Shown here in pieces: positions 1 to 64,000 of a stretch of 64,000 nucleotides of DNA; positions within the stretch are counted from its first letter, which is position 1, and each line of letters opens with the position of its first letter. The translations under genes and the position numbers were made by a program. The notes beneath the pieces are model-generated. The model made no database searches. It saw nothing but the letters and a program-made list of their open reading frames with translations, and was not told where the DNA came from. The DNA comes from an uncultured Acidobacteriota bacterium (GTDB lineage Bacteria; Acidobacteriota; Thermoanaerobaculia; UBA5066; Gp7-AA6), in contig CAWALG010000041.1 of assembly GCA_963782815.1 (NCBI GenBank), positions 184,310 to 248,309 of the forward strand, read 5' to 3'.

Positions 1-193
1 GGGAGTGGCGCTCGAGGACCTCGGCCGCGAGGGGGACGCTCTCGCGGCCTACGAGAACGCGGTCGCGCTCGATCCGCAGAACGCCGACGCGCATTACAAC
101 GCGGCCAACCTCTGCGAGAGGCTCGGCCGGCCCGCGGACGCGTTGCGCCACTTGAAGGAGTACCGCGCCCTGACACTCGGGCGGCCGCGATGA
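1..193 (+). CDS. TPR-repeat protein, C-terminal fragment (start lies upstream of window)
   Basis: ORF 5..193 reads ...ALAAYENAVALDPQNADAHYNAANLCERLGRPADALRHLKEY, a canonical TPR helix pair; no start codon inside window. Confidence 0.45.
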   Translation, partial: GVALEDLGREGDALAAYENAVALDPQNADAHYNAANLCERLGRPADALRHLKEYRALTLGRPR

Positions 194-233
194 GGTGGCA
201 GGTGGTAGGTGGTAGGTGGTAGGTGGTAGGGTT
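193..233. repeat. Tandem heptamer array (GGTAGGT)x5, single arm of the GGTAGGT hairpin-repeat family
   Basis: gaggtggcaggtggtaggtggtaggtggtaggtggtaggg read directly; same unit as hairpins at 32303, 35516, 52856. Confidence 0.8.
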
Positions 234-260
234 TGACAATTGGACGAGGGGAGGTCGCGC

Positions 261-1593
261 ATGGCGTTCCGCCGCTTTGTCCTGATCCTGACAGTCGTTG
301 TCCTCTTCGGCCAGCCGCTCGCGGCGCAGAGCTTCAACCTGAGAGACCTCCTGACGAACTTCTTCCGGCAGGGCATTACCCTCGCCGAGCCTCCGGCGGG
401 CTCTCCCTTTCCCAGCCATGCGCACCACTTCGTCGGAGACGCGTCGCTCGTTCCTCTCGAGCAGTTGAACAAGGAGCTGGCGACCCAGCTCTCGACGTTC
501 CCGCTCGCTTCTTCGGCCGGAGGGTTCGCCTACCGTCTCGACCCGGCGCTCGGCGTCTTCACGCGCGTCACCGACAGCTTCGGACCGATCTACACGGAGC
601 GCGCCGACACAAACGGGAAGGGGAAGTTCGCGATGGGCCTGAACTTCAGCTATTTCTCCTTCAACCGGATCGACGACATCAGCCTGCGCACCTCCGGCGT
701 GCAGATCGTCTTGACTCACCAGGATCTGCCCCCGCGGGCTGCTGCCTGCGTCCCTTCTTCGAGGGGGACGTCATCGACGACGAAGACGTTTCTCAAGATC
801 CAGACCGACATCACGGCCTTCACGCTGAGCTACGGCGTGACGGACCGCCTCGACGTTGGAGCGGCGATTCCCGTCGTCAAGCGTGAAGATCGAGGCGCAG
901 ACGGAGGCGACGATCAACAAGCTCGCGACCGGCGGCAATCCGCGACCGTCGGGATCCACAAGTTCCCCAACGGCGAGGACAGCGAGACGTTCCAGGAGTC
1001 CGGGAGCGCCTCGGGGCTGGGCGACGTGGTCCTGCGCGCCAAGTACCGCGCGATTTCGGGCGACACCGCGGCGAATGGCGTTCGGGCTGGACGCGAGGCT
1101 GCCGACCGGCGCAGGAGCTCGATCTGCTCGGCACGGGAGTCACCCAGATCAAGGGCTTCCTGATCGGGTCCGCGCACTTCGGGACGTTCTCCCCCCACGT
1201 CAACGCCGGCTACTCGTGGTCGAGCCGGAACGGAGACGATTCCCGACCAGATCGATTACGCGGCCGGGTTCGACTGGGCGCTGAACCCGCGAGTGACCTT
1301 CATCGTGGACGCGCTGGGCCGGACACTGCGCAACAGCCAGGTGCTGCGGGAGCTCGACACGACCTTCGAGTACAACACGAACCCGGCCACGGACCCGGTG
1401 GACCTGCATACCGCGACGTTGAAGCAGCTCGTCGCGACGGAACAGGACTCGACCAGCTTCCTCGGCTCCGTGGGCTTCAAGATCAACCCGGTGGGGAACC
1501 TCCTGATCACGGTCAACGGTCTCTTCAACCTGAACAACCGCGGTCTCCAGGCCCGGTTCTCGCCGCTCGATGGGGCTGGACTACAGCTTCTAG
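261..1593 (+). CDS. Outer-membrane beta-barrel protein (MetA-pathway/phenol-degradation-like OMP family), multiply frameshifted
   Basis: ATG at 261 preceded by gaggggagg. Signal peptide MAFRRFVLILTVVVLFGQPLAAQ. Beta-strand-like alternating segments. C-terminal ...GLDYSF-stop ending in aromatic F as in OMP barrels. The reading frame switches at least 5 times (frames 0/1/2 between about 886, 960, 1085, 1115, 1290, 1560). Confidence 0.5.
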
Positions 1594-1606
1594 GCCTCTC
1601 CGGAAC

Positions 1607-3736
1607 CTATCCTCCCAGTCTCCTGGTGATGACCCAGGCGTCGCCGCGCTTTTCCAGCGTGATCACGCGGTTGTTGACGGCGTGCTGCTCGGTCCCGATC
1701 TGGGGGAGAGCGGCGCGCTTTTCCAGGGCGCGTACGACGGCCGTCTTTCCGCCCGGCGACAGCTCGATCTTCTGGATCTCGAGCTCGAGCGTCTGGGAGC
1801 GAAGCTGCTCGAACGCCGCGCGCACCCGGGCCTTGTCGACGGCGGGATAGACGCGCGAATAGAGATCGGCGTCGAGAGTCGATTGCGCCTTCTCGTACAG
1901 TCCGAGGGCCTCGCGAATCCTGTCTTCGTCGGTGGCCCGCTCGCCGTGCGGAACCGCTGCCGGGACCGGCGCCGCTGTCGCCGTCCGGAGCGGCGCCGGG
2001 GACGCCGTCGGCGGGAGAGCCGCCGCGGCCGGAGGTTGGGCGTGAATGGTCGGAGCGGGGAGCGCGGCGGTTCTTTCCGCAACGGTCGGCTTCTCGACCG
2101 GATGCGCGCGCGTCCACTCCTCCGCCCTGGCGAACGAATCGCGGCCGGCGTCGAAAGCCGCGGCGGCGGCGGCGAACTCGCCCCGCGAGAACAGGTCGCG
2201 CCCCTCCTTCTCCTTGCTCGCGCCGAAGTCATACAACGCGGCGACCCGTTCGGGCGCCTTCGCCCGTTCGGCAAGCCGGCGGGCGGCCGCGGCCTGCGAG
2301 CGGGCCTGTTCCGCGTCCCTGCGTTGCCGGCGCGTTGGCTCCTCGGGGCGGCGGGAGCGGGTGTCTCAACCGCAGGGGCCGCGGGTTGGGGAAGAACGGC
2401 CGGCGATTCCGCGGCCGCGGTTGGTTGCGATTCGGGAGTGGCGGGAGGCGGAGCCGCCACCGCGGTGTCTTTGCCCGGCGTCCGTGCCGGCGCGGGAGCG
2501 GGAACGGGCGCCTTCGGCGCCGGGCGCGGAAGGGCGACGAAATACAGCGAAGGCCGCTGCCGCCAGGAGGGAGGCCGCGACGGCGGCTCCGGCGAGGAGC
2601 CGGCTCCCTTTCGGCGGCCTCTTCAGGGGCTGCGTGTCGATCTGGGTCGTGCCCGGCGGAGGGAGCGCGCCCTCGGCCGGCGGAGCCGGGCGACCTCGCC
2701 GCCGGCGGAGGGAAAGAGCGTGTCGCGCGAGGGGTGAGGCGTGGATGCCGCGACGAACTGCCGGTCCAGCCGGTCCTGGACGCTCGGCGTCACGGTCGGC
2801 TCCGACGCGGGCGAAGGAAGCACGCGGAGCTTCGAGATGATCTGGTCCGTGTCGTCCAGGTCTTCGGAAACGGCGAAGCGCTGCTGGAGGAGAACGACCT
2901 CGCGGTCGAATTCTTCGGCGGATGCGAAGCGGTCTTCCCTCCTCTTCTGGAGCGCCTTCAGGAGGGCTTCCCGCACCTCGGGCGGGACCTTCGAGTCCGG
3001 GTCGGTCCGGGAGAAGGGGAGCGGCGAATCGAAGAGATGCGCCCGCAGCAGCTCGCTCGGGCTCTCGCCCACGAAGGGGTGGACGCCGGTCAGAAGCTCG
3101 TAGAGGACGACGCCCGAGCGCGTAGAGGTCGCATCGCCCGTCCAGTTTCTCTCCGGCGGGGAGCGAGCCGAACTGCTCCGGGGAGGCGTACTTGAGCTTC
3201 CCGAGGAAGACGCCCGTGGTCGTCATCTCGCCCGGGCGGTCGAGAGTCTTGGCGATGCCGAGGTCGATCAGCTTGACGAGCGGCTTCCTGTCTTCGTCGT
3301 GGGTGAGCATCAGGTTGTCGGGAGCGATGTCCCGGTGCACGACGTTCTTGCGGTGCAGGTAGCCCAGGGCGAGGAGGGTCTGGTGAGCGACCTCGAGCGA
3401 GAGCGCGATCCCGGGCGGACCCTGGCGTTTCAGGAGGTCGGCCAGGTTGACGCCGTCGATGTATTCCATGACGAGGTAGGCCTTCCCCTCCTCGTCCAGC
3501 GCGAAGTCATGGATCGTGCCGATGTTGGGGTGTTTCAGCCTCGTGGCCGTCCGCGCCTCTTCGACGAAGCGCCTCTTCATCTCCTCGCTGGACAGCGCCT
3601 GGGGCTTCAAGACCTTGACGACGCGGATCTCGTCCAGGAGCCGGTGGCGGACCCGGTAGATGGTCCCCATGCCGCCCTCGCGGAGCTTGCCGAGGATCTC
3701 GTACTTCCCCTCGATCAATGTTCCGGGCAGCTGCAA
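1607..3736 (-). CDS. Membrane Ser/Thr protein kinase (Hanks-type) with TM helix, Pro/Ala-rich linker and C-terminal NTF2/SnoaL-like extracytoplasmic domain; frameshifted
   Basis: TTG at 3736 with GGAGG 12 nt upstream. Kinase motifs GKLREGGMGTIYRV, VVKVLKP, HRDIAPDNLML, DLGIAK, KYASPEQ, then the C-lobe continues in another frame (ESPSELLRAHLFDSPLPF...RFASAEEF). TM helix RLLAGAAVAASLLAAAAFAVF, linker AAPPPATPESQPTAAAESPAVLPQPAAPAVETPAPAAP, C-terminal domain ...ITLEKRGDAWVITRRL. At least 4 frame changes (about 3075, 2720, 2460, 2360). Confidence 0.65.
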
Positions 3737-4028
3737 GATCGGACGAAGGCCTCCGCGGGGATTGTACCGTCGCTGCGCGCTTGCGCGGGGTCTTCGCCCG
3801 TTGGGCGCACCGGCGAGCGGCTCGGCCGGATGCGGCCTCGACCGTTCGCCTGACCCCGCGCAAGCGCTCCGCTCCCGCGGCGGGAGGCTCCTCCCTCGCG
3901 TTCGCTCGGGAGACTCCTCCCGCCGCGAACGTTGGCAGTAGGTCGGTGATCTATTGGATGTGCCGTTGTGGGGATGTGAAGGAAAGCTCGCCACCCTCGA
4001 TTCGAGGTTGTCGTGCGGGGCGGTTACA

Positions 4029-4971
4029 ATGTCCGAAATGGACGCGACATCGTCGAGAGAGACGGCGCCGGCCGCCGCGGACTCCGCTCTGCGCACGCTC
4101 TCCGCGCTTTTTGTGTCGTTCGCCCCGCGCAGTGGGTCAAGAACCTGGTGCTGCCGCTGCCCTTCCTGTTCGGGCGGGGCCTGGGGGAGGTCCGGGGATG
4201 GGTTCTCGCCGCCTCCGGCTTCGCCGTTTTCTGCGTCATTTCGAGCGCGATCTACCTCGTCAACGACGTCAAGGACCGCGAGCGCGACCGGGCGCACCCG
4301 GTGAAACGGCGGCGGCCGCTCGCGACCGGAGAGCTCAAGGTCGGGACGGCCCTGACGGCGGCCGCCGTGCTCCTGGCGGCCGGCCTTCCCGCCGCCTTTC
4401 TCCTGAGCCCCGGGTTCGGGCAGTGGTGCCTCTTCTACGCGGCGCTCATGGTCGCCTACTCCCTGTGGCTGAAGCACGTTCCGTTCCTGGAGGCCCTGAT
4501 CGTGGCGGCGGGGCTTCCCCTGCGGGCGCTCGCGGGGGCGGCGCTCGCGCAGGTGCCGGCATCTCTGTTCCTCATGGGATGCGCGTACCTGCTGGCGCTC
4601 TTCCTCGTCGTCGGCAAGCGGCAGTGGGAGCTTCAGAACGCGGGCAACATCTCATCGGCCGAGCACCGCGCGGTGCTCGCCACCTACGGGGCGAGGGGCT
4701 CGACTTCCTGTTCGTGACGTCCGCCCTCACGGTCGTGGCGGGCTACGCCGCGTACAGCGTCATCCCCTCGACACTCCAGCGGCATGGCGGCCGCTCCTTC
4801 GCGCCGACGATCCCGTTCGTGATCCTGGGCGTGGCGCGCTATATCCGACTGGTTTACCGGCGCGGGGGAGGGGGAAATCCCACCCGGGCGCTCCTGATCG
4901 ACGACCCGTGGCTGCTCTTGATCGTCGTGGGATGGGTTCTCACGGCGGGAGGAATCATTTATGGCCGATGA
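4029..4971 (+). CDS. UbiA-family decaprenyl-phosphate phosphoribosyltransferase (DPPR synthase, Rv3806c-like); 2 frameshifts
   Basis: RPAQWVKNLVLPLPFLF and YLVNDVKDRERDRAHPVKRRRPLATGEL match the RPxQWVKN / NDxxDxExDRxHPxKRxRPIAxG signature of the DPPR-synthase branch of UbiA. C-terminus EGLDFLFVTSALTVVAGYAAYSV...IIYGR in another frame. Shifts near 4110 and 4700. Confidence 0.7.
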
Positions 4972-5713
4972 GAAGGCTCCCCGCTTCGGCGTGGCATTCC
5001 TCGCCTACAACGAGGAGGAGCTGATCGCGAAGACGGTCGAGGAGGCCGTCACGGCGCTGTCGGCCGTCCCGGGGCTCGACTGGCGCGTCCTGGTCGTGAA
5101 CGACGGCAGCCGCGACAGGACGGGGGAGATCGCCGAAGGGCTGGCGAAGAAGGACCCGCGGGTCTCCGTCGTGCACCACCAGGGAAACAAGGGTTACGCC
5201 GTGGCGACGGAGACGGCCCTGCGGAACACGCCGGGAGAGGTCGTCATGGTCGTGGACGGCGACGGGCAGCACACGATGGCCGACGCTCCGCGCTTCCTCG
5301 CGGCGATCGACGAGGGCGCCGACGTGGTCTTCGGCTGGAAGAAGGAGCGCCACGATCCTCTGCCGCGCCTGGTCCTCTCCAAGGGCCTGAACACCCTTTC
5401 GCGCTGGATCCTGGGCTCCCCCCTCCACGACATCAACGGCGGCTGCCGCGCCTTCCGCCGGGAGGTCGCGCGCAAGCTCGAGATCCGCCACCGGATCAAT
5501 TTCGTGGGGGACGAGATCTTCGCGCGCTGCCGGATCGCGGGGTGGAAGGTCTCGGAGGTCGTCGTGCGCCACTTCCCGCGCGAGGCGGGGCAGAGCATCC
5601 ACCGTCCCTGGAAGATGCTCGGCACGATCAGCCGCGTCCTGCGGTATCTCTTCGAGCTGCGCGAGGAGATCCGCCGCGCGGACGCGTTGAAGCGGGTCGT
5701 GGCCGCGCGATGA
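4961..5713 (+). CDS. GT2-family polyprenol-phosphate glycosyltransferase (DPM1/ArnC/GtrB-like)
   Basis: Intact 250 aa ORF. VAFLAYNEEELI...VVNDGSRDRT...VDGDGQH GT-A fold motifs. Start overlaps upstream gene by 11 nt and stop overlaps next start (ATGA at 5710). Confidence 0.8.
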   Translation: MADEKAPRFGVAFLAYNEEELIAKTVEEAVTALSAVPGLDWRVLVVNDGSRDRTGEIAEGLAKKDPRVSVVHHQGNKGYAVATETALRNTPGEVVMVVDGDGQHTMADAPRFLAAIDEGADVVFGWKKERHDPLPRLVLSKGLNTLSRWILGSPLHDINGGCRAFRREVARKLEIRHRINFVGDEIFARCRIAGWKVSEVVVRHFPREAGQSIHRPWKMLGTISRVLRYLFELREEIRRADALKRVVAAR

Positions 5714-7070
5714 AAGGAACCGTCATCCTCGGCGCGGGGCCGACGGGCCTCGGCGCCGCATACCGCCTCCGCGAGCGCGGCGAGGAGGATTTCGAGATCT
5801 TCGAGCGATCCGACCGGGTCGGCGGACTCGCCACGAGCTTCCGCGACCCGAAGGGGTACACGTGGGACGTCTCGGGCCACATCATCTTCTCGGGCTACCC
5901 CTACTTCAACGCATTCCTCGAAAAGGTCCTCGGCAAGGACGGGATGCGCCGCATCGACCGGGAGAGCTGGATCAAGTTCGAGGACCGCTACGTGCGCTAC
6001 CCCTTCCAGAATCACCTCTCCTCCCTGCCGGAGGAGGCGATGCTCGAGTGCCTCGTCGGCCTGATCGAATCCCAGACGATCGACAGGGACCGCGCCTTCC
6101 GCAACTTCGAGGAATGGGTGCTGGCGAAGTTCGGCGCGGGCGTCTCCAAGCACTTCATGGTCCCCTACAACCTGAAGGTCTGGTCCACGCCCTTGAACCG
6201 CATGGGCTTCTACTGGATCGCCGAGCGGGTCAGCGTCGTGGACTGGAAGAAGGCGCTGGACTCGACGCTGCGCCCGAAGGTGACCGACTGGGGTCCCAAC
6301 GCGACGTTCGGATACCCGGCCACGCAGGGCACCCTGGGGCTGTGGCTCGCGCCGCTCCCCTTCATCGGGGAAGAGAAGGTCCATTACCGCAAGCGCGCGG
6401 TCTGCGTGGACGAGGAGAAGCGCGAGATCGAGTTCGCGGACGGATCGAAGGCGCGCTACGAGCGGCTCCTGACGACGCTGCCGCTCGACGCGTTCGTCCC
6501 GCGCCTGAAGCACGCGCCGGAGCACGTGCGGCAGGCGCGCGAAGACGCTCCTCTTCAACCGGCTCTTCTCCGTCGGCGTCGGCCTGAAACGCCCCTCGCC
6601 TTCGACGAAGAACTGGATCTACTTCCCCAATCCGAAGACCCCGTTCTACCGGATGACCTATCTCTCCAACTACTCGCCCGACGTCGTGCCGGGCGGAGAC
6701 ACCTCCCGGTACTGCTCGATCCTGACGGAGACGACGTACTCGGGTTTCCGACCGCTTCCCGAAGGGAGACTTCGTGAAGGCGGTCCTCGACGGCCTCGTA
6801 GCCGAAGGGATCCTGGAGCCCTCGGACCTGCCGCTCGTCGAGTCCACCTATCTGATCCACGCCGGGCACGCCTACCCGATCCCCAGCGTGGACCGGGACG
6901 AGGCGCTCGCCGTGATCCACGCGTACCTCGAGCCGCGGCAGATCTTCTCGCGCGGCCGTTTCGGCGCCTGGAAGTACGAGATCGGCAACCAGGACCACTC
7001 GCTGATGCAGGGCGTCGAGCTGGTGGACCGCTGGCTCGACGGCACCGAAGAAAAAGTCTTCCGCTCCTAG
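5710..7070 (+). CDS. FAD-dependent oxidoreductase, UDP-galactopyranose-mutase/amine-oxidase-like; 2 frameshifts
   Basis: MKGTVILGAGPTGLGAAYRL Rossmann GxGxxG. Body continues in frame 2 from about 6540 (KTLLFNRLFSVGVGLKRP...RMTYLSNYSPDVVPGGDTSRYCSILTETTY) and frame 0 from about 6760 (KAVLDGLVAEGIL...IHAGHAYPI...FGAWKYE). ATGA-coupled to the GT2 gene. Confidence 0.65.
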
Positions 7071-7097
7071 TTCGGGCGCCGGCTTCCCATTCTCGGA

Positions 7098-7180
7098 CCT
7101 GTCATCCCGAGGAGCAAAGCGACGAGGGATCTGCTCCGGGAAATCCGGAAGCCCGGAGCAGATCCTTCGCTTCGCTCAGG
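7098..7180. repeat. Palindromic repeat, family A (CCTGTCATCCTGAGCGAAGCGAAGGATCTGCTCC arms; translates to ...SFASLRMT... in spurious ORFs)
   Basis: cctgtcatcccgaggagcaaagcgacgagggatctgctccgg ... ccggagcagatccttcgcttcgctcaggatgacaggg. Copies also at 41855, 46773 (half) and 60036. Confidence 0.8.
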
Positions 7181-7201
7181 ATGACAGGGTTCGGAGCAAT
7201 G

Positions 7202-9744
7202 TTACTTTGCGACGGCGGAGCGGTCCCAGGTGAAGAGATGGTTCGTGCCGCGGTCCGAGACGGTGACGCGGCCGAAGACGTCGAGCACGATGCCGGTCGG
7301 CGCCTTGGTGTCCTTGTCGGGTTTCCAGGAGTGCTTCAAGACCCCGGAGGAGTCGTACTGCGCGATCCGGCCCGCCACGGAGTCGGTCACGAAGACGTTG
7401 CCGGCCGGGTCGATCGCGATGTAGGGCTCGGTATAGAAGTCCTTCCAGCCCGAGACCGGGAACTGCCGGAGGAACTTGCCTTCTCCGTCGAAGACCTGCA
7501 GGCGGTGATTGCCGGTGTCGCAGACCTAGATGTTCCCGGACGGATCCGCGGCGAGGCCGACGGGCTCGACGAACTGGCCGGGGCCGAGGCCGTTGCCGCC
7601 CCACTCGGAGAGCTTGTTGCCCTCCCGGTCGAACCGCACGATCCGCTTGTTGCCGGTGTCGGCCACGTAGAGGATGTCCTTGGAGGCGAGGATGGCGCGG
7701 GGTCCGAAGAAGCCCCTCTCCGTGTCGATGAAGGAGGCGACGAACTTCCCCTCGGGGTTGAAGTGCACGATGCGATGGTTCCAGGTGTCGGCGACCCAGA
7801 TCTCGCCCCTGGAGTCCACGTTCAAGCCGCAGGGGTCGTTCAACTGCCCGTTCTCCTGCCCCTTGGTGCCGAACTGCCGCACGAACTGGCCGTTGCCGTC
7901 GAAGACCTGGATGCGGGAGTTCTTGGTGTCCGCGACGTACAGGTTTCCGCGCGAGTCGGCCGCGAGGCCCCGCGGCTCCGCGAACTGGCCCGGCCCCGAG
8001 CCCTGTCCCCCCGACTCCTTGGCGGCCGGGATGACCGCGGCCTCGGAGGGATAGTCGCGCGCCGTCGTGTCCTCCACCTTGACAGTGATCGGCGCGAGCA
8101 GTCCGGTTCCCTCGTCCAGGTCCTTGCGGACGTAGAACATGGCGTCCTGCGACCCGATCGGGCTCCAGATCTCGTGGAAGATCCACCACTGCAGGAAATC
8201 CGAAAGCGTGGGCCGGGCGACGGCGCCGGGCTCGGGGGGCTGGGTCTTCTCGGGGAACCACCAGGCGCGGATCGGCACGCGCTTGGCGTTGTACCGGTCC
8301 GCGAGCTGCTTCTGGAGGGCGCCCTGGGGATCCCAGTCGGCCACGATGATCGGCGTCGAAGCGTCTTCGACGCGGCCGACCCAGCGCGTCGTGACGTTGC
8401 GCAGGTACCAGGTCAGCGGCCAGGTCGCCTCGCCCGCGACCGTGATCACCTGCTGTCCCGGCGGGGTGCGCAGCTTCGCCTTCTCCACGGATTCGAGCGC
8501 GCGCGTCAAGTCCCAGGTCGTCTGGACGTAGGCGAGCATCTCGGCGTGGCGGGGCTCCTTCTCGAGGTCGTAGGCGCCGTAGCGGAAACACGCGAGCAGC
8601 ATTCCTCCCGTGTTGAGGGCCAGGAGCACCGCGGCGATCGCGAGCGCGAGGCGCGAGCGCCGGTTGCCGCGGTCCTGCCACAGGTCGGCCAGGCCGATCG
8701 CGGCCAGGATCGTCAAGGGAAGGAGAGGGTGAACGGTCAGCCAGGGGACCTTCTCGCGGGCCCAGCCGTAGATCGCCAGCGACCCGATCGTCCAGAACAC
8801 GAGGAAACCGAAGAACGGATCGCGCCTGCGGACCCGGAACGCGAAGAACGCGGCGAAGAAGATGCCGGTCTCGTAATAGAAGAGCTGCGGGAAATAGTAG
8901 TACCAGGGGCCGGGAATGCGGGCGATCGCGTGCTGGCCCATCCAGTACTTGACCGCTTTCGGGATCGCCAGCCAGTCGCCGGGATACTTGCCGAAGGCCG
9001 AGTACATCAGCGCCCAGATGAAGAGGAAGACGACGCCCGCCGTGACGAGGGGAACGAAGTGCCGGCGGACCCACGCGACGGTCGAGCTCGCCGCGGCGCC
9101 GACCTTGCCGCCCAGAGAGCGCTCGAGAAAGACCCAGACGCCGAAGAGCACGAAGAGAACGCCCGTCATGTAGGCGTTTTCCTTGGTCACCCCCGCGAGC
9201 GCGAAGAGGACCGCCGCGGTCGTCAGCCAGCGCGCCTGTTCGGTCTCCAGGAAGTACCGGAACGCGAGGATCGTCCCGAGCGTGAAGACGAGCGAATAGA
9301 GGTCTTCCCGGATGAACCGGGAGAAGTACGCCATGTGCGGTGAGATCAGGATGAGCCCCGCGAAGACGGCCGCGGCCGGCTTGCCGATCCACCGCGCAGG
9401 GGCCAGGCGAAGCCGATGAGGATGAGCCCGAACACCGCGGGCAGGAAGCGCGCCGTCGCGTTGGTCACGTTGGGGAGGCCCACGATCTTGTAGACGAGCG
9501 CGTTGGCGTAGTAGAGGAAGGGGCCGTGGTAGGCGGGGTCGTACCGCCAGGTGCCGTCCTTGGCCAGCGTGTGGGACTGGAAGGCGTGAATGGACTCGTC
9601 GTGGTGGAGCGGCCGGTCCCCCAGCCGGTAGAACCGGGTGAAGAGGGCGAGGACGAGCACCGTCAGAATCAGAGGAAGACGGCCGGGTGCCCGCGCCCCC
9701 GCCGGTTGCGGCACGGCGCCGCCCTGTGTCTCCGAGTTGGTCAC
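7202..9744 (-). CDS. GT-C-like integral membrane protein (TIGR03663-like, PMT/ArnT superfamily N-terminus) fused to C-terminal NHL-repeat beta-propeller; 1 frameshift plus in-frame TAG
   Basis: N-terminus PLILTVLVLALFTRFYRLGDRPLHHDESIHAF (frame of 9744), continues RRWIGKPAAAVFAGLILISPHMAYFSRFIREDLYS after a shift near 9392. Five NHL repeats (GNLYVADTKNSRIQVFD, GEIWVADTWNHRIVHFN, ILYVADTGNKRIVRFD, GNI-stop-VCDTGNHRLQVFD, GNVFVTDSVAGRIAQYD). TAG at 7526-7528 sits where Tyr is conserved. Confidence 0.65.
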
Positions 9745-12700
9745 GGACGTCTTCCTCCTGGGAGTTCGATTTTCGAGACCCTATTGTTTCCGGAGTTGAT
9801 CACGTATAGCAAACGGTTCTTTCGGTCGATCGCGACGCCCGAGGGCCGGGAGAGCTCCTGGCCCCCGTCGTCGCGGTCATAGGTCTTCTTCAGCGCGCCC
9901 GAGGGCTCCATCTGGAGGAGGACATTCCGGGGCGGATTGGACACGTAGAGGGTTCCGTCGTCGTCGACGTCGAGCTGCGGCTCGACTCCCATTTTCCAGT
10001 CGGAGATCGGGATCTCCCGGACGAAGTGCCCGGCCGGGTCCAGGACCTGAATCCGGTGGTTTCCCGCGTCGGCGATGAAGAGGGAGCCGTCCCGGCCGGC
10101 CGCGATTCCCACGGGGTCGGAGAACTCCTCCGGTCCCGATCCGAAGCGGCCCAGGGTGCGCAGCTGCTTGAGCTCCCCGTCGAAAGCCACGAGGCGCTTG
10201 TTGCCGGTGTCGGTGACCCAGACCGTCCCGCCGGGGGCCACGGTGATGCCGCGAGGGCCGAAGAGGTCTCGCGCGGTCGCCTTCCACTTGCCGTCGAGGG
10301 TGAAGGCCTGGACGCGCCCGTTCCACGTGTCCGCCACGTAGACCGCGTCGTCCCGGATCGCCACAGCGCACGGCTCCCGAAGACCGAATGTGCCGCTGCC
10401 CCTGCCGCCCCATCCGCCCAGAGATCCGCCGACGGCGTCGAAGATTCTCAGCCGCGAGTTGCCGAAATCGGCCACCCAGATCCGGCCGCGGCCGTCCACG
10501 GCGGCTCCCCGAGGCTCCTTCATCCCCGAAAAAGGAGTCCCCCCCGCCTCGGCCTTGTCCCGGATGACCGGCTGCTCCTCCGGCTCATCCCCCGTATGCG
10601 CGGGCGCCTGAGGAGCCGCGACCGTTTCGTGGACCGGTGCGGTGATGACGTCCTGGGAGTCTCCGCCGACGACGCGGTAAACCTGGGCCTCCTGGTTGGC
10701 GTAGGCGGGTCGGAAGAGGCTGGAAGTGTTCTCGAACTTGCGCAGGCCCGCTCTCGGGTAGGTCTGCCGCTCGAGCCATCCGACGTAGACGTAGCCGACG
10801 TGGTAGCGGCGCAGCAGGCGTTCGACGCTCGCGCGATCGGCCGACGAGTAGATGTCCTGCACGGCCTGGCGTCGCGCGGCGACCTCCGTCTCGGGATTTC
10901 CGCGCTGCTTGACGTGATGTTCCCAGCCGAGGACCGTCGGGAACCCGGTCAGCATCGAGATCCGCGAGAACTCCTGGTAGGAGCCCCCCTGGGCCTCCAG
11001 GACGACGGGGGTCCCCGGGAGCGTTCGCCGCAGCCAGGCAACGGCGTGGTATTCGCCCGGGCGCAGTTTCTCGAGATAGGCAAGCCCGTCCAGGGAGGGC
11101 GCGCCGGGGCCCCCCTCCGGGCGCGAGGGATTGCCTTCGGCGAAGATGCCTCCCCGGGCTGCCGTGACCGACGTGAAGAGGCAGCACGCCAGCAGAAGAA
11201 CGAACACGCCCCGAAAGACCCCGGGCCAGTTCTCGAAGGACCCCGCGCGGTGGGACGAGCCGAAGACCAGGACGGCCGTGGAGATCGCGAGGAGAGGCCA
11301 GGCCTCGGCGTACAGCTTGAAGAACGTGTTCATCCGGTCGTAGATGAACATCCGCTGCGTGAAGAGCACGAGGAAGAATGCGGTCGCGAGAAAGCCGAGT
11401 GCCAGTCGATCCTCCGGCCGCTCCGCGAGCCAGGGGACCGCGAGGAGAAAGAGGAGGATGCCGGCGACGCAGAGGGCTTCCGCGGAGAAGGCCCCGGCCG
11501 CGAGCGCGAGCGGCGCGACCAGGAAGGCGAGCCGACGCGGCGCTTCGTTCGAGGTCCCCCGGGCCAGGCGCGCCGACGCGGAAACGGCCCACCAGGCAAG
11601 GCAGAGAAAGAAGAAGAGACCGAAGTGTGTCAGGACATCCACGCCTCGCGCGCCCCGCTCCGCGTTCCAGCCGAAACCGGGGGTGCCTCCCCCCCGGACC
11701 CAGAGCGGGCGGACGGCCGCCAGGGCCGCCGCGGCGGCCGCCAGGAAGGAAATTCCGGAGCTCACGAAGGCGAGGATGCGGGGCCGGGGATCCGAGAGGG
11801 CCGTCAACAGGAAGAGGAGGACGAAGAGGCCGGCCAGCAGGGGAACGTCCCACGCGTTGGTCAGGACCTGGGCCGCCGCGGCGAAACCCAGCACGAGCGC
11901 GCAGAGGATCCTCCGCGGCGCGCGGGAGGCCGGGTCCGCGTGCGCCCGGACGAGTTGTAACGCGCACGCCGCGACGAGGAGAAACAGGGGGAGAGCCAGC
12001 AGATGCGCGTGGAGATCGGCGAAGAGGAGGCTCCAGAGCGGGTACTCGTTGATCGTGTCGGGCACGACCCTCGAGGTGGCCCAGAAGTAGTGCCAGTCGA
12101 GGTGTCTCGGGCCCCCCTTCAGGCGCTGGTTGATCAGCCACTCGCGCAGCCCCGAGAGGTTGCCGAGCATCAGCGTGAACCCGAGTCCCGCCAGGCCGGC
12201 GCGCAGCCTCCCTCCCCAGTCGCGCGCGAGGCAGAACGCGCCCTGGGCGATCGTTCCCCCGAGGAGTCCGAACGCCAGGTTGAACGTGAAGCGGGTGGAC
12301 AGCGTGGTCAGGAGCGTCAGGAAGGCCACCATCTCCTGCCCGAAGACGTAGTAGCCCAGAGGCGCACCCGAAAACCAGGGATCGGAAGACGGAAGGGTGC
12401 GGCTGCGCACCAGGATGTTCAGGATCGAAAAATCCATCGGCTTCTCGCCCCAGTAGATCTCCGGGTTGAAGGAGCGCAGGCCGAGGAACAGAACGAACCC
12501 GAGGCCGAAGACGATCTCCCCGGCCAGGATCGCACGCCGGCGCCGCCGCCAGAACTCCGCCATCCTCCCGCCGCGCAGGAGAAGGCAGAGGGCGCTCGCG
12601 ATCGCCACGAGCGAGAGACTCGCCCAGCACACCAGGCTGCCCTGCGAGAACACGCGGTACCGGACGAGAAGTGTCGCCAGGAACGTGGAGAGCGCGAGAC

Positions 12701-13022
12701 CGAGCACTTTCGCGAACCCCGCGCCGCGGTCGTCCAGGTAAGGGAAGAGCGCGTAGGCGAGCGGGAGCGTGGCGATTCCGATGACGACGATCGCGAAGAG
12801 CCAGATCACGGCGGCCGCGAAAGAATTCACCGGCAGCTCGCGGAGGGGGCGCGGCGCGGGAGCCGGCTCGGGCGTGGTTCCCGTGTGCTGCGGCGCCGGG
12901 GCGGCCGGGCGAGTGACGCTGGCGGCCGGCGAAACGGCTCCGCCGCCGTCCGCCGCCGGCGCCGCGCCGACAGAGCCGAGGAGAAGGAGAAGGAGGAGCG
13001 CGCCTGTCAGGGTCAGGCGCAT
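9741..13022 (-). CDS. DUF2298 (chlor_Arch_YYY-like) large integral membrane protein fused to C-terminal NHL-repeat domain, intact 1093 aa
   Basis: Motifs EIYWGEKPMDFSILNIL, MNTFFKLYAEAWPLL, FPTVLGWEHHVKQRG typical of DUF2298. C-terminal 350 aa with 6 NHL repeats (GRIWVADFGNSRLRIFD, AVYVADTWNGRVQAF, TVWVTDTGNKRLVAFD, SLFIADAGNHRIQVLD...). 4-nt overlap with the downstream TIGR03663-like gene. Confidence 0.8.
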   Translation of the reverse strand: MRLTLTGALLLLLLLGSVGAAPAADGGGAVSPAASVTRPAAPAPQHTGTTPEPAPAPRPLRELPVNSFAAAVIWLFAIVVIGIATLPLAYALFPYLDDRGAGFAKVLGLALSTFLATLLVRYRVFSQGSLVCWASLSLVAIASALCLLLRGGRMAEFWRRRRRAILAGEIVFGLGFVLFLGLRSFNPEIYWGEKPMDFSILNILVRSRTLPSSDPWFSGAPLGYYVFGQEMVAFLTLLTTLSTRFTFNLAFGLLGGTIAQGAFCLARDWGGRLRAGLAGLGFTLMLGNLSGLREWLINQRLKGGPRHLDWHYFWATSRVVPDTINEYPLWSLLFADLHAHLLALPLFLLVAACALQLVRAHADPASRAPRRILCALVLGFAAAAQVLTNAWDVPLLAGLFVLLFLLTALSDPRPRILAFVSSGISFLAAAAAALAAVRPLWVRGGGTPGFGWNAERGARGVDVLTHFGLFFFLCLAWWAVSASARLARGTSNEAPRRLAFLVAPLALAAGAFSAEALCVAGILLFLLAVPWLAERPEDRLALGFLATAFFLVLFTQRMFIYDRMNTFFKLYAEAWPLLAISTAVLVFGSSHRAGSFENWPGVFRGVFVLLLACCLFTSVTAARGGIFAEGNPSRPEGGPGAPSLDGLAYLEKLRPGEYHAVAWLRRTLPGTPVVLEAQGGSYQEFSRISMLTGFPTVLGWEHHVKQRGNPETEVAARRQAVQDIYSSADRASVERLLRRYHVGYVYVGWLERQTYPRAGLRKFENTSSLFRPAYANQEAQVYRVVGGDSQDVITAPVHETVAAPQAPAHTGDEPEEQPVIRDKAEAGGTPFSGMKEPRGAAVDGRGRIWVADFGNSRLRIFDAVGGSLGGWGGRGSGTFGLREPCAVAIRDDAVYVADTWNGRVQAFTLDGKWKATARDLFGPRGITVAPGGTVWVTDTGNKRLVAFDGELKQLRTLGRFGSGPEEFSDPVGIAAGRDGSLFIADAGNHRIQVLDPAGHFVREIPISDWKMGVEPQLDVDDDGTLYVSNPPRNVLLQMEPSGALKKTYDRDDGGQELSRPSGVAIDRKNRLLYVINSGNNRVSKIELPGGRRP

Positions 13023-13257
13023 GCGTCCCGCAGGGTCCTCAACGAATTCTCGGTGGGTTCCAACTGGTTCTGCCCCGGCGACAGGCGAAACAGGAGCGGA
13101 GATGACTCGAGCAAGGCGCGCAAGCGGTCACCGAGGCACCTCCTGAGTATACGGGAGGACGTCTCAGCGGGGAAGTCCTCTCCCGGCGTCGCGCGAGCCG
13201 GTTCTTCGCCTGCCGAAACGCAATCACATTTCTGGTACCCTCCGAAGGAGAACAGCG

Positions 13258-15851
13258 ATGCAGCCGGAAGCGAGCCGAACCCGCTGGTGGTGGGGAATTC
13301 TGTTCCTGTTCGCCGTCTCCGTCCGGCTGTTCCGCGTGAACTGGGACCAGACCCACTTCTTTCATCCGGACGAGCGGGCCATCGGATTTGCCGTCGACCG
13401 CCTCTCCTTTTCTCCCCTGCAGCTGAATCCGCATTTCTTCGCCTACGGCTCCCTCCCCCTGTACCTGATCAAGGTCGTCACGGCGATCGCGGGGAACTTC
13501 CGACAGGCGCTTCGCGGCTACGACTCCAGCATCTTCGTCGGACGGGAAATCTCGGCGGTCCTCGGGGCGTTGACCGCTCTTCTCCTCGCGATGCTCGGCG
13601 CGCGCCTGTACGGACGGCGGGTCGGCTTGCTGGCCGGCGTCCTGATGGCCGCCGCGGTGCTTCACGTGCAGAACTCGCACTTCGCGACGAGCGACGTTCC
13701 GCTGACCTTCCTGATTCTGCTCGCGCTCTTCTTCCTGATTCGCGTCGCGGAAACGGGGAGGCTGCGGCACTATCTCGCCGCCGGGATCGCGGCGGGCCTC
13801 GCGATCGCGACGAAGTTCAGCGCCCTCCCGATCTTCCTCGCGATCGGGATCGCAATTCTCTACCGGTGGGTCGTCGAGGGACGCAGGTTCCGGACCGTCT
13901 TGAACGGAGGCCGCGCTCCTCCTCTTCGTCGCCGTGGGATTTGCCGCCGGCCAGCCGTACGCGATCCTCGACTTTCCCGCGTTCCGCAACGACATCCTCG
14001 AGCAGAGCCGGATGGTGCGCCACGCGGGGATCTTTCCGTACACGAACCAGTACATCGGCGTTCCGAAATATCTCTACGACCTCGGCCAGATGGTCCTCTG
14101 GGGGATGGGACCGCTGCTCGGCCTGGCGGCCGTGGCGGGGACCATCCGGTGCTGCGTGGACACAATCCGGAAGCGCCGGATCGCCGAGGTCCTCCTCCTC
14201 GCCTGGGTCCTGCCGTTCTTCGCGATCACCGGTTCCTTCGACGTGAAATTCCCCCGATACCTCCTTCCGATCTACCCGATGCTGATTCTCTGGGCCGCCG
14301 CCGGGCTGGCGGCCTGGGCAGGCCGGAGCCGGATCGGGAAACTGGCGGCCGCCGCCGTCCTCGTGGCGACCCTGGCGTGGCTGGCGGCCTTCCTGCGGAT
14401 CTACACGCGGCCCCACACGGTCGTCACGGCGTCGGAGTGGTTCTATCGGAACGTCCCGAGGGGGGCGAAGGTCGCCAGCCAGCACTGGGATGAAGGATTC
14501 CCCTTCCCTCTTCCGGGAGACAGGAATCCGGATCGGTACCACATCGAGAACCTGGGCTACTACGAGCCGGACACGCCGGAGAAGATGATGCAGATCTGCA
14601 GGGAACTGGCCGCCGCGGACTACGCCGTCTTCCAGACCAAGCGGATCTATGGCGCCGTCACCAGGGCGCCGGAGAAGTTTCCCCTGACGACGCGATACTT
14701 CTCCCGGCTCTTCGCCGGCGATCTCGGGTTCACGTTGACGAACGAGTTTGCATCCCGCCCCGGGCTCTTCGGAATCGAGGCGCCCGACGAGCTCGCGGAC
14801 GAGTCCTTCACGGTCTACGACCATCCGAAGGTCATCGTGTTCCGCAACACGGCGCACCTGCCGTCCGGCGTCATCCAGCAGCGAGTGCTCACCGGCGAGC
14901 CGTCTCGCCGCATGACCCGGCGCGACATCCTGCTGGCGAAGCCTTCACGGGGGCAGGCGATAGAGCCGGCCGGCGGGAATCCGGGCGAGGAGCCGGCTCC
15001 CACAGCAGCGGCGGTCGGAGACTCCCGTTCCCGCTCCCGCCGCCCCTGCCGAGGCGAGGCCTCTCGGGAAGCTCGACCAGCCGCGCGGGATCGCCTTCAA
15101 CCGGGCGGGCCATCTGCTGGTTTGCGATTTCGGCCAGGCGCGGATCCAGGAGTTCGACCAGGCTCTGAAGCCCGTGTCGGCATGGGGCCGGCCCGGAACG
15201 GGACCGGGCGAGTTCAAGGAGTTGGGCGCGGTCGCCGTCGCGCCGGAGGGAACGATCTACGTGGCCGACACCTGGAACAGCCGGGTCCAGGAATTCGACG
15301 CAGCGGGCAAGTTCCTGCGCGAGTGGAAGAGCGAGTTCTTCGCTCCGCGCGGCATCGCCGTCGGACCGGCCGGGCGGGTCTTCGTGTCCGACACGGGGAA
15401 CCACCGGATCGTCCGCTTTTCGGGGGAGGGCGCGAAGGAGAAGGAGTGGGGAGGCCGCGGCTCCGAGCCCGGCCAGTTCTTCGATCCGATGGGCCTCGCC
15501 GTGGCGGGCGACGGGAAGGTGTTCGTCTGCGACAACGGCAACGGGCGCCTGCAGATCTTCGACCAGGACGGCCGGCCGCTCTCGGCCTTCAAGGTGCCCG
15601 GCTGGAGGCGGGAGGTGTTCTCGGAACCGCAGGTCGCCCTGGACAAGGGGGGAACGCCGTGGGTCACGGTGCCGCTCGAGAAGGAAGTGCGCCACTACTC
15701 CCCGGATGGAACGCTCCTGAAGACGATCCGGAGCCAGGACGCCGATCACGCGAAATTCGAGCGGCCCATGGGGATCGCCGTCGCTCCCGCCGGCGACGCC
15801 GTGTTCATCTCCGACCTGGAGGGCGGACTCTACCGCTTGCCCGCGCGCTGA
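13258..15851 (+). CDS. GT39/ArnT-like (PMT-family) GT-C glycosyltransferase fused to C-terminal NHL-repeat domain; 2 frameshifts
   Basis: N-terminal TM region with FHPDERAIGF (the DE motif of the PMT/ArnT family) and ATKFSALPIFLAIG. Body in frame 2 from about 13910 (GFAAGQPYAILDFPAF...). NHL repeats from about 15050 in frame 0 (GHLLVCDFGQARIQEFD, TIYVADTWNSRVQEFD, RVFVSDTGNHRIVRF, KVFVCDNGNGRLQIFD). Confidence 0.65.
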
Positions 15852-15887
15852 CGCGCCTTCGACTCGGAGTTGCCCGCGATGCGGGCC

Positions 15888-18737
15888 TCACGGGATCAGC
15901 ATCCAGTCGAACGAGTGGCGGTACCAGCGCAACGCGTCGACAGTGCCCTCGGGCAGAGGCGGGCCGGGGACCGCGTCCGGCGGGGGGCGCAGCGCGGCCG
16001 GGGGCACGATCGATTCCCGCTGGCCCGGCGGCGTCCACATCCAGTCGATGCCCCCCGGACTGTGCACGACGCGGTACTTGAGCGCGACCTCGTGCGGGCC
16101 CTTCGGAAGCAGCACGGCGGGGCCGCGCTCGGTCTTCTCCTCGTCGCCCCGGGTCGTCCAGAGCGGCTGGCCGTCGAGCGTCATCGCCACCGTGCCGCCG
16201 TGCGTGCGAAACCCGAAGGAGTAGCTCCCGTCCGCCGGGGCGAGCAGCGTTCCACGCCAGGAGGCCGTCAACTCGCCGTCGAGGCCGACCTCCGAGCCGA
16301 GCGACATCGACGCGATGGTCGAGTCGAGCTGCCTGCGGTCGGGGCCGCTTGAACCGGAGTAGATACCGAGGAGCCCCTGGGGGGGGCCGTCCACGGCCCA
16401 CAGCTCCGAGGCGCTCGTCCGCCGCCACGCCTCTCCGGGCGCGTCTCCTTTCCACTCGAAGAGGGCGGGGCGTCCGGGCGCATCCACCGCCGCCTCGAAG
16501 ACGATTCGATGGTCGCCTCCAGGCAGACTGACGGTCGTCTCGGCGAAGGGGTCTCCCGGCGCCGCGCGCAGGATCTCGCGCCCGTCCACGCTCACGCGCC
16601 CGGCGGCGCGGAACGAGGCGTTTCCGTAGCTGCGCACGCGGAGCGCGGCGCTCCAGCGCATCGGCGCCGGGAAGCGCGTCCAGCCCTCCGGCGCGTCGCC
16701 GAGAGCCGCCACGCGGACGGCGCCCTTCCCGGCGGCCGAGACGAGGGCGCCGCGAAACGTCTCCCACCGGGCGAGCGGCACGCGGTACACCGTCACGACC
16801 TCCCCATCTCCCGGGATGCGGGCGTCGAAGCGGGTGCCGCCCGGATAGACCTGCTCGAGATAGGGAAGGTAGTAAGGCTGACCGCTGTAGAGAAGGAAGG
16901 AAAGATCCCGGTCGGCCGGGATCGGGAGCGGCAGATCGAGACCCGGCGCCGGCAGGCTGATGCGGTTGGCTCGCGGCGCCAGCAGTCTCACCCATCCGGA
17001 GTTCACCATGTGCGCGGAAGCGCCGAGCGTGATCGCCCAGCCGTTCTTTCCCTCGGCCGCGACCGTCTCGCCCTCGATTCGGTTCCACGGCCAGCGATCG
17101 GTCGCGGCGTAGGAACCGAAGTAGAAACCGAGCTGGCCGGCCGCGATGGCGACCGCGGCGCCGCCCGCGAGCACCGTGCCGAAGAGACGAGCCGGCTTCC
17201 CGGACCCTTCCGCGGCGGAGACGAGGCCGATCCGCCGCGCCGTCTCGTCGAGCACGAGTCCCGCGAGGAGACCGAGGACCGGGATCGCCGTGGCCATGCG
17301 GTGCATGTTCGGCGTTTCGACCGTTACGATCATGCCGACGAACCCGAGCCAGAACCAGAGCGCGAGGAGGAAGAGACGGGCGTCCCCCGCCTTCGCCATC
17401 GCGGCGAAGAGTCCCAGGAGCGTGAGCGCCGCGAGGACCGGCGGGAACAGCGGCCGTTCCGTCGGCCAGGTCAGGTTCTGGTCGAGGTAGCGGTTGAAGA
17501 AGCCGAGAGAGTGCTCGACCTGGGCGGCGAGGAGTCGCGGGGTGCTCCATTCCGGATGGAAGTAGGGGAGCCGGCGTGCGTTTTCCCGGATGAACACGGT
17601 CGTCTCCCTCGCGCGCAGGGTCAGCTCCTGCGGAAGGCGCACGAAAACGAGGAGAAACGGCGCGACGGCAAGCAAGGACGCGAACGCGGCGATCGCGAGG
17701 CCGCCGGCCGTGCGCGCGCGAGTGCCTTTCGGCCCGCGCAGCAGCAGCGACAGGCCGAACGGGATCGCGATCAAGCACCAGAGACGGCCCGTCGGGTAGA
17801 AGTAGATCGAAAGCCCCCCGGCCAGGCCCGCCACGATCCAGGCCCACGCGCGGCCGCGGCGCGCGGCCTCGAGGAAGGCCGCCGCGCTGATCGCCCAGAG
17901 CGTCTGCGTGGGTTGCGCTTCGGTCGTTATTCTCGAGAACTGAATTGCGGCGCCCATCGAGGCCAGCAGCCCGCCCGACAGCAGGCCGGCGCGCCAGCCG
18001 AAGTGCCGCGCCCCGAGAGCGATCACGATCGCGACCGTCACGACGCCGCACAGCGCGCCGAAGACCCTCGCGCCGCCGACGTCGAGGCCCGAGACGGACA
18101 TCACGGCGGCGAGCAGTCGGAAGTACACCATGCTGATGTGGTACCAGCCGAAGCCGAAGAGCCCGGTATGGTTGAGGCCGCGGACGATCTGCATCGCGGG
18201 CGCGGCGCGGTCGCCCTCGTCCGGGTTGATGCCGTACGGCACGCGCGCCAGGCCCACCAGCCGCGTGACCGCGGCGACCCCGATGATGACCGCGATCGCC
18301 GCGATCAAGGCGGTGCGGCCGGCCCGCGTCGTCGGGAAACGCGCCCGGCCCCACCGCGCGGGGATGTCCAGGCGCCCGCCGGCGAAGAGCCCGCCGAGGA
18401 GGACGAGGACCAGGCTCACGATCCACCAGCCCCCCGCCGCGCCCTGCCTGTCGCTCCAGAGGGCGCGCAGGCCGACGACGCAGGCGATCAGCGAGGCAAC
18501 AAGACCTCCGGCCAACGCGACGAGTCGCCAGGAGCCGCGCGCCGCCGACTCGCCGGCGAAGCCGGGCAACGGGAACGCCTCCGGCGCGAACACCACCGCG
18601 GCGGCGATGTAGAGCGCCAGGCTCGTCCAGAAGGAGTGGCCGGTGCGGATCACCGCTTCCGCCGCGCCGGCCAGGAGCAGCGCGAAAATACACGCGGCCA
18701 GAGGCCGGAAGCGGCGCGCCGCAGTCGAGGACGTCAC
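15888..18737 (-). CDS. GT39/ArnT-like GT-C glycosyltransferase with C-terminal PA14-like domain, intact 949 aa
   Basis: About 550 aa polytopic N-terminus (INPDEGDRA, GLFGFGWYHISMVYF, many TM helices) and a C-terminal soluble domain GLLGIYSGSS...LTASWRGTLLAPADGSYSFGFRTHGGTVAMTLDGQPLWTT resembling PA14/GLEYA. Confidence 0.7.
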   Translation of the reverse strand: MTSSTAARRFRPLAACIFALLLAGAAEAVIRTGHSFWTSLALYIAAAVVFAPEAFPLPGFAGESAARGSWRLVALAGGLVASLIACVVGLRALWSDRQGAAGGWWIVSLVLVLLGGLFAGGRLDIPARWGRARFPTTRAGRTALIAAIAVIIGVAAVTRLVGLARVPYGINPDEGDRAAPAMQIVRGLNHTGLFGFGWYHISMVYFRLLAAVMSVSGLDVGGARVFGALCGVVTVAIVIALGARHFGWRAGLLSGGLLASMGAAIQFSRITTEAQPTQTLWAISAAAFLEAARRGRAWAWIVAGLAGGLSIYFYPTGRLWCLIAIPFGLSLLLRGPKGTRARTAGGLAIAAFASLLAVAPFLLVFVRLPQELTLRARETTVFIRENARRLPYFHPEWSTPRLLAAQVEHSLGFFNRYLDQNLTWPTERPLFPPVLAALTLLGLFAAMAKAGDARLFLLALWFWLGFVGMIVTVETPNMHRMATAIPVLGLLAGLVLDETARRIGLVSAAEGSGKPARLFGTVLAGGAAVAIAAGQLGFYFGSYAATDRWPWNRIEGETVAAEGKNGWAITLGASAHMVNSGWVRLLAPRANRISLPAPGLDLPLPIPADRDLSFLLYSGQPYYLPYLEQVYPGGTRFDARIPGDGEVVTVYRVPLARWETFRGALVSAAGKGAVRVAALGDAPEGWTRFPAPMRWSAALRVRSYGNASFRAAGRVSVDGREILRAAPGDPFAETTVSLPGGDHRIVFEAAVDAPGRPALFEWKGDAPGEAWRRTSASELWAVDGPPQGLLGIYSGSSGPDRRQLDSTIASMSLGSEVGLDGELTASWRGTLLAPADGSYSFGFRTHGGTVAMTLDGQPLWTTRGDEEKTERGPAVLLPKGPHEVALKYRVVHSPGGIDWMWTPPGQRESIVPPAALRPPPDAVPGPPLPEGTVDALRWYRHSFDWMLIP

Positions 18738-18799
18738 GGCGCGGTCAAGTTAGCACACCCCGTTCCGAGGAGACGTCTCCCGCCCGCGAGTCTCCGTCT

Positions 18800-20753
18800 T
18801 CAGGGCCGCCGGAAAATGTAGAACGCGATCTCTCCCGGGGCGTTTGCCGGATGGGACTCGATGACGGCATCGGGGAACCGCGACCGGAGGGCCGCCACGA
18901 TCGAGTCCTTGTCCGGAGAGAGAACGAGCGTCCTGGAGGGATCGAAATGGCCCTGCTCGACCTGCGCGGGGTCCAGATCTCCGACGAGCTGTCCCGGCGC
19001 GAGGAAGCGGAACTCACGGTTGAGCGCCCACCAGTACGGCACCCCGACGGAATACGCATGAAACTCGGGCCGCGCCGCGAGGTACCGCGCCAGGTGTCCG
19101 GCGCTCGTGGCCCAGCTCCTGAAACTCTTCTCGTACCAGGTCCAGTTCGCAAGGCCGGTCAGCGTGAACGCGATCCCCAGGGCAACGCCCGGCACGAGCC
19201 GGCCCAGCCGGTCTTTTGTCTGAAAAGAGCGCCTCGACCGAGGCAGAGAGGCGCTCGAGAGCCACGCCGCCCAGAAGCGCCGCGGGGACGACGAGAATCA
19301 CCAGGCGTGGAAAGAACGGAGCATTGATCGTCAGAAAGCAGCCGAGGAAGAGGATCATCAGGAGCCAGCCCAGGGAGAGCGCGCTGCCGAGCCGGCGCAA
19401 GGTGAAAAGGGCATAGCCGATCCCGAGAGCCAGTGCCATGGCGCTGAAGTCGTCCAGGAACGCCCGCCGGGCTCCAAACTGAGTGCTGGCGTCCGTATAG
19501 GTCCAGAACAGGAGGGCGCTTCGCCGGGCCTGCTGGGCGAGCACGCCGGCGAGCGACGTCACCTTGTAACCGGACTCCATGTGATGAAGGGGGTCCGGGG
19601 TGAACACGAGCACCTCTCGACTGCGGCTGACGAAGGCTTCGCGGTCGCGTACGAAGAGGAAGAGCATCGGCCCCAGCACGATGACGATCGCGAGAGCCAG
19701 CAGAACGAGTTCGCGCCATCGGGAAAGGAGCCACTCGCGGCTCCTGCATACGATGAGCAGGACGGCCATCGCGGCGAGGAATACGACGGCGCGACCCGAG
19801 TAATACATCTCCAGGTCGAACGCGATGAGCGCGCCGCTCGCCACCGCCGCCAGGCCGCTGCCGGACCTCAAGGCGCGCACGAGCAGATACAACGCCCAGA
19901 CCGTGAAGAAGACCGGATCGATGTATGCGCAAGTCCGGCTGAAATGGAGGTGCGTGTACGAAATCGTCATCAGGGCCGCCGCCAGAACACCTGCTCGAGG
20001 ACCGAAGAGGTCGCGGCCCAGGAGGTAGACGGCGACGATCACCAGCAGGCCCTCGATCACCCCCGCCAGGTAGAGGCCGGTGAGACCCGTTCCCGCGATC
20101 TTCATAGTCAGGGCCGCGGGCATGAATCCCATCAACGGAATGACCGCCCAGCCGTACGCAAACAGGTGTTTCTCCTCGCCGAGAGCGATCGCGCGCGCCT
20201 GCAAGCCGAAGTCGGCGTAGTCCCCGTCGAGGTTGTAAGGCAAAGTGCCGAGGTGATACATACGGCTGGCGAGCGCCACGGCGAAGAGCAGGACGAGAAC
20301 CGCGGCCTGGACCCTCCCGCCGGTGACCCGCTCGTGCTGACCTCGTGAGCGCCACTGGCCGACGAAGAGCGCGAGAACGCTCACGAGCCAGGCGGCATCG
20401 ACAACGCGGTCCTCTTGCGTCTTTACGAAGCGAAGCATCGCGTAAGCGGCCGAGAGCAGGCTCAGGAGCGTCCAGGAGGACGTCCATATGTCGAGCCGTG
20501 TGCGCGATCGGGGCGGCCTCGCCGGGATATCGAGGGCCGCTTCCGGAGACGCCGGCTGGCGGGCGAGCGCGCCAAAGAGGAGAGCCGCGGCCAGGAGCGT
20601 CAATCCGCCGGAGAGGTGCCAGCGCGCCTGACCGAGCCTGGAGGTGTGTTGAACCAGGCGGGCACCGGCGATCGCGATGGGAATGGCCGCGAGCATCCCG
20701 GCGACCCGAAGAAGCGAAGGGCGCGAATCCGTCACGGGAGTTATGGGAGACAC
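18800..20753 (-). CDS. GT39/ArnT-like GT-C glycosyltransferase paralog; 1 frameshift near 19200
   Basis: N-terminal 530 aa in frame of 20753 (LGTLPYNLDGDYADFGLQARAIALGEEKHLFAYGW...), C-terminal 130 aa in ORF 18800..19195 (VGVPYWWALNREFRFLAPGQ...). Confidence 0.6.
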
Positions 20754-20772
20754 GCGGTCATTCGATGGGAGC

Positions 20773-21255
20773 CTAACGTGGCGAGATCGTCAGATCCTTC
20801 GTCCCCAACCCTTTCCATGAAGTCGGAGTGGTGCTCGAGGCTTCGCGGCCGAACATCTTCTCCACGCGATATGCACCCGGAGGCCAGGACGACGTGTCTT
20901 TCACGGCGAACCAGACGAAGCCGCCCGACGACAGAGGCTTCTGCTCTTCGCCCATCCGCACGTCGCCGTCGATGCGCTTCCAGATCACCCTGGCGGACGC
21001 TCCGGAAGGCGCGTTTCGAACCACGAACGCGATGTGGATCGGGTCGCCTGCGGTGAACTTGTCCGTCTCAGCCGTGACCTTGCCGTCCGCCGCGGCGGTC
21101 CTGCCGATCTGGAACTTGTCTTCGTACGTGTCCGGGTTGTTCGAGCGGGGTTGAGAGCTCGCGTCGCCCGACGCGGACGAGCCGGAGCCCTTGCCTCCAC
21201 ACGCGCCGCACAGGAGAGCGAGGGAAAGAGCCAGCGCGGTCATGATGGTCTTCAT
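20773..21255 (-). CDS. Small secreted lipoprotein-like protein
   Basis: MKTIMTALALSLALLCGACGG signal peptide with Cys, then low-complexity Ser/Gly linker and a small beta-rich domain. Sits between two GT39 paralogs on the same strand. Confidence 0.6.
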   Translation of the reverse strand: MKTIMTALALSLALLCGACGGKGSGSSASGDASSQPRSNNPDTYEDKFQIGRTAAADGKVTAETDKFTAGDPIHIAFVVRNAPSGASARVIWKRIDGDVRMGEEQKPLSSGGFVWFAVKDTSSWPPGAYRVEKMFGREASSTTPTSWKGLGTKDLTISPR

Positions 21256-21353
21256 TCGATTCGCCCGTCTGTTTTTCGTTCTCGGCGGATCTTAACAGGT
21301 TTTTGCCGCGGTCCCGGTCCTGGAGTCTTTCCGACGGCGACGGGATGGCGAAA

Positions 21354-23429
21354 TCAAGAGCCGGTCTGTGCGGAGAGAGAGCGGGGCTCTGCCGGGCGCC
21401 CCGCCGGCGCCTTCGGCGGGAGCGCCAGCAAGGCCAGAGCCGCCGCGAGAAGGAGACCGGTGGCCCAGCCGGCGGCCGACGTCTTTCCGAACGTGTTGTA
21501 AGGAGGCGCCGGCGGTGTTCCGGCCGGCGCGATCTGCACGGATCGAAAATGCAGCCAGCCGTGGCTGACGTGCCCCAGCGCTTGCGCCGAAGGGAACCTC
21601 TGTTGCAGGAGAGGCAACAGGCTCTGCGAGTGATTGGGCGTCAGGATCACCACGGTCGGCTTTTCCACCGCCGTCAGAAGACGGATGTCCTCCTCCGTCA
21701 CGTCCGTCCCGTCCGCGCCCCTGCAGAAGAACCGGAGCGTCCGGTCCAGGAAAGAAAGGGGATCGCGAACGAGGAGGATGCGCGTGCCGGCCGGCAGCCC
21801 GTCAATGAAGCGCGCCACGGCACAGTAAGGGCCGGCATTGTCCTCGATCGCGCGCCGGTAGCCACGCCAATTCTCGATGGCGGTGCCCGCGAGCACAGTA
21901 ATAAGGACCCCCGCGGTAACAAGCTTCGCCGGCCGCCCGAACGATTCGCCGAAGAGCGCGAGGAGCCGCTGCATTCCCAGCGCCGAGAGCACGGCAACGG
22001 CGGGCAGGGCCGCCACGAGGTGCACCCAGTCCGGAGGGTCGAGGGTCAGGACCCCGCCAACGATCAGCACAATCAGCAGCCACGACAGGAGCGCAAGCGC
22101 TCCGGGGCTCGTGGGGTGGCGGAGCATGAGCCCGAGGCCGAGCAGGAGAAACGCCGCGGTCGGGCCATCGACGAGAGGGCCCTGGTAGCCGAACTCGGAG
22201 CTCGAGTCGCCGAACACGTGGAAGGTCAGAAAGGTCCGGCGCGTCTGCTCCAGGAGCATCGCCGGGATCGTGTGGACGCCGTACTTCGTCATGGAATGGA
22301 TGCGGTTGGGCGGCGTGAAGACCATTGTCTCCGCCGTGCGCGCGACCATTGCCCGGGGCGTCCGCGCATAGAAGACGAGCATCGGCCCGATGGTCAGGAG
22401 CGCCGCCGCGGCCATCACGGTCCAGTCCATCAGGCGCCGCCGAACGTCCCCTCTGCGCTTTGCGAGGTCCCCGATCAGGATCACGGCCGCGAGAACCGGG
22501 GCTACCCGCCCCGATAAGTAGAGCAGGCAGGCCGCGCCGCCGGTGAAGCCCGCCAGCGCGAACCACCAACGGCCGCCCGTGCGGAGCCCTCGCAGGAGCA
22601 GGGCAACCATGAGAGTCACGGCGAGCACCGCCGCCGGCGTGTAGATGACGCGCGAAAAGTGGATCGCCGTGTAGCTCGTGGCCAGGAGGGCGGCGGCAAA
22701 CAATCCGACGCCCCGGCCGCCGACCTCGCGGCCCAGGAAGTAGACCGCCCCGATCTGAAGCGTGCCAAACAGGACCGACTGGATCATCAATCCGTGGAGG
22801 TTCAGGCCGAACACCGACGTAGAGATCCGGATGAGGTTGTATGAGACCAGGGGATGATTACCGTCGCCGACGCCGATCCAGTGCGGACTATTGATGAGCG
22901 CGACGACCTGGAGGCCCACCGAGCCGAAATCGGCGTCCAGCTCCGCCGGCCAGTCGGTCAGCCGCACGTACCGGAGGGCGAAGCCGAGGGCCGCGAGCGC
23001 GAAGAGGAGCGCGACCTCCCACCACCGCGCGCCGCCTTCCGCCGACGCTTCGATCGTTCCGCGACTGCGCGAAAAAGAGAAGAGAAAGAGCAGAGTCCCC
23101 GCCGCCCAGAGGATCTCAACTGCGAGGCTCTCGCCGGAAACGGCGTAGAGCACGGCCGCCAGCACGCCACACGCGACGCCGGCCGCCGAGATGGCGCGCC
23201 GGACCGGCCGGAGACGCGACGCGCCGGCTGCGGCCGACACACCGGGCCGGGCAGCCGCGAACATGGCCAGGAGAATGGCCGCGCCGAGGCAGAGGACCCC
23301 CAGGCGAAAGCTGGATTCAGATCCGATGCCCGCGAGCCGGAGACGATGGGTCAGGATGGCGTGGCCGACGAGCGCGGAGACGAGCGCGGCAATGAGAAAG
23401 GCGAGCGCGGTCCTGGGAAGCCGGCTCAC
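21354..23429 (-). CDS. GT39/ArnT-like GT-C glycosyltransferase paralog, intact 691 aa
   Basis: Polytopic membrane protein with LTDWPAELDADFGSVGLQ..., AIHFSRVIYTPAAV, FYARTPRAMV. Same architecture as the 19014..20753 paralog. ATGA overlap with the upstream methyltransferase. Confidence 0.7.
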   Translation of the reverse strand: MSRLPRTALAFLIAALVSALVGHAILTHRLRLAGIGSESSFRLGVLCLGAAILLAMFAAARPGVSAAAGASRLRPVRRAISAAGVACGVLAAVLYAVSGESLAVEILWAAGTLLFLFSFSRSRGTIEASAEGGARWWEVALLFALAALGFALRYVRLTDWPAELDADFGSVGLQVVALINSPHWIGVGDGNHPLVSYNLIRISTSVFGLNLHGLMIQSVLFGTLQIGAVYFLGREVGGRGVGLFAAALLATSYTAIHFSRVIYTPAAVLAVTLMVALLLRGLRTGGRWWFALAGFTGGAACLLYLSGRVAPVLAAVILIGDLAKRRGDVRRRLMDWTVMAAAALLTIGPMLVFYARTPRAMVARTAETMVFTPPNRIHSMTKYGVHTIPAMLLEQTRRTFLTFHVFGDSSSEFGYQGPLVDGPTAAFLLLGLGLMLRHPTSPGALALLSWLLIVLIVGGVLTLDPPDWVHLVAALPAVAVLSALGMQRLLALFGESFGRPAKLVTAGVLITVLAGTAIENWRGYRRAIEDNAGPYCAVARFIDGLPAGTRILLVRDPLSFLDRTLRFFCRGADGTDVTEEDIRLLTAVEKPTVVILTPNHSQSLLPLLQQRFPSAQALGHVSHGWLHFRSVQIAPAGTPPAPPYNTFGKTSAAGWATGLLLAAALALLALPPKAPAGRPAEPRSLSAQTGS

Positions 23430-24170
23430 GAGTCGAAGGCCCGCCCGGGCCCGGACTCCGCGGGTTTTCTTCCGAGGACCTCATACTGAGCTCCCAGAGG
23501 CATCCTCGAGACGATCGGTTCGAGCCAGCGGAGCCACGCGAGGGCTTTCGGGAACAGGAAGAGAAAATCCGTCCGCACAATCTCGAACCCGCCCGCGCGA
23601 AGAAGTCCGCGGGCCTCCGGCGGAGTGAGTGTGACGGCATCCTTGTCGAATTCGCATCGGCTCATCAGGAACTTCGTGGCCGGGTTCCACGGGTTTTGCT
23701 CCCACAGGGAAAAGAGCCCGCCAGGCTTGAGAGACCGGAAAAGAGTCTGAATGGCCGACGCCCGTTCGGAGACGGGAATGTGATGGAAGACGCAGCTCGA
23801 GAACACGAGGTCCACGCTTTCATCCGGCTCGAGCTCCTTTCGGGACAGGAAGGACGTGCGCGCGCCGCCGAAGCCGCGGCGGGCCACCTCGATGAGCTTC
23901 GGCGAGTCTTCGACTCCGAGCACACTTTCGGCGTTCAGCAACTGGTGGATCCATGGAGTGGTCGATCCCGTCCCGCAGCCGAAATCCATCACCGAGCGAG
24001 GACGCAGGCCCAACTCGTCCAGTTGTCGCGCGAGCCAGGCGATCCTCCCGCGCGCGTAGTATTCCTTCCCCTCTCCGGAGACAGCGAGCGTCTTCTCGAG
24101 AATCTCGTTGTAATCCTCCGCGTACCTGTCGAAAGCGGGGGGCGCGGAAACAACGCTCCTCGCGTTGAAC
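23426..24170 (-). CDS. Class I SAM-dependent methyltransferase; N-terminus unresolved (frameshift)
   Basis: VMDFGCGTGSTT motif I, DLVFSSCVFHHIP, LKPGGLF. Upstream in-frame region encodes FNARSVVSAPPAFDRYAEDYNEILEKTL but lacks a canonical start before an in-frame stop. Confidence 0.65.
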
Positions 24171-24351
24171 GGGCCGCTCGCCCGCCGGGCTGCCTTCGCC
24201 TTCCGTCAAATTGAGCGGCCTTCCGGGGAGCGACGACGCATGCGCTCATCGTACTGCACAAGCCGGAGCGGTCCTACCAACGCTTCCGTGTTAGCATCTT
24301 TCGGAACGCGATCCTCGTGGAGTCCCGGGGCGAAAACGCGAGCAAACGAAA

Positions 24352-25359
24352 TTGGAAAAGGTCTACCTCTCCACGGTGACACCCGTCTTTCAGGGTGCCG
24401 ACTATCTGGCGGAGCTCGTCGAAGCCCTGGCGGCCGTGCGCGACGAGTTCGAATCCAAAGACTTTCCGATCGTAATGACCGAGGCGATCTTCGTCAACGA
24501 CGAACCGATCGACGGCTCCGCCCGCCTGCTGGAGGGCCTCCGGGCCACATACCCCTGGGTCAAGACCGTCCAGCTTTCCCGAAACTTTGGACAGCACCCG
24601 GCGACCGTGGCCGGTATTCTCCACTCTTCGGGCGATTGGGTCGCCACTCTCGACGAGGACCTTCAACATCACCCGCGATTGCTCCTTCCGCTCCTTCTTC
24701 ACTGCGTGACGCAAGACCTCGATGTCGTCTATGCGAGGGCCGAAAGCCCGGTTCACCAGTCCGGATTTCGCGACGTTTCTTCGCGGCTCTTCAAGACCCT
24801 CGTCAGCAGGCTCACGGGCAATCCACACATCCGGAAGTTCAATAGCTTTCGAGTGATGCGCGGCAGCATCGGGCGGGCCGCTGCGGCCGTCTCGGCCCAC
24901 GACACCTACTTCGACATTTCGCTCAGCTGGTTTACAAACCGGATTGGCGCTCTCACCCTTCCGCTGAAGGACCGGCGGTACATCGAACAGCAGAAGAGCG
25001 GGTATGGAATCCCGGATCTGCTGCGGCATGCCTGGAAGATGATGGCATCTTCAGAGCTGAGAATCCTCCGGATCGGGGCCACCGTGGGAGTTCTCTCCCT
25101 TGTCGGCAGCGTCGCGCTGGCGGTCGCCACGATCGCGGTAAAGATCCTCTTTCCCCAGACGATCCCGGTTCCGGGCTGGACATCGCTGCTCCTGGTGACC
25201 CTCTTCTTCGGAGGGTTGATCTCCTTCCTCGCCGGCATCGGTCTCGAGCTGATCACGGCGCTCGTGGTCCAGGCCAAGGGCAAGCCGGCGTTCTTCGTGA
25301 TCGACCGCAACAAGGACGACTGTCTTCGTGCCTGGGCGCAAACCCTCGGCAGCAGATGA
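24352..25359 (+). CDS. GT2-family polyprenol-phosphate glycosyltransferase with C-terminal TM helices (GtrB/ArnC-like)
   Basis: TVTPVFQGADYL..., NDEPIDGSA, LSRNFGQHPA, TLDEDLQHHP (DxD region), two C-terminal TM helices. TTG start at 24352, other start possible. Confidence 0.75.
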   Translation: MEKVYLSTVTPVFQGADYLAELVEALAAVRDEFESKDFPIVMTEAIFVNDEPIDGSARLLEGLRATYPWVKTVQLSRNFGQHPATVAGILHSSGDWVATLDEDLQHHPRLLLPLLLHCVTQDLDVVYARAESPVHQSGFRDVSSRLFKTLVSRLTGNPHIRKFNSFRVMRGSIGRAAAAVSAHDTYFDISLSWFTNRIGALTLPLKDRRYIEQQKSGYGIPDLLRHAWKMMASSELRILRIGATVGVLSLVGSVALAVATIAVKILFPQTIPVPGWTSLLLVTLFFGGLISFLAGIGLELITALVVQAKGKPAFFVIDRNKDDCLRAWAQTLGSR

Positions 25360-26315
25360 TCCTGCTCACGGACCACGCCTCTCGCCCCCGCCGGGACGCC
25401 TTCGCGGTTTTCGGAATCGGCCTGATCGGGTCGGCTCTGGTCTCCGCACTGAAGTCCGTCGCCCCGGCCAGGGAAGAGCGGCTCGATTTCGACTGGACGA
25501 GGCCCGAGATGCAGGCGACCCAGGCCGGCCATCTGGAGCGCCGTCTCGAAGCCACGATCACTTCCGCGACGGCTCCTGCCCGCATTCACTTCCTCTGGAG
25601 CGCGGGACGCGCGGGGTTCCTCTCCTCGGGCGAGGAAGTGGACCCGGAGCTCCGGAGCTTTCGCAATGTCCTCGCCCTGGCGGAAAGGACCGCCCTGCGC
25701 TTTCCCGGCGTTCCCGCGACGTTCTGCCTGATGAGCTCCGCCGGCGGCCTGTTCGAGGGGCAGCGTCAGGTCACGAGGGACTCGCTGCCCACACCGGCGC
25801 ACCCGTATGGTCGCCTGAAGCTGGAGCAGGAGCGTCTCTTACTCAATAGCGCGGCTCCGCTCCGCAAGGCGATCTATCGGCTCACTTCAGTCTACGGCCC
25901 TCTGCGGCCGGGACAGCGGCGCGGCCTCATTGGCACACTCGTTGTCAATGGCCTTCGGCAGCGAGTCTCGCAAATTGTCGGCTTCATGCGCACGCTGCGC
26001 GACTTCGTCTGGGTGGAAGACATTGCCGTGTATCTGACTCGGAAGCTCCGATCCGATGCCGGAATAGAACCCGATTCGATCTCCGTGCTGGGCTCGATCA
26101 AACCTTTCTCGATTTTCGAGATCCAGAGGATCGTCGAGAACACTCTGCGGCACAAGATCTATCTGGGCTATTCCCTCCAGGCCCCGAATAGTGAAGACAT
26201 CACGTTCAGCGCGGACGTCTTCCCAATGGATTGGCATCCAAGCGACCTCAAGTCGAACATCCGTCGCCTTTACACGGAGGCCCTCGCGAAGGGATTCGCG
26301 TTCGAGGATCGCTGA
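25356..26315 (+). CDS. NAD-dependent epimerase/dehydratase-like protein (extended SDR, atypical glycine motif)
   Basis: AVFGIGLIGSAL N-terminal Rossmann-like segment, PYGRLKLEQE (YxxxK-like), 319 aa. ATGA overlap with the upstream GT2. Confidence 0.6.
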   Translation: MILLTDHASRPRRDAFAVFGIGLIGSALVSALKSVAPAREERLDFDWTRPEMQATQAGHLERRLEATITSATAPARIHFLWSAGRAGFLSSGEEVDPELRSFRNVLALAERTALRFPGVPATFCLMSSAGGLFEGQRQVTRDSLPTPAHPYGRLKLEQERLLLNSAAPLRKAIYRLTSVYGPLRPGQRRGLIGTLVVNGLRQRVSQIVGFMRTLRDFVWVEDIAVYLTRKLRSDAGIEPDSISVLGSIKPFSIFEIQRIVENTLRHKIYLGYSLQAPNSEDITFSADVFPMDWHPSDLKSNIRRLYTEALAKGFAFEDR

Positions 26316-26489
26316 GGGACCGTGAAGGTCCCCCGCGGCAAGCTCCGACCAGCGATACGGGATCTTGTGCCAAATGGGCGGATCGTGCTACGTTCGCCGA
26401 AGACCCCGGTACGACTGCCGCTGCGGAGGTGAGTATTGAGGCTCTATTTGACCGGATGGGCAAGGATTCTCCAGGACACGGTCGTTCGC

Positions 26490-27056
26490 ATGCCAGGAAA
26501 GACCGTTCCTGGGCTCTGGCGGACCCGTCGAGACTTCCTTGGCGTCCTGGTGGGAGCCGTCCTCCTGGCGGCCTTCGGGCTCTTGGAAGGGTGCAAGTCT
26601 GAAAAGCCTTCCTCCGAATCATCCGAAGCCATGCCTGTTCAAACCCCGACCAATCTCGGCGACATGTCGGTCAAGGGCGTCTCGCAAGGGTGGGGGACGC
26701 TCCACTTCGACCTCAACGTGACCGGCACGCCCCTCTCGATTGGCGGAAAGGGGTACAAGACGGGCCTCGGGACCCATGCGATCTCGCGGATCGAGATCTC
26801 CTTCCCCGCCAACTACAAGACGTTCACCGGGTCGTGCGGCGTGGACGACGCTGTGGAGAACCGCGGCTCGATCGTGTGCAAGATCCTGGACGGCCAGAAG
26901 GTTCTCTTCGAGAGCCCGGTGATGAAGGGGAAAATGAAAGCGGCGGACTTCAGCGTCCCTGTGAACGCGCTGACCGGCCTGGTCCTGATCGTCGAGAACG
27001 GTGGGGACGACATCGATTCGGACCACGCGGACTGGGTCAATCTGAGCCTCAAGTAG
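26490..27056 (+). CDS. NPCBM (NEW2) carbohydrate-binding-module lipoprotein with Tat-like signal
   Basis: RRDFLGVLVGAVLLAAFGLLEGC (twin-Arg plus lipobox Cys). SIGGKGYKTGLGTHAISRIEISFP...GSCGVDDAVENRGSIVCKILDGQKVLFESP...DHADWVNLSL match the NPCBM/GH98-associated module. ORF track starts at 26436 (alternative start). Confidence 0.75.
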   Translation: MPGKTVPGLWRTRRDFLGVLVGAVLLAAFGLLEGCKSEKPSSESSEAMPVQTPTNLGDMSVKGVSQGWGTLHFDLNVTGTPLSIGGKGYKTGLGTHAISRIEISFPANYKTFTGSCGVDDAVENRGSIVCKILDGQKVLFESPVMKGKMKAADFSVPVNALTGLVLIVENGGDDIDSDHADWVNLSLK

Positions 27057-27168
27057 CCGCCTGGTGCGCTTATTCCGGCCCGCGGGGCACGGCTCTCGCG
27101 ACGGCCGATCAGCCTCCGGCGCTTGCAAGTCCTGACCCCGGTGGTCGCGGCGGGCCCGTCAGAATCGG

Positions 27169-27951
27169 TCAGAGCTTCAGACGCTTGAAGATCTTCTCCG
27201 GAATGAGGCGGATCAGGAGCATCACGAGCCGCCAGAACCGGGGCACGTATGCCTGGTCCTTCTCCTTGAGGATGGCCTGGACGATTTCCCTTGCCGCGGC
27301 CTGCGGCGAGGCGACCAGGAAGAGGCCGGACCGGCCATACGTCATCTGGGTGTCCACGAATCCCGGCTTGATCGTGATGACCCGGACGCCGGAGCGGGAG
27401 AGCCGGTTGCGAAGCCCCTGGAGGAAGACGGTGAGCCCCGCCTTCGCGGCCCCGTACATGTAGTTGCTCTGCCGCCCGCGGTCGCCGGCGACCGAGGAGA
27501 GCGCGCAGAGGAAGCCGCCGCCTTTCTCTTCGAGGTGGTTTGCCAGGAGGCTCAGGATCGAGACGGCGCCGAGCAGGTTCGTGTCGAAAATCCGCTTCGC
27601 CTCCGCCGGATCCTTCTGCGCGACGGACTGGTCGCCGAGGTAGCCGAAGCAGAGAACGGCGCCGGCCAGCGAGTCTTCCGACCCCTCGCGGCAGGCCGCA
27701 AGGAATGCGCCGTGCGTGTCGAGGGCCGTCGCGTCGAACGGCCGGGCCTCCGCCCGGACGCCGTGGCGCAGCCGGAGATCGGTGGCGAGGGCGTCGAGCT
27801 CTTCCGGATCGCGCCCGGCGAGCTGCAGGTCGAAGCCCCGGCGCGCGAGCTCGTCCGCGATGGCCCTCGCGATCGCCGAGGCGGCTCCGAGAATCAAGAC
27901 CGTCCGGCCGGGCGGAACGGGGACTCTCGGGGCGGCGGTCCCGGCGGTCAT
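27169..27951 (-). CDS. dprE2: DprE2 homolog: decaprenylphospho-2-keto-beta-D-erythro-pentose reductase-like SDR
   Basis: 260 aa. TVLILGAASAIARAIADEL, SSVAGDRGRQSNYMYGAAKAGL (YxxxK), C-terminus VPRFWRLVMLLIRLIPEKIFKRLKL aligns to M. tuberculosis DprE2 end (...[21 protein letters not shown]). TGATG overlap with dprE1. Confidence 0.8.
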   Translation of the reverse strand: MTAGTAAPRVPVPPGRTVLILGAASAIARAIADELARRGFDLQLAGRDPEELDALATDLRLRHGVRAEARPFDATALDTHGAFLAACREGSEDSLAGAVLCFGYLGDQSVAQKDPAEAKRIFDTNLLGAVSILSLLANHLEEKGGGFLCALSSVAGDRGRQSNYMYGAAKAGLTVFLQGLRNRLSRSGVRVITIKPGFVDTQMTYGRSGLFLVASPQAAAREIVQAILKEKDQAYVPRFWRLVMLLIRLIPEKIFKRLKL

Positions 27952-29309
27952 CACGGGAGGATCCCCACGCGGCGCGCCTGAGAAGAGGAAAACCTGTTCC
28001 CCGGGTCGAGCCCCGCCCGGATCCGGCGGAACTCGTCGAGCCCGGGATACATCGCGGCGAAGGTGTCGCGGGCCATGAGGGCGTCCTTGGCGAGGTAGAG
28101 GCGGCCGCCGTGGCGGAGGACGAGCGCGTCGAGGTTCGCCAGGAACGGGGCCAGGTCTTTCGTGACCGGGAGGTCGAGGGCGAGCGTGTAACCGGGGAAC
28201 GGGAAGGAGAGAAGCCCGGCGGTGGCGCCGCCGAAGCGTTTGAGCACTCCGAGAAAGGAACCGCGGCCCGAGGCGCTGACCCGCTCGAGCACCTGCGTCA
28301 GGCCCGCCCGGCTCGTCTCCGGGGGGAACGCGAGCTGGTACTGGACGAAGCCGCGCCGTCCGTACATCCGGTTCCAGCCGCGGATCGAATCGAGGGGATA
28401 GAAGAAGCTGTCGATGTCGGCGAGACGCCCCGAAACCGTCCGGTGCAGCCGGTAGAAGAGGGCGTTGAAGGCGCCGACCGTGAGCGGATTCAGGAGCCCG
28501 GAGGGGAAATCCACCGGAACGGCTCGCTCGGCGCGGCGCCGGGGCGACAGCGGATCCCCGGAATTCTTCGGCAGGTCGCTCCGCATCGCGGGGTTGGCGC
28601 GCATCAGGACCGACCGGCCGAGCGCCTTCCCCCTCGCCAGGCAGTCGATCCACGCCACCGAGAACTCGTAGAGGTGATCCGACTCCTCCATCGCGTCGAT
28701 CGCCGCCTCGAAGTGCGGGACCTTCCGGTAGTCCACCAGGACGTGCGCCGTCTCGACGCGTTGAAGGCGCAGGCGGGCGGAGAGGATCAGGCCGGTCAGC
28801 CCCGCGCCGCCGACGGTCGCCCGGAACGCCTCGGAGTTCTCCCGGGGGGAGCAGGTGAGGACCTCTCCCTGCGACGTCGCCAGCCGGAAGTCGAGCACGA
28901 AGTTGGAGATCGATCCGACCTTGTGGTGGTTCTTGCCGTGGACGTCGTGGGCGATCGCTCCCCCGAGGGTCACGAACTTCGTCCCGGGCGTCACCGGCAG
29001 GAAGAAACCGCGGGGGAGGAAGCAATCGAGGATCTCCGCGAGCGTGACGCCGGCTTCGCACTCCAGGACGGCTGTTTCGGGGTCGAACGCGATCAGGCGG
29101 TTCAGGCGCTCGAAGACGATGACGCCGCCGCCTCCGTTCACGGCGGCGTCCCCGTAGCTTCGCCCCACGCCCCGGGCGATGTACGTCGCCTCCCCGCCGG
29201 AATCCAGGATCGCCGCGAGACTCGCGCGCTTCTCGGGACGAAAGACCCGGCAGGTCTCCACCGGGAATCGGCCCCAACCGGAAAGCGGGCGAACCGCCGA
29301 CGGCTCCAT
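27951..29309 (-). CDS. dprE1: DprE1 homolog: FAD-dependent decaprenylphosphoryl-beta-D-ribose 2-prime oxidase-like
   Basis: Intact 452 aa. LSGWGRFP, GRSYGDAAVNGGGGVI, GTKFVTLGGAIAHDVHGKNHH, ATVGGAGLTGLIL, FYPLDSIRGWNRMYGRRGFVQYQLAFP, GGRLYLAKD align block by block with M. tuberculosis DprE1 (Rv3790). Confidence 0.85.
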   Translation of the reverse strand: MEPSAVRPLSGWGRFPVETCRVFRPEKRASLAAILDSGGEATYIARGVGRSYGDAAVNGGGGVIVFERLNRLIAFDPETAVLECEAGVTLAEILDCFLPRGFFLPVTPGTKFVTLGGAIAHDVHGKNHHKVGSISNFVLDFRLATSQGEVLTCSPRENSEAFRATVGGAGLTGLILSARLRLQRVETAHVLVDYRKVPHFEAAIDAMEESDHLYEFSVAWIDCLARGKALGRSVLMRANPAMRSDLPKNSGDPLSPRRRAERAVPVDFPSGLLNPLTVGAFNALFYRLHRTVSGRLADIDSFFYPLDSIRGWNRMYGRRGFVQYQLAFPPETSRAGLTQVLERVSASGRGSFLGVLKRFGGATAGLLSFPFPGYTLALDLPVTKDLAPFLANLDALVLRHGGRLYLAKDALMARDTFAAMYPGLDEFRRIRAGLDPGNRFSSSQARRVGILP

Positions 29310-29351
29310 GGTCTTCGGGCTTCTATCTGCCGCGAGGCGTCGGATTGAGGC

Positions 29352-31514
29352 TCATGGGCTGCCGACGACCCGGTAGATCGTGGTGCCGCCCGAGAAGGCG
29401 GGAATGAGGAACGGGAGCGAGGCGACGTTGTCGGCGGCGGGATAGGTGCGGCGTTCCATGTCGCCGACGATGACGTGGGTGACCTTGTACTTCTGAACCA
29501 CCAGGGCGGCGGTCCGCGGATCGCTCGCGGTGTAGAACGCCTTGACGGCGGCGGATCGTTGCGCGACCTCCGGGTCGTTGGACCGCCAGAGCCCCTCGTG
29601 GTTTGCCCAGCCGAGCACCGTCGGGATTCCCGTGTGCGAGGAGATCCGCGCGAACTCCGAATAGGGATCCCCGGTCGCCTCGAGGAGGACCGACTTGCCC
29701 GGCGCGCGGCCGACGAGCCACTCGATCGCCGCCGCGTCCCCGGAGTTGCGCCGGGCGAGCGCCCCGCGCAGGTCGAGCGAGAAGGCGCCTTCGCGCTGCC
29801 GGAACCGGGAGACCGCGGCCTCGCGGGATAGAGGAGGGAAAGCAGCATCGCCGCCGTCAGCGTGAATCGAACCGCGAGGGACCGGTGTCCGGCCTCGCGC
29901 CACGCGCGCTCGGCCAGCACCGCGCCGCCGACGGCGAGGAGCGGCCATGCCTGATGGTAGAACTTGAAGATCGTGTTCATGCGCTGAAGGGCCTGTCCGT
30001 ACGAGTCCTTGAAGTAGATGAACTCGCACCCGGCGATCATGCCGACGGCCAGGACGATCAGGAAGGCCGTGAAGAGGTCGTCCGGATTCCCCTCCGGGGA
30101 CCTGACCGCCCTCAGCGCGAGGCGCACGCCGAGGAACCCGAGGGGCAGGATCGCGACGAGCGCGGGCGCCTTCGCGAAGAAGGCGGCGAGAAGGCACGCG
30201 CCCGCGGAAATCGCGACGACGAGGTCCCTCCGGCGGCGCGATTCCTCGTCTCTCTCCGGACCGGGCGGCGCGAGAAACCCGGCGTAACCCGCCGCGAGGA
30301 GGATGGCCCAGACCCCCAGGAACTCCGTCAGGTCCGACGTCAGCGTGGTCCTGCCCAGCCCCTGCGTCTGGAGCGCGTAGGAGCGCGAATAGGGGTAGAA
30401 GAGAAGGAGCGAGACGATCAGGAGTCCGACCCCCGTGATTGCTCCCGTCAGCGCGTCCGCCGGCGAAGGGAGGCGCCGGCCTCCCGTGGTCCGGAACAGG
30501 CAGGTGCAGACGAGGAGGAGACCCATCGCCGGCAGGTTCCAGTTGTTGGCCGCGCGGGCGGTGCCCGCGAGGAGCGTCAGGAGGAAGAGGGGCCAGGCCT
30601 TGCGGAGCAGGTCGGACACCTTCCAGGGGGAGGGGAGCGGCTCCGGGGGGATCTGCAGATAGCGGTGCGCCGCCACGAACGCGGCGATGTAGAAGGGAAA
30701 GGCGGCCAGGTGCGGATGCAGGTCCGCGTGAAAGAACGTGAAGAACGGGAACTCGTTGATCGTGTTTCCCGAGGCGATGACGCGGGAGGCGTGCCAGTAG
30801 TCGAACTCCTTCGCGAAGGGGGCGTGCCAGGCGTCCAGGGCGCCGATCAGGTTCCCGGCGAAGACCGCGCCGATCCCGGCCCAGACTCCCGCGGCCCTCC
30901 GGCCGCCGGAGAGGCGCAGCGCCAGGCAGGCCGCCGCCGTGAAGGAGTAGCCGGCGAAGGTCGCGATCGCGAGGTTGTAGGCCACGAACGTCCGGACCTC
31001 CGAGAGCTTCGCGAGCGCGGCCGCGAGCAGATATCCCCAGTAGTAGTAGTTGATCGTGGCGCCCGACATCCAGGGATCGGCGGGAGGCATGGCGCCGAAC
31101 CGGGTCAGCGAGTTCAAGAACGCGAGGTCCATGAACTTCTCCGCCCCGAGGACCTCGGGCTGGGCCGCCCGGATGAGAATGAAGACGGCCGCCGGAATCC
31201 AGAAGTAGAGCGCCGCGCGTTTCTCCTCGGGTCCCAAAGAACCGCTCGGCGGGTCCTCCCGCGCGCCGCGCCGCGCGACTGACGAGGAAGGAAGCCGTCC
31301 CGACGAGGACGAGGGCGAGGAGCAGGGTTCCCCGCTCGAACCCGATGCTCTTCGAAAGAGACAGGACCCATCCCAGGTAGGCCACCAGCGCCAGCCCCAC
31401 CGGGCGGGAGAGGAGGGCCGCGTCGCGCCGGTCCTCGAAGAAGGCCCGGAGCAGCGGGAGGCACGCGAGGCCCAGCACCTCGACGGTGAGGACCCAAATC
31501 AAGATGTCGCGCAC
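29352..31514 (-). CDS. DUF2298 (YYY-like) integral membrane protein paralog (no NHL tail); 2 compensating frameshifts
   Basis: N-terminus MRDILIWVLTVEVLGLACLPLL... (frame of 31514). Middle in frame of 31237 (EKFMDLAFLNSLTRF, MNTIFKFYHQAWPLLAVG). C-terminus back in first frame (LLEATGDPYSEFARISSHTGIPTVLGWANHEGLWRSN...YRVVGSP). Collinear with the 9741..13022 protein. Confidence 0.65.
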   Translation of the reverse strand: MRDILIWVLTVEVLGLACLPLLRAFFEDRRDAALLSRPVGLALVAYLGWVLSLSKSIGFERGTLLLALVLVGTASFLVSRAARRAGGPAERFFGTRGETRGALLLDSGGRLHSHPGGPARGPRGGEVHGPRVLELADPVRRHASRRSLDVGRHDQLLLLGISARGRAREALGGPDVRGLQPRDRDLRRLLLHGGGLPGAAPLRRPEGRGSLGRDRRGLRREPDRRPGRLARPLREGVRLLARLPRHRLGKHDQRVPVLHVLSRGPASAPGRLSLLHRRVRGGAPLSADPPGAAPLPLEGVRPAPQGLAPLPPDAPRGHRPRGQQLEPAGDGSPPRLHLPVPDHGRPAPPFAGGRADGSNHGGRTPDRLAPSLLPLFALLRAPDAGAGQDHADVGPDGVPGGLGHPPRGGLRRVSRAARSGERRGIAPPEGPRRRDFRGRVPSRRLLREGARARRDPAPRVPRRAPRAEGGQVPGGESGRPLHGLPDRPGRRHDRRVRVHLLQGLVRTGPSAHEHDLQVLPSGMAAPRRRRRGAGRARVARGRTPVPRGSIHADGGDAAFPPLSREAAVSRFRQREGAFSLDLRGALARRNSGDAAAIEWLVGRAPGKSVLLEATGDPYSEFARISSHTGIPTVLGWANHEGLWRSNDPEVAQRSAAVKAFYTASDPRTAALVVQKYKVTHVIVGDMERRTYPAADNVASLPFLIPAFSGGTTIYRVVGSP

Positions 31515-31603
31515 GGAATGAGTTTACAGTCTACCCGCGGGCCGGCCCGGGCGCGAGGGGCGCCGCGGCCGGGGCACCATGCTTGCACGAAGAGGGGACC
31601 GTC

Positions 31604-32319
31604 ATGGGACTGAAGGAATACCAGAAGAAGCGCCGCTTCGACGTGACGTCCGAGCCGCCCGGAGAGGAGAAGGCGCGCCCGAAGTCCCGCCGGAAGCTCG
31701 GCTACGTCATCCAGAAGCATCGCGCCACCGCGCTCCACTACGACTTCCGCCTGGAGTGGAACGGCGTGCTCCTCTCGTGGGCCGTGCCGAAGGGGCCCTC
31801 GCTCGACCCTTCCGTCAAGCGCCTGGCGATGCAGGTCGAGGACCATCCGATCGAGTACGCGAAGTTCGAGGGGATCATCCCGGAGGGAGAGTACGGAGGC
31901 GGCACCGTCATGGTCTGGGACAACGGCGCGTGGGCCCCCGAATCCCCCGACGTGGACGCGGCGTTGAAGAAGGGGGACCTGAAGTTCCTTCTTGCCGGAG
32001 AGAAGCTGCGCGGCTCGTGGGTCCTCGTCCGCACCCGCGGCCGTTATCAGAGGGGAAGCCGGCGTGGCTCCTGATCAAGCACCGCGACGAGTTCGCGTCC
32101 ACGGAGGACATCGCGGAGACGCAGCCGCGTTCGGTCGTGTCGAATCGTCTCCTGATCGAGATCGCGCGGGACGAGGGGGGCAACATGGAGAAAGCCGCGA
32201 CCGGCGATCCGCCGGCCCTCCTCCAGAAGATGCTGAAGAACCCGAAGCTCGTCACCCCTCCGAAGAAGTCGAAGAAGAAAGCCGTCTGGCACTCGGAGGC
32301 GTTAGGTGATAGGTGGTAG
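31604..32319 (+). CDS. Stand-alone LigD 3-prime-phosphoesterase (PE) domain protein; 1 frameshift near 32060
   Basis: MGLKEYQKKRRFDVTSEPPGE...YVIQKHRATALHYDFRLEWNGVLLSWAVPKGPS is the LigD PE signature. C-terminus AWLLIKHRDEF... in the second frame. Last 6 codons lie inside a GGTAGGT hairpin repeat. Confidence 0.75.
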
Positions 32320-32380
32320 GTGATAGGGACCGGGGCCCCTGGCTTGAGCCCTACCACCTACCACCTACGACCTGCCACCT
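32303..32380. repeat. Heptamer-array hairpin, GGTAGGT family
   Basis: ttaggtgataggtggtaggtgatagggaccggggcccctggcttgagccctaccacctaccacctacgacctgccacc: left arm of GGTAGGT-like units, right arm its reverse complement. Confidence 0.85.
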
Positions 32381-32411
32381 TCTGACATGAGCGATCGGAT
32401 TCCCTTTCCGC

Positions 32412-34232
32412 GTGAAGCCGATGCTGGCGACTCTCGTGGACGACCCGTTCCACAAACCGGGCTGGGTGTACGAGGAAAAGTACGACGGATACCGGATCCT
32501 GGCGTACAAGGAGGGGAAGACCGTCACCCTGCTCTCGCGCAATGCGAAGGACCGCACGGTGTCGTTCTCGGATGTTGCTGCCGCGATCAAGACGCTGCGC
32601 GACAGGACGCTGCTCCTGGACGGCGAAGTCGTCGCGTTCGACAAGAAACTGGTCTCCCGCTTCCAGCTCCTTCAGCAGGGCGAGGTCCCGTACGTCTACA
32701 TGGTGTTCGACTGTCTCTATCGCAACGGGAAGGACCTGCGCGGCGACTCCGTTGCCCGTCCGGCGCGCGGCGCTCGAGGAGGCGATCGGCGACACCGAGA
32801 GGCTCTTCCCTTCGCGCCGGCTCGCGGACAACGGGCTCGAGGCGTTCAAGATGGCGAAGAAGAAGGGATACGAGGGCGTCATCGCCAAGGACGCCTCCGC
32901 TCCCTACATCGAGGGGCGCTCGACGAAGTGGTTGAAGGTCAAGGTCCACGAGGAGGAAGAATTCATCATCGTCGGCTTCACGCCGCCGGCCGGCTCGCGC
33001 ACGCACTTCGGCGCGCTGCTGCTCGGGGCCCATCGAGGGAAGGAGCTGCTCTACGTCGGCAAGGTCGGCACCGGGTTCACCAACCGGACGCTGAACGACC
33101 TCCACGCGAAGCTGAGGCCCCTCGCCGTCAAGACGCCGCCCGTCGTCAACCCGCCGCGCGAGAAAGGGGCGGTCTGGATCGACGCCGAAGCTCGTCGCGC
33201 AGATCTCCTACCACGAGCTGACGGCGGACCTGCGCCTGCGCCAGCCCGTGTACCTGGGCCTGCGCGACGACAAGAACACCGCCGAAGTCTTCCTCCCTGG
33301 AGGCAAGATGATGAGTCCCAAGTCCAAGGCGAAATCACAAATCACAAATCACAAATCACAAATCCCCCTCCGTCTCTCCAATCCTTCCAAGGTCTTCTGG
33401 CCCGAGGAGGGGTACACGAAATTCGACCTGGCGCGCTTCTACGACATGGTCTTTCCGAGGCTGAAACCGCACGTGAAAGACCGGCTGCTGTCGCTCGAAC
33501 GCTGCCCGGACGGAATCCAGGGGCAGTGTTTCGTTCAGAAGGAGAAGCCGCCGGGCATGCCGGAAGACACGCCGACGAAGGCGGTCAAGCACGAGAAGGG
33601 GACGACGAACTACGTCGTCGGAGGGAAGCTCGAGACGCAGCTCGCCCTCGTCAACCTCGGCTGCATCGCGGTGCACGTCTGGGGATCCCGGGCGGCCGAC
33701 CCGCGCAAGCCCGACTGGGTCTGTTTCGACCTCGATCCGGACTCGGGCGCCTTCGCCGACGCGGCCAGACGCCGGCTTGAAGGTGAAGGAGGCGCTCGAC
33801 GCGCTCGGCCTCGTCTCCTTCGCGAAGACCTCGGGCAAGAAGGGGATGCACGTCTTCGTCCCGATCCGCGTCGGGCCGGACACCGACGAGGTCCTCGGCT
33901 TCGCGCAGGGTCTCGGCGCGCGCCTGGCGGCGGCGTTCCCGAAAGAGCTGACCGTCGAGGGGCGCATCGCGGCGCGCAAGGGGCGCGTCTATCTCGATCC
34001 CTTCCGCAACGGCTTCGCCCAGACCGTCGTGTCTCCCTTCTGCGTGCGCCACGCCCCGCACGCCCCCGTCTCGACGCCCCTCGACTGGAAGGAAGTTCGC
34101 CCGACGCTCAAACCCGCCGACTTCAATCTCGGCAACTTCGCCGCGCGCCTGGAGAAGCCCGACCCCTGGGCGGATTTCTTCGAGAGCCGGCAGGACCTGA
34201 AGCCGGCGATCAAAGCGTTGAAGAGCCTCTGA
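32412..34232 (+). CDS. ligD: ATP-dependent DNA ligase LigD, ligase plus polymerase/primase domains (no PE domain); 3 frameshifts
   Basis: MKPMLATL...YEEKYDGYR (KxDG adenylation motif), then ...KGYEGVIAKD...KWLKVK, polymerase domain VFWPEEGYTKFDLARFY...HVWGS...DWVCFDLDP...KKGMHVFVPI. Shifts near 32760, 33190 and 33770. Linker contains the (AAATCAC)x4 repeat. Confidence 0.75.
33332..33365. repeat. Intragenic tandem heptamer (AAATCAC)x4-5 encoding KSQITNHKSQITNHKSQI in the ligD linker
   Basis: gaaatcacaaatcacaaatcacaaatcacaaatcc read directly. Confidence 0.8.
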
Positions 34233-34244
34233 AGGAAGAACGAC

Positions 34245-34343
34245 GGTCTAAGGTCGAAGGTCTAAGGTCTAAAGTCCCGGAGCTGATGTCCGCGGCCCCG
34301 GGACCTTGAGACCTTAGACCTTGGACATTAGACCTTAGACTTA
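34245..34343. repeat. Heptamer-array hairpin, AGGTCTA family
   Basis: ggtctaaggtcgaaggtctaaggtctaaagtcccgg...ccgggaccttgagaccttagaccttggacattagaccttagac: inverted arms of AGGTCTA units, loop about 25 nt. Fills the ligD to GT-C intergenic. Confidence 0.85.
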
Positions 34344-34348
34344 GCAGC

Positions 34349-35515
34349 GTGGACTCCCTTCAAAAACTGATCGGCTTTCTCGGACGGCACTTCGGTCCGC
34401 CGCGCCTCTTTCTCCTTGTCGCGGGGTGGGTCCTGGCGCTCGGGGTCTGGGGGATGGTCGCGCGCAACTGGCTCCCGATGGAACACAAGATCACCTGGGA
34501 AATCCCGCTGGAGCTGCGCGCGCCGCTCTACGCGAAGTTCGACTCCGGCTGGTACCTCTCGATCATGGACTGGGGATACGGCCCGCCCCCGCCGGTCGGG
34601 AAGCCTTCGAGCCACGCGTTCTTTCCGCTCTACCCGTTCACGGCGAAGGTCTTCCGCGACACGTTCGCGATGGACGGGTTTCACGCCGGGCTCCTGGTCT
34701 CCTACCTCTGCCTCTTCCTCGCCGCGTCCCTCTTCCTGCGCGAGGGGATCGCTCGGCTGGGGGAGGAGACCGGTTGGCGCTCGGTCTTCTTCCTGCTCCT
34801 CTTCCCGACCGCGTTCTACTTCGCGGCCGTCTATGCGGAGTCGATGGAGCTTCTCTTCGCGCTCCTCGCCTTCCGCGACGCTCGCCGGGGCGAGACCCTG
34901 CGCGCGGCGCTCTGGGGCGCGCTCCTGGGCCTGACCCGCGCCTTCGCTCTCGCGGCCGGCCCGGCGCTCTTCCTCGCGGCCCTCGAGGCTCCGAGACCGC
35001 CAGGGGCGCGGCGACTCCTGCGCGCGGTCTTCCTGGGGGCGGTCCCGGTGGCGGTCGTCTTCCTCTGGATCTACGGGATGGGATGGGCCAGGGGCGAGCC
35101 CGGCCTCTTCTTCCGGTCGATGGAGGGGTGGCATCGCGGCTCGAGCACGCTCGCCGGCGTCCAGGGCTTCTTTCGGGACTTCTACGACCACCTCCGGCTG
35201 GGGCATCTGAAGCAGGAGTTCTCCCTCGCGCTCGACTACTTCATGATCCTCGTCTTCGCGATGATCGGCGTGTACCAGCTCGTCCGCCGCCGCTGGTCCG
35301 ACGCCGCGTGGACCGCCTGCGCGGTCGGCCTCCCGATCACGACCGGGCTCCCCGGCGGCATCCCGCGCTTCTTCGCCGTCGTGTATCCCGCCTCCTTCGC
35401 GCTCGCGGAGGCGACGCGAAACTCCCCCCGCGCCCGCGCCCTCCTCTGGACCGCCTCCGGCCTCCTCCTGCTCGCGTGCGCCGCCCGATTCGTCAACTGG
35501 CAGTGGGTGGCGTGA
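34349..35515 (+). CDS. GT-C-fold membrane glycosyltransferase, PIG-V/GT76-like mannosyltransferase family
   Basis: Intact 388 aa, about 8 TM helices. KFDSGWYLSIMDWGYGPPPPVGKPSSHAFFPLYPF matches the WDxxWYxxIAxxGY...AFFPxYP hallmark of the PIG-V family. Confidence 0.6.
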   Translation: MDSLQKLIGFLGRHFGPPRLFLLVAGWVLALGVWGMVARNWLPMEHKITWEIPLELRAPLYAKFDSGWYLSIMDWGYGPPPPVGKPSSHAFFPLYPFTAKVFRDTFAMDGFHAGLLVSYLCLFLAASLFLREGIARLGEETGWRSVFFLLLFPTAFYFAAVYAESMELLFALLAFRDARRGETLRAALWGALLGLTRAFALAAGPALFLAALEAPRPPGARRLLRAVFLGAVPVAVVFLWIYGMGWARGEPGLFFRSMEGWHRGSSTLAGVQGFFRDFYDHLRLGHLKQEFSLALDYFMILVFAMIGVYQLVRRRWSDAAWTACAVGLPITTGLPGGIPRFFAVVYPASFALAEATRNSPRARALLWTASGLLLLACAARFVNWQWVA

Positions 35516-35600
35516 GAGGTGGTAGGTGGTAAGGTCGTAGGTGGTAGGGGGGCACGAATGACCCCGGTCCCTATCACCTTCCACCTACCACCTAACACCC
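35516..35600. repeat. Heptamer-array hairpin, GGTAGGT family
   Basis: gagaggtggtaggtggtaaggtcgtaggtggtaggggggcacgaatgaccccggtccctatcaccttccacctaccacctaacaccc. Occupies the whole intergenic between the GT-C stop and the MTase start. Confidence 0.85.
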
Positions 35601-35604
35601 TCCT

Positions 35605-36363
35605 ATGAACCCTCGCGAATACGAGGCGCTTCGCGAGGTCGAGGACCGGCACTGGTGGTTTGACGGATTAAGGCGCGACATCTCGACGGAGCTCGCGCGG
35701 ACGCGAACGGGGTTCTCACGGTGGCTCGACGCGGGCAGCGGCACCGGCGGTTCGCTGGCGAACCTTCAACTGCCGGAATCGCCAACGGCATACGGCGTCG
35801 AGGTCTCCTTCGACGGCCTCGTCCTGTCCCGTTCCCGCGGCCTGCGGCGGCTGGCGCGGGCATCCGCCGATGAGCTGCCGTTTCCGAGCGGGACATTCGA
35901 TCTCGTCACGTCGATCGATGTCCTCTGCCACCGCGGCGTCGACGTGCCGCGGGCCCTGGCCGAGGCGCACCGCTGTCTGCGGCTGGGGGGACTCCTGCTT
36001 CTCCAGGTGCCCGCGTTCGATTTTCTTCGGGGGGAACACGACGAGGCCGTCTGGACCAACCGGCGGTATCGGAAGACGGAGGTCGAGAGCCTCCTTTCGG
36101 CCGCGGGCTTTCGGCTGCGCCGCAGCTTCTACCGCAACTCGATCCTGTTTCCGGCGGCGGCGCTCCGGCGGTTGCGGCGTCGCCGCCCGCCGGCCGGCCG
36201 GGACGCGCGCTCCGACGTCGCGCCGGCGCCGAGGGCGCTCGGCCTGCTCTTCTCCGCGATGCTCGGGCTCGAGCGGAGCCTGAGGCGGATCGGCTTCTCC
36301 TTTCCGTTCGGCCTTTCGGTGTTCTGCGTGGCGGAGAAGATGGAGGCTCCCGTTCCACGATAA
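35605..36363 (+). CDS. Class I SAM-dependent methyltransferase (Methyltransf_11-like)
   Basis: WLDAGSGTGGSL motif I, FDLVTSIDVLCH, LRLGGLLLLQVP. Intact 252 aa. Confidence 0.75.
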   Translation: MNPREYEALREVEDRHWWFDGLRRDISTELARTRTGFSRWLDAGSGTGGSLANLQLPESPTAYGVEVSFDGLVLSRSRGLRRLARASADELPFPSGTFDLVTSIDVLCHRGVDVPRALAEAHRCLRLGGLLLLQVPAFDFLRGEHDEAVWTNRRYRKTEVESLLSAAGFRLRRSFYRNSILFPAAALRRLRRRRPPAGRDARSDVAPAPRALGLLFSAMLGLERSLRRIGFSFPFGLSVFCVAEKMEAPVPR

Positions 36364-36397
36364 GATTTTTCGCAAGCGGTAACGGGAGGTTCTGAAA

Positions 36398-37543
36398 TTG
36401 ATTCCGGTGTGGGAGCCGGTCCTGGACGGCAACGAAGAGCGGTATGTGCGCGACTGCCTGGAGACGAACTGGATCTCCTCGCTCGGCCAGTACATCACCC
36501 GCTTCGAGGAGGCCTTCGCGCGCTGGTGCGGAATGCCTCACGCGGTGGCGTGCTCGAGCGGGACGGCGGCCCTTCACCTCTCGCTCGTCGCGCTCGGGAT
36601 CGGCCCGGGAGACGAGGTTCTCATCCCCGACTTCACGCTCATCGTCTCCGCCAATACCGTGATCCTCGCGGGCGCTCGGCCGGTGCTGGTGGACGTGGAG
36701 CCGAAGACCTGGTGCCTGGACCCCGGGAAGATCGAGGCGAAGATCACGCCCCGCACGCGGGCGATCATGGCCGTGCACATGTACGGCCACCCCTGCGACA
36801 TGCCGGCCATCGGCGAGATCGCGCGCCGCCACAACCTCGCCGTCATCGAGGACTGCGCCGAAGCGCACGGCGCGGAGATCGCGGGGCGGAAGGTCGGCAC
36901 CTTCGGCGACGCCGGGTGCTTCAGCTTCTACGGCAACAAGATCCTGACGACCGGCGAAGGCGGAATGGTCCTGACTCGCGACGGGGAGCTCGCCGCCAGG
37001 CTCCGCCTGCTGCGCGACCAGGGTTTCGAGCCTCCGCGCTTCGTCCACCGGGTCGTGGGCTTCAACTACCGGCTCACCAACGTGCAGGCCGCGATCGGGC
37101 TCGCGCAGACGGAAAAGGCGGACGAGAAGGTGCGCTTGAAGCGCGAGATCGCCAGCTGGTACCTCGCGCGGCTCGGCCCCTGCGAGGACGTCGAAGTCCC
37201 GACGGAGGCTCCCGGCGCGAAGAACGTCTACTGGATGCTCGGCGTCAAGCTCGGTCCGCGCTTTCCGCAGGGGCGGGACGCCGTGATGGACGAGCTCAAG
37301 GCAAAGGGGATCGAGACGCGCGCCTTCTTCTGCCCGATGCATCAACAGCCCGTGTTCCAGGGAAGCGATCCGCGGTATCCCGACGTCCGCGGCGACTATC
37401 CCGTCTCCGAAGACCTCTGGAACCGCGGCCTGTACCTGCCCTCCGGCCTCGGCCTGACCAGCTCGCAGGTCCATGAGATCGTGGACAGGCTCCTGGAGTG
37501 CCGCCGTCCTTCACCCTCTCCCCCCGGGAGAGGGAAGGGGTGA
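36398..37543 (+). CDS. DegT/DnrJ/EryC1/StrS-family PLP-dependent sugar aminotransferase (ArnB/FdtB-like)
   Basis: Intact 381 aa. VWEPVLDGNEERYVRDCLETNWISS, ACSSGTAALHL, FSFYGNKILTTGEGGMV (Lys of FYGNK as PLP site). C-terminal 10 codons run into the palindromic repeat at 37512. Confidence 0.8.
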   Translation: MIPVWEPVLDGNEERYVRDCLETNWISSLGQYITRFEEAFARWCGMPHAVACSSGTAALHLSLVALGIGPGDEVLIPDFTLIVSANTVILAGARPVLVDVEPKTWCLDPGKIEAKITPRTRAIMAVHMYGHPCDMPAIGEIARRHNLAVIEDCAEAHGAEIAGRKVGTFGDAGCFSFYGNKILTTGEGGMVLTRDGELAARLRLLRDQGFEPPRFVHRVVGFNYRLTNVQAAIGLAQTEKADEKVRLKREIASWYLARLGPCEDVEVPTEAPGAKNVYWMLGVKLGPRFPQGRDAVMDELKAKGIETRAFFCPMHQQPVFQGSDPRYPDVRGDYPVSEDLWNRGLYLPSGLGLTSSQVHEIVDRLLECRRPSPSPPGRGKG

Positions 37544-37547
37544 GGGC
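37512..37547. repeat. GC-rich palindrome, family C (CCCTCTCCCCCCGGGAGAGGG[A/T]AGGGGTGAGGGC)
   Basis: caccctctccccccgggagagggaaggggtgagggc. Second copy at 44725..44760 inside the lipB-lipA junction. Confidence 0.75.
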
Positions 37548-37564
37548 GCCAGTCTCCGCCCAGG

Positions 37565-38314
37565 ATGATGAATAACGCCACCGAGAACCCCGCGCCCGAG
37601 ACCCTCCCCGACCCGCGCGTCTCGATCGTGCTCGCCACCTTCAACGAGCGCGACAACATCGTGGACACGATCCGGAGCATCTTCGAGCACGTCGGCGACT
37701 CCGTCGAGATCATCGTCGTGGACGACGATTCACCCGACCAGACCTGGCACCTCGTGGAGAACCTGCGTCACCCCCGCGTCAAGCTCATCCGCCGCGTCGG
37801 GACGCGCGGCCTCGCCTCCGCGTTCAATCGGGGGATTCTCGAGAGCCGCGGCGCGGTCGTCGGATGGATGGACGCCGACATGTGCATGCCGCCGGCGATG
37901 CTGCCCGGCATGATCGGGCTCCTGGACCGATACGACGTCGTCGTCGGATCCCGTTACGCCCCCGGCGGCAGGGACGACCGCGTGTGGCTGCGCGTCCTCG
38001 CCAGCCGCGCCATCAACGGGCTCGCCACCCTCGTCCTGGGCTACGGCATCCGCGACTACGACAGCGGGTTCGTCGTGCTGCGGCGCGGCGTCTTCGACAA
38101 GGTGTCTCTCATCCCGACCGGCTACGGCGCCTACTTCATGGAGTTTCTCTACAACTGCCGGCGCAAGGGGCTGACCGTCCACGAAGTTCCCTATACGTTC
38201 CGCGACCGGCAGAAGGGGATCTCCAAGTCCGCGCCGAGCCTCCTCCGGTTCTTCCGGACCGGCCTCCAGTACGTGAACCGCATCTTCGTCGCGCGCCTGC
38301 GGCACGAGGAGTGA
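37565..38314 (+). CDS. GT2-family polyprenol-phosphate glycosyltransferase (DPM1/ArnC-like)
   Basis: Intact 249 aa. VSIVLATFNERDNI, VVDDDSPDQT, GWMDADM (DxD), VVGSRY. Confidence 0.8.
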   Translation: MMNNATENPAPETLPDPRVSIVLATFNERDNIVDTIRSIFEHVGDSVEIIVVDDDSPDQTWHLVENLRHPRVKLIRRVGTRGLASAFNRGILESRGAVVGWMDADMCMPPAMLPGMIGLLDRYDVVVGSRYAPGGRDDRVWLRVLASRAINGLATLVLGYGIRDYDSGFVVLRRGVFDKVSLIPTGYGAYFMEFLYNCRRKGLTVHEVPYTFRDRQKGISKSAPSLLRFFRTGLQYVNRIFVARLRHEE

Positions 38315-38317
38315 GTC

Positions 38318-38698
38318 CTGGCGCACGCGATTGTCACCGCCGGTTTCGAGAGGAAGGACGAGCGGGGCGTGTTTCGCGAGGTCCTGAACGGCTTCGAGGC
38401 GCGGACCTTTGTCTGCGGAGAGATGAAGGAAGGCGCCGTCCTCGGCAATCATTTCCACAAACGGACGCGCGTCTTCTTCTACCTGACTCGCGGCGCGGCG
38501 CGGGTCGCGACGGTGGACGTCGGGACGGGGGAGAGAGATTCCTTCAGCCTGAAAGCGAACCAGGGCTGCTTCTTCGAGGTGAACGAGTCCCACGCCGTGC
38601 GATTCACCGAGGGGAGCGAGTTCGTAATGCTGAAGTCCCTCGCCTACGATCCTGCCGATCCCGACACCTACTCGCACCCGGTCGATGGGAAACCCTGA
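38318..38698 (+). CDS. WxcM/FdtA-like cupin (sugar 3,4-ketoisomerase-like)
   Basis: FERKDERGVFREVLNG...GNHFHKRTRVFFYLTRGAARV...NESHAVRF...YDPADPDTYSH fits the FdtA/WxcM cupin. No ATG; GTG at 38369 or CTG at 38318, so the start is uncertain. Confidence 0.6.
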   Translation: MAHAIVTAGFERKDERGVFREVLNGFEARTFVCGEMKEGAVLGNHFHKRTRVFFYLTRGAARVATVDVGTGERDSFSLKANQGCFFEVNESHAVRFTEGSEFVMLKSLAYDPADPDTYSHPVDGKP

Positions 38699-39163
38699 TC
38701 ACAAATCACCGATTCTCTTTCTGATGTAAATCGTCTTTTCGACTTCGGCGTGGACGATTCCCGCGGCGTCGGCCAGATCGACCCTGTAGATGCGGTCAAT
38801 GGACGAGGCGGTCCCGAGGAGGCTGCGGATCGTCCGGATCTCCTCCTCTTCGATCAGGAACCGCGCGTAGAGGGTTCCCCGCCCCGGTTTCCGGAACCGG
38901 ATCGTCGCCGCCTTGTCCCAGACGACGTAGTCCGGGCCGAGGATCTTGATCAGCAGGATCATGTACATGGGGTCCACCGCGCCGTAGAGGCTGCCGCCGA
39001 AGATCGTGCCGACGTAGTTGCGCGTGCGCCAGTTCAGAGGGAGCCGGACACGCGCTTCCCGGAAATCCGACGAGATGTAGGTGATGCGGGCGCCGGTCCC
39101 CCGAAAGGCCGGGAAGAGATTGAAGCCCCATCGCAGCTTCCGGCTCGCAAACGACTCGGTCAT
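38699..39163 (-). CDS. DUF4442 (YiiD C-terminal, hot-dog thioesterase-like) protein
   Basis: Intact 154 aa with WRTRNYVGTIFGGSLYGAVDPMYMILL. Convergent with zero gap to the cupin gene. Confidence 0.55.
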   Translation of the reverse strand: MTESFASRKLRWGFNLFPAFRGTGARITYISSDFREARVRLPLNWRTRNYVGTIFGGSLYGAVDPMYMILLIKILGPDYVVWDKAATIRFRKPGRGTLYARFLIEEEEIRTIRSLLGTASSIDRIYRVDLADAAGIVHAEVEKTIYIRKRIGDL

Positions 39164-39175
39164 CCGGCGAAAATC

Positions 39176-40767
39176 CTACGGCGGTTCGACGGCCAGGCTC
39201 GGGTCGTAGAGCGCGAACGCCAGCAGGCGGCCGCCGGCGCCCGGCCCTTCGGGAACGCCCGGCGAATCGGTCTCGAACTCGATCTTCCCGCGTCCGCCCG
39301 GAAGCCGCAGGGGCACCGACTGCCGCGGCGTGAAGTCCGCGCCGACGCTCGCTCGCCAGATCTCGCGGCCGTCCTGACGGGCGATCAGGACGCGCGGCGC
39401 GAGACTGCGAACGCGGAACTCCAGGCGAGCCGCCGCCGCGCGCGCGGGCCAGGCCTCGAGCGTGACCGAGGAGCGGCCGCGGCTCCACGCCCACGTCGTG
39501 CCGGAGCCCCGCTCCATGCCGTACCAGCCGTCTCCCAGTCGAGCCACGCACGCGATGCCGCCGGCGCGCGCGGCCGCGATCTCGGTGGGATCGCGGGGGA
39601 CGTCCTCCAGAGCGCAGAATCCCGCCACAACGGTGAGGTTGCCGGCGAGCAGCCACCAGAGCGGAGCGCGCGCGCGGAGGACTAAGACGTTGAACGCGAG
39701 GTTCAGCGGCAGGAGCACGCGCGTCGCGGCGCCGGGGAGCCCTTCCCAGACGGCGGGGCCGAGGAAGAGGAAGAGCGCGGCGAAGCCGGCCCCGACGCGC
39801 CACCACCGTTCCTGCCAGCGTGGGCGCGCCAGGAAGAACGCCGCCTGGACCGTCAGCCCGACCGTCGCGAGCAGCGTCGCCCAGACGAGGAGATCGCCCC
39901 CGGTCGAGAGCGCCGCGAACGTCTCGGTCCATTTTCCGATCCAGGCCTGCAGGGGCCAGGCGAAGTTGCGCGTTCCGGCTCCACCGGGGCCGATGCGCCA
40001 GCGGATGTAGGCGATCCAGGCCGCGAGCGGCGCCGCGGCGATCACGGCCGCCGGCGGCGTTTCGCTTCGAGAGCCAGGGGCGCTCCCAGAACCCGGGGAG
40101 CGCCAGGAGCGACGTCTCCCGCGCCAGGCCGGCGGCTGCCAGCGCGCCGAGCGCCGCGCCGCGGCGGCCGCGTTCCAGCGCGAGCATCGCGCCGGCCAGG
40201 ACCGCCAGCGCGACGAGATCGGGAAGCGCCAGGCGCACGCTGTAGAGCGCGCCCGCGGAGAAGAGCAGGCCGGCCCACGCGATCCATCCGCGCGCGTCGC
40301 TCGACCCGGAGGAGGCTCCAGAGCCACGCGCCGAGCAGGAGCCACGCGGCGACGTTCAAGAGCGAGTAGACGTGGACGATCCATGCCGGGTTTCCCAGGG
40401 CGATCCCCCACGCCAGGAGCGGCGCGAGGATCCGGCGCGCGCGGTAGGGGATGCTGTCCACCGCCCGCGCGAGCTCCGCGGCGGTCAGCGAGGGGTGGTA
40501 GGCGATCTGCGCGTAGAAGAGGCCGTCGTAGCCGCCGCTCTCGCGATCGACGAAGACCGGCATCGCGCGGAACGCCTCGATCTTGATGTTGTCGTTGGAG
40601 GAGTCGAGCTGGAGGAACCTGGTGAACCCGTAAACCGGATGCCAGAACCGCGCGACGAGCCAGAGAAACAGCAGGACGGCGGCGAGCCCCGCGGCCCGCA
40701 CGGGCCACCGGCCCCGAGTCGCGGGCGCGGTCGCGGTCACGCCGGATTCGGCCATCTGGTCGGTCAA
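39176..40767 (-). CDS. Polytopic integral membrane protein of unknown function; frameshifted (at least 2)
   Basis: Three ORF pieces read as real TM protein: 40767 frame (HPVYGFTRFLQLDSSNDNIKIEAFRAMPVFVDRESGGYDGLFYAQIAYHPSL), 40238 frame (LALPDLVALAVLAGAMLALE...), 40777 frame from about 40065 (AAWIAYIRWRIGPG...LLAGNLTVVAGFCALEDV...). C-terminal soluble domain. Confidence 0.45.
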
Positions 40768-40805
40768 GATATGCCACGCAGGCGCGCCCGGGTTATCCTT
40801 CCGGC

Positions 40806-41841
40806 ATGAGTTCCGGCCCCGGATATCTGGAGTTGCTCGCGTCGGGCGAGCTCGAGCGGCGCGTGGAGCGGCTCTACGGCCTGCTCGCTTCCTGCACCGT
40901 CTGCCCGCGCGACTGCGGCAACAACCGGCTGGAGAACGTGCTCGCCTCCTGCGCCTCGGGACTCCATCCGGTCGTGTCCTCGTACACGGCGCATTTCGGG
41001 GAGGAGCCGGCGCTCTCGGGAACGAGGGGAGCCGGGAACATCTTCTTCGGAAACTGCAACCTGCGGTGCGTCTACTGCCAGAACTACCAGATCAGCCAGG
41101 ATTTCGCCGCGCAGCGGAAGAACGAGGTCACGGTCGAGCGGCTGGCGGAGATGATGCTGGAGCTCCAGGAGCGCGGCTGCCACAACATCGGCCTCGTCTC
41201 GCCGACGCACTACGCCCCGCAGGCGGCGAAGGCGATCCTGCTCGCGGCGCGCGAGGGGCTGCGCCTCCCGATCGTGTACAACACCAACGCCTACGATTCC
41301 GTCGAGGTCCTGAGGCTCCTCGACGGCATCGTGGACGTCTATCTGCCGGACTTCAAGTACGCCGACTCCGCCTCGGGCTGGCTCTACTCGAAGGTGCCGG
41401 ACTATGCCGAGCGCTCCCGCGCGGCGCTCATCGAGATGTACCGGCAGAAGGGCTCCGGCTCTCCTCTTCAACGAGGAAGGACTGCTCGCGAGCGGCCTGC
41501 TCGTCCGCATGCTCGTCCTCCCCGAAAACGCGGCCGGCATCGCCGAGTCCCTGGCCTGGATCGCGGAGACTCTGTCACCCCGGGTCGCGATCTCCCTGAT
41601 GTCCCAGTACTACCCGATCCACCGCGCGGCCTCCAACGAGAAGTACTCGGCCCTCTCGCGCTCGATCACGGCGGCGGAGTGGGAGGAGGCGCTCGCCGCG
41701 CTCGAAGCCAATGGAATGGAGAACGGCTACCACCAGGAATTCGAAACCGCCAACAAGTACTACCGCCCCGACTTCCGCGACCGGGAGACTCCGTTCCGCG
41801 ACATCCGCGATTTCCGGGAATCGAGGGAATCCAGCGGCTAG
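40806..41841 (+). CDS. Radical SAM protein, COG1313/PflX-like (putative pyruvate-formate-lyase-activating-enzyme family); 1 frameshift near 41460
   Basis: FGNCNLRCVYCQNYQIS CxxxCxxC cluster, GCHNIGLVSPTHY. C-terminus LLVRMLVLPENAAGIAESLAW...SQYYPIHRA in the second frame. Confidence 0.7.
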
Positions 41842-41854
41842 TTTCCTGAGTCCA

Positions 41855-41970
41855 TTCCGTCATCCCTTCGCGCTCTCCCTGTCATCCTGAGCGAAGCGAA
41901 GGATCTGCTCTCGCGTTTCCAACACTTCGGGAGCAGATCCCTCGTCGCTTCGCTCCTCGGGATGACAGGG
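41855..41970. repeat. Palindromic repeat, family A
   Basis: ccctgtcatcctgagcgaagcgaaggatctgctc ... gagcagatccctcgtcgcttcgctcctcgggatgacaggg. Confidence 0.8.
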
Positions 41971-42019
41971 CAGGGCGTTGAGACCGGTGGCTCGTTCGGC
42001 AGATTTCCAGCGCAGCCCA

Positions 42020-42948
42020 TTAGAAGAGTCTTCTCTGCGGCTCGGTCGCCGCGGCGGTCGTGACGGGGACCAGCGCCGGGTAGGTCTCGCGCAGCGTCTC
42101 GGGCACGTCGCGGGTCTCGCCGGTCAGGGCCATCTGGAGCTGGATCGCGTTGGCGACGGCCTGGCCGCGGAAGTGGTTGTTCAGGATGACGTACACGCCG
42201 CGCGCCGCGGCGTCGTCCTTGCCTGCTGAGGCCATGTTCTCGGCCGCCTGCCGGATCCGGCCGGCCCACGGGGTCAGCTCTTTCTCGGAGTAGAGGTAGT
42301 TGTAGCGCTGCTCGTTGGACGTGTCGGGGCCGAACCATTTGCGCGGCGTTGCGCCCGTGGAAGCGGTAGTAGGCGAGCGGCGCGGTGACGTGGCTCGTCG
42401 GCGGGAGGTTGCCGTCGAGCCGCGGCTGGTCGATGTTGACGAAGGCCGCGCGACGGCGGGCGAGCAGGTCGAGAGTCTCCTCCGTGTCCCAGGACGCGTG
42501 CCGGAACTCGACGGCGAGCGGAAAGTCCGAGAACTTCTCGAGGAGGTCCTCCAGCCAGCGCGCGGTTCTCGCCGGAGTTGTGGAAGGAGAACGGGAACTG
42601 GGCGAGGAGGGAGCCCAGGCGGCCCGCCTGCGCGAGCGGCTCGCGCCGCCTGCGCGAAGGCCTTCTCGGTCCTCCGCGCCGGACTTGCGCTCGTGCGTGA
42701 AGCCGCGGAAGAGCTTGGCGGTGAAGGCGAACCGGCGATTGTGCGCGACGCGACGCGCCCAGTCGGCCGTCATGCGCGGCGTCGGGATGCGGTAGAAGCT
42801 CGAGTTGATCTCGTTGGTGTCGAAGAGAGAAGCCATCAGGCCGAGCCGGTCGAAGCCGCGCGCGCGGCCGCGCCGGATAGACGATGGAGTTCCAGTCCTC
42901 GTAGGACCAACCCGCCGTGCCCACCCGAATCGGGACCGCGGGAGGCAT
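42020..42948 (-). CDS. DUF72 (UPF0759, YecE-like) protein; at least 3 frameshifts
   Basis: N-terminus MPPAVPIRVGTAGWSYEDWNSIVYP, middle LFDTNEINSSFYRIPTPRMTADWARRVAHNRRFAFTAKLFRGFTHE and FPLAVEFRHASWDTEETLDLLARRRAAFVNID in the 43910 frame, C-terminus GVYVILNNHFRGQAVANAIQL in ORF 42020..42235. Confidence 0.6.
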
Positions 42949-42958
42949 CTCTCGCCCG

Positions 42959-43834
42959 CTATTTCTTGGGCTTGGCCGCCGGCGTCGCGGTGCGTGGCGG
43001 CGCCTTGGGCCTCAAGCTCGGGGGCGCCGCCGCCTCGCTCGTCGGGGGAGGCGGTCCCTTGCCCGGCAGGACGAACTGGTAGTGCTCCGGGTCTCCCGCC
43101 AGCCAGAACTGCCCGCCTCCGGCGTCCTTCGCGTCTGCCTGGAATCGCATCAGCCAGACCCCGTCTTCCCAGTCGGCGCCGACCGCCGGCGTGAACGTGA
43201 TCTTGACCTCCGCGGCCTTCGGGTTGACGGACACCAGCTCTTCGTGGAACAGGAGCCGCCTCCCCTTTGGCGAGACCGCCTCGACGGTGACGTTGACCTT
43301 TCGGGGCTTCGGATCGGGAGAAACGTCGAGAACGGCCTCCACTCTCACGCGTTGATCCGCTCCACGCCGGATCGGGAATCCGTCCGGCGCCTTCGCCTTG
43401 CCCGACGCGTCGGCGGGGAAGACCGCGAGGTCTCCGAGGATCGGGCTCGAGATCTCGCCGTGGTTCTTTCCTTCGAGCCGGAAGCGCACGGCGATGTTGG
43501 CCGCGATCTCGACCGGCTTGCCGTCGCGACGGGCCGGTCGCAACTCCCAGGCATTGACCGCGGCCACGGCCGGCTCGACGAACCCGTCGAGCGTCGCGCC
43601 CACGAAGCGCAGGTCCTGCACCTTCCCCTTCGGGTCGATCCGGCCGATCAGGTTGACGTTGCCCTGCCGCAATCCCTTGTTCAGGTTCTCCGGATAAACG
43701 GGCTTGGGCTGCTTCAGGAGCTGCGCGCCCGTCGTCTGAGCGCGCCGAGCGCAGACGAGGACCAGGGCCGGAAGCAGAGACGGAATCGGCAGACGACGAG
43801 CACGCGTCCCGTCTCCGTTCCCGTTTCGGCTCAT
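42959..43834 (-). CDS. Secreted TonB C-terminal-domain-like protein with Pro/Ala-rich C-terminal tail
   Basis: Signal peptide [53 protein letters not shown]...[36 protein letters not shown] matches the TonB_C fold. ATGA overlap with the lipA end. Confidence 0.6.
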
Positions 43835-44781
43835 TGGAGCGCCCTCCGGGCGTGGTAGGAGGAGCGGACGAGCGGCCCCGATTCGACGAGCTGGAAACCC
43901 ATGGCCTCACCCTCTCTCCGGAGGAGGTCGAACTCCTCCGGCGTGTAGTACTTCTCGACCGGAAGCCGGCGCTCGTGGGGCTGGAGGTACTGGCCGACGG
44001 TGGCGATGTCGCATCCGGCGCCGCGCAAGTCGGCGAGCGTCGCGAGGAGCTCCTCCGTCGTCTCGCCGAGGCCCGCCATCACGCCGGACTTGGTCTTCAT
44101 CGGCGCGCCGGTCTCGCGCCGGAAGGCGTCGGCGCGCGCGAGCAGCTCGAGCGACCGCTCGTAGCGCGCCTGCGGTCGGACGCGGTGGTAGAGGCGCGGG
44201 ACCGTCTCGGTATTGTGGTTCAGGATCTCCGGGCGCGCGTCGAGCACGAGATCGAGCGCGTCCCGGTTCCCGCAGAAATCCGGGATCAGGACCTCGACCG
44301 TGCAGCCGGGAAGGCGGCGCCGGATCGCGCGGATCGTCGAGACGAAATGCGCGGCGCCTCCGTCCGCGAGGTCGTCGCGGTTGACGGAGGTCACGACCGC
44401 GTGGGAGAGCGACAACTCCGCCGCGGCCTGCGCGACGCGCTCCGGCTCCTCCGGGTCGAGCGAGCCGGGGCGCCCCTTGCCGACCGCGCAGAACCCGCAG
44501 GTGCGCGTGCAGATGTCCCCCATCAGCATGAACGTCGCCGTCCGCTCCCGCGCCCAGCACTCGTGGATGTTGGGGCAGCGCGCCTCCTCGCAGACGGTCA
44601 CGAGCGACAGCCGCCGCATCATGTCGCGGACCTCTTCGTACTCCCCGGTCGTCGAGAGCCGCACCTTCAGCCACGGCGGCCGCTCCAGGCGCGAAGGCCG
44701 GCGCTCCAGGACGGGCAGGCTCGCTCCCTCTCCCCCCGGGAGAGGGTAGGGGTGAGGGCCTTCGACTCGCGAGACTCCCAT
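43831..44781 (-). CDS. lipA: Lipoyl synthase LipA (reads in frame with upstream lipB, no intervening stop)
   Basis: [31 protein letters not shown] (radical SAM plus auxiliary cluster cysteines), C-terminus [10 protein letters not shown]. Putative M at 44781. N-terminal region contains the family C palindrome. Confidence 0.8.
44725..44760. repeat. GC-rich palindrome, family C, inside the lipB-lipA junction
   Basis: ccctctccccccgggagagggtaggggtgagggc, translated as ...[12 protein letters not shown]... in the continuous ORF. Confidence 0.75.
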
Positions 44782-45459
44782 CACCCGATTATCTCCCGTC
44801 GGAAGACCTCGCCGAACCGCGCTCGAACCCCTTCCGCGACATCGGTGAGCGCAAGACGCTTTGCCGAGGGCGCGCTCCATCGAGGTGACTCCGCCGTCGG
44901 CGATCCCGCAGGGAACGATGCCGCGGAAATTCTCGAGCGGCTCGTCCGTCACGTTCAGGGCGAAACCGTGCGTCGCGATCCACCGGGAGAGGTGCACTCC
45001 GATCGCGGCGATCTTGTCGTTGCCGACCCAGACCGACGTGACCCGCTCGGGGAGGGCGGAGCGGCCGGCGGCGACCCCGAAGTCCGCGAGCGTGCGGATC
45101 AGGACCTCCTCGAGGTCCGTGACGTAGCGCTTGACGTCCCGGCGATCCGGCGAAAGGTCGACGATCGGATAGCCGACGAGCTGCCCCGGGCCGTGGTAGG
45201 TCACCTTGCCTCCGCGGTCGGTCTCGCGGATCTGAATGCCGAGCTCCCGGCATCGCTCGGGAGTGAAGAGGATGTCGGAAGCGGACGCGTTGCGGCCAAG
45301 CGTAAACACCGGCTCGTGCTCGAGCAGGAAGAGCGTTTCCTCGCCGCCGGCGGCGACGCGCCGCGCCGCGCCTTCCTGAAGCGCCAGCGCCTCGTCATAT
45401 CCGATCCGGCCGAGCCATTCCGCCCTGACGGTCCGCCGCTCCGCAATCGCTTCCATCAC
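44782..45459 (-). CDS. lipB: Octanoyl/lipoyl-(acyl-carrier-protein)-protein transferase LipB (continuous ORF with lipA)
   Basis: [62 protein letters not shown] typical LipB. The single 542-aa ORF 43831..45459 covers both proteins. Confidence 0.75.
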
Positions 45460-45465
45460 GACAGT

Positions 45466-46671
45466 CTACCCGCGGACCAGAGCCCGGGAGCCCTGCCAGG
45501 AGAGCGCTCCGGAAACGCCGTAGAGGAGGAGCACGGGGTCCCAGTACGGGACTCTGTATCGCCAGACGACGAGGATCGCGACGTGCGCGGCCATCGTGAG
45601 AAGGAGAAACGCGAGCGAGAAGGCGCGGACGCCGGAGCGGGAAGGAGCCGCGAGGCCGGCCACGGCGAGAAGAGTCAGGCCGGTGTAGAAGAGCCCGACC
45701 GTCCAGACGATCCAGCCCGGCCAGAAGAGCGGGTTCGGGTACGGGCGCAGCCAGTCCCAGGTCTTGTGCAACAGGAGTTTCGCCCATCCGGCCGGGTCGC
45801 CGCGGCGTTGCTCGAGAGTCCTGCGAAGGAAGTCGCGCGATTTTGCCGAAGGGGAGCGCGGCGCGGCAGCTTCGATGGCCCGGGTCTGGCGCTCCAGGTC
45901 CGCGAACATCGCGGCGCTCCAGTCCCGGTATTCCCCGGCGCTCTTCAACTCGTAGAAGCGGACCATCCAGTCGGAGTTGCCCTGGTAGAACGCGCTGCCG
46001 CCGGCGTCGTTGACCGGGACGAGCTCGCGATAGACGACGGCGTTGCGCAGCGTCCAGGGCGCGAGCGTGAGAAGAAACCCGAGGAGCGCGGAGGCCGCGA
46101 GGTGCGACCGGACCCGAACCGGATAGCGGCGGTCGAGGAGCGGGGCGGCCAGCAGCGGCGCGAGGAAGAGCGCGGAGGGCCGAGTCAGCGCAGCGAGGGC
46201 GAGGGCCGCGCCGGCGAGGAGCGCGAGGTTCGAGGAGGGGCGATCGGTCGAAACGAGCAGCAGCCAGCCCGCTGCGAGAAGCAGGACGAGGAACAAAGGC
46301 TCGCTCTGGATGTCGGTCGAGAGAAAGACGAAGCCGGGATGGACCGCGGCGGCGGCTCCGGTCGCCAGCGCGACGCCCCGGCGGCGGAAGATCCGCGCCG
46401 AGAGAGAGGCGAGCACGACCGCCGCGAGCGCGCCGAGCGCGGCGTTGGCGATCTTGGCGAGCGCGATCCGGTCGGGATGCCCGAGCGTCGCCGCGATCAG
46501 GAAAACGGGATACCCCGGCGCCCGGAAGTAGAACGGCTCCGTCGCCAGCGGGTAGTGCCCCGTCCGGACCAGCTCCTGCGCCGCGAAGAGGTAGGCCCGC
46601 GCGTCCCCGAAGCGAAGCGTCTGAAAGCCCACGACGGCGATCGCCGCCAGGCGCACGGCGAGGGCGAGCAA
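45466..46671 (-). CDS. GT-C glycosyltransferase, ArnT/PMT (GT39/GT83)-like, about 400 aa
   Basis: Eleven-plus TM helices. FGDARAYLFAAQELVRTGHYP, RAPGYPVFLIAATL resemble the N-terminal loop of the ArnT/PMT family. Start possibly upstream of 46671. Confidence 0.6.
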   Translation of the reverse strand: MLALAVRLAAIAVVGFQTLRFGDARAYLFAAQELVRTGHYPLATEPFYFRAPGYPVFLIAATLGHPDRIALAKIANAALGALAAVVLASLSARIFRRRGVALATGAAAAVHPGFVFLSTDIQSEPLFLVLLLAAGWLLLVSTDRPSSNLALLAGAALALAALTRPSALFLAPLLAAPLLDRRYPVRVRSHLAASALLGFLLTLAPWTLRNAVVYRELVPVNDAGGSAFYQGNSDWMVRFYELKSAGEYRDWSAAMFADLERQTRAIEAAAPRSPSAKSRDFLRRTLEQRRGDPAGWAKLLLHKTWDWLRPYPNPLFWPGWIVWTVGLFYTGLTLLAVAGLAAPSRSGVRAFSLAFLLLTMAAHVAILVVWRYRVPYWDPVLLLYGVSGALSWQGSRALVRG

Positions 46672-46772
46672 GAATACGAGGAGAGTCCGGCGCGTCGGCC
46701 GAGCCGAGGAGTCGGCGCAGGTGTCATTCTGAGGCGCAGAGCGCCGAAGAATCTAGCTGCCAGGCAAATCCA

Positions 46773-46885
46773 GGAGCAGGTCCTTCGCTGCGCTCAGGAT
46801 GACAGGGCGGAGCGAGGGGCTCAGGCTGACACCTGGCGCCGGAGACCTGAACCGCAGTCCCCTGACACCTGTTCGCTGACAGCTA
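46773..46885. repeat. Composite repeat: half-copy of family A palindrome (46773..46808) followed by CAGGTGT-family segment (46822..46885)
   Basis: agcaggtccttcgctgcgctcaggatgacaggg; then ctgacacctggcgccggagacctgaaccgcagtcccctgacacctgttcgctgacagc. Confidence 0.6.
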
Positions 46886-48334
46886 CCCCAAATCGAATTC
46901 ACCCTTCTCCAGAGTCTTCTTCACCGAGGCCATGAACTTGTCCGCGTCGGCGCCGTCGATCAGGCGGTGGTCGAAGGAGAGCGCGAGGTAGCCGACGGTG
47001 CGGATGCCCAGCGCGTCGTTGCCCTTCTCGTCGGTCACGACGACCGGGCGCTTCTCGATCGTGCCGACGCCCAGGATCGCGACCTGCGGCTGCGGGATGA
47101 TCGGCGTGCCGAAGAGGGAGCCGAAGACGCCCGGGTTCGTGATCGTGAAGGTCCCGCCGTGGATCTCCTCCGGCTTCAGCTTCTTGCCGCGCGCGCGCTC
47201 CGCGAGGTCCTGCGCCGCCCGCGCGAGGCCGAGGATCGACTTCTCGTCGGCGTTCTTGATGACCGGCACGATCAGTCCCCAGTCGAGCGCCACGGCCATG
47301 CCGAGGTGGACGTCCTTGTGGTAGACGATGTTCTCGCCGTCGATCGAGGCGTTGACCTGCGGGAACTCCTTCAGGGCCTGGACGCAGGCGCGGAAGATGA
47401 ACGGCAGATACGTCAGCTTGACGCCGTTCTTCTGGAGGAACGCGTCCTTGTGCTCGGCGCGCAGCCGCGTGAGCGCCGAGTAGTCCACCTGGAAGACCGT
47501 CGCGACGTGCGCCGACGTGCGCTTGGAGAGCGTCATGTTCTCGGCCGTGATTCGGCGGATCCTCGACATCGCCACGACTTCGTCGCGGTCCGTGACCGCC
47601 ATCGCCGGACGCGGAGCCGGCGGCGGCGCCGCCTGCGGCTCCGCCCTGCCGACTTCGACGGCTTGCGCCTGCGCGCCGGCCGCGGACCTGGCGGGGGCGG
47701 GCGCGGCCGCCACCTTGCGGTTCTCGATGTAGGAGAGGATGTCGTTCTTCGTCACGCGGCTGTGGATCCCCGTTCCCTCGAGCTGCGTGATGTCCACCGC
47801 GTGCTCGGACGCGATCTTGCGCACGAGCGGGGAGGAGCGCCGGCGGATCCGCTCCTCGATCGACTCGACGCGTCCCCCTTCCGGCGCGGCAGCGGGAGGC
47901 GGAGGCGGCGCGGGAGCGGCGGGTTCGGGCGCGGGTTTCTCCATCGGCTTTTCGGCCGCCTTTTCCGGAGCTGTTGCCGCCGGAGACGGCGGTGCCGGAG
48001 GCGCCGGTTTCGCTTCCGCCGGCTGGGGAGCCGCCGGGGCCGCAACGGCCGGAGCGTCCGCGGCCCTGGCCGTGGCGGAGGGCGCGGCCTGTTCGCCGGT
48101 CTCGCCGATCGAGGCCACGACGGTATTGATTGCCACCGTCTGCCCCTCGGCCACCTTGATCTCCAGGAGCGTGCCGGCGACGGGGGACGGGATCTCGGCG
48201 TCCACCTTGTCGGTGGAGATCTCGAAGATCGGCTCGTCCCTCTTGACGGTCTCGCCGACCTTCTTGAGCCACTTCGTGATCGTCCCCTCCGCGATGGATT
48301 CGCCCATCTGCGGCATGATGACGTCGGTTGCCAT
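46883..48334 (-). CDS. 2-oxoacid dehydrogenase E2 component (dihydrolipoyllysine-residue acyltransferase)
   Basis: ATG at 48334 with GGAGG upstream. Lipoyl domain MPQMGESIAEGTITKWLKKVGETVKRDEPIFEISTDKVDAEIPSP, Ala/Pro linker, catalytic domain ending DHRLIDGADADKFM. The listed ORF start 48526 is a spurious extension. Confidence 0.85.
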   Translation of the reverse strand: MATDVIMPQMGESIAEGTITKWLKKVGETVKRDEPIFEISTDKVDAEIPSPVAGTLLEIKVAEGQTVAINTVVASIGETGEQAAPSATARAADAPAVAAPAAPQPAEAKPAPPAPPSPAATAPEKAAEKPMEKPAPEPAAPAPPPPPAAAPEGGRVESIEERIRRRSSPLVRKIASEHAVDITQLEGTGIHSRVTKNDILSYIENRKVAAAPAPARSAAGAQAQAVEVGRAEPQAAPPPAPRPAMAVTDRDEVVAMSRIRRITAENMTLSKRTSAHVATVFQVDYSALTRLRAEHKDAFLQKNGVKLTYLPFIFRACVQALKEFPQVNASIDGENIVYHKDVHLGMAVALDWGLIVPVIKNADEKSILGLARAAQDLAERARGKKLKPEEIHGGTFTITNPGVFGSLFGTPIIPQPQVAILGVGTIEKRPVVVTDEKGNDALGIRTVGYLALSFDHRLIDGADADKFMASVKKTLEKGEFDLG

Positions 48335-48524
48335 ACGCCTCCTCTCGACGAAAACAGCCTCGACATCAACAGAATAGCATCCGACGCAATCGCGAACGGC
48401 AAATCCGGCCGGGCGGCCGCCGCGCGTTCTCCACCGTTCACCGGCGCGGCGCCACCGTTGGCCGAAGAAGGCGGGACATGCCGCCGCGGCGCGCGTAACT
48501 TCATGGCGAGGAGGTGGAGCCAAC

Positions 48525-49703
48525 ATGAGTTACGTCAGTGAAGGGCGGCGGATCTCGAGGCTGATCGCCGGGGCATTGCTGCTGCTCGTCGGCGCCCTGT
48601 TCGTCCTGCAGAATCTCGGTTACGTGCGGGCGGGACAGTTCGGAGATTACTGGCCGCTGTTTCTCGTCTGGATCGGCCTCTCCCGGATGCTCGGGCCCGC
48701 GCGGGCGCGCCACTTCGCGTCGGGGCTCGTCATCTTCGCTCTCGGCGTCTTCTTCCAGCTCGACCGGCTGGACGTGATCTGGGTTCCGATGCACCGGTTC
48801 TGGCCTCTTCTCCTGATCGCGGTCGGCTTCGGGTTGATCGCCGACTCGTTGATCGGCCGCAGGCGCGGAGAGACCGGGATCGCGCCCTCGTCACAGGCCG
48901 GCCCCGGAGGTGGAGCGTGAACGGGCGGCGCGGGCTATCACGGCGACGGCCGGATCGTCTGGGGTGGGATCCTGATCCTGCTCGGCCTCATCTACGCGCT
49001 CGACGCGTTCGGCGTCCTCTCCGCGGGCGACATCCTCCGGTACTGGCCGCTGATCCTCATCGGGGTCGGCGCCACGAAGATCTCGCAGGCTCGTTTCTCG
49101 TCGCAGCGGAACGGGGGGTTCATCCTGGTCGCGATCGGCAGTGTCTTCCTGCTCCGGTCTCTCCACCTCGTCTGGTTCCACTCGCGGGACGTGTGGCCGG
49201 CCGTTTTTCTCCTGGTCGGAGGATTCCTCGTCTGGCAGGCGTTGACACGCCGCCAGGCGCCGGCCGGCGGGGATGGCGAGAAGGGCCCGGGCGAGGGCGT
49301 CCTGGAGAACGCCCGAGAGGGACTCGCGGCCTCGCGGGAGGGGCGGGATGGACGGATGGAACTGGGCTCGGTCCTGAACGAGTTCGCCTTCATGGGGGGC
49401 GGAGACCGCGTCGTGCGGGCCCAGGACTTCCGGGGGGGAGACGTGACCGCCATCATGGGAGGCTTCGGCATCGACCTGCGCGGCGCGGCGATCGCCGGAA
49501 ACTCCGCGACGATAAACATCTTCACGCTCTGGGGAGGGGTGGACCTGAAGGTCCCCGAGGACTGGAACGTCGCGGTGGCCGGCGTGCCGCTCCTGGGCGT
49601 CTTCACCAACTCCTCGCACGCGTTGCGGCAGGGGGACCCGGCGGCGAAGACGCTCGTCGTCAAGGGGGTCGCGATCATGGGCGGTGTCGAGGTGAAGAAC
49701 TGA
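48525..49703 (+). CDS. LiaF-like membrane protein (two 4-TM modules plus DUF2154-like C-terminal domain) interrupted by an in-frame TGA at 48918
   Basis: Same frame before and after the TGA: ...GFGLIADSLIGRRRGETGIAPSSQAGPGGGA-stop-TGGAGYHGDGRIVWGGILILLGLIYALD...VWPAVFLLVGGFLVWQAL...NIFTLWGGVDLKVPEDWNVAV...MGGVEVKN. No start codon follows the TGA. Confidence 0.6.
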
Positions 49704-49711
49704 GGACGAGA

Positions 49712-49796
49712 TTTCAGTTGTCAGTTGTCAGTCTTCAGTTTCTGGGAGTGGAACTGAACGGAACTGATAACTGACAACTGATAACTAACAACTACT
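49712..49796. repeat. Heptamer-array hairpin, CAGTTGT family
   Basis: tttcagttgtcagttgtcagtcttcagtttctgggagtggaactgaacggaactgataactgacaactgataactaacaactac. Confidence 0.85.
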
Positions 49797-49799
49797 CTC

Positions 49800-50855
49800 A
49801 TGCATCCGATTCTCGCGCGCAAAGGGAGGTTGTTACCGTACCTGGCGGCGTCGCTGCCGCTCGGCGCGCTCCTGACCGTGCTGCTCGCCCGCCCGGGCGC
49901 GTACTCGCTCGCGCAGGCGGCCGCTGTCGCGTTTCCGCTCGCGGTCGTATACGCGTTCCTGGGTCTCTCGGCCTGGTATCCGTGCCGCAGTCTTCCCTTG
50001 ACGCGCGCGAAGGCGCCGGTCCTGCTCGCGTCGCACGGCGGCGCCGCCCTCGTCACGAGCGCCGCGTGGGTCCTGCTCGGAGCCGGGATCGGACGTCTCC
50101 TCGAGCAGGTCCCGTCCCTCGCCGGCATGAGCGATGGCTACGCCGCTCAGGTCCCGCCGCTTTTCGCGGTCGGCGTTCTCCTCTACCTCCTGTCGGTCGC
50201 CCTGCACTACGTGCTCCTCGCCTTCGAGGCGGCGAGGGAGGCGGAGCGGCGGGAGGCGCAGCTGCGGCTGCTCGCGCGGGAGGCGGAGCTGAAGGCCCTG
50301 AAATCGCAGGTGCAGCCGCACTTCCTCTTCAACTGCCTGAACTCGATCAGCGCGCTCGCCGGAAGCGACCCGGCGCGCGCGAGAGAGATGTGCCTGGGTC
50401 TCGCGAGCTTCCTCCGGCAGAGCCTCGCGGTCGGCGAAAGGGCGAGCATCCCCGTCGGGGAGGAGCTGTCGCTCGCCAGAAGCTACCTGGACGTCGAGCG
50501 GATCCGCTTCGGGAAAAGGCTCGCCGTGGAGGAGTCCATCGAGCCCTCGGGAGAGGAGTGCATGGTGCCGCCGCTCCTCCTGCAGCCGCTCGTCGAGAAC
50601 GCGGTCGTGCACGGGATCGCGACGCTCGCCGAAGGAGGCGCCATCCGCCTGGAAGCCAGCCGCACGGGCAACCACCTCCGGATCGTCATCGAAAACCCGT
50701 TCGATCCCGACGCGCCGTCTCGCGGCAGCAGCGGCCTTGGCCTGAAGATGGTGCGAGACCGGCTCGCCGCCCTGTACGGTCCGGACGCGATGTTCGCGGC
50801 CAGGAGGCTCGAGGGGCGTCATTTGGCAGTGATCTCGATTCCCGCGAGGGTCTAA
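49800..50855 (+). CDS. Sensor histidine kinase, LytS/YehU family (His_kinase PF06580-type)
   Basis: Intact 351 aa. Four to five N-terminal TM helices, QVQPHFLFNCLNSI H-box, LLLQPLVENAVVHG, GSSGLGLKMV ATPase motifs. Confidence 0.85.
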   Translation: MHPILARKGRLLPYLAASLPLGALLTVLLARPGAYSLAQAAAVAFPLAVVYAFLGLSAWYPCRSLPLTRAKAPVLLASHGGAALVTSAAWVLLGAGIGRLLEQVPSLAGMSDGYAAQVPPLFAVGVLLYLLSVALHYVLLAFEAAREAERREAQLRLLAREAELKALKSQVQPHFLFNCLNSISALAGSDPARAREMCLGLASFLRQSLAVGERASIPVGEELSLARSYLDVERIRFGKRLAVEESIEPSGEECMVPPLLLQPLVENAVVHGIATLAEGGAIRLEASRTGNHLRIVIENPFDPDAPSRGSSGLGLKMVRDRLAALYGPDAMFAARRLEGRHLAVISIPARV

Positions 50856-50865
50856 GTGTGAGAGA

Positions 50866-50955
50866 CAGGTGTCAGGTTTCAAGGTGTCAGGGGAAATGCG
50901 GTGCCAGGTGCCAACAGGTGTCGACGAGCCTGGTGCAACCGACACCTGACACCTG
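50866..50955. repeat. Heptamer-array hairpin, CAGGTGT family
   Basis: gacaggtgtcaggtttcaaggtgtcagggg...acaggtgtcgacgagcctggtgcaaccgacacctgacacctg. Confidence 0.8.
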
Positions 50956-51463
50956 CTATTCCGAGAGCCTCTCCTGCTTCCAGATTTCGTTGCGCAGGTT
51001 TTATCTCCGAAGGAGATCCGGACAGCCCACGTGAAGATCGCGCCGGGCCAGAAGGTCCAGGTCATCGCTTACGGGGGCCGCGTTTCGAATGGTTCCCGTG
51101 CATTCCAGCGCCAAGCGGATCGCGGCTTTCTCAAGGGGATTGAAACCCGTGCCGCGCGAACGGGATCGAGACCTTGAACGTCGTCGATCTCCCCGGCTGG
51201 CTGGAGTATTTCGCCGACGGACCGAACGCTAAATTCTTCGCGGCCGTCGATCCGTCAATGCCGATCCCTGGGGCCTACGCTCAGCCTCTACGAAGTGTTC
51301 AATCGGGTCGTCGAGCAGCGCGGCGAGGATGCCTTGCCTTCCAGCGTCGCCCTGATGCAGCGGGCGCGTATGGCCGATCAAGTGTGATGCTCACGGCCGT
51401 CAGGGCTGCGAGCCCAGGATGGTTGATTTCAAAGGTCAAGCGGATCATCTCAAGCGGCCGACG

Positions 51464-51566
51464 GTATCTGGTATCAGTTGCCAGGTGTCAGGTCGGGCAC
51501 CGGACTTCGCGTCCCTGGCACCTGATACCTGCATTTCACCTGACACCTGTTCCCTGACACCTAAGC
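51464..51566. repeat. Heptamer-array hairpin, CAGGTGT family, immediately upstream of the response regulator
   Basis: tatcagttgccaggtgtcaggtcgggcaccggacttcgcgtccctggcacctgatacctgcatttcacctgacacctgttccctgacacc. Confidence 0.8.
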
Positions 51567-51583
51567 CTCATTACCATCCCCAC

Positions 51584-52375
51584 ATGGTCGACTCCATCCG
51601 CGTCCTGATCGTGGACGACGAGCCTCCGGCGCGGGCGATCCTCCGCGAGATGCTCGGCCGCATCCCGGGCGTCTCCATCGTGGGAGAGTGCGGCGACGGG
51701 ATGGAGGCGGTCAAGGCCGCCGGGCAGCTCAAGCCGGACGCGGTCTTTCTCGACATCCAGATGCCGAGACTCGACGGCTTCGAGGCCATGGAGCTCCTCG
51801 ATCCGGCGATCGCCGTCGTCTTCGTCACCGCCTACGACAACTACGCCGTCAAGGCGTTCGAAGTCCGCGCTGTGGACTACGTCCTGAAGCCCTTCAGCGA
51901 GGCGAGGCTCGCCGAGGCTCTCGGGCGGGCGCGGGAGCGCGTGCGAGAGAAGGGGAGGCCGGACGCGGGCGCGCTGGCGGCAGCGTCCCGTCCGCCCGGC
52001 CAGTTTCTCTCCCGCATCGTCGTGCGCGACGGCCCGAACATCCGAGTCATCCCCGTCGAGAAACTCGACTTCGCCGAAGCACAGGACGACGACGTCCTCT
52101 TCAAGACAGAAGGAAAGAAGTACCGCAAGCCCCAGACCCTCGCGAGCCTGGCCGAATCGCTCGATCCCGCGCGCTTCCCGCGCGTCCACCGCTCCTACGT
52201 GATCAACCTCGACCGCCTCCAGCGAGTCGAGCTCTACGCCAAGAACAGCCACATCGCGATCCTCGCCGACGGCTCCCGAATCCCCATAAGCCGCGAAGGC
52301 CACGCCCGCCTGATCCAACTCTTAGAAGGGCGTGCCTCCTCGTCGATGGTCAATAGTCCAAACGCTCCCGCCTGA
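51584..52375 (+). CDS. LytTR-family response regulator (LytR/AlgR-like)
   Basis: ATG at 51584. REC domain IRVLIVDDEPPAR...DAVFLDIQMP...VVFVTAYD. LytTR domain ...IVVRDGPNIRVIPVEKLDFAEA...HRSYVINL. Confidence 0.85.
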   Translation: MVDSIRVLIVDDEPPARAILREMLGRIPGVSIVGECGDGMEAVKAAGQLKPDAVFLDIQMPRLDGFEAMELLDPAIAVVFVTAYDNYAVKAFEVRAVDYVLKPFSEARLAEALGRARERVREKGRPDAGALAAASRPPGQFLSRIVVRDGPNIRVIPVEKLDFAEAQDDDVLFKTEGKKYRKPQTLASLAESLDPARFPRVHRSYVINLDRLQRVELYAKNSHIAILADGSRIPISREGHARLIQLLEGRASSSMVNSPNAPA

Positions 52376-52381
52376 CTTCAA

Positions 52382-52855
52382 CTATCGCTCTCGGCTCATC
52401 GCCTTCCACATGCGGGGGTCGAGGGAGAGGGGCTCGGGTTTGCCGATACGGATTTCGGCGAAGAGGGGGTGGGCGGGGTTCAAGAGGTAGTTCTTCTCCT
52501 GCGGGATGACGGCGGACGGGACGGCCAGGATCGGGGTCTTTCGCTCTTCGGCCCAGCGAGTCCCGATCTCGGCGAGCGCGTCGGGGGCGGGGTACTTTCT
52601 CCAGTTGCGGGGCAGCGCGCTCTCCTCGACGGATGTCATCGGGAGGTCCTTCGGGACTTCGGCGGGGATCGCGACGAGATCCGGCGGTGCGGCGGCCCTG
52701 GGGAGGTTGACGAAGTACTCGAGGAGGGCGAGCGACAGGGTGGCGGAGGTGTAGACGACGGCGGTTCCGCGGCGGTTCCATCGGCCGCCGGCGAGTCGGG
52801 AGCCTTCGCCGTCGAAGGCGGTGTGCTTTTTTCGGCAGAGACGCCAGAGTTTCAC
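52382..52855 (-). CDS. RES-domain toxin
   Basis: KLWRLCRKKHTAFDGEGSRLAGGRWNRRGTAVVYTSATLSLALLEYFVNL is the RES (Arg-Glu-Ser) NAD-targeting toxin fold. GTG at 52855 chosen because the longer ORF start lies inside the hairpin repeat. Confidence 0.75.
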   Translation of the reverse strand: MKLWRLCRKKHTAFDGEGSRLAGGRWNRRGTAVVYTSATLSLALLEYFVNLPRAAAPPDLVAIPAEVPKDLPMTSVEESALPRNWRKYPAPDALAEIGTRWAEERKTPILAVPSAVIPQEKNYLLNPAHPLFAEIRIGKPEPLSLDPRMWKAMSRER

Positions 52856-52940
52856 GAGGTGGTAGGTGGTAGGTCGTAGGTGGTAGGGGCCAGAAGGGAT
52901 TCCTCCGTCCCTATCACCTACCACCTTCCACCTACCACCT
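52856..52940. repeat. Heptamer-array hairpin, GGTAGGT family, between the antitoxin stop and the toxin start
   Basis: gaggtggtaggtggtaggtcgtaggtggtaggggccagaagggattcctccgtccctatcacctaccaccttccacctaccacc. Confidence 0.85.
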
Positions 52941-52945
52941 TCTCG

Positions 52946-53374
52946 CTAGCTGTAGACGCCGTGGGCGATCCGGACCAGGACGTCCTCGACCTGGCGGGCT
53001 CCGAGGTCGCTGTCGAGGTGGCGGAGCGGGGGCTCGTTTCCGAGGGCGGTGTTGGGTTCGTGGAGCCAGCGGGTGGCTTTTTCGCGGGTCCCGAGGGTCT
53101 CTTCGGCCAGGGCGGCCACCCGGCCGAGGCGCAAGAGGCGGTCGGATTCGTCGGCGTGGAGGCGGCGCTCCTTCTTGCGGCGGGCGAGGGTGCGGGGAGG
53201 GAGGTCGAGGATCTTGCCGAGGTCTTTCGCGCTGATCCCGTAGGCGGCGGAGACCGCGTCGAGGGACGCGTAGGGGAGGCCGGACTTGCGGCGGGCCTGC
53301 AGGTCTTCGAGCGTCGCCGCCTTGACGACCCTGGGGCCGCCGAGGGTTTGGACGATGCGCCGGGCTGTCATCAT
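52946..53374 (-). CDS. Xre/ParS/MbcA-type antitoxin (DUF2384 toxin-binding domain)
   Basis: 142 aa from MMTARRIVQTLGG... HTH-like ...ISAKDLGKILDLPPRTLARRKK and C-terminal RWLHEPNTALGNEPPLRHLDSDLGARQVEDVLVRIAHGV typical of DUF2384. The rest of ORF 52946..54073 is antisense of thrA. Confidence 0.75.
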   Translation of the reverse strand: MMTARRIVQTLGGPRVVKAATLEDLQARRKSGLPYASLDAVSAAYGISAKDLGKILDLPPRTLARRKKERRLHADESDRLLRLGRVAALAEETLGTREKATRWLHEPNTALGNEPPLRHLDSDLGARQVEDVLVRIAHGVYS

Positions 53375-53551
53375 GGCCGGTCTGGGAGCCTCCTCAAAGA
53401 TGGCAGTTATTGTAGTGCCAGATGGCACCGTGGCGCAACAGCGCGCCTCACCCCGCCCGCGGCGCGCTCGTCCTCCGCGGGGGAGAGGGAGTTCTTGAGG
53501 CGGCGCTGCGCGCCGCGGCTTGAAAGTGGGAGAGGGGGTAATCTTCGGGGA

Positions 53552-56108
53552 ATGACGCGGGAGCTGACGGTCCACAAGTTTGGAGGGGCTTCGCTCGCGG
53601 ATGCGCGGGCGATGCGGAATGCCGTCGCGCTGGCGGCAAGCAGGGAGGGCCCGTGGCTGTGGTCGTTTCGGCGCTGGCGGGCGTGACCGATGCGCTGCTC
53701 GAGGCCGCCGCGGCGGTCGGGAAGGACGCGGGGCGGATCGAGGAGATCGCGGCGGAGCTGGCGCGGAGGCACCGCGCGGCGATCCTGGCGGTCGTCCCGG
53801 CCGGGTCCGGTCCGGCAGGAGCTGCTCGCGACGGCCGGTCGCGCGTTCGACGAGCTGGCGCTCCTCTCGCGGGCGCCGGTCTTCGTCCGGGACCTCTCGG
53901 CCGGCGCGCTGGACGCGCTGCTCTCCCGCGGCGAGGAAATGTCGGCGCGGATCTTCGCGGCGGGTCTCGCGGCGGCGGGACGGCCGCGCCGTGTTCGTGG
54001 ATCCGCTCGGGCTGATCGCGACGGACGGACGCTTCGGAGGGGCATCGCCGCGGCTGGCCGAGACGGACCGCAACGTCCGGCGGATCCTGGCGCCGATCCT
54101 GAAGAAGAGGCGTCGTTCCGGTCGTGGCGGGCTTCTACGGCGCGGCGCCGGACGGGCGGGTCGTCACACTCGGGCGCGGAGGCTCGGACCTGACGGCGAC
54201 GCTCCTTGCGCGCGGCGCTCTCGGCGCGGGCGGTGTTCCTCTGGAAGGACGTGCCGGGAATCCTCACGGCCGATCCTCGCGTCGTTCCCGACGCGCGCGT
54301 CATCCCGCAACTGAACATCCGCGAGGCGGCGGAGCTGGCCTACTACGGAGCCAAGGTCCTCCAGCCGCGCGCGCTGATTCCGGTCGGCCGGCGCGCCATC
54401 CCGGTCTTCGTGAGGCCCTTCGAGGAGCCGGAGCGGCCGGGCACGGAGGTCTCGCGGCGAAGCACGCTGAAGCGCTATCCGGTCAAGGCGCTGTCGGCGA
54501 TTTCCGGCCAGGCGCTCCTGACGGTCACCGGCAACGGCATGCTCGGCGTTCCGGGCATCGCCGCGCGCACCTTCGCCGCGCTCCACCGCGACGGGATCTC
54601 GGTGTCGCTCATCTCCCAGGCCTCCTCCGAGCACTCGATCTGCCTCTCCGTCCCGCAGGCGAGCGCGAAGGAAGCGCGGCGGAGCCTCCTCGAGGCCTTC
54701 GCGGAGGAGATCGCGCGCCGCGAGATCGACGGCGTCGAGATGCTCTCCGGGCTCTCGACGATTTCCGTCGTGGGCCTCGGAATGGCGGGGACGCCCGGCA
54801 TCGCGGCGCGCGTCTTCTCGGCGCTCGCGGCGGGAGGGATCAACGTCGTCGCGATCGCCCAGGGCTCCTCGGAGCTGAACATCTCCTTCGTCGTCTCCGA
54901 CGCGCAGGCGCCCGAGGCGCAGCGGCGCATCCACGACGGCCTTCCAGCTCTCGAAGATCGGCGGCGGAGCGGCGGCGGTGAAGCAGCCGGCCGACGTCGT
55001 CCTGCTCGGGTTCGGGCAGGTGGGCCGCACGCTCGCGGGCCTCCTGCGGGCGTCGCGCGGCAAGCTCCGCCTCTGCGCCGTCATCGACCGGAGCGGCTTC
55101 GTCGTTCCGTCCCGGCGGCTTCTCCGCGGCGGACGTCGCGGAGCTTGCCGCGGCGAAGAAGCGGGGGCGCTCGGTGGCGAAGACGCGGCGCGGGCGGAAG
55201 GCCGGCGCCTCCGACGCGATCGCGTTTTTCGCCGAGCACGCGCTCTCCCGTCCGATCCTGGTGGACGTGACGGCCGAGGCCACCGCCCCGCTCCTGGAGA
55301 AGGCCGCCGCGTCGGGCTTCGACCTCGTGCTCGCCAACAAGCGCCCGCTGTCGGGGCCGCGAGAGGAGGCGCGGAGCCTGCAGAGAACGGTCGGCGAGAA
55401 CGGGCGGCGGCTGCGCTTCGAGGCGACGGTCGGGGCGGGCCTGCCGATCCTGGACACGCACCGGAAGCTCGTCGAATCGGGGGACCGGGTCTTGAAGATC
55501 GAGGGGTGTCTCTCGGGAACGCTGGGGTTCCTCCTCTCCGAGATCGAGCGCGGGGCGAGCTTCTCCGCGAGCCTCCAGCGCGCGATCGCGAGCGGCTACA
55601 CGGAGCCGGATCCGCGCGACGACCTCTCGGGCGCCGACGTGGGAAGGAAGGCCCTGATCCTCGGCCGACTGCTCGGTTTCGCGGGGGAGCCGGAGGACGT
55701 GGAGGTCGAGTCCCTCGTGCCCAACCGGGCCGGCGCCCTCGCCCTGCGGCGGTTTCTCGAGAGCCTCTCGGAATTCGATCGCGGAGTGGCGGGAGCGCGC
55801 CGACCGCGCGCGCGCCCGGGGGAAGACGCTGCGCTACGTGGCGTCCGTCACGCGGCGGAAGATCCGCGTCGGCCTGGCCGAGGTGGCGCCCGGCTCTCCC
55901 TTCTATGGGCTTGAAGGGCACGGACAACCAGGTGGCGTTCACGACCGTGCGCTATCGAACGAACCCGCTCGTGATCCAGGGCCCCGGCGCCGGGCTCGCG
56001 GTGACGGCGGGCGGGATCTTCAACGACGTCGCGGAGCTGGCCGGCGCAGTGAGCCGTCGTACGCGCGTTCGCCCCGGGCACCGTCGCCAACCTGGGGCCG
56101 GGTCTTGA
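53552..56108 (+). CDS. thrA: Bifunctional aspartokinase / homoserine dehydrogenase (ThrA-like); at least 6 frameshifts
   Basis: AK N-terminus MTRELTVHKFGGASLADARAMRNV, VVVSALAGVTDALL, LSRGEEMSARIF. ACT domains (ALLTVTGNGMLGVPGIAARTFAAL...; STISVVGLGMAGTPGIAARVFSAL). HSD part VVLLGFGQVGRTLAG, ANKRPLS, EATVGAGLPILDT, IEGCLSGTLGFLL, QGPGAGLAVTAGGIFNDV. Confidence 0.65.
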
Positions 56109-56978
56109 CATACTGGGACTGGCCGTCGAGGGCGCCGGCGATACCGTCCGGGTCGAGCGCGCGGCGGGACCCGGCATCGTCATCCGCGACTCCGGCCATC
56201 CCGGACATTCCGCGCGACGCGGCGAAGAACACGGCCGGAATCGCCGCCGCGAGAGTGCTCGAGCAGGCGGGCGAGACGGCGATGGGGCTCGTAATCGACG
56301 TGGTCAAGGGGCTGCCCCTCTCGGGAGGGCAGGGGGGCAGCGCCGCTTCCGCCGCCGCGGCGGCCGTGGCGGTCAACGCGCTCCTGGGCTCGCCGCTCCC
56401 GAAGGCGGACCTCCTCGGCGCGTGCCTGGCGGCGGAGGAGGCCGTGGCCGGACGCCACGCCGACAACGTGGCGGCGGCGCTCTTCGGGGGCGTGATCCTG
56501 GTGCGCTCGCTCGACCCGCTGGACGTCGTCGCGCTCCCATATCCCGACGATCTCCTGGTCGTGCTCGTCGCCCCCGAGCAGCGCCTGCGCACGGAGGAGG
56601 CGCGCGCCGCCCTTCCGGCGACGGTGGAGCGCGGCCTCGCGCTCGCGCAGGCGGCGCAGGTCGGCGCGATCGTCGCCGCGCTCGCCTCGCGGAACTACAG
56701 CCTGCTGTCGCGCTCGGTCGTGGACCGGATCGCGGAGCCGGCGCGCGCGCCGCTTCTGCCGGGCTTCTACCGAGGCGAAGGCGGCGGCGCTCGAAGCCGG
56801 CGCGCTCGGCTGCTCGATCTCGGGGGCGGGCCCGGCCGCCTTCGCGTTCGCGAAGGACAGGGAGAGCGCCAGCTGCATCGCAGGGGCGATGATCGCCGCC
56901 TACGAGAGCCGCGGCGTGGCGGCCCGGGCGCGCGCCTGCCGGATCGACGCGCGCGGCGCCCGCGTGCTGGAGCAGAAT
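56053..56978 (+). CDS. thrB: Homoserine kinase ThrB; 2 frameshifts; no stop before thrC in the final frame
   Basis: RAFAPGTVANLGPGLDILGLAV (GHMP N-terminus), VVKGLPLSGGQGGSAASAAAAAVA (P-loop-like motif 2), C-terminus ISGAGPAAFAFAKDRESA...RIDARGARVLEQNA. Frame opens right after TGA at 56050; no canonical start seen. Confidence 0.6.
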
Positions 56979-56981
56979 GCC

Positions 56982-58296
56982 GTGAGCGGAGGGGCGCTGC
57001 CCGAGAGGCCGCTCACGTGGCAGCTCTGCGCCGGGTGCGAGCGGGAGCTGTCGGCCTTTTCGCCGGCGAGCCAGTGCCCCGACTGCGGAGGGTTGCTCGA
57101 GGTCCGGCATCGGCCGCCGCTCCCCCACGAGCGGGGAAAGGCGCTGCGCGCCCTCTTCGCGGGCCGCCGCGGTCCCGATCCGCTCGACGCCTCCGGAGTC
57201 TGGAGATACCGCGAGCTGGTGCTCCCGGAGGCGCGGCACGACGAGGTCGTGACGTATCCGGAAGGGAACACGCCGCTTCTCTCCCGCGAGGCGGTGTCGC
57301 GATTCGCGGGAGTCGAGGGTCTTCTCCTGAAGCACGAGGGGATGAACCCGACCGGCTCCTTCAAAGACCGCGGCATGACCGTCGGAATGACGCAGGCGCG
57401 GCGGATCAGGGCCCGCGCGGTCGCGTGCGCCTCGACGGGAAACACATCGGCGTCGCTCGCGGCCTACGCCTCGAGCGCCGGGCTTCCCGCGCTCGTCTTC
57501 GTCCCGGCGGGCCAGGTCGCGCTCGGCAAGCTCGCGCAGACCCTCGCCTACGGCGCGAGGACCCTCCTCGTGCGCGGCGACTTCGACGCCTGTTTCGCGC
57601 TCGTCCGCGAGGCGGCCGAGAAGCTGAACGTCTATCTCTTGAACTCCGTCAATCCGTTTCGCATCGAGGGGCAGAAGACGATCGTGCTCGAGATGCTGGA
57701 GCAGCTCTCGTTCGAGCCTCCCGACTGGATCGCGCTGCCCGCGGGGAACCTCGGCAACACGTCCGCCTTCGGCAAGGCGCTCAGGGAGGCGAGCGAGCTC
57801 GGCCTGATCGCGCGGATGCCGCGCCTCGCGTGCATCCAGGCCGCCGGCGCCAATCCTTTCGCGCGCGGCTTCCGCGAGGGCTTCGCGCGGCCGCACCGCG
57901 TGAAGGCGGACACGATCGCGACCGCGATCAAGATCGGCGATCCCGGCGTCGCTGGATCGAGCCACCGCGGCCGTCCGCCTGACCAACGGCGTCGTCACCG
58001 ACGTGACCGACGGCGAGATCCTGGAGGCGAAGGCCGTCGTGGACGCCTCGGGCGTCGGCTGCGAGCCCGCGAGCGCGGCGAGCGTGGCCGGCGTGCGCAA
58101 GCTCGCGGCGGAGGGAGTGATCCGCCCGGGCGACCGGGTCGTCGCGGTCCTGACCGGGCACATCCTGAAGGACCCGGGGTTGCTCCTCCGCTACCACCAG
58201 GAGGCCGACCCGCCCCCGCCCCGCGCCAACCGGCCGATCGAGATCGAGGCGACCCTCTCGGCCGTCGAAGAGGTCCTCGGCCGCGAGCCGCAATGA
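56982..58296 (+). CDS. thrC: Threonine synthase ThrC with N-terminal Zn-ribbon-like extension; 1 frameshift near 57955
   Basis: QLCAGCERELSAFSPASQCPDCGGLLEV (CxxC...CxxC), YPEGNTPLL, EGMNPTGSFKDRGMT (PLP lysine), ASTGNTSAS. C-terminus ...VAVLTGHILKDPG in ORF 58003..58296. Start (GTG 56982) uncertain. Confidence 0.7.
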
Positions 58297-60015
58297 CGGG
58301 TTCGCTCGAGCGTCTGCTGGCGAGGCTGGACCGCGCGAAGAAGCGCCGGCCCGGGGCGGGCGAAGCGGCGCGGGTGCTGCGATTGCTGCGAACGCGCGAC
58401 TTCCCGGACGCTCCGAGCCTCATCCGCTTCCACGACGCCGTCCTCTTCCTGCGCGCCTACCCGCACTCGTCGGACAGTCCTGCGCCTCTGCGAGTCCATC
58501 CTCTCGACGTTTGGCCCGCGCGTCGAGAGGCTCAAGGCGTCCGGCGCGGACCTTTCCGCCTTCGATCACCCGGAGGTCTCGGGCATCGTCGGCACGTCCA
58601 TCACGACGGACTACTCCTACGACGTCGTGCGGTGGCTGAAGAGGCGCTTCGGGAAGAGCGTCACGATCGACTGGGAGGGGTACGAGGGGGACGACCGCCT
58701 GCGCGCCGCCCTGCCGGCCTTTCTCCCGCTCCTCGAGGAGGAGGCGCTCGAGGACGCGAACGTCCCGTACCGGGACTACCTGGAGACAGCCCGCCTTCGT
58801 CAGGACGATCTCTCCTGGCTTCTGGCCCGGATCGAATCGCTGGCCCTGCCGGCCGGGGAGGAGGCGGAGCGCTACGACGCGCTCGGCCTCTCCGTCTCCT
58901 GGAGTGTCGGCGACGGCCGCGCGACCCGGACCCGGATGCGGCGCCCGGCGCGAAGCATCGTCTTCCACGACGAGCCGCTGATCTCCCGCCGCGACGTTTC
59001 GCTCGCCGCAGGAGTTCGCCTCGCCGCCTCTTCCGATCCGGAGGCTCTCCCGGCGCGAGGGGCGCGCGATGCTGGAGATCGCCCGCGAGGCGACGGCGTT
59101 GCGGTATCGCGAGTACTACGCCTTCACTTACGGCGATCCGGCCTCGATCCTCCAGGCCGCGGCGGGGCGGGGCCTCGAGATCACTCTCATCGGCGCCGAG
59201 GCGGACCGGCGGCTTCCCCTGCGCGCGAGCTACGGGGGCTTCCTCGTCAAGAACGGCGTTCCGATCGGGTACTTCGAGGCCCTGGCGTTCTTCGAGCGGA
59301 TGGAGGTCGGCTTCAATCTCTACTACGCGTTTCGCGACGGAGAGTCCGCGTGGATCTTCGCCCGCTCCCTGAAGTTCCTGAGGCAGGCGCTCGGCGTGAC
59401 CTCGTTCTCCCTCGATCCCTACCAGATCGGCTACGAGAACGAAGAGGCGATCGCCTCCGGAGCCTTCTGGTTTTATCGAAAGCTCGGATTCCGCTCGACC
59501 GACCCGAACCTGCGCGCCCTGACCGCCCGCGAGGAGACCAGGCTCGCCGCCGACCCGGCCTACCGGACGCCCCCCTCGATTCTGCGCCGGCTGGCCGTTC
59601 ACAACCTCCTCTACGACGTCCCGGGCTCCGGCAATCCGAAGATCCAAAATCCAAAATCCAAAATCGCCCTGGGACCAGTTCCACGTCCGCAACATCGCCC
59701 TCGGCGTTGTCGCCCGGATGGCGCGGGAATTCGGAGGAGACGGGGCTGAGAATCCGGTCGGCCTCGGAGACTCGCGTCGCGAGACTTCTCGGGATGGACC
59801 CGCGGCGCATGACGGAACCCGAGCGGCGCGCGTTCGCCAACTGGGCTCTCGTCCTCGACTCGATCGCGGATTTTCCGCGCTGGCCGAAGGCGGACCGCCG
59901 CGCCGCCGCGGAGATCCTCGAAGCGAAATCCGGCCCGGTCGAGTCGAGCTACCTGCGACTCCTGCGGCGGCACGCGCGTCTGCGCGCGGCGATCCTCGAG
60001 CTCGGCTCCCGCTGA
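58293..60015 (+). CDS. Hypothetical protein co-transcribed with the thr operon; at least 3 frameshifts; contains intragenic (CAAAATC)x3 repeat
   Basis: ATG overlaps the thrC stop (ATGA). Readable segments MTGSLERLLARLDRAKKRRPGAGEAARVLRLL..., ...YSYDVVRWLKRRFGKSVTIDWEGYEGDDRLRAALPAFLPLLEEEALE..., ...YYAFTYGDPASILQAAAGRGLEITLIGAEADRRL...FWFYRKLGF..., ...MTEPERRAFANWALVLDSIADFPRWPK...ILELGSR. No family recognised. Confidence 0.4.
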
Positions 60016-60035
60016 TTCGCAGGCAGACGTTTTCC

Positions 60036-60150
60036 CTGATCCTCAGCCCTTCGCTCTCTCCTGTCATCCTGAGCGCAGCGAAGGATCTGCTCCGGTGGCT
60101 TCGGTCTCCGATTCCGCTCGTCGCCTGGCTCCTCGGGATGACAAGGGGAG
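60036..60150. repeat. Palindromic repeat, family A
   Basis: cctgtcatcctgagcgcagcgaaggatctgctccgg...cctcgggatgacaagggg. Confidence 0.75.
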
Positions 60151-60300
60151 AAGTGGGCTCGCGACAATAGAGAGTTAGACGGCCCGAAAGGCCGCCGAAT
60201 CGATCCGGCGCAGGTCGTTCCTCGACACGGGCGCCAAGGAAAGGAAAACGGTTGGTCCTCAACTGTTTGTCGCCTCGAGCGACGTCGTGAGTGAAGTGCG

Positions 60301-63300
60301 ATGAGACACAGGATCCTGTTCGCTTCCATAATCTGGACATTCTGCGCGATCGCCGGCCGCGCGCAGAGCGGCCCGGACAACGATCCGGACGCGGCGCCGG
60401 GCTACGTCAACAGCGTCTTCCATCACGGGCAGGTGGACTCGATCAACCTGTACAACGGTCAGCTGACGATCCCGATCTCTCTTGGGCCGACCTATCCGGT
60501 CGGGCCGAAGCTGAAGTTCCAGGCGGTCTTGACGTACAGCTCGCGCAAGAACGACTACGGCCATCCGACGATCCAGCCGCCCGATTACGTCTATTACCCT
60601 TTCGTCGGGCAATCCGGCGCTGGGGCATGGCTGGGAGTTCACGCTGGGAGCGATCAAGCTCTGCAAGCAGGGCAACACCGGCGGCGTACTGCTACTTCGG
60701 GCCGGACGGAAGCCAGCACATGTTCAATCAGGGGTCAAAGACCGGGAGACGGGTCGCAGCTCTACCTGACCGGGATCCGGGCCCTTCGAGATGTGGGATG
60801 GAGACGGGAACCATTACGTCTTTGGCTGGCAGGTCTCGGGCCTGGACGACAGCCCGCCGGTCAGCCCGGGTTACATCCACGACTTCGGCATGGGCCGCGA
60901 CGGATGGTACCTGACCTCGGTGACGGACCCGTTCGGAAACTCCTATTCCGTCGGCTATTACACGGTCGATCCCGCCCTGCTGGAGTTACGGGAGCCCGAC
61001 GGGGGCCTGCTCGCTGACGCCGGTGATGAACTGTCCCGACGAGCGCGGTTGCGACATGGATCCCGCGGGTCGTGGCTCTTCCGACTGGGACGATGCAGAT
61101 CCTGCTGCGCGCCGCAGGGCCCGACGTCCAACATGATCAGCGACTTCGTCTTTCCGGTGCCGGGGGGAGCGTCGGCGGTCTGGTCGCTCTCTTACGAGCA
61201 GGTCTGGGACAACTTTCATTACTGCTCGTCGTTCGCGACCTACATGCCGGTGCTGGTGCAGCGGATCACCGAGATCCGCGCTCCCCACGGATCTGGCAGG
61301 CTCCCCGTCCTACACGTTCTCGAACTCCTGTCCGTTCACGATGACGCTGCCGACGGGCGGGAGCATCGCCTACACGTTCGGGCTGTACACCTTTTTCCAC
61401 GGCCGCGCCGGCGCGGTGGTGCCCAATTGCCAGGGGATGACTCCCCAGAACGTCCAGTACGTCGAGACTTCGTTTCCGGAAGTCGTGCTCCCCCTCGCGA
61501 GCCCGGATCCTCCGCGCCGCCGGGTCCGCGGCCGGCCGCGACCTGCTCGCCGGACAATGAAGCGCGCTGGGTGGATACGGTCAGCGGGGTGCTTCGCCGC
61601 GACCGAGACGATGCCCGCGGTGGGGACGGCGACGACCGACTATACCCAGTACAGCTTTCCCGTACGGCGAGCGAGGGTTCGATCAGCGCCAAACAGGACG
61701 CGGAGACTCTGACCGTCGTGCTCTTGCCCTCCGACGCGGACAACCGGCGCCGGGCCAAGGCGGTGCTCTTCCGCAGCTCTCCGGTGTCCATCGGGCCGGC
61801 GGGAACGCTCTTCAACGAGCCGGGAGATCGGGTTGGGGCGGACCTGGAGGAGCGGGTCTTCGACGGCGATCCCAACACTCCGGCGCCGCAATCCCCACGA
61901 GCGCTCCGCCTGCATGCGGCGCCGGCGGGCGATCAGCCGTTCTGCGCCTCCAGGGCCGTGCGCGTGACGCAGCGCGTCTACGAGTACGACGACGCGGGTC
62001 ACGAGATCGGCAACCGGCGGCTGAAGGTCGAGACTGTCTGTTATGGCCCGGCCTCTTCCGACGGGAGCTGTTAGACGGGCCTCTCCCATACCGTGGCTTT
62101 TTCCAACCCGGCGGGCGTGGACTGGGACGCCAATGGCCGCCACTACAACATCGAGCAACACTCCGGGACGCTGGGCAACGACGCGCGCACGGTGACGACG
62201 ACGTGGACTCCTTCGGTCTCGCCCTGGCTGCCCAACCTCTTCAACCGCCGCACCGAGACTCAGGGCTCGAGCACGGTGGACCACTATTTCGAATTCACGC
62301 CGTCCAACGGGTTCTTCCGCGGCGACTTCCTCCACGACGCGAGCCGGCAGATCGTCTTCCTGACCTGCCGCTACGACGACGGTTCGGGCAACGTCGGGCA
62401 GGACTTCTCGGCGACTTATCCGGGCTGGCCCAGCCCACCTCCTTCCGACTGCCTGCTCTCGGTTCTATCCGACTTACCCGACCGACGGGCGTCGGAGTCA
62501 ACGGCGACGCGTTCGGGAAGATCTCCACGCACCGGAACGGCCAGCTTCTGTCGGCGCGTTGGATGGCCAATCCGACGACGCCGGCCGGCTGGTTCGTCAA
62601 GAACCTCGTCCGCGACCCGGCGACCGGCTGGATCACCTTCTCCGCCGACCCGGCGGGGCTCTGGACGAGCTACTCCTATGACAGCCTGGGGCGGGTGACG
62701 AGCATCTTCCCGCCCGCCGACGCGCCGACCACAGTCAGCTACGACTCGACGACGCAGACGACGGCGACCCGGGATGGCGGCGCCGGCCTCTTCACGCTCG
62801 AGCGTTACATCTACGACGGACTGGGACGCGCCAGCCGCGAGATCCGCCTGATGCCGTCCGACTCCCCCTCCCCTTATGCCGTGCGCCTGACTCAGTACGA
62901 CGCCGCCGCGCACACCTCTTTCGTCTCCGAATGGGCGGGCTGCTCCGAGCCTGGCCGCCTGCGCCGTCTCGACGCCCTCGGCAGGGACGAGATCCTCCAA
63001 CTTCGATCCTCTGGGCCGGCCCCAGACCACCCGCAGGCGCCGACGGGCGACCACGACCTCGATCTCCTACGCCGACGGCGCTTCGCTCTTCTCCGACACG
63101 CAGAAGGCCGTCACAGTCGCCAACATCAACGGCGCCTGCGCCGGCGGTGCTGCTCGGGCGGCAGCTCCGCGACGACGGCCTACCGTTACGACGCCTTCGG
63201 CCGGCTGACCTCCGTCACGGAGCCCGGAGGCGCGGACGTGACGAGCTACGCCTACGACGCCAATGGTAAGCTCACCGGAGTATCGCAGGGGGTTCAGACG

Positions 63301-64000
63301 CGAACCTTCGACTATGACGCGGCGGGCTTCCTTCGCTCCGAGACGACGCCGGAGAAGGGCGCCGTCACTTACGACGCCTACGGCAGCCTGGGCAACCTGC
63401 TCTCGCAGACCGAGCCCGGCGGTCTCGTCTCGACCCGGACCTACGACTTCGCCGGCCGGCTGACGGGAGTCGTCTCCGGCGGCCAGCGATACCTGACCAA
63501 CTGCTACGACGGCCAGGGATGCGTGGATGGAAGCCCCGGCTACCCCGGCGGCCTCCATCCGGCCGGCAAGCTGACCCGGCGCATTGCCTTCAACCCTCTG
63601 TCGCCTTCGGCCCCGACCGTGACGGAGGATTTCTCCTACTCGGACCCCGCCGGCAGACTCTCCAGCCAGGCGACGACGATAACGGGCGGAAGCAATCTCG
63701 CGACTACCCAGCAGTGGCAATTCAACGCGCTGGGTCTTGTGGCGCATCACTCCCATCCGCGCCCCGACGGCGCGACGCCATTCGTCGTCTCGACCGACTA
63801 TGACGCCGGCCTGCCCAGAACCCAGTACTTGAACGGCCTGCCGGTCGTCACCGGCATCACTCACCAGGTCTCCGGCGCCCTGGCCTCCTACAGCACCGGT
63901 CTCGGAGTCGGGCATAACGTGACGACGACGATCTCTCAGGATGCGTCGCTGCTCCCCCGGCCTACCCGCATCTCTGCCACAGCCGAAGGCGCGCCCTCGC
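60301..64000 (+). CDS. RHS/YD-repeat family protein (large secreted, toxin-delivery-like), 3-prime partial and heavily frameshifted
   Basis: Signal peptide MRHRILFASIIWTFCAIAGRAQS. YD/RHS repeats across frames: MWDGDGNHYVFGW, GWYLTSVTDPFGNSYSVGYY, YSYDSLGRVTSI, YAYDANGKLTGV, TFDYDAAGFLRSETTPEKGAVTYDAYG, TRTYDFAGRLTGV. Continues past the window end. Confidence 0.65.

Follow-up and report, generated by a model that had tools for sequence, protein, structure and literature searches.

Membrane proteins carrying C-terminal NHL or PA14 domains at a conserved, probable glycosylation locus of Thermoanaerobaculia

We analysed a 64,000-nucleotide stretch of DNA, here called the window, from the genome of an uncultured soil Acidobacteriota bacterium of the class Thermoanaerobaculia (contig CAWALG010000041.1, positions 184,310 to 248,309). 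Four neighbouring genes, which we call G1 to G4, encode large membrane proteins that each end in a soluble domain. Their positions in the window and those of their parts are as follows.

7202..9744, minus strand: G1, a TIGR03663/Agl23-family membrane protein with a C-terminal NHL domain, interrupted in the window
about 8389-9669, minus strand: membrane part of G1 (TIGR03663), followed by a soluble domain and a low-complexity linker
about 7205-8017, minus strand: six-blade NHL propeller of G1 (NHL 125 bits)
9741..13022, minus strand: G2, DUF2298/TIGR03662 plus NHL, intact, 1093 amino acids
about 10671-12821, minus strand: DUF2298/TIGR03662 membrane domain of G2, preceded by a signal-peptide-like helix and a disordered Pro/Ala stretch
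about 9753-10532, minus strand: six-blade NHL propeller of G2, after a flexible linker (NHL 119.5 bits)
13258..15851, plus strand: G3, PMT/PMT_2 (ArnT-like) plus NHL, interrupted in the window and divergent from G2
about 13258-15030, plus strand: GT-C membrane domain and soluble domain of G3, followed by a low-complexity linker
about 15066-15848, plus strand: six-blade NHL propeller of G3 (NHL 100.6 bits)
15888..18737, minus strand: G4, PMT_2 plus PA14, intact, 949 amino acids
about 17109-18347, minus strand: GT-C core of G4, after four extra N-terminal helices and followed by a periplasmic domain
about 16398-16757, minus strand: beta-sandwich of G4
about 15993-16397, minus strand: PA14 domain of G4

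The coordinates and strands that a preliminary description had assigned to the four genes hold, and Pfam and NCBIfam matches bear out its domain architectures. The operon that it had proposed for G2 and G1 also holds: the stop codon of G2 and the start codon of G1 overlap in GTGA, and the tandem arrangement is conserved. We compared the 80 loci that match best, with 10-kb flanks; most of them share the tandem, and nearly all come from Acidobacteriota/Thermoanaerobaculia. An intact, NHL-tailed G1 orthologue is present in 45 of these loci. A scan of positions 6900-19400 for promoters and terminators returned nothing beyond chance.

The architecture of G2 is found in 685 protein clusters and in 418 species-level genomes. 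In most relatives a G3-like domain is fused directly to DUF2298-NHL in a protein of about 1640 amino acids, and intact stand-alone PMT plus NHL orthologues of G3 (850-894 amino acids) also occur; PMT_2 plus DUF2298 fusions that lack NHL are common in Chloroflexi. Many related genomes carry these architectures without interruption, which excludes chance. The NHL- or PA14-tailed design is thus real and common in Thermoanaerobaculia metagenome-assembled genomes, and an automatic JGI annotation already calls the architecture an ArnT-like/beta-propeller fusion. The earlier view of it as uncharacterised stands in so far as we found no published characterisation of GT-C plus NHL, GT39 plus PA14, DUF2298 or TIGR03662/TIGR03663 proteins, but the architecture is not exotic.

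The membrane part of G4 has, on its AlphaFold2 model (pLDDT 92, pTM 0.89), a GT-C fold. The model matches ArnT (5f15) in Foldseek with E=3.6e-9 and a TM-score of 0.55 normalised to the ArnT chain, with further matches to EmbC, EmbB, AglB, AftD, STT3, PglB, Pmt4 and ALG9, and the protein scores 40.9 bits against Pfam PMT_2. Residues D173-E174-G175-D176 in the first external loop are invariant across 52 G4 sequences. G4 is 100% identical to the representative of its protein cluster (P0121). G3 scores 44 bits on Pfam PMT and 55 bits on PMT_2, above the respective cut-offs of 22.7 and 26.1, and its membrane profile aligns with that of G4 (hhalign probability 97.4%, E=9.5e-12). The acidic motif of its first external loop, HPDER, persists in the profile of the G3 family as well as in the consensus built from fused relatives.

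G1 matches TIGR03663 with 311.7 bits (cut-off 126) over model positions 4-431 of 435. It contains the sequences HHDESIH and AYHGPF, which correspond to the DE and HGP motifs that this family has near the N terminus. NCBIfam names TIGR03663 'flippase activity-associated protein Agl23', and purified Agl23 of Haloarcula hispanica is reported to move lipid-linked oligosaccharide across the membrane of liposomes (PMC11182771). The role that the literature gives the family is that of a lipid-linked-sugar flippase rather than a transferase; the activity is reported for the Haloarcula hispanica protein only and would be putative for G1.

G2 matches TIGR03662 (chlor_Arch_YYY) with 465 bits (cut-off 300) over positions 2-726 of 727 and DUF2298 (PF10060) with 269 bits (cut-off 27.8); the YYY motif for which the TIGR03662 family is named reads GYYVFG. 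Searches for a connection between DUF2298 and the GT-C enzymes gave no link: DUF2298 was the sole Pfam family returned for G2 at E<=10, hhalign probabilities against the G3 and G4 profiles were just 0.3-2.9%, a profile search of the PDB with DUF2298 found nothing, and phmmer searches of the PDB with the G1 and G3 membrane domains provided no bridge from DUF2298 to GT-C proteins. In the fold searches with G2, propeller matches took up the hit lists, and the comparison thus covered the tail. The preliminary description had called all four proteins GT-C-type and glycosyltransferase-like. The GT-C assignment stands for G4 by fold and for G3, whose profile aligns with that of G4; PMT_2 gives it weak backing for G1, and for DUF2298 no sequence or fold comparison provided a link.

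It is possible, though we would hold it only tentatively, that G1 and perhaps G2, in the manner of Agl23, translocate lipid-linked sugars or play an accessory part, and that the PMT_2 proteins G3 and G4 alone transfer sugars. The flippase name, the liposome translocation reported for Haloarcula hispanica Agl23, and the absence of a detectable DUF2298-GT-C relationship in the profile searches all favour this. Against it, G1 passes the Pfam threshold for PMT_2 (37 bits versus 26.1) and has its DE and HGP motifs at GT-C-like positions, and DUF2298 has invariant acidic and histidine residues (E193, D197, D336, H338, H340 and D562 in G2) in loops predicted to be periplasmic. On the G2 model these residues lie on the opposite side from the Arg-rich loops, and their pattern would fit an enzyme. 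A translocase role for G1 and G2 is compatible with the explanation of the whole locus that we put forward below.

The topology of the proteins was derived from the helices of the G2 and G4 AlphaFold2 models and from loop charge counts under the positive-inside rule. The G2 model has a signal-peptide-like helix followed by 16 membrane helices, and its Arg-rich loops all fall on one side, which we infer to be cytoplasmic. In G4 the model places no membrane helix between the ArnT-like part and the PA14 region, and the C-terminal soluble domain of ArnT is periplasmic. The helix and charge pattern of G2 and the alignment of G4 with ArnT place the tails behind the final membrane helix and predict them to be periplasmic, as the preliminary description had expected for such an attachment.

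The tails of G1, G2 and G3 consist of repeated NHL motifs of the six-bladed propeller type, and in the G2 model the tail has the NHL fold. The three propellers are paralogous, with about 38-40% identity. In G2 the propeller and the membrane domain are equally conserved (63% identity each), and all 44 aligned homologues have the propeller. A propeller docked over the active site, as had been envisaged, is unsupported for G2, whose propeller is joined in the model through roughly 20-40 disordered residues. In G4 the beta-sandwich region with its PA14 domain is modelled as rigidly packed onto the rest of the protein. This region exceeds the cut-off for Pfam PA14 (PF07691; 32.8 bits, cut-off 24) and matches the tandem PA14 domains of RsgI (6qe7/6qdi) in Foldseek over about 290-310 columns with E=9e-12 to 1e-10; phmmer aligns the PA14 domain with 6qdi at E=2.8e-5, and the PA14 domain of MpAFP is also matched by the G4 model. 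The calcium site of lectin-type PA14 domains is the 'DD' pair. Reading the G4 tail by eye, we saw no consecutive Asp pair in its sequence.

Genes on both sides of G1 to G4 resemble, by profile matches, those of enzymes that make polyprenyl-phosphate sugar donors (UbiA-type, DprE1/DprE2-like and GT2 proteins).

4064..4968, plus strand: gene resembling UbiA-family prenyl-phosphate phosphoribosyltransferases, frame-broken; conserved next to G1 (25 of 80 loci)
4961..5713, plus strand: GT2 of the polyprenyl-phosphate-sugar synthase type (Glycos_transf_2 104.6 bits; 38 of 80 loci, median identity 83%)
5710..7067, plus strand: flavoprotein of the amine-oxidase/PRK07208 type, spread over three frames (40 of 80 loci)
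19014-20753 and 21354-23429, minus strand: two more PMT_2 membrane proteins
20773-21255, minus strand: small lipoprotein gene between these two PMT_2 genes
27169-27951, minus strand: DprE2-like short-chain dehydrogenase (DprE2 model 196 bits, cut-off 250)
27951-29309, minus strand: DprE1-like FAD oxidase, after the second DUF2298 gene (DprE1 model 479.7 bits, cut-off 500)
about 29361-31520, minus strand: second DUF2298 gene, without NHL, frame-broken, located by tblastn

The DprE1, DprE2 and phosphoribosyltransferase models are matched over approximately their full length, each below its equivalog cut-off. For the DprE1-like and UbiA-like proteins these are the top families, the UbiA-like gene scoring 182 bits against a cut-off of 207 for decaprenyl-phosphate phosphoribosyltransferase, while the DprE2-like protein prefers the generic short-chain dehydrogenase model PRK07102 (297 bits, above its cut-off). 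The best NCBIfam matches of the GT2, to dolichyl-phosphate hexose transferase, PgfS and ArnC, are all far under their cut-offs. On these scores the DprE1-, DprE2- and UbiA-like neighbours are homologues, not confirmed equivalogs. The DprE1/E2-like genes lie about 15 kb from G2, and related loci do not have them within the shorter 10-kb flanks.

The explanation towards which we lean, by a modest degree, is that this conserved Thermoanaerobaculia locus serves glycosylation on the periplasmic face of the inner membrane and that the tails bind the acceptor. On the cytoplasmic side, two GT2 enzymes of the ArnC/GtrB/Agl22 type, the UbiA-type phosphoribosyltransferase and the DprE1/DprE2-like pair would load sugars onto polyprenyl phosphate. 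The lipid-linked sugars would then cross the membrane, perhaps by means of the Agl23-family protein G1. G3, G4 and the other PMT_2 paralogues would be periplasm-facing GT-C enzymes that spend these lipid-linked sugars, with the invariant acidic motif HPDER (G3) or DEGD (G4) in the first external loop, and the DUF2298 protein G2 would be part of the same machine. The NHL propellers of G1 to G3 hang on flexible linkers rich in Pro, Ala and Glu, and together with the PA14 tail they may keep a glycoprotein or glycan of the envelope close to the active site. The architectures, their conservation, the fusions of G3-like domains with DUF2298 and, on models, the GT-C fold of G4 and the NHL fold of the G2 tail are observed here, whereas the membrane topology, the nature of donors and acceptor, and acceptor binding by the tails are what we infer.

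The closest parallels are GT-C systems in which carbohydrate-binding modules bind acceptors, and in which UbiA-type synthases and DprE1/E2 homologues mark the use of pentofuranose (PMC11127046). The mycobacterial EmbA/B/C and AftD proteins resemble G3 and G4 in that a GT-C core of many membrane spans precedes soluble modules in the periplasm, which bind the acceptor glycan there and are proposed to do so here, and EmbC, EmbB and AftD are among the proteins that the G4 model matches. The polyprenyl-phosphate pentofuranose donors of the mycobacterial enzymes come from UbiA and DprE1/DprE2, homologues of which are encoded near the present locus. The differences are that the appended modules here are NHL or PA14 domains rather than carbohydrate-binding modules of the Emb/AftD type, that the homologues of the donor pathway miss the equivalog cut-offs and that the phylum is Acidobacteriota. 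In the three-component pentofuranose systems typified by the GT136 enzyme ORF12 of Citrobacter youngae (Kelly et al. 2024, PMC11127046), a GT-C protein is likewise combined with a UbiA-type polyprenyl phosphoribose synthase and, optionally, DprE1/E2-type epimerases; ORF12 has a C-terminal acceptor-binding module and glycosylates outside the cytoplasm, as is proposed here. Unlike those systems, the present locus has no identified MATE or GtrA flippase, many GT-C paralogues rather than one, an added DUF2298 protein and Agl23-like protein, and propeller or PA14 tails in place of an Ig-like carbohydrate-binding module. By analogy with the modules of EmbC, AftD and GT136, acceptor binding by the NHL and PA14 tails is plausible.

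Other known proteins share single elements with the locus. Agl23 of Haloarcula hispanica belongs to the same TIGR03663 family as G1 and is paired with the GT2 Agl22; the best, though weak, NCBIfam match of the GT2 near G1 is to a haloarchaeal dolichyl-phosphate hexose transferase. G1 differs in being bacterial and in its extra propeller tail of about 270 residues. ArnT (GT83) and PMT (GT39) share the acidic motif of the first external loop with G3 and G4, both of which match Pfam PMT/PMT_2, but G3 reaches only 31 bits on the NCBIfam ArnT model (cut-off 567). In eukaryotic PMTs the extra module is a MIR domain within a loop, not a C-terminal propeller. NHL and tandem PA14 modules are also found on a kinase, PknD of M. 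tuberculosis, and on the anti-sigma factor RsgI of Clostridia, respectively, where they serve signalling, whereas their carriers at the present locus are membrane proteins with a probable part in glycosylation. The tailed locus is in these terms a fresh, uncharacterised variation on the known theme of a GT-C enzyme with a binding module.

A bolder form of our explanation seems doubtful to us. In it, the product would be a pentofuranose (arabinan-like) periplasmic envelope glycan or glycoprotein made through a donor pathway like that for decaprenyl-phosphate arabinose (DPA) by a machine of GT-C, DUF2298 and Agl23-like proteins; the NHL propellers would be a new class of acceptor-recognition module, and DUF2298 a new family of glycosyltransferases or polymerases.

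Two other roles for the propellers both strike us as improbable. They could be catalytic, as lactonase- or lyase-like enzymes (SGL, virginiamycin B lyase, PAL) that alter the sugar, the lipid carrier or the acceptor. Alternatively, the paralogous propellers could be assembly modules that bring G1, G2 and G3 into a complex or dock at the periplasm or outer membrane, or sensors like PknD, rather than acceptor binders. In favour of the latter, the related tails sit on proteins that are genetically linked or, in relatives, fused, an additional propeller is encoded between G2 and G1 in some relatives, and NHL domains, those of TRIM proteins for example, are well known for mediating contacts with proteins and RNA; the extracellular NHL domain of PknD, for its part, is taken to be a sensor. 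However, a separate assembly module seems unnecessary given that the G3-like domain is covalently joined to DUF2298 in most relatives, and long flexible linkers suit substrate capture at least equally well.

G2 and G4 are the only continuous open reading frames among the four genes, a pattern that had been flagged beforehand and is confirmed by three-frame translation. G1 and G3 are interrupted at the following positions, in part defined against orthologues at a related locus (L001), which encodes an uninterrupted G1 of 857 amino acids.

9394..9400, near 9397, minus strand: frameshift in G1, a 1-nt deletion relative to the L001 orthologue at the junction between LR and RWIGK, found by three-frame translation and DNA alignment
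7526..7528, minus strand: in-frame TAG in G1, inside NHL blade 4 (GNI*VCDTGNHR)
13900..13915, near 13908, plus strand: first frameshift in G3, +1 base relative to L001, found by translation and alignment
14983..15040, plus strand: second frameshift in G3, net +1 in the Pro/Ala-rich low-complexity linker that joins the GT-C part to the propeller

At the TAG position L001 has V (GTC), and related blades mostly have Y. Stop-codon reassignment was considered for this TAG and rejected: it is a single event in a genome of 68% GC in which other open reading frames end in TAG, TGA and TAA. The amine oxidase, UbiA, a protein kinase, one PMT_2 gene and the second DUF2298 gene are also frame-broken in the window, and indel and substitution errors of the assembly are the most likely cause of the interruptions in G1 and G3, as judged from these broken neighbours and from the uninterrupted orthologues in related genomes. 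That G1 and G3 are instead true pseudogenes, leaving G2 and G4 alone functional and the set of four fusions partly lost, is very unlikely: the frameshift and TAG in G1, the two frameshifts in G3 and the position of the indels outside obvious long homopolymers speak for decay, but a span of about 32 kb holds at least five further genes whose frames are broken relative to intact orthologues, a second assembly from a near-identical organism has G2 and G4 split instead, the closest relatives, which are long-read metagenome-assembled genomes, likewise show sporadic frame changes, and the broken genes retain 83-89% amino-acid identity to intact orthologues along their full length. The window comes from an indel-rich assembly, and a broken reading frame in it should not be taken as biology.

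The DUF2298, TIGR03663 and PMT_2 partners belong to large families that are widespread in Acidobacteriota, Chloroflexi and Archaea and whose biochemistry is barely characterised. The series from G3-like-DUF2298 fusions through G3-like-DUF2298-NHL fusions to separate propeller-bearing genes ties these families into one pathway. The NHL and PA14 tails are soluble and expressible, and could be used as probes for the acceptor. Should the donor pathway prove to be DPA-like, arabinan-type envelope chemistry would reach beyond the Actinobacteria into a major soil phylum.

After frame repair of the breaks in G1 and G3, all four proteins were scanned with Pfam and NCBIfam models. The genes lie in a window of about 68% G+C and are as follows:

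7202-9744, minus strand: G1, reading frame interrupted; membrane part TIGR03663 'flippase activity-associated protein Agl23' (311.7 bits, cut-off 126) and PMT_2 (37 bits), tail NHL (125 bits)
9741-13022, minus strand: G2, continuous ORF of 1093 aa; membrane part TIGR03662 chlor_Arch_YYY (465 bits, cut-off 300) and DUF2298 (269 bits), tail NHL (119.5 bits)
13258-15851, plus strand: G3, reading frame interrupted; membrane part PMT (44 bits) and PMT_2 (55 bits), tail NHL (100.6 bits)
15888-18737, minus strand: G4, continuous ORF of 949 aa; membrane part PMT_2 (40.9 bits), tail PA14 (32.8 bits, cut-off 24)

With degenerate blades identified by eye included, every NHL tail comes to six blades, and the G2 stop overlaps the G1 start in the sequence GTGA. 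These scans agree with the domain content given in the preliminary description, and we regard the architecture of the four proteins as real with near certainty. The same description treated G1 and G3 as single ORFs, which is wrong for the window sequence, as its author had partly conceded. G1 changes frame near 9397 and has an in-frame TAG (7526-7528) that interrupts an NHL blade midway (GNI*VCDTGNHR). G3 changes frame near 13908 and again at 14983-15040, within a Pro/Ala-rich linker.

The closest relative among the loci compared is L001, a 1.2 Mb ENA contig with the same gene order and 83% identity in G2. Its G1 (857 aa) and G3 (862 aa) orthologues are both intact. Searching the window with L001 proteins by tblastn revealed further interrupted genes:

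1622-3736: Ser/Thr protein kinase, in three pieces
4064-4968: UbiA-family gene (best match decaprenyl-phosphate phosphoribosyltransferase), in two frames
5710-7067: amine-oxidase-like flavoprotein flanking G1, in three frames
18800-20753: extra PMT_2 gene, frame-broken
29361-31520, minus strand: second DUF2298 gene, frame-broken

At least 11 frame changes thus fall in about 32 kb (1-32000) of otherwise well-conserved genes. The assembly is indel-rich, so every broken ORF in the window is suspect. In another public assembly, from a near-identical organism, G2 and G4 are split instead of G1 and G3, and the nearest genomes include many that were assembled from long-read metagenomes ('MFD...' records), some of which also show frame changes. 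The codon at the G1 TAG is GTC (V) in L001 and the residue is mostly Y in related blades, so that one substitution suffices to account for the stop. G1 and G3 could alternatively be true pseudogenes, in which case pseudogenisation would be recent. From these sequence comparisons, assembly error is most likely the cause of their interruptions, and we hold this with high confidence. Pieces of a LigD-type DNA repair ligase (3'-phosphoesterase and ligase domains; 31490-34309, plus strand, several frames) are probably a single gene split by the same kind of error.

The fusions are conserved. A search with G2 returned 685 protein clusters, and DUF2298 and NHL occur together in 119 of the 120 listed. 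Scanning one genome per species found a G2 relative in 418 genomes; the best 80 are almost all Acidobacteriota/Thermoanaerobaculia, with a few Binatia and Candidatus Tritonobacter. In nearly all of these 80 the match runs through the propeller. G1 directly follows G2 in related loci of this set, 45 of which carry an uninterrupted G1 orthologue including the propeller (a single match starting at or before residue 40 and ending at or beyond residue 835). In G2, mean identity across 44 homologues is 63% for the propeller versus 63% for the membrane domain; the propeller is an integral part of G2. In many relatives (L006, L007, L009, L014, L016, L023 and others) the G2 orthologue (DUF2298-NHL) is followed, about 200-1200 bases downstream and before the G1 orthologue, by a second NHL propeller, as a separate ORF or tandem domain; the window lacks this second propeller. 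About 30 clusters consist of stand-alone PMT+NHL proteins, 850-894 aa long, which the JGI pipeline labels 'ArnT-like glycosyltransferase / sugar lactone lactonase YvrE' or '/ beta-propeller fold protein YncE'. PMT_2+PA14 proteins of the G4 type are present in Acidobacteriota and Chloroflexi, one of them as a passing entry in a Chloroflexi genome-context table (PMC8756737).

G4 was modelled from a 52-sequence alignment (pLDDT 92, pTM 0.89). Its membrane part matches ArnT (5f15; Foldseek E=3.6e-9, TM-score 0.55 on target), as well as EmbC/EmbB, AglB, AftD, STT3, PglB, Pmt4 and ALG9. D173-E174-G175-D176, following the first helix of the core, is invariant in the 52 sequences. Foldseek also aligns the C-terminal 290 residues with 6qe7/6qdi, two PA14 domains in tandem from a clostridial anti-sigma factor domain-containing protein (E about 1e-11), and with other PA14 lectin domains. 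There is no membrane helix beyond residue 543, which places the PA14 region on the side of the ArnT C-terminal soluble domain, a periplasmic domain.

In the G2 model (pLDDT 84, pTM 0.69), a helix resembling a signal peptide and then a disordered Pro/Ala stretch precede 16 membrane helices. After these come an alpha/beta domain (629-790), a linker that is disordered at 794-812 and belongs to about 40 residues of low complexity, and a six-bladed propeller. Because the helix number is even, the tail would be periplasmic. With the N-terminus outside, Arg-rich loops (for example WRRRRRA, 158-164) are predicted to be cytoplasmic, and the family-invariant E193, D197, D336, H338, H340 and D562 to lie in outer loops. 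The G3 tail attaches where fused relatives enter the outside-facing start of DUF2298, which argues that it too may be periplasmic; the location of the G1 tail follows by paralogy only. A periplasmic position for the tails, as proposed in the preliminary description, is thus supported by predicted models for G2 and G4 and is very likely overall.

The label 'GT-C-type' fits the four proteins unequally. G4 and G3 have the GT-C fold and its catalytic-loop motif, G4 by predicted fold and G3 by a 97.4% profile-profile match to the G4 membrane part, which served as positive control. G1 matches the G4 profile weakly (25.7%) and scores above the Pfam PMT_2 threshold. DUF2298 could not be connected to GT-C: profile comparisons with the membrane parts of G3 and G4 were insignificant, and neither Pfam at E<=10 nor a PDB profile search gave a link; two fold searches with the whole G2 model listed propeller matches alone. 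G1 and G2 may be flippases rather than transferases. In the literature the G1 family is a lipid-linked-sugar flippase, purified Haloarcula hispanica Agl23 reportedly having moved a lipid-linked oligosaccharide in liposomes (PMC11182771).

G3-like domains, DUF2298 and Agl23-like proteins are linked both genetically and physically, by fusion. G2 relatives at 55-60% identity are mostly about 1640 aa long, and in the alignment consensus their extra 550 residues form an N-terminal G3-like domain (WD..H..HPDER...) ahead of DUF2298-NHL. In Chloroflexi, PMT_2+DUF2298 fusions without NHL are common. Given these fusions, and since G3 and G2 are divergently transcribed neighbours in the window, G3-like GT-C domains and DUF2298 would act together, and the G3 gene seems to have split off and gained its own propeller in the window's sublineage. 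G2 residues 1-55 (12860-13022), the signal-peptide-like helix and Pro/Ala stretch, occupy the position of the whole G3-like domain in most relatives and look like a gene fission scar.

On the G1 side, the flavoprotein adjoins a GT2 of polyprenyl-phosphate-sugar synthase type (4961-5713) and the UbiA-family gene, a trio found with G2-G1 in 25-40 of the best 80 loci. Beyond G4, at higher coordinates, are two PMT_2 proteins, a methyltransferase, an ArnC-type second GT2, an epimerase, an NPCBM protein and, at 27169-31520 on the minus strand, the propeller-less second DUF2298 gene followed by a DprE1-like FAD oxidase and a DprE2-like short-chain dehydrogenase. The last three genes look like an operon, which hints that DUF2298 uses or handles polyprenyl-phosphate pentofuranose. 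The DprE1 (479.7 bits, cut-off 500) and DprE2 (196 bits, cut-off 250) matches, like that of UbiA, fall just under equivalog thresholds, and we therefore take these three decaprenyl-phosphate arabinose pathway proteins as homologues only.

The NPCBM protein (26436-27056, plus strand), small and secreted or anchored, consists almost wholly of an NPCBM/NEW2 carbohydrate-binding domain (121 bits); it has the GT2/epimerase genes on one side and the DprE2-like gene on the other. Further GT-C-type genes at 19014-23429, 34349-35515 and 45466-46671 encode three PMT_2 proteins and a weak PIG-V-like match, which brings the GT-C-like and DUF2298 genes together to at least nine within 64 kb. Two of the GT-C-type genes enclose a 160-aa lipoprotein (20773-21255) with a 39%-identical counterpart in L001. 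Near a 2-oxoacid dehydrogenase E2 component (46883-48526), a 542-aa ORF (43831-45459, minus strand) joining LplA-B_cat lipoyl/octanoyl transferase to lipoyl synthase (LIAS_N and radical SAM) is an apparent LipB-LipA fusion.

An extracytoplasmic binding module on a GT-C enzyme is already a known design. Emb, AftD and GT136 carry carbohydrate-binding modules where the window proteins have NHL or PA14 instead; other extra modules are the MIR domains of PMTs and the TPR domains of TMTCs. Kelly et al. showed that a widespread system for extracytoplasmic pentofuranose addition combines a GT-C enzyme with a UbiA-type polyprenyl phosphoribose synthase and, optionally, DprE1/E2-type epimerases, the acceptor glycan being bound by the C-terminal carbohydrate-binding module of the GT-C, as in EmbC and AftD (PMC11127046). 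Our literature search found no description of an NHL propeller as such a module on three membrane protein families in one locus, in keeping with the preliminary description; metagenome databases nonetheless contain many such NHL fusions, and automatic annotation already labels them.

We slightly favour a picture of periplasmic glycosylation with lipid-linked donors and acceptor-binding tails. Polyprenyl-phosphate sugars (hexose, possibly ribo- or arabinofuranose) would be made at the cytoplasmic face and flipped across the membrane, possibly by G1, for G3, G4 and possibly G2 to use on the periplasmic side. The acceptor, an envelope glycan or glycoprotein, would bind to the tethered propellers and the PA14 region, which would raise its local concentration or set specificity; by analogy with the known modules, we give acceptor binding an even chance. 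The propeller could instead be an assembly or sensor module or, as a further alternative, be catalytic itself. The finding would gain in value should DUF2298 prove to be an enzyme, or should the phylum make a pentofuranose-containing envelope polymer.

Follow-up and report, generated by a model that had tools for sequence, protein, structure and literature searches.

A DprE1-DprE2 gene pair next to a DUF2298 membrane protein in a glycan island of an uncultured acidobacterium

The DNA analysed here (the window) is a stretch of 64 kb from the chromosome of an uncultured soil bacterium of the Acidobacteriota, whose closest MAGs are labelled Thermoanaerobaculia; its DUF2298, DprE1, DprE2 and UbiA genes are part of a glycan island. 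At 27951..29309 on the (-) strand, an intact gene encodes a protein of 452 aa, a predicted DprE1-like FAD-dependent polyprenyl-phospho-ribofuranose 2'-oxidase. Its top match in the PDB is DprE1 of Mycobacterium tuberculosis (E 1.7e-98, 334 bits; 40% identity over 443 aligned residues), and residues 7-450 align with the M. tuberculosis and M. smegmatis enzymes (334 bits), i.e. over the full length and both domains; other FAD_binding_4 oxidases (xylitol, glycolate, lactone, cytokinin) reached at most approximately 40 bits. The NCBIfam equivalog model for DprE1, NF053785, gave 479.7 bits (E 1e-143) for the window protein and 489.1 bits for an intact ortholog, both just below its cut-off of 500, which we assume to have been tuned on actinobacterial sequences. 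Two active-site residues, Lys418 and Cys387, had been singled out for inspection in the initial annotation. The equivalent of the former, the catalytic lysine, is kept in the HMMER alignment, as are those of H132, K134, Q334, Q336, Y60, K367 and Y415, but the latter is replaced by Ala. Cys387 of the M. tuberculosis enzyme is the covalent benzothiazinone site and dispensable for catalysis. Furthermore, N385 is changed to Thr, and the substrate pocket carries the additional changes Y314F and S228V relative to M. tuberculosis.

The second gene of the pair, at 27169..27951 on the (-) strand, is likewise intact and encodes a predicted DprE2-like SDR 2'-keto reductase of 260 aa. DprE2 of M. tuberculosis is its top PDB match (E 5.5e-33, 36% identity), the next SDR following at 1.5e-18; the SDR motif YxxxK is present as YGAAK, and the alignment extends to the C-terminal ends of both proteins. 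Model NF005489/PRK07102 was matched with 297 bits and thus above its cut-off of 267, while the DprE2 model NF053786 gave 196.4 bits for the window protein and 202.9 bits for its ortholog, both below the cut-off of 250. The DprE1 stop and the DprE2 start overlap by 1 nt as TGATG, which can be read directly in the sequence. Hence, the initial annotation was right in proposing intact DprE1 and DprE2 homologues coupled in this way, and the family searches identified both proteins, as well as the UbiA enzyme described below, as specific homologues rather than generic FAD-oxidase or SDR relatives.

The initial annotation had also placed a GT-C-like membrane protein directly upstream of DprE1, and this agrees with our results. 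The gene, at 29352..31514 on the (-) strand, encodes a DUF2298/Chlor_Arch_YYY membrane protein matching Pfam PF10060 (E 5e-91) and TIGR03662, and ends 42 nt short of the start codon of DprE1. No terminator-like site was found in this 42-nt spacer, which together with the TGATG overlap makes it likely that DUF2298, DprE1 and DprE2 form one operon. Compared with an intact 720-aa ortholog, the window copy loses its reading frame at two points, namely at a 1-nt insertion near 31232 and at a 1-nt deletion near 29822. DUF2298 is a large family of membrane proteins to which, to our knowledge, no function has been assigned so far. According to a structural model of an ortholog, the protein adopts a GT-C fold, its C-terminal domain resembles that of AglB, and the modelled multi-helix membrane domain is superposable on solved GT-Cs. 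Asp31, placed just past helix 2-26, is invariant across 33 sequences and is a candidate for the acidic residue of GT-Cs in the first extracytoplasmic loop after TM1. However, the family differs from AglB, STT3 and PglB in that it lacks the WWDYG motif, its own conserved stretch being GW.NHEGLW, and a search of the DUF2298 profile against the PDB chains returned no sequence match even at E<=10.

A second operon, located 23 kb from the DprE pair, begins with a UbiA-type polyprenyl-phosphate phosphoribosyltransferase of predicted DPPR-synthase type (approximately 4013..4971, (+) strand), which carries one frameshift at approximately 4700. After frame correction, its sole PDB matches (E<=0.001) were the decaprenyl-phosphate phosphoribosyltransferase structures 8j8j and 8j8k of M. 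tuberculosis (E 8e-34), which bears out the proposal of a DPPR-synthase-type UbiA enzyme in the window. The NDxxDxxxD...HPxKRxRP region is conserved, with YLVNDVKDRERDRAHPVKRRRPLATG in the window protein aligning with YLVNDVRDVEADREHPTKRFRPIAAG. The best NCBIfam matches were the PRK12324 DPPR-synthase models, with 182 bits against a cut-off of 234 and 175 bits against a cut-off of 207, and the intact 319-aa ortholog at locus L010 also scored below (193 bits against 234). Of model PRK08238, only the UbiA part is matched; a fused HAD phosphatase domain is not present. The UbiA stop is overlapped by the start of an ArnC/DPMS-type GT2 (4961..5713, (+); PF00535), a predicted polyprenyl-phosphate sugar synthase whose best PDB matches are ArnC (1e-18) and the DPMS of Pyrococcus (4e-15). 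Its stop in turn is overlapped by a gene with two frameshifts for a eukaryote-type UDP-galactopyranose mutase (UGM) homologue (5710..7070, (+)), which matches the UGMs of T. cruzi (E 2e-56) and A. fumigatus (E 1e-54) and has an intact 452-aa ortholog in L010.

The initial annotation regarded the neighbouring GT-C enzymes as candidate arabinosyltransferases, and the window is indeed rich in GT-C genes. Converging with the UbiA operon is a second DUF2298 paralog fused to NHL repeats (9741..13022, (-); PF10060 E 1e-79, NHL E 2e-35). PMT_2-type GT-Cs fused to NHL repeats are encoded at 7202..9799 (-), with a frameshift at approximately 9397 and an in-frame stop at approximately 7526, and at 13300..15851 (+), which is frame-shifted and matches PMT_2, PMT and NHL. 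For the former, the NHL repeats were detected in the window copy, and the intact 860-aa ortholog of L010 matches both PMT_2 and NHL. Further PMT_2-type GT-Cs lie at 15888..18749 (-), this one with a C-terminal PA14 domain, at 19014..20789 (-) and at 21354..23480 (-). They are followed by a GtrB/ArnC-type GT2 with C-terminal transmembrane helices, again a predicted polyprenyl-phosphate sugar synthase (24352..25359, (+)), and by a secreted NPCBM carbohydrate-binding-module protein (26436..27056, (+); PF08305 E 5e-35), whose gene converges with DprE2. Nevertheless, none of the window GT-Cs tested matched the Emb/Aft-type Pfam families (Emb, AftA, AftB, AftD); they matched PMT_2, DUF2298 or, weakly, PIG-V and Alg9.

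The DprE1 family comprises 1,981 clusters (50% identity) at E<=1e-30. In 54 of the 85 DprE1-bearing loci compared, namely those in which DprE1 is 55-63% identical to the window copy, a UbiA homologue was found, which is located directly upstream and on the same strand except in the divergent locus L003. The organisation of UbiA, DprE1 and DprE2 in one operon in these sister lineages links the two DprE enzymes with a phosphoribosyl-lipid as substrate. In the related loci that have DprE2 and reach far enough, this gene lies within approximately 350 nt downstream of DprE1, the exception being L105 with approximately 2.1 kb. All 24 loci with a DprE1 at least 64% identical to that of the window (12 metagenome loci, L001, L002 and 10 GTDB species loci) have DUF2298 directly upstream of DprE1-DprE2, whereas the genes downstream of the three vary from locus to locus. 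In this Thermoanaerobaculia clade, DUF2298 thus replaces UbiA upstream of the DprE pair, which is a new observation. Annotated DprE1 homologues also occur on plasmids of Rhizobium, Sinorhizobium, Cereibacter, Bacteroidota, a cyanobacterium and the acidobacterium Granulicella. Those in the plasmid UbiA(-HAD)/GtrA/FAD-oxidoreductase/SDR operons of Rhizobium, other Proteobacteria and Granulicella tundricola (pACIX904) are 41-51% identical and adjoin SDR, UbiA and often GtrA genes, so the module is common, although annotated generically. Such operons keep UbiA and the flippase candidate GtrA together, whereas the window clade has DUF2298 in place of UbiA.

These data speak against the rarity outside the Actinobacteria that the initial annotation had supposed; DprE1/DprE2 homologues are very common there, but masked by annotations such as "FAD-binding oxidoreductase" and "SDR family oxidoreductase". 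The literature points in the same direction, since polyprenyl-P-pentofuranose systems with DprE1/E2 homologues are widespread (Kelly et al., 2024, PNAS, PMC11127046). In these three-component systems, which include the founding member of GT136, a polyprenyl-phosphoribose synthase that depends on PRPP works with a flippase and a GT-C, the latter often with a carbohydrate-binding module. Epimerases are optional, and DprE1/E2 homologues take this role in Gram-negative systems making Araf-containing glycans (Kelly et al., 2024). The system of the window is probably a further member of this class. It follows the same logic, with a predicted polyprenyl-phosphoribose synthase, many GT-Cs, and NPCBM, PA14 and NHL modules attached to the latter or encoded next to them, but it differs in that the synthase has no fused HAD phosphatase, the genes are split into two operons and the epimerase-adjacent GT-C is a DUF2298 protein. 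The general mechanism has already been set out by Kelly et al. (2024), so no new principle emerges here; the only fresh lead is the operon link of DprE1-DprE2 to the uncharacterised DUF2298 family. Our literature search found no published account of the system in Acidobacteriota, and only in this sense does its description as new to the lineage hold.

In P. aeruginosa Pa5196/PA7, D-Araf is attached to pilin via TfpW together with DPPRS, DprE1 and DprE2 homologues (bioRxiv 10.1101/2020.04.19.049825), which resembles the gene set of the window as a Gram-negative use of DprE1/E2 with a protein-modifying GT-C, but the window operon has no adjacent pilin gene. With the mycobacterial DPA pathway (the UbiA/DPPRS Rv3806c, Rv3807c, DprE1 as Rv3790, DprE2 as Rv3791, and the Emb/Aft GT-C arabinosyltransferases), the window shares the Lys418 equivalent, the SDR YxxxK motif and the DprE1-DprE2 adjacency, and each of its three enzymes has an M. 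tuberculosis protein as its closest structural homologue; periplasmic GT-Cs are the presumed users. However, the window enzymes are only 36-40% identical and belong to an acidobacterial host, and besides the Cys387 exchange and the lack of Emb/Aft matches, the search of the window yielded no counterpart of Rv3807c or Rv3789. Moreover, no Rv3807c-like PAP2 or HAD phosphoribose phosphatase was present among the scanned ORFs of the 64-kb window, and no GtrA, SMR or MATE flippase among its scanned ORFs or hydrophobic small ORFs. The donor pathway can therefore not be called complete within the window, as had been claimed, because the 5'-phosphatase and the flippase were not found there.

Taken together, we consider it likely that the island holds the core genes of the established polyprenyl-phospho-pentofuranose route, its probable product being polyprenyl-phospho-D-arabinofuranose for periplasmic GT-Cs. 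In the route that we infer, with regard to every chemical step as well as to lipid length and acceptor, the 5'-phosphate would be removed by a phosphatase encoded outside the window, the ribose 2'-OH would be oxidised by the DprE1-like flavoenzyme, and the 2'-keto intermediate would be reduced by the translationally coupled DprE2-like SDR to polyprenyl-phospho-D-arabinofuranose. A transporter would then flip the donor, and periplasmic GT-Cs could add arabinofuranose to an envelope glycan or protein. The presumably co-transcribed DUF2298 protein would be the first transferase candidate, with the PMT_2-type GT-Cs of the window as alternatives. D-arabinofuranose is usually regarded as characteristic of mycobacterial cell walls. 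If our reading is true, it would also belong to the normal envelope of a class of soil Acidobacteriota that is widespread but almost uncultured.

It must be mentioned that the role of DUF2298 is less certain than the donor. There is a chance only somewhat short of even that the donor is real but used by a PMT_2-type GT-C or by a GT-C elsewhere in the genome, the DprE pair having merely come to lie next to a conserved GT-C gene of the envelope. DprE1/E2 occur near the orthologous DUF2298 in just 10 of 80 loci from related species, so polyprenyl-P-Araf is only a candidate donor for this protein; in the other 70 neither is found within 10 kb, and those sampled have an epimerase-like ORF and a membrane protein of approximately 1,700 aa in their stead, the LigD neighbour being kept in 43 of the 80. 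Furthermore, the UbiA-DprE1-DprE2 operons of other lineages have no DUF2298 nearby, and L004 has YfhO- and PMT_2-type GT-Cs. At the same time, the order DUF2298-DprE1-DprE2 is invariant in the whole clade despite the changing downstream genes, the DUF2298 ortholog of L010 lies approximately 3 kb from the UbiA-GT2-UGM operon, and in the window the paralog converges on that operon. With the invariant operon, a functional hypothesis that can be tested is available for DUF2298 for the first time. A bolder version, which we regard as doubtful, is that DUF2298 is a new GT-C family with an AglB-like C-terminus which, in the Thermoanaerobaculia clade, uses the polyprenyl-phospho-D-Araf made by its own operon to arabinosylate a glycan or protein of the envelope. 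The UbiA-GT2-UGM operon might in this case be the source of a lipid-linked galactofuranose donor, and the island as a whole would build an extracytoplasmic Araf/Galf-rich surface polymer. We know of no such furanoside-rich polymer in the phylum Acidobacteriota.

It appears improbable that the DprE1/DprE2-like pair acts on another lipid-linked or soluble substrate and gives another epimer or a 2-keto sugar instead of an Araf donor. Such a change would be consistent with the scores of DprE1, DprE2, the DPPRS-type UbiA and their intact orthologs, which are all below the NCBIfam equivalog cut-offs, with the four pocket exchanges mentioned above, and with the separation of the pair from UbiA and its joining to DUF2298 in the window clade. 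Nevertheless, the catalytic lysine corresponding to Lys418 is conserved, as are the residues on the flavin side, the nearest outgroup loci are nearly all UbiA-DprE1-DprE2 operons, a DPPRS-type UbiA is encoded in the same window, and all characterised DprE1/E2 homologues give D-Araf, in mycobacteria, on the Pa5196 pilin and in the O-antigens of Kelly et al. (2024). For UbiA itself a second role is conceivable: DprE1/E2 are missing from the 10 kb around the L010 ortholog, so that the enzyme may also supply ribofuranose as such.

Finally, it is very unlikely that the frameshifts in the UbiA, DUF2298, UGM and neighbouring GT-C genes reflect real pseudogenisation that left the DprE pair as an orphan remnant: six frameshifts and one in-frame stop in approximately 9 kb of glycan genes with intact orthologs would fit such decay, but each of the broken genes aligns over its whole length, with 73-90% amino-acid identity and without additional decay, and DprE1, DprE2 and the GT2 are intact. 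The 1-nt indels in UbiA and DUF2298 are probably long-read assembly errors; for UbiA this is suggested by the intact orthologs and by the indels pervading the window. Apparent housekeeping genes switch frame as well, for example in the aspartokinase/homoserine dehydrogenase region 54200-55770. MFD-labelled Acidobacteriota MAGs, whose contigs range from hundreds of kb to several Mb, are the source of many related loci; we infer that they are long-read assemblies, which would explain such errors, and the sister MAG L001 carries a private 1-nt deletion in DUF2298 at another site.

The initial annotation had described homologues of DprE1 and DprE2 next to a DUF2298 gene, together with a UbiA enzyme of the DPPR-synthase type, and this observation is confirmed by best matches that are specific to the Mycobacterium tuberculosis (Mtb) enzymes. 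The DprE1-like ORF (27951..29309, minus strand) has an intact reading frame, and its top solved homologues are the DprE1 proteins of M. tuberculosis and M. smegmatis (E 1.7e-98, 334 bits, residues 7-450). It is 40% identical to Mtb DprE1 over 443 positions and retains the equivalents of Lys418, His132, Lys134, Gln334, Gln336, Tyr60, Lys367 and Tyr415. Hence, of the active-site residues to be checked, the Lys418 equivalent is kept, whereas the position of Cys387 is occupied by Ala; Asn385 is replaced by Thr and Tyr314 by Phe. The DprE2-like gene (27169..27951, minus strand) starts on the final base of the DprE1-like stop codon (TGATG), and the alignment of its product with Mtb DprE2 (E 5.5e-33) reaches the C-terminal end of both proteins, with YxxxK retained. 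A generic FAD oxidase paired with an unrelated SDR is not borne out, because each remaining FAD_binding_4 oxidase stays at or below 40 bits and the next-best SDR is found only at 1.5e-18, far behind the Mtb enzymes. For the frame-corrected UbiA (~4013..4971, plus strand), the sole PDB matches are the structures of Mtb decaprenyl-phosphate phosphoribosyltransferase (8e-34), and its Asp-rich region and the subsequent HPxKRxRP stretch are near-identical to the Mtb sequence.

The profile comparisons gave a more divided picture. DprE1-like reaches 479.7 bits against the NCBIfam DprE1 equivalog (cut-off 500), DprE2-like passes PRK07102 (297 vs 267 bits) but stays below the DprE2 equivalog (196 vs 250 bits), and the top NCBIfam models of UbiA are DPPR-synthase models, again with a score below cut-off. 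Intact orthologs likewise fall slightly under these cut-offs, and we read such scores as reflecting thresholds tuned to Actinobacteria, not a different function.

The rarity of this pathway outside the Actinobacteria, implied by the same annotation, is contradicted by the present data. A word-indexed search returned at least 8,000 proteins related to DprE1-like at E<=1e-30, many of those listed being already labelled 'decaprenylphospho-beta-D-ribofuranose 2-oxidase' by JGI. When 1.84 billion cluster representatives were scanned exhaustively with HMMER, 1,981 clusters (50% identity) passed the same threshold, more than 150 of which outscore the mycobacterial enzyme. Furthermore, full-length homologues were detected by tblastn in 65 PLSDB plasmid records, with hosts including Rhizobium (34), Sinorhizobium, Cereibacter, Salipiger, Ruegeria and Agrobacterium, three Bacteroidota, one cyanobacterium, Legionella and the acidobacterium Granulicella tundricola. 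A Rhizobium leguminosarum plasmid shows the gene order UbiA, GtrA, FAD-binding oxidoreductase, SDR, and the Granulicella plasmid carries the FAD-oxidoreductase/SDR pair with UbiA approximately 8 kb off. Some DprE1 homologues (cluster representatives P0261, P0309, P0310, P0340 and P0383) are 670-700 aa long and match DprE1 only in their N-terminal ~440 residues; a fused DprE2-like SDR could account for the remaining ~250. Periplasmic addition of pentofuranose through a PRPP-dependent polyprenyl-phosphoribose synthase, a flippase and a GT-C enzyme is widespread and experimentally shown, and loci for Araf-containing glycans carry DprE1/E2 homologues (Kelly et al., 2024, PMC11127046). A further precedent is the pilin arabinosylation in P. 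aeruginosa Pa5196 (bioRxiv 10.1101/2020.04.19.049825). Our literature search on DprE1/DprE2 or the decaprenylphospho- pathway in Acidobacteria/Acidobacteriota found nothing relevant. The system is thus of a known and widespread kind, in a phylum without an earlier description of it.

What is truly new here, and can be put to the test, is the possible role of DUF2298 as GT-C partner. We compared 85 DprE1-bearing loci, comprising 80 metagenome loci fetched with the window DprE1 and the loci L001-L005, and they split sharply into two groups. Where DprE1 is 55-63% identical to the window protein, UbiA-DprE1-DprE2 operons are found, with examples from Terriglobia and Dehalococcoidia, and DUF2298 is absent from every locus; UbiA occurs in 54 of the 85 loci, on the same strand and directly upstream of DprE1 in all except L003. 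In all 12 metagenome loci where DprE1 is 66-85% identical, DUF2298 stands in for UbiA, on the strand of DprE1 and 12-131 nt upstream of it, and likewise in L001 and L002, two contigs of close MAGs. DprE2 lies directly 3' of DprE1 in DUF2298-type loci wherever the contig reaches, and ten additional DUF2298-DprE1 loci were found among GTDB species genomes (DprE1 identity 64-89%). Since this upstream arrangement is constant while the genes past DprE2 are not alike in the window, L001 and L002, DUF2298-DprE1-DprE2 can be regarded as one unit within this clade. In the window, the stop codon of DUF2298 (29352..31514, minus strand) is 42 nt from the DprE1-like start, with no intervening terminator-like site; the promoter and terminator scan as such was uninformative, with zero promoter-like sites, and terminator-like sites as often as by chance.

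A family-wide association of DUF2298 with DprE1/E2 has to be rejected, as just 10 of the 80 loci with an orthologous DUF2298 (Thermoanaerobaculia/Acidobacteriota species) have the latter within 10 kb, and only a clade-specific operon remains; the LigD neighbour is retained in 43 of these 80. In the related locus L010, the DUF2298 ortholog and an intact UbiA-GT2-UGM operon lie ~3 kb apart, without DprE1/E2 nearby. From the reverse count and this arrangement, the link between DUF2298 and pentofuranose genes is real yet confined to the clade, and is no proof of donor specificity. Several of the sampled loci without DprE1/E2 contain an epimerase/dehydratase-like ORF and a membrane protein of ~1,650-1,740 aa, ~1-2 kb downstream of DUF2298 (~14100-20100 in loci L011, L013, L016, L018, L022, L036, L046, L052 and L057). 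An unannotated stretch separates DUF2298 from these ORFs, and the N-terminus of the large membrane protein is similar to the window GT-C at 13300.

The DUF2298 sequence profile retrieved no PDB chain even at E<=10, which places the family far from all solved GT-Cs, and only the fold comparison succeeded. The intact ortholog P0121 was modelled with AlphaFold2 on the basis of 33 sequences (mean pLDDT 83, pTM 0.89), and the seven best Foldseek matches of the model in the PDB are all GT-C enzymes. The first is the M. tuberculosis arabinofuranosyltransferase AftA (E 1.9e-6), although its margin over DPY19, AglB, STT3 and PglB is marginal. Asp31, invariant in the alignment of 33 sequences and located directly behind transmembrane helix 1, may be the catalytic acid that GT-C enzymes typically have. 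Our literature search for DUF2298 yielded two mentions, both incidental.

In the proposed mechanism, UbiA would convert PRPP to polyprenyl-P-ribose-5-P, a phosphatase would form polyprenyl-P-ribofuranose, and DprE1-like and DprE2-like would epimerise C2' via a 2'-keto intermediate to polyprenyl-P-D-arabinofuranose; after flipping, GT-C enzymes would add Araf to an acceptor. The analysis itself shows the homology, the conserved residues, the operon organisation and the fold, and we infer the entire chemistry. The donor part, polyprenyl-P-D-arabinofuranose, appears rather likely. DUF2298 is the leading candidate for the Araf transferase, albeit a tentative one, with GT-Cs of the PMT_2 type as alternatives. 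The earlier interpretation stands in part: the specific homology, the retained residues and the GT-C fold of DUF2298 agree with it, whereas the claimed completeness and implied rarity are not supported. As neither a PAP2/HAD phosphatase nor a GtrA/SMR/MATE flippase was detected among the scanned window ORFs or small hydrophobic ORFs, the pathway, described as complete, is incomplete within the window.

The window encodes about ten GT-C-type genes: six match PMT_2, one of them solely via its intact L010 ortholog, and further types are two DUF2298 copies and one weak PIG-V-like match. None of those tested belongs to the Emb/Aft families. Several carry NHL propellers or a PA14 domain as fusion partners, including four consecutive genes with C-terminal extracytoplasmic modules, three NHL beta-propellers and one PA14 (7202-9799, minus; 9741-13022, minus; 13300-15851, plus; 15888-18749, minus). 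A secreted stand-alone NPCBM protein is encoded at 26436-27056, and the NHL, PA14 and NPCBM modules are possible acceptor-binding domains.

UbiA, an ArnC/DPMS-type GT2 and a UDP-galactopyranose mutase (UGM) homologue form a single operon with overlapping stop and start codons (4013-7070, plus strand), convergent with the second, NHL-fused DUF2298 paralog. This UGM belongs to the eukaryotic type (E 2e-56 vs T. cruzi UGM, 1e-54 vs A. fumigatus UGM); its PDB matches at E<=0.001 include no bacterial Glf, and several motifs that we take to be those of the A. fumigatus enzyme look conserved by eye. The order is loosely reminiscent of mycobacterial ubiA-glfT2-glf, but the window GT2 is not GlfT2-like. 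A polyprenyl-phosphate-synthase-type GT2 beside UGM raises the tentative idea of a lipid-linked galactofuranose donor, and a literature search for such a donor with a GT-C found nothing. We also asked whether UGM and GT2 accompany DprE1 in other genomes. None of the 85 DprE1-bearing loci was found to contain a UGM, the 'Amino_oxidase' gene by the Dehalococcoidia operon (L003) being not UGM-like; a general genetic link between Araf and Galf is therefore rejected.

Gene calling across the window (68% G+C) calls for frameshift-aware handling, because single-base indels break many well-conserved genes. In the codon-position G+C plot, the frame changes abruptly at many points within plainly single genes. 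Compared to intact orthologs from sister MAGs, we located one frameshift in UbiA (~4700), two in the UGM-like gene (~6538 and ~6760), one plus an in-frame stop in the GT-C/NHL gene 7202-9799 (~9397 and ~7526, respectively) and two in DUF2298 (~29822 and ~31232), and none in DprE1-like, DprE2-like and one GT2. Each broken gene aligns end-to-end to its intact ortholog with 73-90% amino-acid identity, the DUF2298 of the sister contig L001 has a private 1-nt deletion at another site, and an apparent aspartokinase/homoserine-dehydrogenase gene is broken across frames as well, so that assembly errors of the long-read type, and not pseudogenisation, are the probable cause. The nearest relatives of the window proteins are encoded in MAGs that bear the label Thermoanaerobaculia or Acidobacteriota. 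Many of these MAGs are Acidobacteriota with an MFD label, whose contigs range from hundreds of kb to several Mb, and we infer them to be long-read assemblies.

Three polyprenyl-phosphate sugar synthases of the ArnC/DPMS/GtrB type are present in the window, one of them adjoined by a DegT aminotransferase. At 36383-38698 (plus strand), consecutive genes encode a DegT/ArnB-like aminotransferase, an ArnC-like GT2 and a small protein of the cupin/WxcM-like kind, a trio reminiscent of a gene set for a lipid-linked amino-sugar donor. Finally, a large frame-shifted ORF at 60340-63897 (plus strand) contains, in translation, recurring motifs of the YD type, among them YSYDSLGRV, YRYDAFGRLTSV and YAYDANGKLTGV, and probably encodes an RHS/YD-repeat protein.

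Follow-up and report, generated by a model that had tools for sequence, protein, structure and literature searches.

Short gaps between genes in a 64,000-nt stretch of DNA (the window) from an uncultured soil Acidobacteriota bacterium of the class Thermoanaerobaculia contain hairpins whose arms are tandem heptamers, and the heptamer differs from one gap to another. This raises the question of how one architecture can be kept while its unit changes, and whether the elements are dispersed copies, local products of slippage, or functional RNA structures.

Heptamer hairpins in the window

The elements are inverted repeats of 75 to 105 nt with three to five heptamers per arm, stems of uniform length (about 28 to 35 bp), and a GC-rich centre of 14 to 33 nt. 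The loci in the window are listed with their folding energies as RNA and the z values of these against 200 shuffles.

193 to 230, + strand: single-arm array (AGGTGGT)x5.4, directly 3' of a stop codon (TRF, 96% matches; z, +2.5)
32297 to 32380, no strand: hairpin E1, arms AGGTGAT/AGGTGGT, core TAGGGACCGGGG (TRF and inverted-repeat finder; -51 kcal/mol; z, -5.7)
33332 to 33364, + strand: coding/linker array (AAATCAC)x4.7 (TRF, 100% matches)
34245 to 34340, no strand: hairpin E2, arms GGTCTAA/TTAGACC (TRF and inverted-repeat finder; -61.9 kcal/mol; z, -9.2)
35517 to 35599, no strand: hairpin E3, arms AGGTGGT, core as in E1 but in reversed orientation (TRF; -52.2 kcal/mol; z, -5.3)
46822 to 46880, - strand: degenerate remnant of a CAGGTGT composite element (z, -0.2)
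49709 to 49794, no strand: hairpin E5, arms CAGTTGT/ACAACTG, including TAACTGA (TRF and inverted-repeat finder; -41 kcal/mol; z, -6.1)
50866 to 50955, + strand: E6, apparent left part of a composite CAGGTGT element, matching the left landmarks of the copies in relatives L145 and L147 (z, -1.8)
51464 to 51562, + strand: E7, apparent right part of a composite CAGGTGT element, matching the right landmarks ...CCTGCATTTCACCTGACACCTGTTCCCTGACACCT (z, -3.5)
52857 to 52940, - strand: hairpin E8, arms AGGTGGT (TRF and inverted-repeat finder; -63.9 kcal/mol; z, -9.1)
59633 to 59665, + strand: array (AATCCAA)x4.6 within ORF 59069-59749 (TRF)

TRF, the inverted-repeat finder, and folding agreed on the five period-7 inverted array pairs described in an earlier note on this DNA (E1, E2, E3, E5, and E8); as RNA they fold with -41 to -64 kcal/mol (z, -5.3 to -9.2), and none of the 200 shuffles was as stable. 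That note had also counted four hairpins with the unit GGTAGGT. Those at 32297, 35517, and 52857 do share a core, whereas the array at 193 has no reverse-complement arm and forms no hairpin. Among its three CAGGTGT hairpins, the one at 51464 is moderate, the one at 50866 is weak, and the one at 46822 does not fold. Judged by their landmarks, E6 and E7 seem to be the two ends, left and right, of a composite element of ~150 nt, of which relatives have intact copies. The remnant at 46822, located between the stop codon of the 2-oxoacid dehydrogenase E2 gene and the PMT_2 start, has a full-length counterpart in L145 (L145:733-897). Both coding arrays that had been noted are present: the one at 33332 separates the LigD ligase and Prim-Pol domains, and in relatives L003 to L008, L001, and L015 the corresponding position is taken by (CCAAAAT)n or (GTCCAAA)n; the ORF around the other had no Pfam match.

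The period is specific. The window contains 12 lag-7 segments compared with 0 to 5 at other lags, and 220 kb of related DNA contained 77 period-7 arrays (2.3 in shuffles), 6 of period 6, and 2 of period 8. The arms are also polar: the G-rich arm is 5' in 26 of 29 cases, the inverted arm is downstream in at least 17 cases and upstream in none, and "AG" occurs in the 5'-arm unit of 10 of the 14 non-AGGTG hairpins but in only 1 of the 14 3' arms. The lineage uses more than 15 unrelated unit types. One mismatch per heptad is tolerated between arms; the arms of E1 in L015 have diverged from each other (CAGGTGT versus CCACCTA), L148 has noncomplementary arrays, and single-arm and chimeric arrays occur. 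The same architecture was found in independent assemblies from JGI, NCBI, and ENA.

The elements take up the entire gap from a stop codon to the next start codon or lie between two convergent stops, with boundaries about -5 to +10 nt from the stop and start codons (~25 elements). E1 separates LigD_N (phosphoesterase) from the LigD ligase, whose start is at 32387. E2 begins 12 nt past the LigD stop (34232) and leaves 8 nt before the start of a PIG-V/GT-C-type mannosyltransferase gene (GT-C; 34349), and E3 begins 1 nt past the GT-C stop (35515) and leaves 5 nt before the methyltransferase (MTase) start (35605). E5 begins 5 nt past the LiaF-like stop (49703), with 5 nt left before the histidine kinase (His_kinase; HK) start (49800); E6 is 3' of the HK stop (50855), and E7 ends 21 nt before the LytTR response regulator (RR) start (51584). 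On the minus strand, E8 extends from 5 nt past the Xre antitoxin stop (52946-52948) to 1 nt before the GTG start of the RES toxin (52853-52855), both genes being assigned by Pfam. The hairpins span the stop-to-start gaps almost to the base, and the flanking genes are those named previously, from the ligD region through the RES toxin. Because a C-rich arm abuts the start codon, no Shine-Dalgarno sequence is possible. The hairpin had also been credited with the last codons of LigD_N. The frame does stop at a TAG within the 5' arm of E1, but this assembly has a frameshift in the gene, and the L002 stop comes before the arm.

Turnover at orthologous junctions

At the same junctions in relatives (flanking proteins 74 to 97% identical), we found a different unit, a changed copy number, or a spacer of 0 to 29 nt, and elements were gained, lost, or replaced even between genomes with 93 to 97% identical flanking proteins. 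Rapid turnover of heptamer hairpins between close relatives is directly visible here. The GT-C-MTase junction has eight unit types or no element in relatives, its units across relatives including AGGTGNT, GGGAATC (in the L002 hairpin), ACGTGAA, GACGGAA, CAGCTTT, and GAGTCGA; its element-free alleles have a GTGA overlap, a 4-nt spacer, or a 22-nt spacer, and even sisters whose proteins are 93% and 96% identical differ in its state. The pattern is repeated at LiaF-HK (CAGCTGT, CAGTCGA, a single array, or an 11-nt spacer), at HK-RR, and at Xre-RES, where L147 has an element and L148 has none (4-nt spacer). Orthologous copies of E1 are present in L002, L014, and L015, and a homologous GACGGAA element is common to L012 and L013, while closer relatives of L012 carry others.

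Several changes keep to a 7-nt register, as the earlier note had surmised: (i) the orthologous intergenic comparison that it suggested showed copy number differing by whole units between the window and L023; (ii) one arm can change in concert (GAGTCGA in L015 and GAGTTGA in L021, with the 3' arm CTCACAA in both); and (iii) units keep a small core, GAC+4 at LigD-GT-C and NNCTGAN at LiaF-HK, while the remainder drifts, CTGA being retained in every LiaF-HK 3' arm. At LigD-GT-C, every 3'-arm unit is a variant of the flank motif TAGACTT, which is the final 3' unit of E2 and is present also in hairpin-less alleles. This unit matches a motif that was there already, so that local seeding is favoured at this junction rather than insertion.

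Dispersal, slippage, and the alternatives

The change of unit between loci had been taken to exclude copy-and-paste spread. This exclusion is not supported. The 17-mer GGTGATAGGGACCGGGG occurs exactly at 32318 to 32334, as its reverse complement at 35563 to 35579, and as a close variant at 52909 to 52926. At three loci of the window, the AGGTGNT copies have TAGGGAC(C)GG as a common asymmetric core, which occurs in either orientation. The CAGGTGT family, likewise, forms an element of ~150 nt, whose nonperiodic landmarks are conserved at no fewer than three loci in a genome. Asymmetric cores that recur at separate loci, either way round, show that the families also disperse. It had been considered that the copies might be divergent members of a known family with identical target-site duplications. 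No such duplication was found at the elements, and the junctions showed no insertion signature beyond the trivially duplicated TGA(A) of the ancestral GTGA overlap; the 64-kb window contains no transposase, Y1/HUH, RAYT, or other candidate mobilising gene.

The explanation that we favour, with doubt and confidence about evenly balanced, is that the elements are nonautonomous, selfish palindromic repeats that behave like REPs or REPINs, have heptanucleotide microsatellites as arms, are reshaped by slippage in steps of 7 nt, and are tolerated at operon junctions. New copies would arise at the DNA level by insertion or conversion free of target-site duplication, the most evident candidate process being a single-strand mechanism of the HUH/RAYT type. 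Replication slippage would then expand, contract, and homogenise each arm, and the arms may be kept roughly complementary either because compact hairpins are selected or through quasi-palindrome correction by intrastrand template switching, so that the unit could drift far and the architecture still persist. Elements would survive almost only at stop-to-start junctions, where a tight hairpin probably disturbs operon transcription and coupled translation least because it keeps stop and start adjacent. Effects in the RNA would come second, whether mRNA 3'-end protection, an RNase III site, or damping of the downstream cistron. This explanation does not account for the register of 7 or for the G-rich arm being 5'; neutral slippage would not predict the uniform three- to five-unit arms or this polarity, and both features hint at some further constraint or mechanism.

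It is possible, though we doubt it, that the elements are primarily functional intercistronic RNA hairpins, which might juxtapose stop and start for termination-reinitiation coupling, mask the downstream start, serve as a site for RNase III or for 3'-end stabilisation, or act as partial terminators lacking a U-tail that set cistron ratios (for example, antitoxin above toxin). The exact placement, the exclusion of a Shine-Dalgarno sequence, the uniform stem length, and the covariation of the arms where a junction keeps its hairpin while the unit changes would suit such roles, and similar repeats are transcribed in other bacteria (PMC4692102), where an influence on translation has also been suggested (PMC4679880; bioRxiv 10.1101/2022.06.06.494920). 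However, close relatives have short spacers and no element at the same junctions, the asymmetric core can face either way with respect to the genes, and mismatched, even noncomplementary, arms are tolerated. A structured RNA with covarying stems, suggested previously, is not supported: among 909 scored arm positions, sense-strand mismatches comprised 33 G.U and 39 A.C, showing no G.U excess (a weak test if the mismatches are simply young), and the hairpins had no Rfam match. For the terminator family, also suggested previously, a T-tail is lacking.

An origin purely in situ is unlikely. Slippage would amplify a local heptamer, template switching at a small pre-existing GC hairpin would add the inverted arm, and family likeness would reflect convergence or ectopic conversion. 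The TAGACTT variants at LigD-GT-C, the CTGA kept at LiaF-HK, the single-arm and chimeric arrays, and the lack of duplications and of a transposase in the window are consistent with this origin, but nonperiodic cores of 12 to 17 nt common to unlinked loci in both orientations, the ~150-nt CAGGTGT element, and the GACGGAA element of L012 and L013 are not. Still less probable is a dedicated or polymerase-intrinsic writer of heptads (a reverse transcriptase resembling telomerase, or a repair polymerase, for example LigD Prim-Pol, in reiterative synthesis) that would extend both 3' ends of a break with G-rich heptamers before they are joined head to head. The G-rich array does run 5' to 3' toward the centre on both strands, like two fused telomere-like ends, the convergent arrangement is known elsewhere (PMC4692102), and the variable, junction-like centres and exclusive period would fit. 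Against this, no candidate enzyme was identified, many units coexist in one genome, unlike the product of a single templated writer, and dispersed families with conserved centres and gradual unit drift are explained without one. Binding arrays for a heptad-reading global regulator or nucleoid protein are very improbable: Streptomyces SARP-type regulators bind heptamer direct repeats (PMC5930380), Geobacter heptamer elements are annotated as putative global regulator sites (PMC2700814), and the "AG" bias of the 5' arms could reflect recognition, but the numerous unrelated units change at fixed sites and the elements are dispensable at orthologous junctions.

Relation to described repeats

The element class had been supposed to be undescribed, but repeats of this type are on record from other bacteria, where they were left without explanation. 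According to the reports that cite Mrazek, Guo and Shah 2007 (PMC4679880, PMC4692102), many bacteria have more heptanucleotide repeats than any other class of long SSR, and slippage has been proposed for them (PMC4692102, PMC4679880). As far as these accounts go, long prokaryotic heptanucleotide SSRs, cyanobacterial STRR heptamers, and Beggiatoaceae TAACTGA repeats resemble the elements described here in their strong preference for period 7 (PMC4679880), and such SSRs are also intergenic, near start codons, and sporadic in phyletic distribution (PMC4679880, PMC4692102). They are mostly direct arrays of up to 43 units, inverted pairs being the exception there and the rule here (PMC4679880). The Beggiatoaceae unit, TAACTGA, is also part of the 3' arm of E5 (49762 to 49786).

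Xanthomonas genomes have 70 to 75 convergent inverted GGGAATC pairs each, which are able to form stem-loops (Rehm et al. 2015, PMC4692102), vary in length and sequence between Xcc and Xac, and are under-represented between divergent genes (PMC4692102, PMC4679880). Like the elements here, these and the Nostoc GGGGAYT repeats are tandem 7-nt units (mode, about 4), about 90% intergenic and near the end of the upstream ORF (PMC4692102), and GGGAATC itself forms the arms of the L002 hairpin at GT-C-MTase. In contrast, each of those genera has one dominant G4-prone unit, whereas most unit types here are not of the G4 type, nearly all intergenic arrays here are paired and fill stop-to-start gaps exactly, and unit replacement at a fixed junction is not reported for those genera (PMC4692102).

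REPINs are ~100-nt hairpins of two inverted REPs, and REP, BIME, and REPIN elements are mobilised by RAYT (Y1 HUH) transposases (PMC3333891, PMC3116915). They share with the present elements dispersal as extragenic palindromes in both orientations, within operons and at gene 3' ends, polymorphism between strains, and the lack of target-site duplications. The REP head GTAG recurs in the (GGTAGGT)n arms, although most unit families here are without it. REP arms are not tandem microsatellites, and a genome has one REP family or a few, linked to a cognate RAYT gene; no RAYT gene was seen in the 64-kb window.

The multicopy heptanucleotide elements of Geobacter metallireducens, GGACCGG x4 (49 copies) and MTYCTGA x5 (Aklujkar et al. 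2009, PMC2700814), likewise have four to five tandem heptamers and lie between and within genes. Their authors drew them as strand-switching (palindromic) sites and interpreted them as regulator sites or RNA elements, without a comparative analysis of turnover (PMC2700814). A CTGA-type unit occurs both in these elements and at the LiaF-HK junction.

Period-7 arrays and hairpins in the window

The heptamer feature is real and non-random. Over 220 kb (the window and related contigs), 77 period-7 arrays were found versus 2.3 in shuffles, while the neighboring periods 6 and 8 yielded 6 and 2 arrays, respectively. In the window itself, 12 segments were detected at lag 7 versus 0 to 5 at the other lags scanned (lags 4 to 12). 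The first five of the following hairpins are inverted pairs of period-7 arrays (arms) identified with TRF and an inverted-repeat finder, and the last two are graded by their folding:

32297-32380, inverted period-7 pair, unit AGGTGAT/AGGTGGT
34245-34340, inverted period-7 pair, unit GGTCTAA
35517-35599, inverted period-7 pair, unit AGGTGGT
49709-49794, inverted period-7 pair, unit CAGTTGT
52857-52940, inverted period-7 pair, unit AGGTGGT
51464-51562, moderate hairpin, fold z -3.5
50866-50955, weak hairpin, fold z -1.8

In single-strand folding, the five strong hairpins have energies of -41 to -64 kcal/mol (z -5.3 to -9.2), and no shuffle equaled them. All of the loci listed above had been proposed as hairpins in an earlier note on this DNA, as had two that did not hold up: 46822-46880 folds no better than chance (z -0.2), and 193-230 is a single (AGGTGGT)x5.4 array for which no partner arm was found (fold z +2.5). 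The arrays reported in coding linkers at 33332 and 59633 were both recovered by TRF. The former (33332-33364) lies in the linker joining the LigD ligase and Prim-Pol domains. This linker carries A/C-rich heptamer arrays in relatives also, with a varying unit (AAATCAC, CCAAAAT, or GTCCAAA; comparison contigs L003:59-97, L005:2283-2318, L007:8646-8682, L001:9063-9089, and L015:8969-9023), and in some genomes the ligase and Prim-Pol are separate genes, the heptamer array then being intergenic.

The window (68% G+C) is an ordinary chromosomal region according to Pfam analysis of its ~45 genes, which include envelope glycosylation, split LigD, lipoate, and threonine genes, an RHS protein, a LiaF-LytS-LytTR module, and an Xre-RES toxin-antitoxin pair. 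Two of the window proteins have homologues that their sources assign to Thermoanaerobaculia/Acidobacteriota. A co-occurring transposase or nuclease, for which the earlier note proposed looking elsewhere in the genome, was not found within the window, and no HUH gene was seen among these genes.

The hairpins occupy gene junctions with a precision of a few nucleotides. Measured in ~25 elements from the window and from related loci, the distance between a stop codon and the beginning of the hairpin is about -5 to +10 nt, and that between its end and the following start codon is -2 to +10 nt, except for two elements that are located between convergent stops. The 3' flanks that were read directly run straight into start codons, and one element provides the final codons of LigD_N. 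In this way, heptamer hairpins split or extend gene calls; they are also places where assemblies and annotations are especially prone to differ. In the LigD region (31583-34232), the phosphoesterase, ligase, and Prim-Pol frames contain at least four frame switches in 2.6 kb, and the upstream DUF2298 gene (29352-31514) is likewise broken. These genes are intact in the relatives L002 and L147, suggesting an indel-prone (long-read) assembly rather than pseudogenes. The hairpins themselves are not assembly artifacts, as more than 25 independent contigs from JGI, NCBI, and ENA show the identical architecture at orthologous positions. In one Acidobacteriota MAG, four heptamer elements with four units (AAGACGT, AGGTTTC, single-arm AGGTGAT, and AAGGTCC) are found within 2.6 kb (L036:3186-5762, on the contig of L147), and two of them exactly fill a convergent-stop gap.

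Turnover at orthologous junctions

The central result comes from orthologues of the mannosyltransferase GT-C (34349-35515), which were compared in 25 contigs (74 to 95% identity). The junction between this gene and the methyltransferase gene holds (AGGTGGT)n in the window and AGGTGAT/GTT, GGGAATC, ACGTGAA, GACGGAA, CAGCTTT, or GAGTCGA in relatives, and in other relatives it has no element, the genes overlapping by GTGA or being separated by a 4-nt or 22-nt spacer. According to the protein tree, sister contigs can differ in state (L006 versus L007, 93% identity; L005 versus L003, 96%), and the GACGGAA element is common to L012 and L013 and clearly homologous at 76% protein identity. The lineage offers a clean natural experiment in which one operon junction is empty, filled, or refilled with another unit in genomes a few percent apart. 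A second, independent region repeats this turnover pattern. The LiaF-to-histidine kinase junction contains CAGTTGT, CAGCTGT/CAGCCGT, CAGTCGA, or a single-arm array of GGGAGGC, and one relative, 97% identical, has an 11-nt spacer instead. At the Xre-to-RES junction, two genomes carry an AGGTGGT hairpin, and a third has a 4-nt spacer.

At the junction between LigD and the mannosyltransferase, the units are GGTCTAA, GTCCAAA, AGTCGAC, GGTTGAA, and AGTTGAT. Every 3'-arm unit there is GAC followed by four nucleotides, and all of the hairpins terminate in TAGACTT, which is present once in both hairpin-free alleles. It appears that TAGACTT seeded the local heptamer unit. This sequence (34333-34340 in the window), 8 to 12 nt before the mannosyltransferase GTG start, is conserved with or without a hairpin in L001, L002, L006, L007, L010 to L012, L015, and L023, and is TTAGCCT where the upstream gene differs; it could act as a -10-like element or in translation. 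At another orthologous junction, a G-rich, G-quadruplex-like (CGGGACT)x3-5 single-arm array lies 14 to 20 nt before the start codon, its unpaired form being conserved among relatives (L001:13900-13937, L007:13888-13912, L013:5025-5065, and L014:13998-14038).

Changes within the arms follow the 7-nt register. Unit-number variation was seen at an orthologous junction of the window and L023, where the centers are identical and the arms differ by one and two whole units, respectively. In L015 and L021, the 3' arm is CTCACAA in both, whereas the 5' arm is mostly GAGTCGA in the former and mostly GAGTTGA in the latter, one variant having spread across a single arm. Many stems have one mismatch per heptad, and at the LigD_N junction of L015 the arms have diverged (CAGGTGT versus CCACCTA). 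The kinase-to-regulator gap of L148 is filled by adjacent, non-complementary (GTTGAGA)x3 and (CTTCCCG)x3 arrays (7057-7152), which may be an arm-replacement intermediate. Given these whole-unit changes, one-arm spread, and diverged or non-complementary arms, each arm acts as a microsatellite loosely coupled to its partner.

Polarity and dispersal

A scan of one genome per species for a single unit, AGGTGNT x3, revealed at least 119 loci (one species each) in more than 10 phyla, including Cyanobacteria, Bacteroidota, Gemmatimonadota, Acidobacteriota, Chloroflexota, Actinomycetota, several proteobacterial classes, Planctomycetota, and others. Among the matches listed, an inverted (NCACCTA)n arm lies downstream in at least 17 loci and upstream in none. 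The polarity extends to other units, the 5' arm having more G than C in 26 of the 29 hairpins detected; among those whose units are unrelated to AGGTG, this is true of 11 of 14. TAGGTGN arrays reach 19 units among the matches listed and often adjoin heptamer arrays of other units (GAATCGT, CAATTCC, ACCAATT, AGTTTCG, and CCACTCG).

Within a unit family, the elements are dispersed. An asymmetric core, TAGGGAC(C)GG, lies beside the 5' arm of the AGGTGNT copies at three window loci that are not linked to one another, as well as of copies at orthologous and other loci in relatives, and this core occurs in both orientations relative to the flanking genes. Dispersed, near-identical extragenic palindromes in both orientations, a REP/REPIN trait, were thus found in the 64 kb and the contig fragments. 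The CAGGTGT loci represent a composite element of ~150 nt in which non-periodic landmarks are conserved. L145 has it at three loci and L147 at two; the window pieces at 50866 and 51464 are its left and right parts, ~500 nt apart. In L145 (4812-5756), a MazE-PIN toxin-antitoxin module with a full copy of the element on either side has been inserted between the histidine kinase and the response regulator, and elsewhere this gap holds an unannotated ORF (L147) or ~500 nt of apparently non-coding DNA (the window). The junction is an insertion hotspot. A single superfamily with a conserved center and free arms was also considered, but it was dropped because cores were found only at the family level (CGGGGCC, from a search over all unit families, is present in 6 of 35 centers).

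Relation to described repeats and possible origin

The odd excess of heptanucleotide repeats in bacteria has been noted since 2007, and in cyanobacteria even before that. As summarized in two other papers (PMC4679880, PMC4692102), Mrazek and colleagues found heptanucleotides to be the most abundant class of long SSRs and proposed polymerase slippage. In Xanthomonas, Rehm et al. described ~185 GGGAATC arrays per genome (mode, four units; ~90% intergenic), of which 70 to 75 form convergent inverted pairs that vary between sister species (PMC4692102). MacGregor reported TAACTGA repeats just upstream of start codons (PMC4679880), and in Geobacter metallireducens a four-heptamer element is present in 49 copies, alongside a five-heptamer class, MTYCTGA (PMC2700814). 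The class has therefore been described before, although the earlier note did not recognize it as such. The elements studied here share with the Xanthomonas arrays the exact 7-nt tandem units with a period-specific excess (77 versus 6 versus 2), the close, stem-loop-capable convergent pairs with the G-rich strand 5' on both strands (26 of 29), which is the arrangement reported there as "convergent," and the intergenic location near ORF ends, rare between divergent genes and varying between sister genomes. In contrast to GGGAATC, most units (AGGTGGT, GGTCTAA, CAGTTGT, ACGTGAA, and others) lack the GGG needed for four or more GGG tracts, the only ones qualifying being GGGAATC itself (L002) and two units of single arrays, CGGGACT and GGGAGGC, and a G-quadruplex fails as a general explanation. 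What is new here is the number of units in one lineage, near-universal pairing into hairpins, base-exact stop-to-start placement, the direct observation that units are replaced and lost at fixed junctions, and a polarity rule reaching beyond one unit.

The best reading, to which we give about even chances, is that these are REPIN-like palindromes with heptamer-microsatellite arms, shaped by dispersal and 7-nt slippage. A stem exactly spanning stop to start would hold both codons together, which we take to be why insertions are tolerated there. Since the C-rich arm abuts the start codon, no Shine-Dalgarno sequence can be present. REP/REPIN-RAYT is the closest model in behavior (PMC3333891, PMC3116915). 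The GTAG/GTGG head of REPs is present by construction in (GGTAGGT)n, and it also occurs in the GTCCAAA family, at its GGTAG...CTAC tops, but the head is absent from most other unit families, and no RAYT (Y1_Tnp) gene was found among the ~45 window genes or in the gene lists of related contigs. Cut-and-paste MITEs, which combine terminal inverted repeats with a target-site duplication, do not fit: no convincing target-site duplication was seen in filled versus empty sites at four junctions, where the shared flank is only TGA(A), as expected if an ancestral GTGA overlap had been pulled apart.

The main rival, which we regard as unlikely, is that the hairpin RNA is the selected function; some RNA effect may nonetheless exist. 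An RNA-maintained stem should tolerate G.U far better than A.C, but in 29 gene-oriented elements the arms form 756 Watson-Crick pairs, 33 G.U, 39 A.C, and 81 other mismatches. Together with the core in two orientations, which also speaks against the covarying RNA stem considered earlier, and the fact that close relatives do without the element, these counts point to a palindrome that is kept at the DNA level or is simply young. No Rfam match reached the gathering score in the window. The terminator alternative fared no better, as no T-run follows any hairpin scanned and a terminator/promoter scan flagged none. Shine-Dalgarno mimicry was also set aside: the anti-16S-tail sequence contains AGGTGAT exactly and many phyla have TAGGTGN arrays, but other units do not resemble a Shine-Dalgarno sequence, and the arrays are abundant also in Bacteroidota, which are not known to make much use of this signal. 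The idea that a stop codon can be read in one frame or another of every unit, which by eye holds for roughly 13 of 18 unit types, was too weak to claim.

Three simple rules describe the elements: period 7 only, a G-rich 5' arm, and exact stop-to-start placement. The exclusive 7-nt register, the uniform 3 to 5 units per arm, and the polarity with G-rich strands running into the center could be the work of a specific enzymatic process and not of generic slippage, although we consider this quite improbable. Such a process might extend 3' ends reiteratively at breaks or stalled forks and then join them head to head, or it might involve an HUH-type enzyme measuring heptads; if so, an unrecognized heptad-writing activity would be seeding operon junctions across many bacterial phyla. 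How palindromes evolve together with their microsatellite arms, whether hairpins can bridge stop and start without breaking translational coupling, and whether a specific enzyme takes part become directly testable questions.

A second dispersed hairpin family, ~95 nt long and not heptameric, has the sequence CCTGTCATCCTGAGCG(A/C)AGCGAAGGATCTGCTC...GGGATGACAGG. Its four window copies (0.03 expected; mfe, -54 to -69 kcal/mol) are as follows, and it is also present at L147:6916-7117:

7095-7215, minus strand, ~95-nt non-heptamer hairpin
41850-41970, plus strand, ~95-nt non-heptamer hairpin
46700-46835, minus strand, ~95-nt non-heptamer hairpin
60035-60155, plus strand, ~95-nt non-heptamer hairpin
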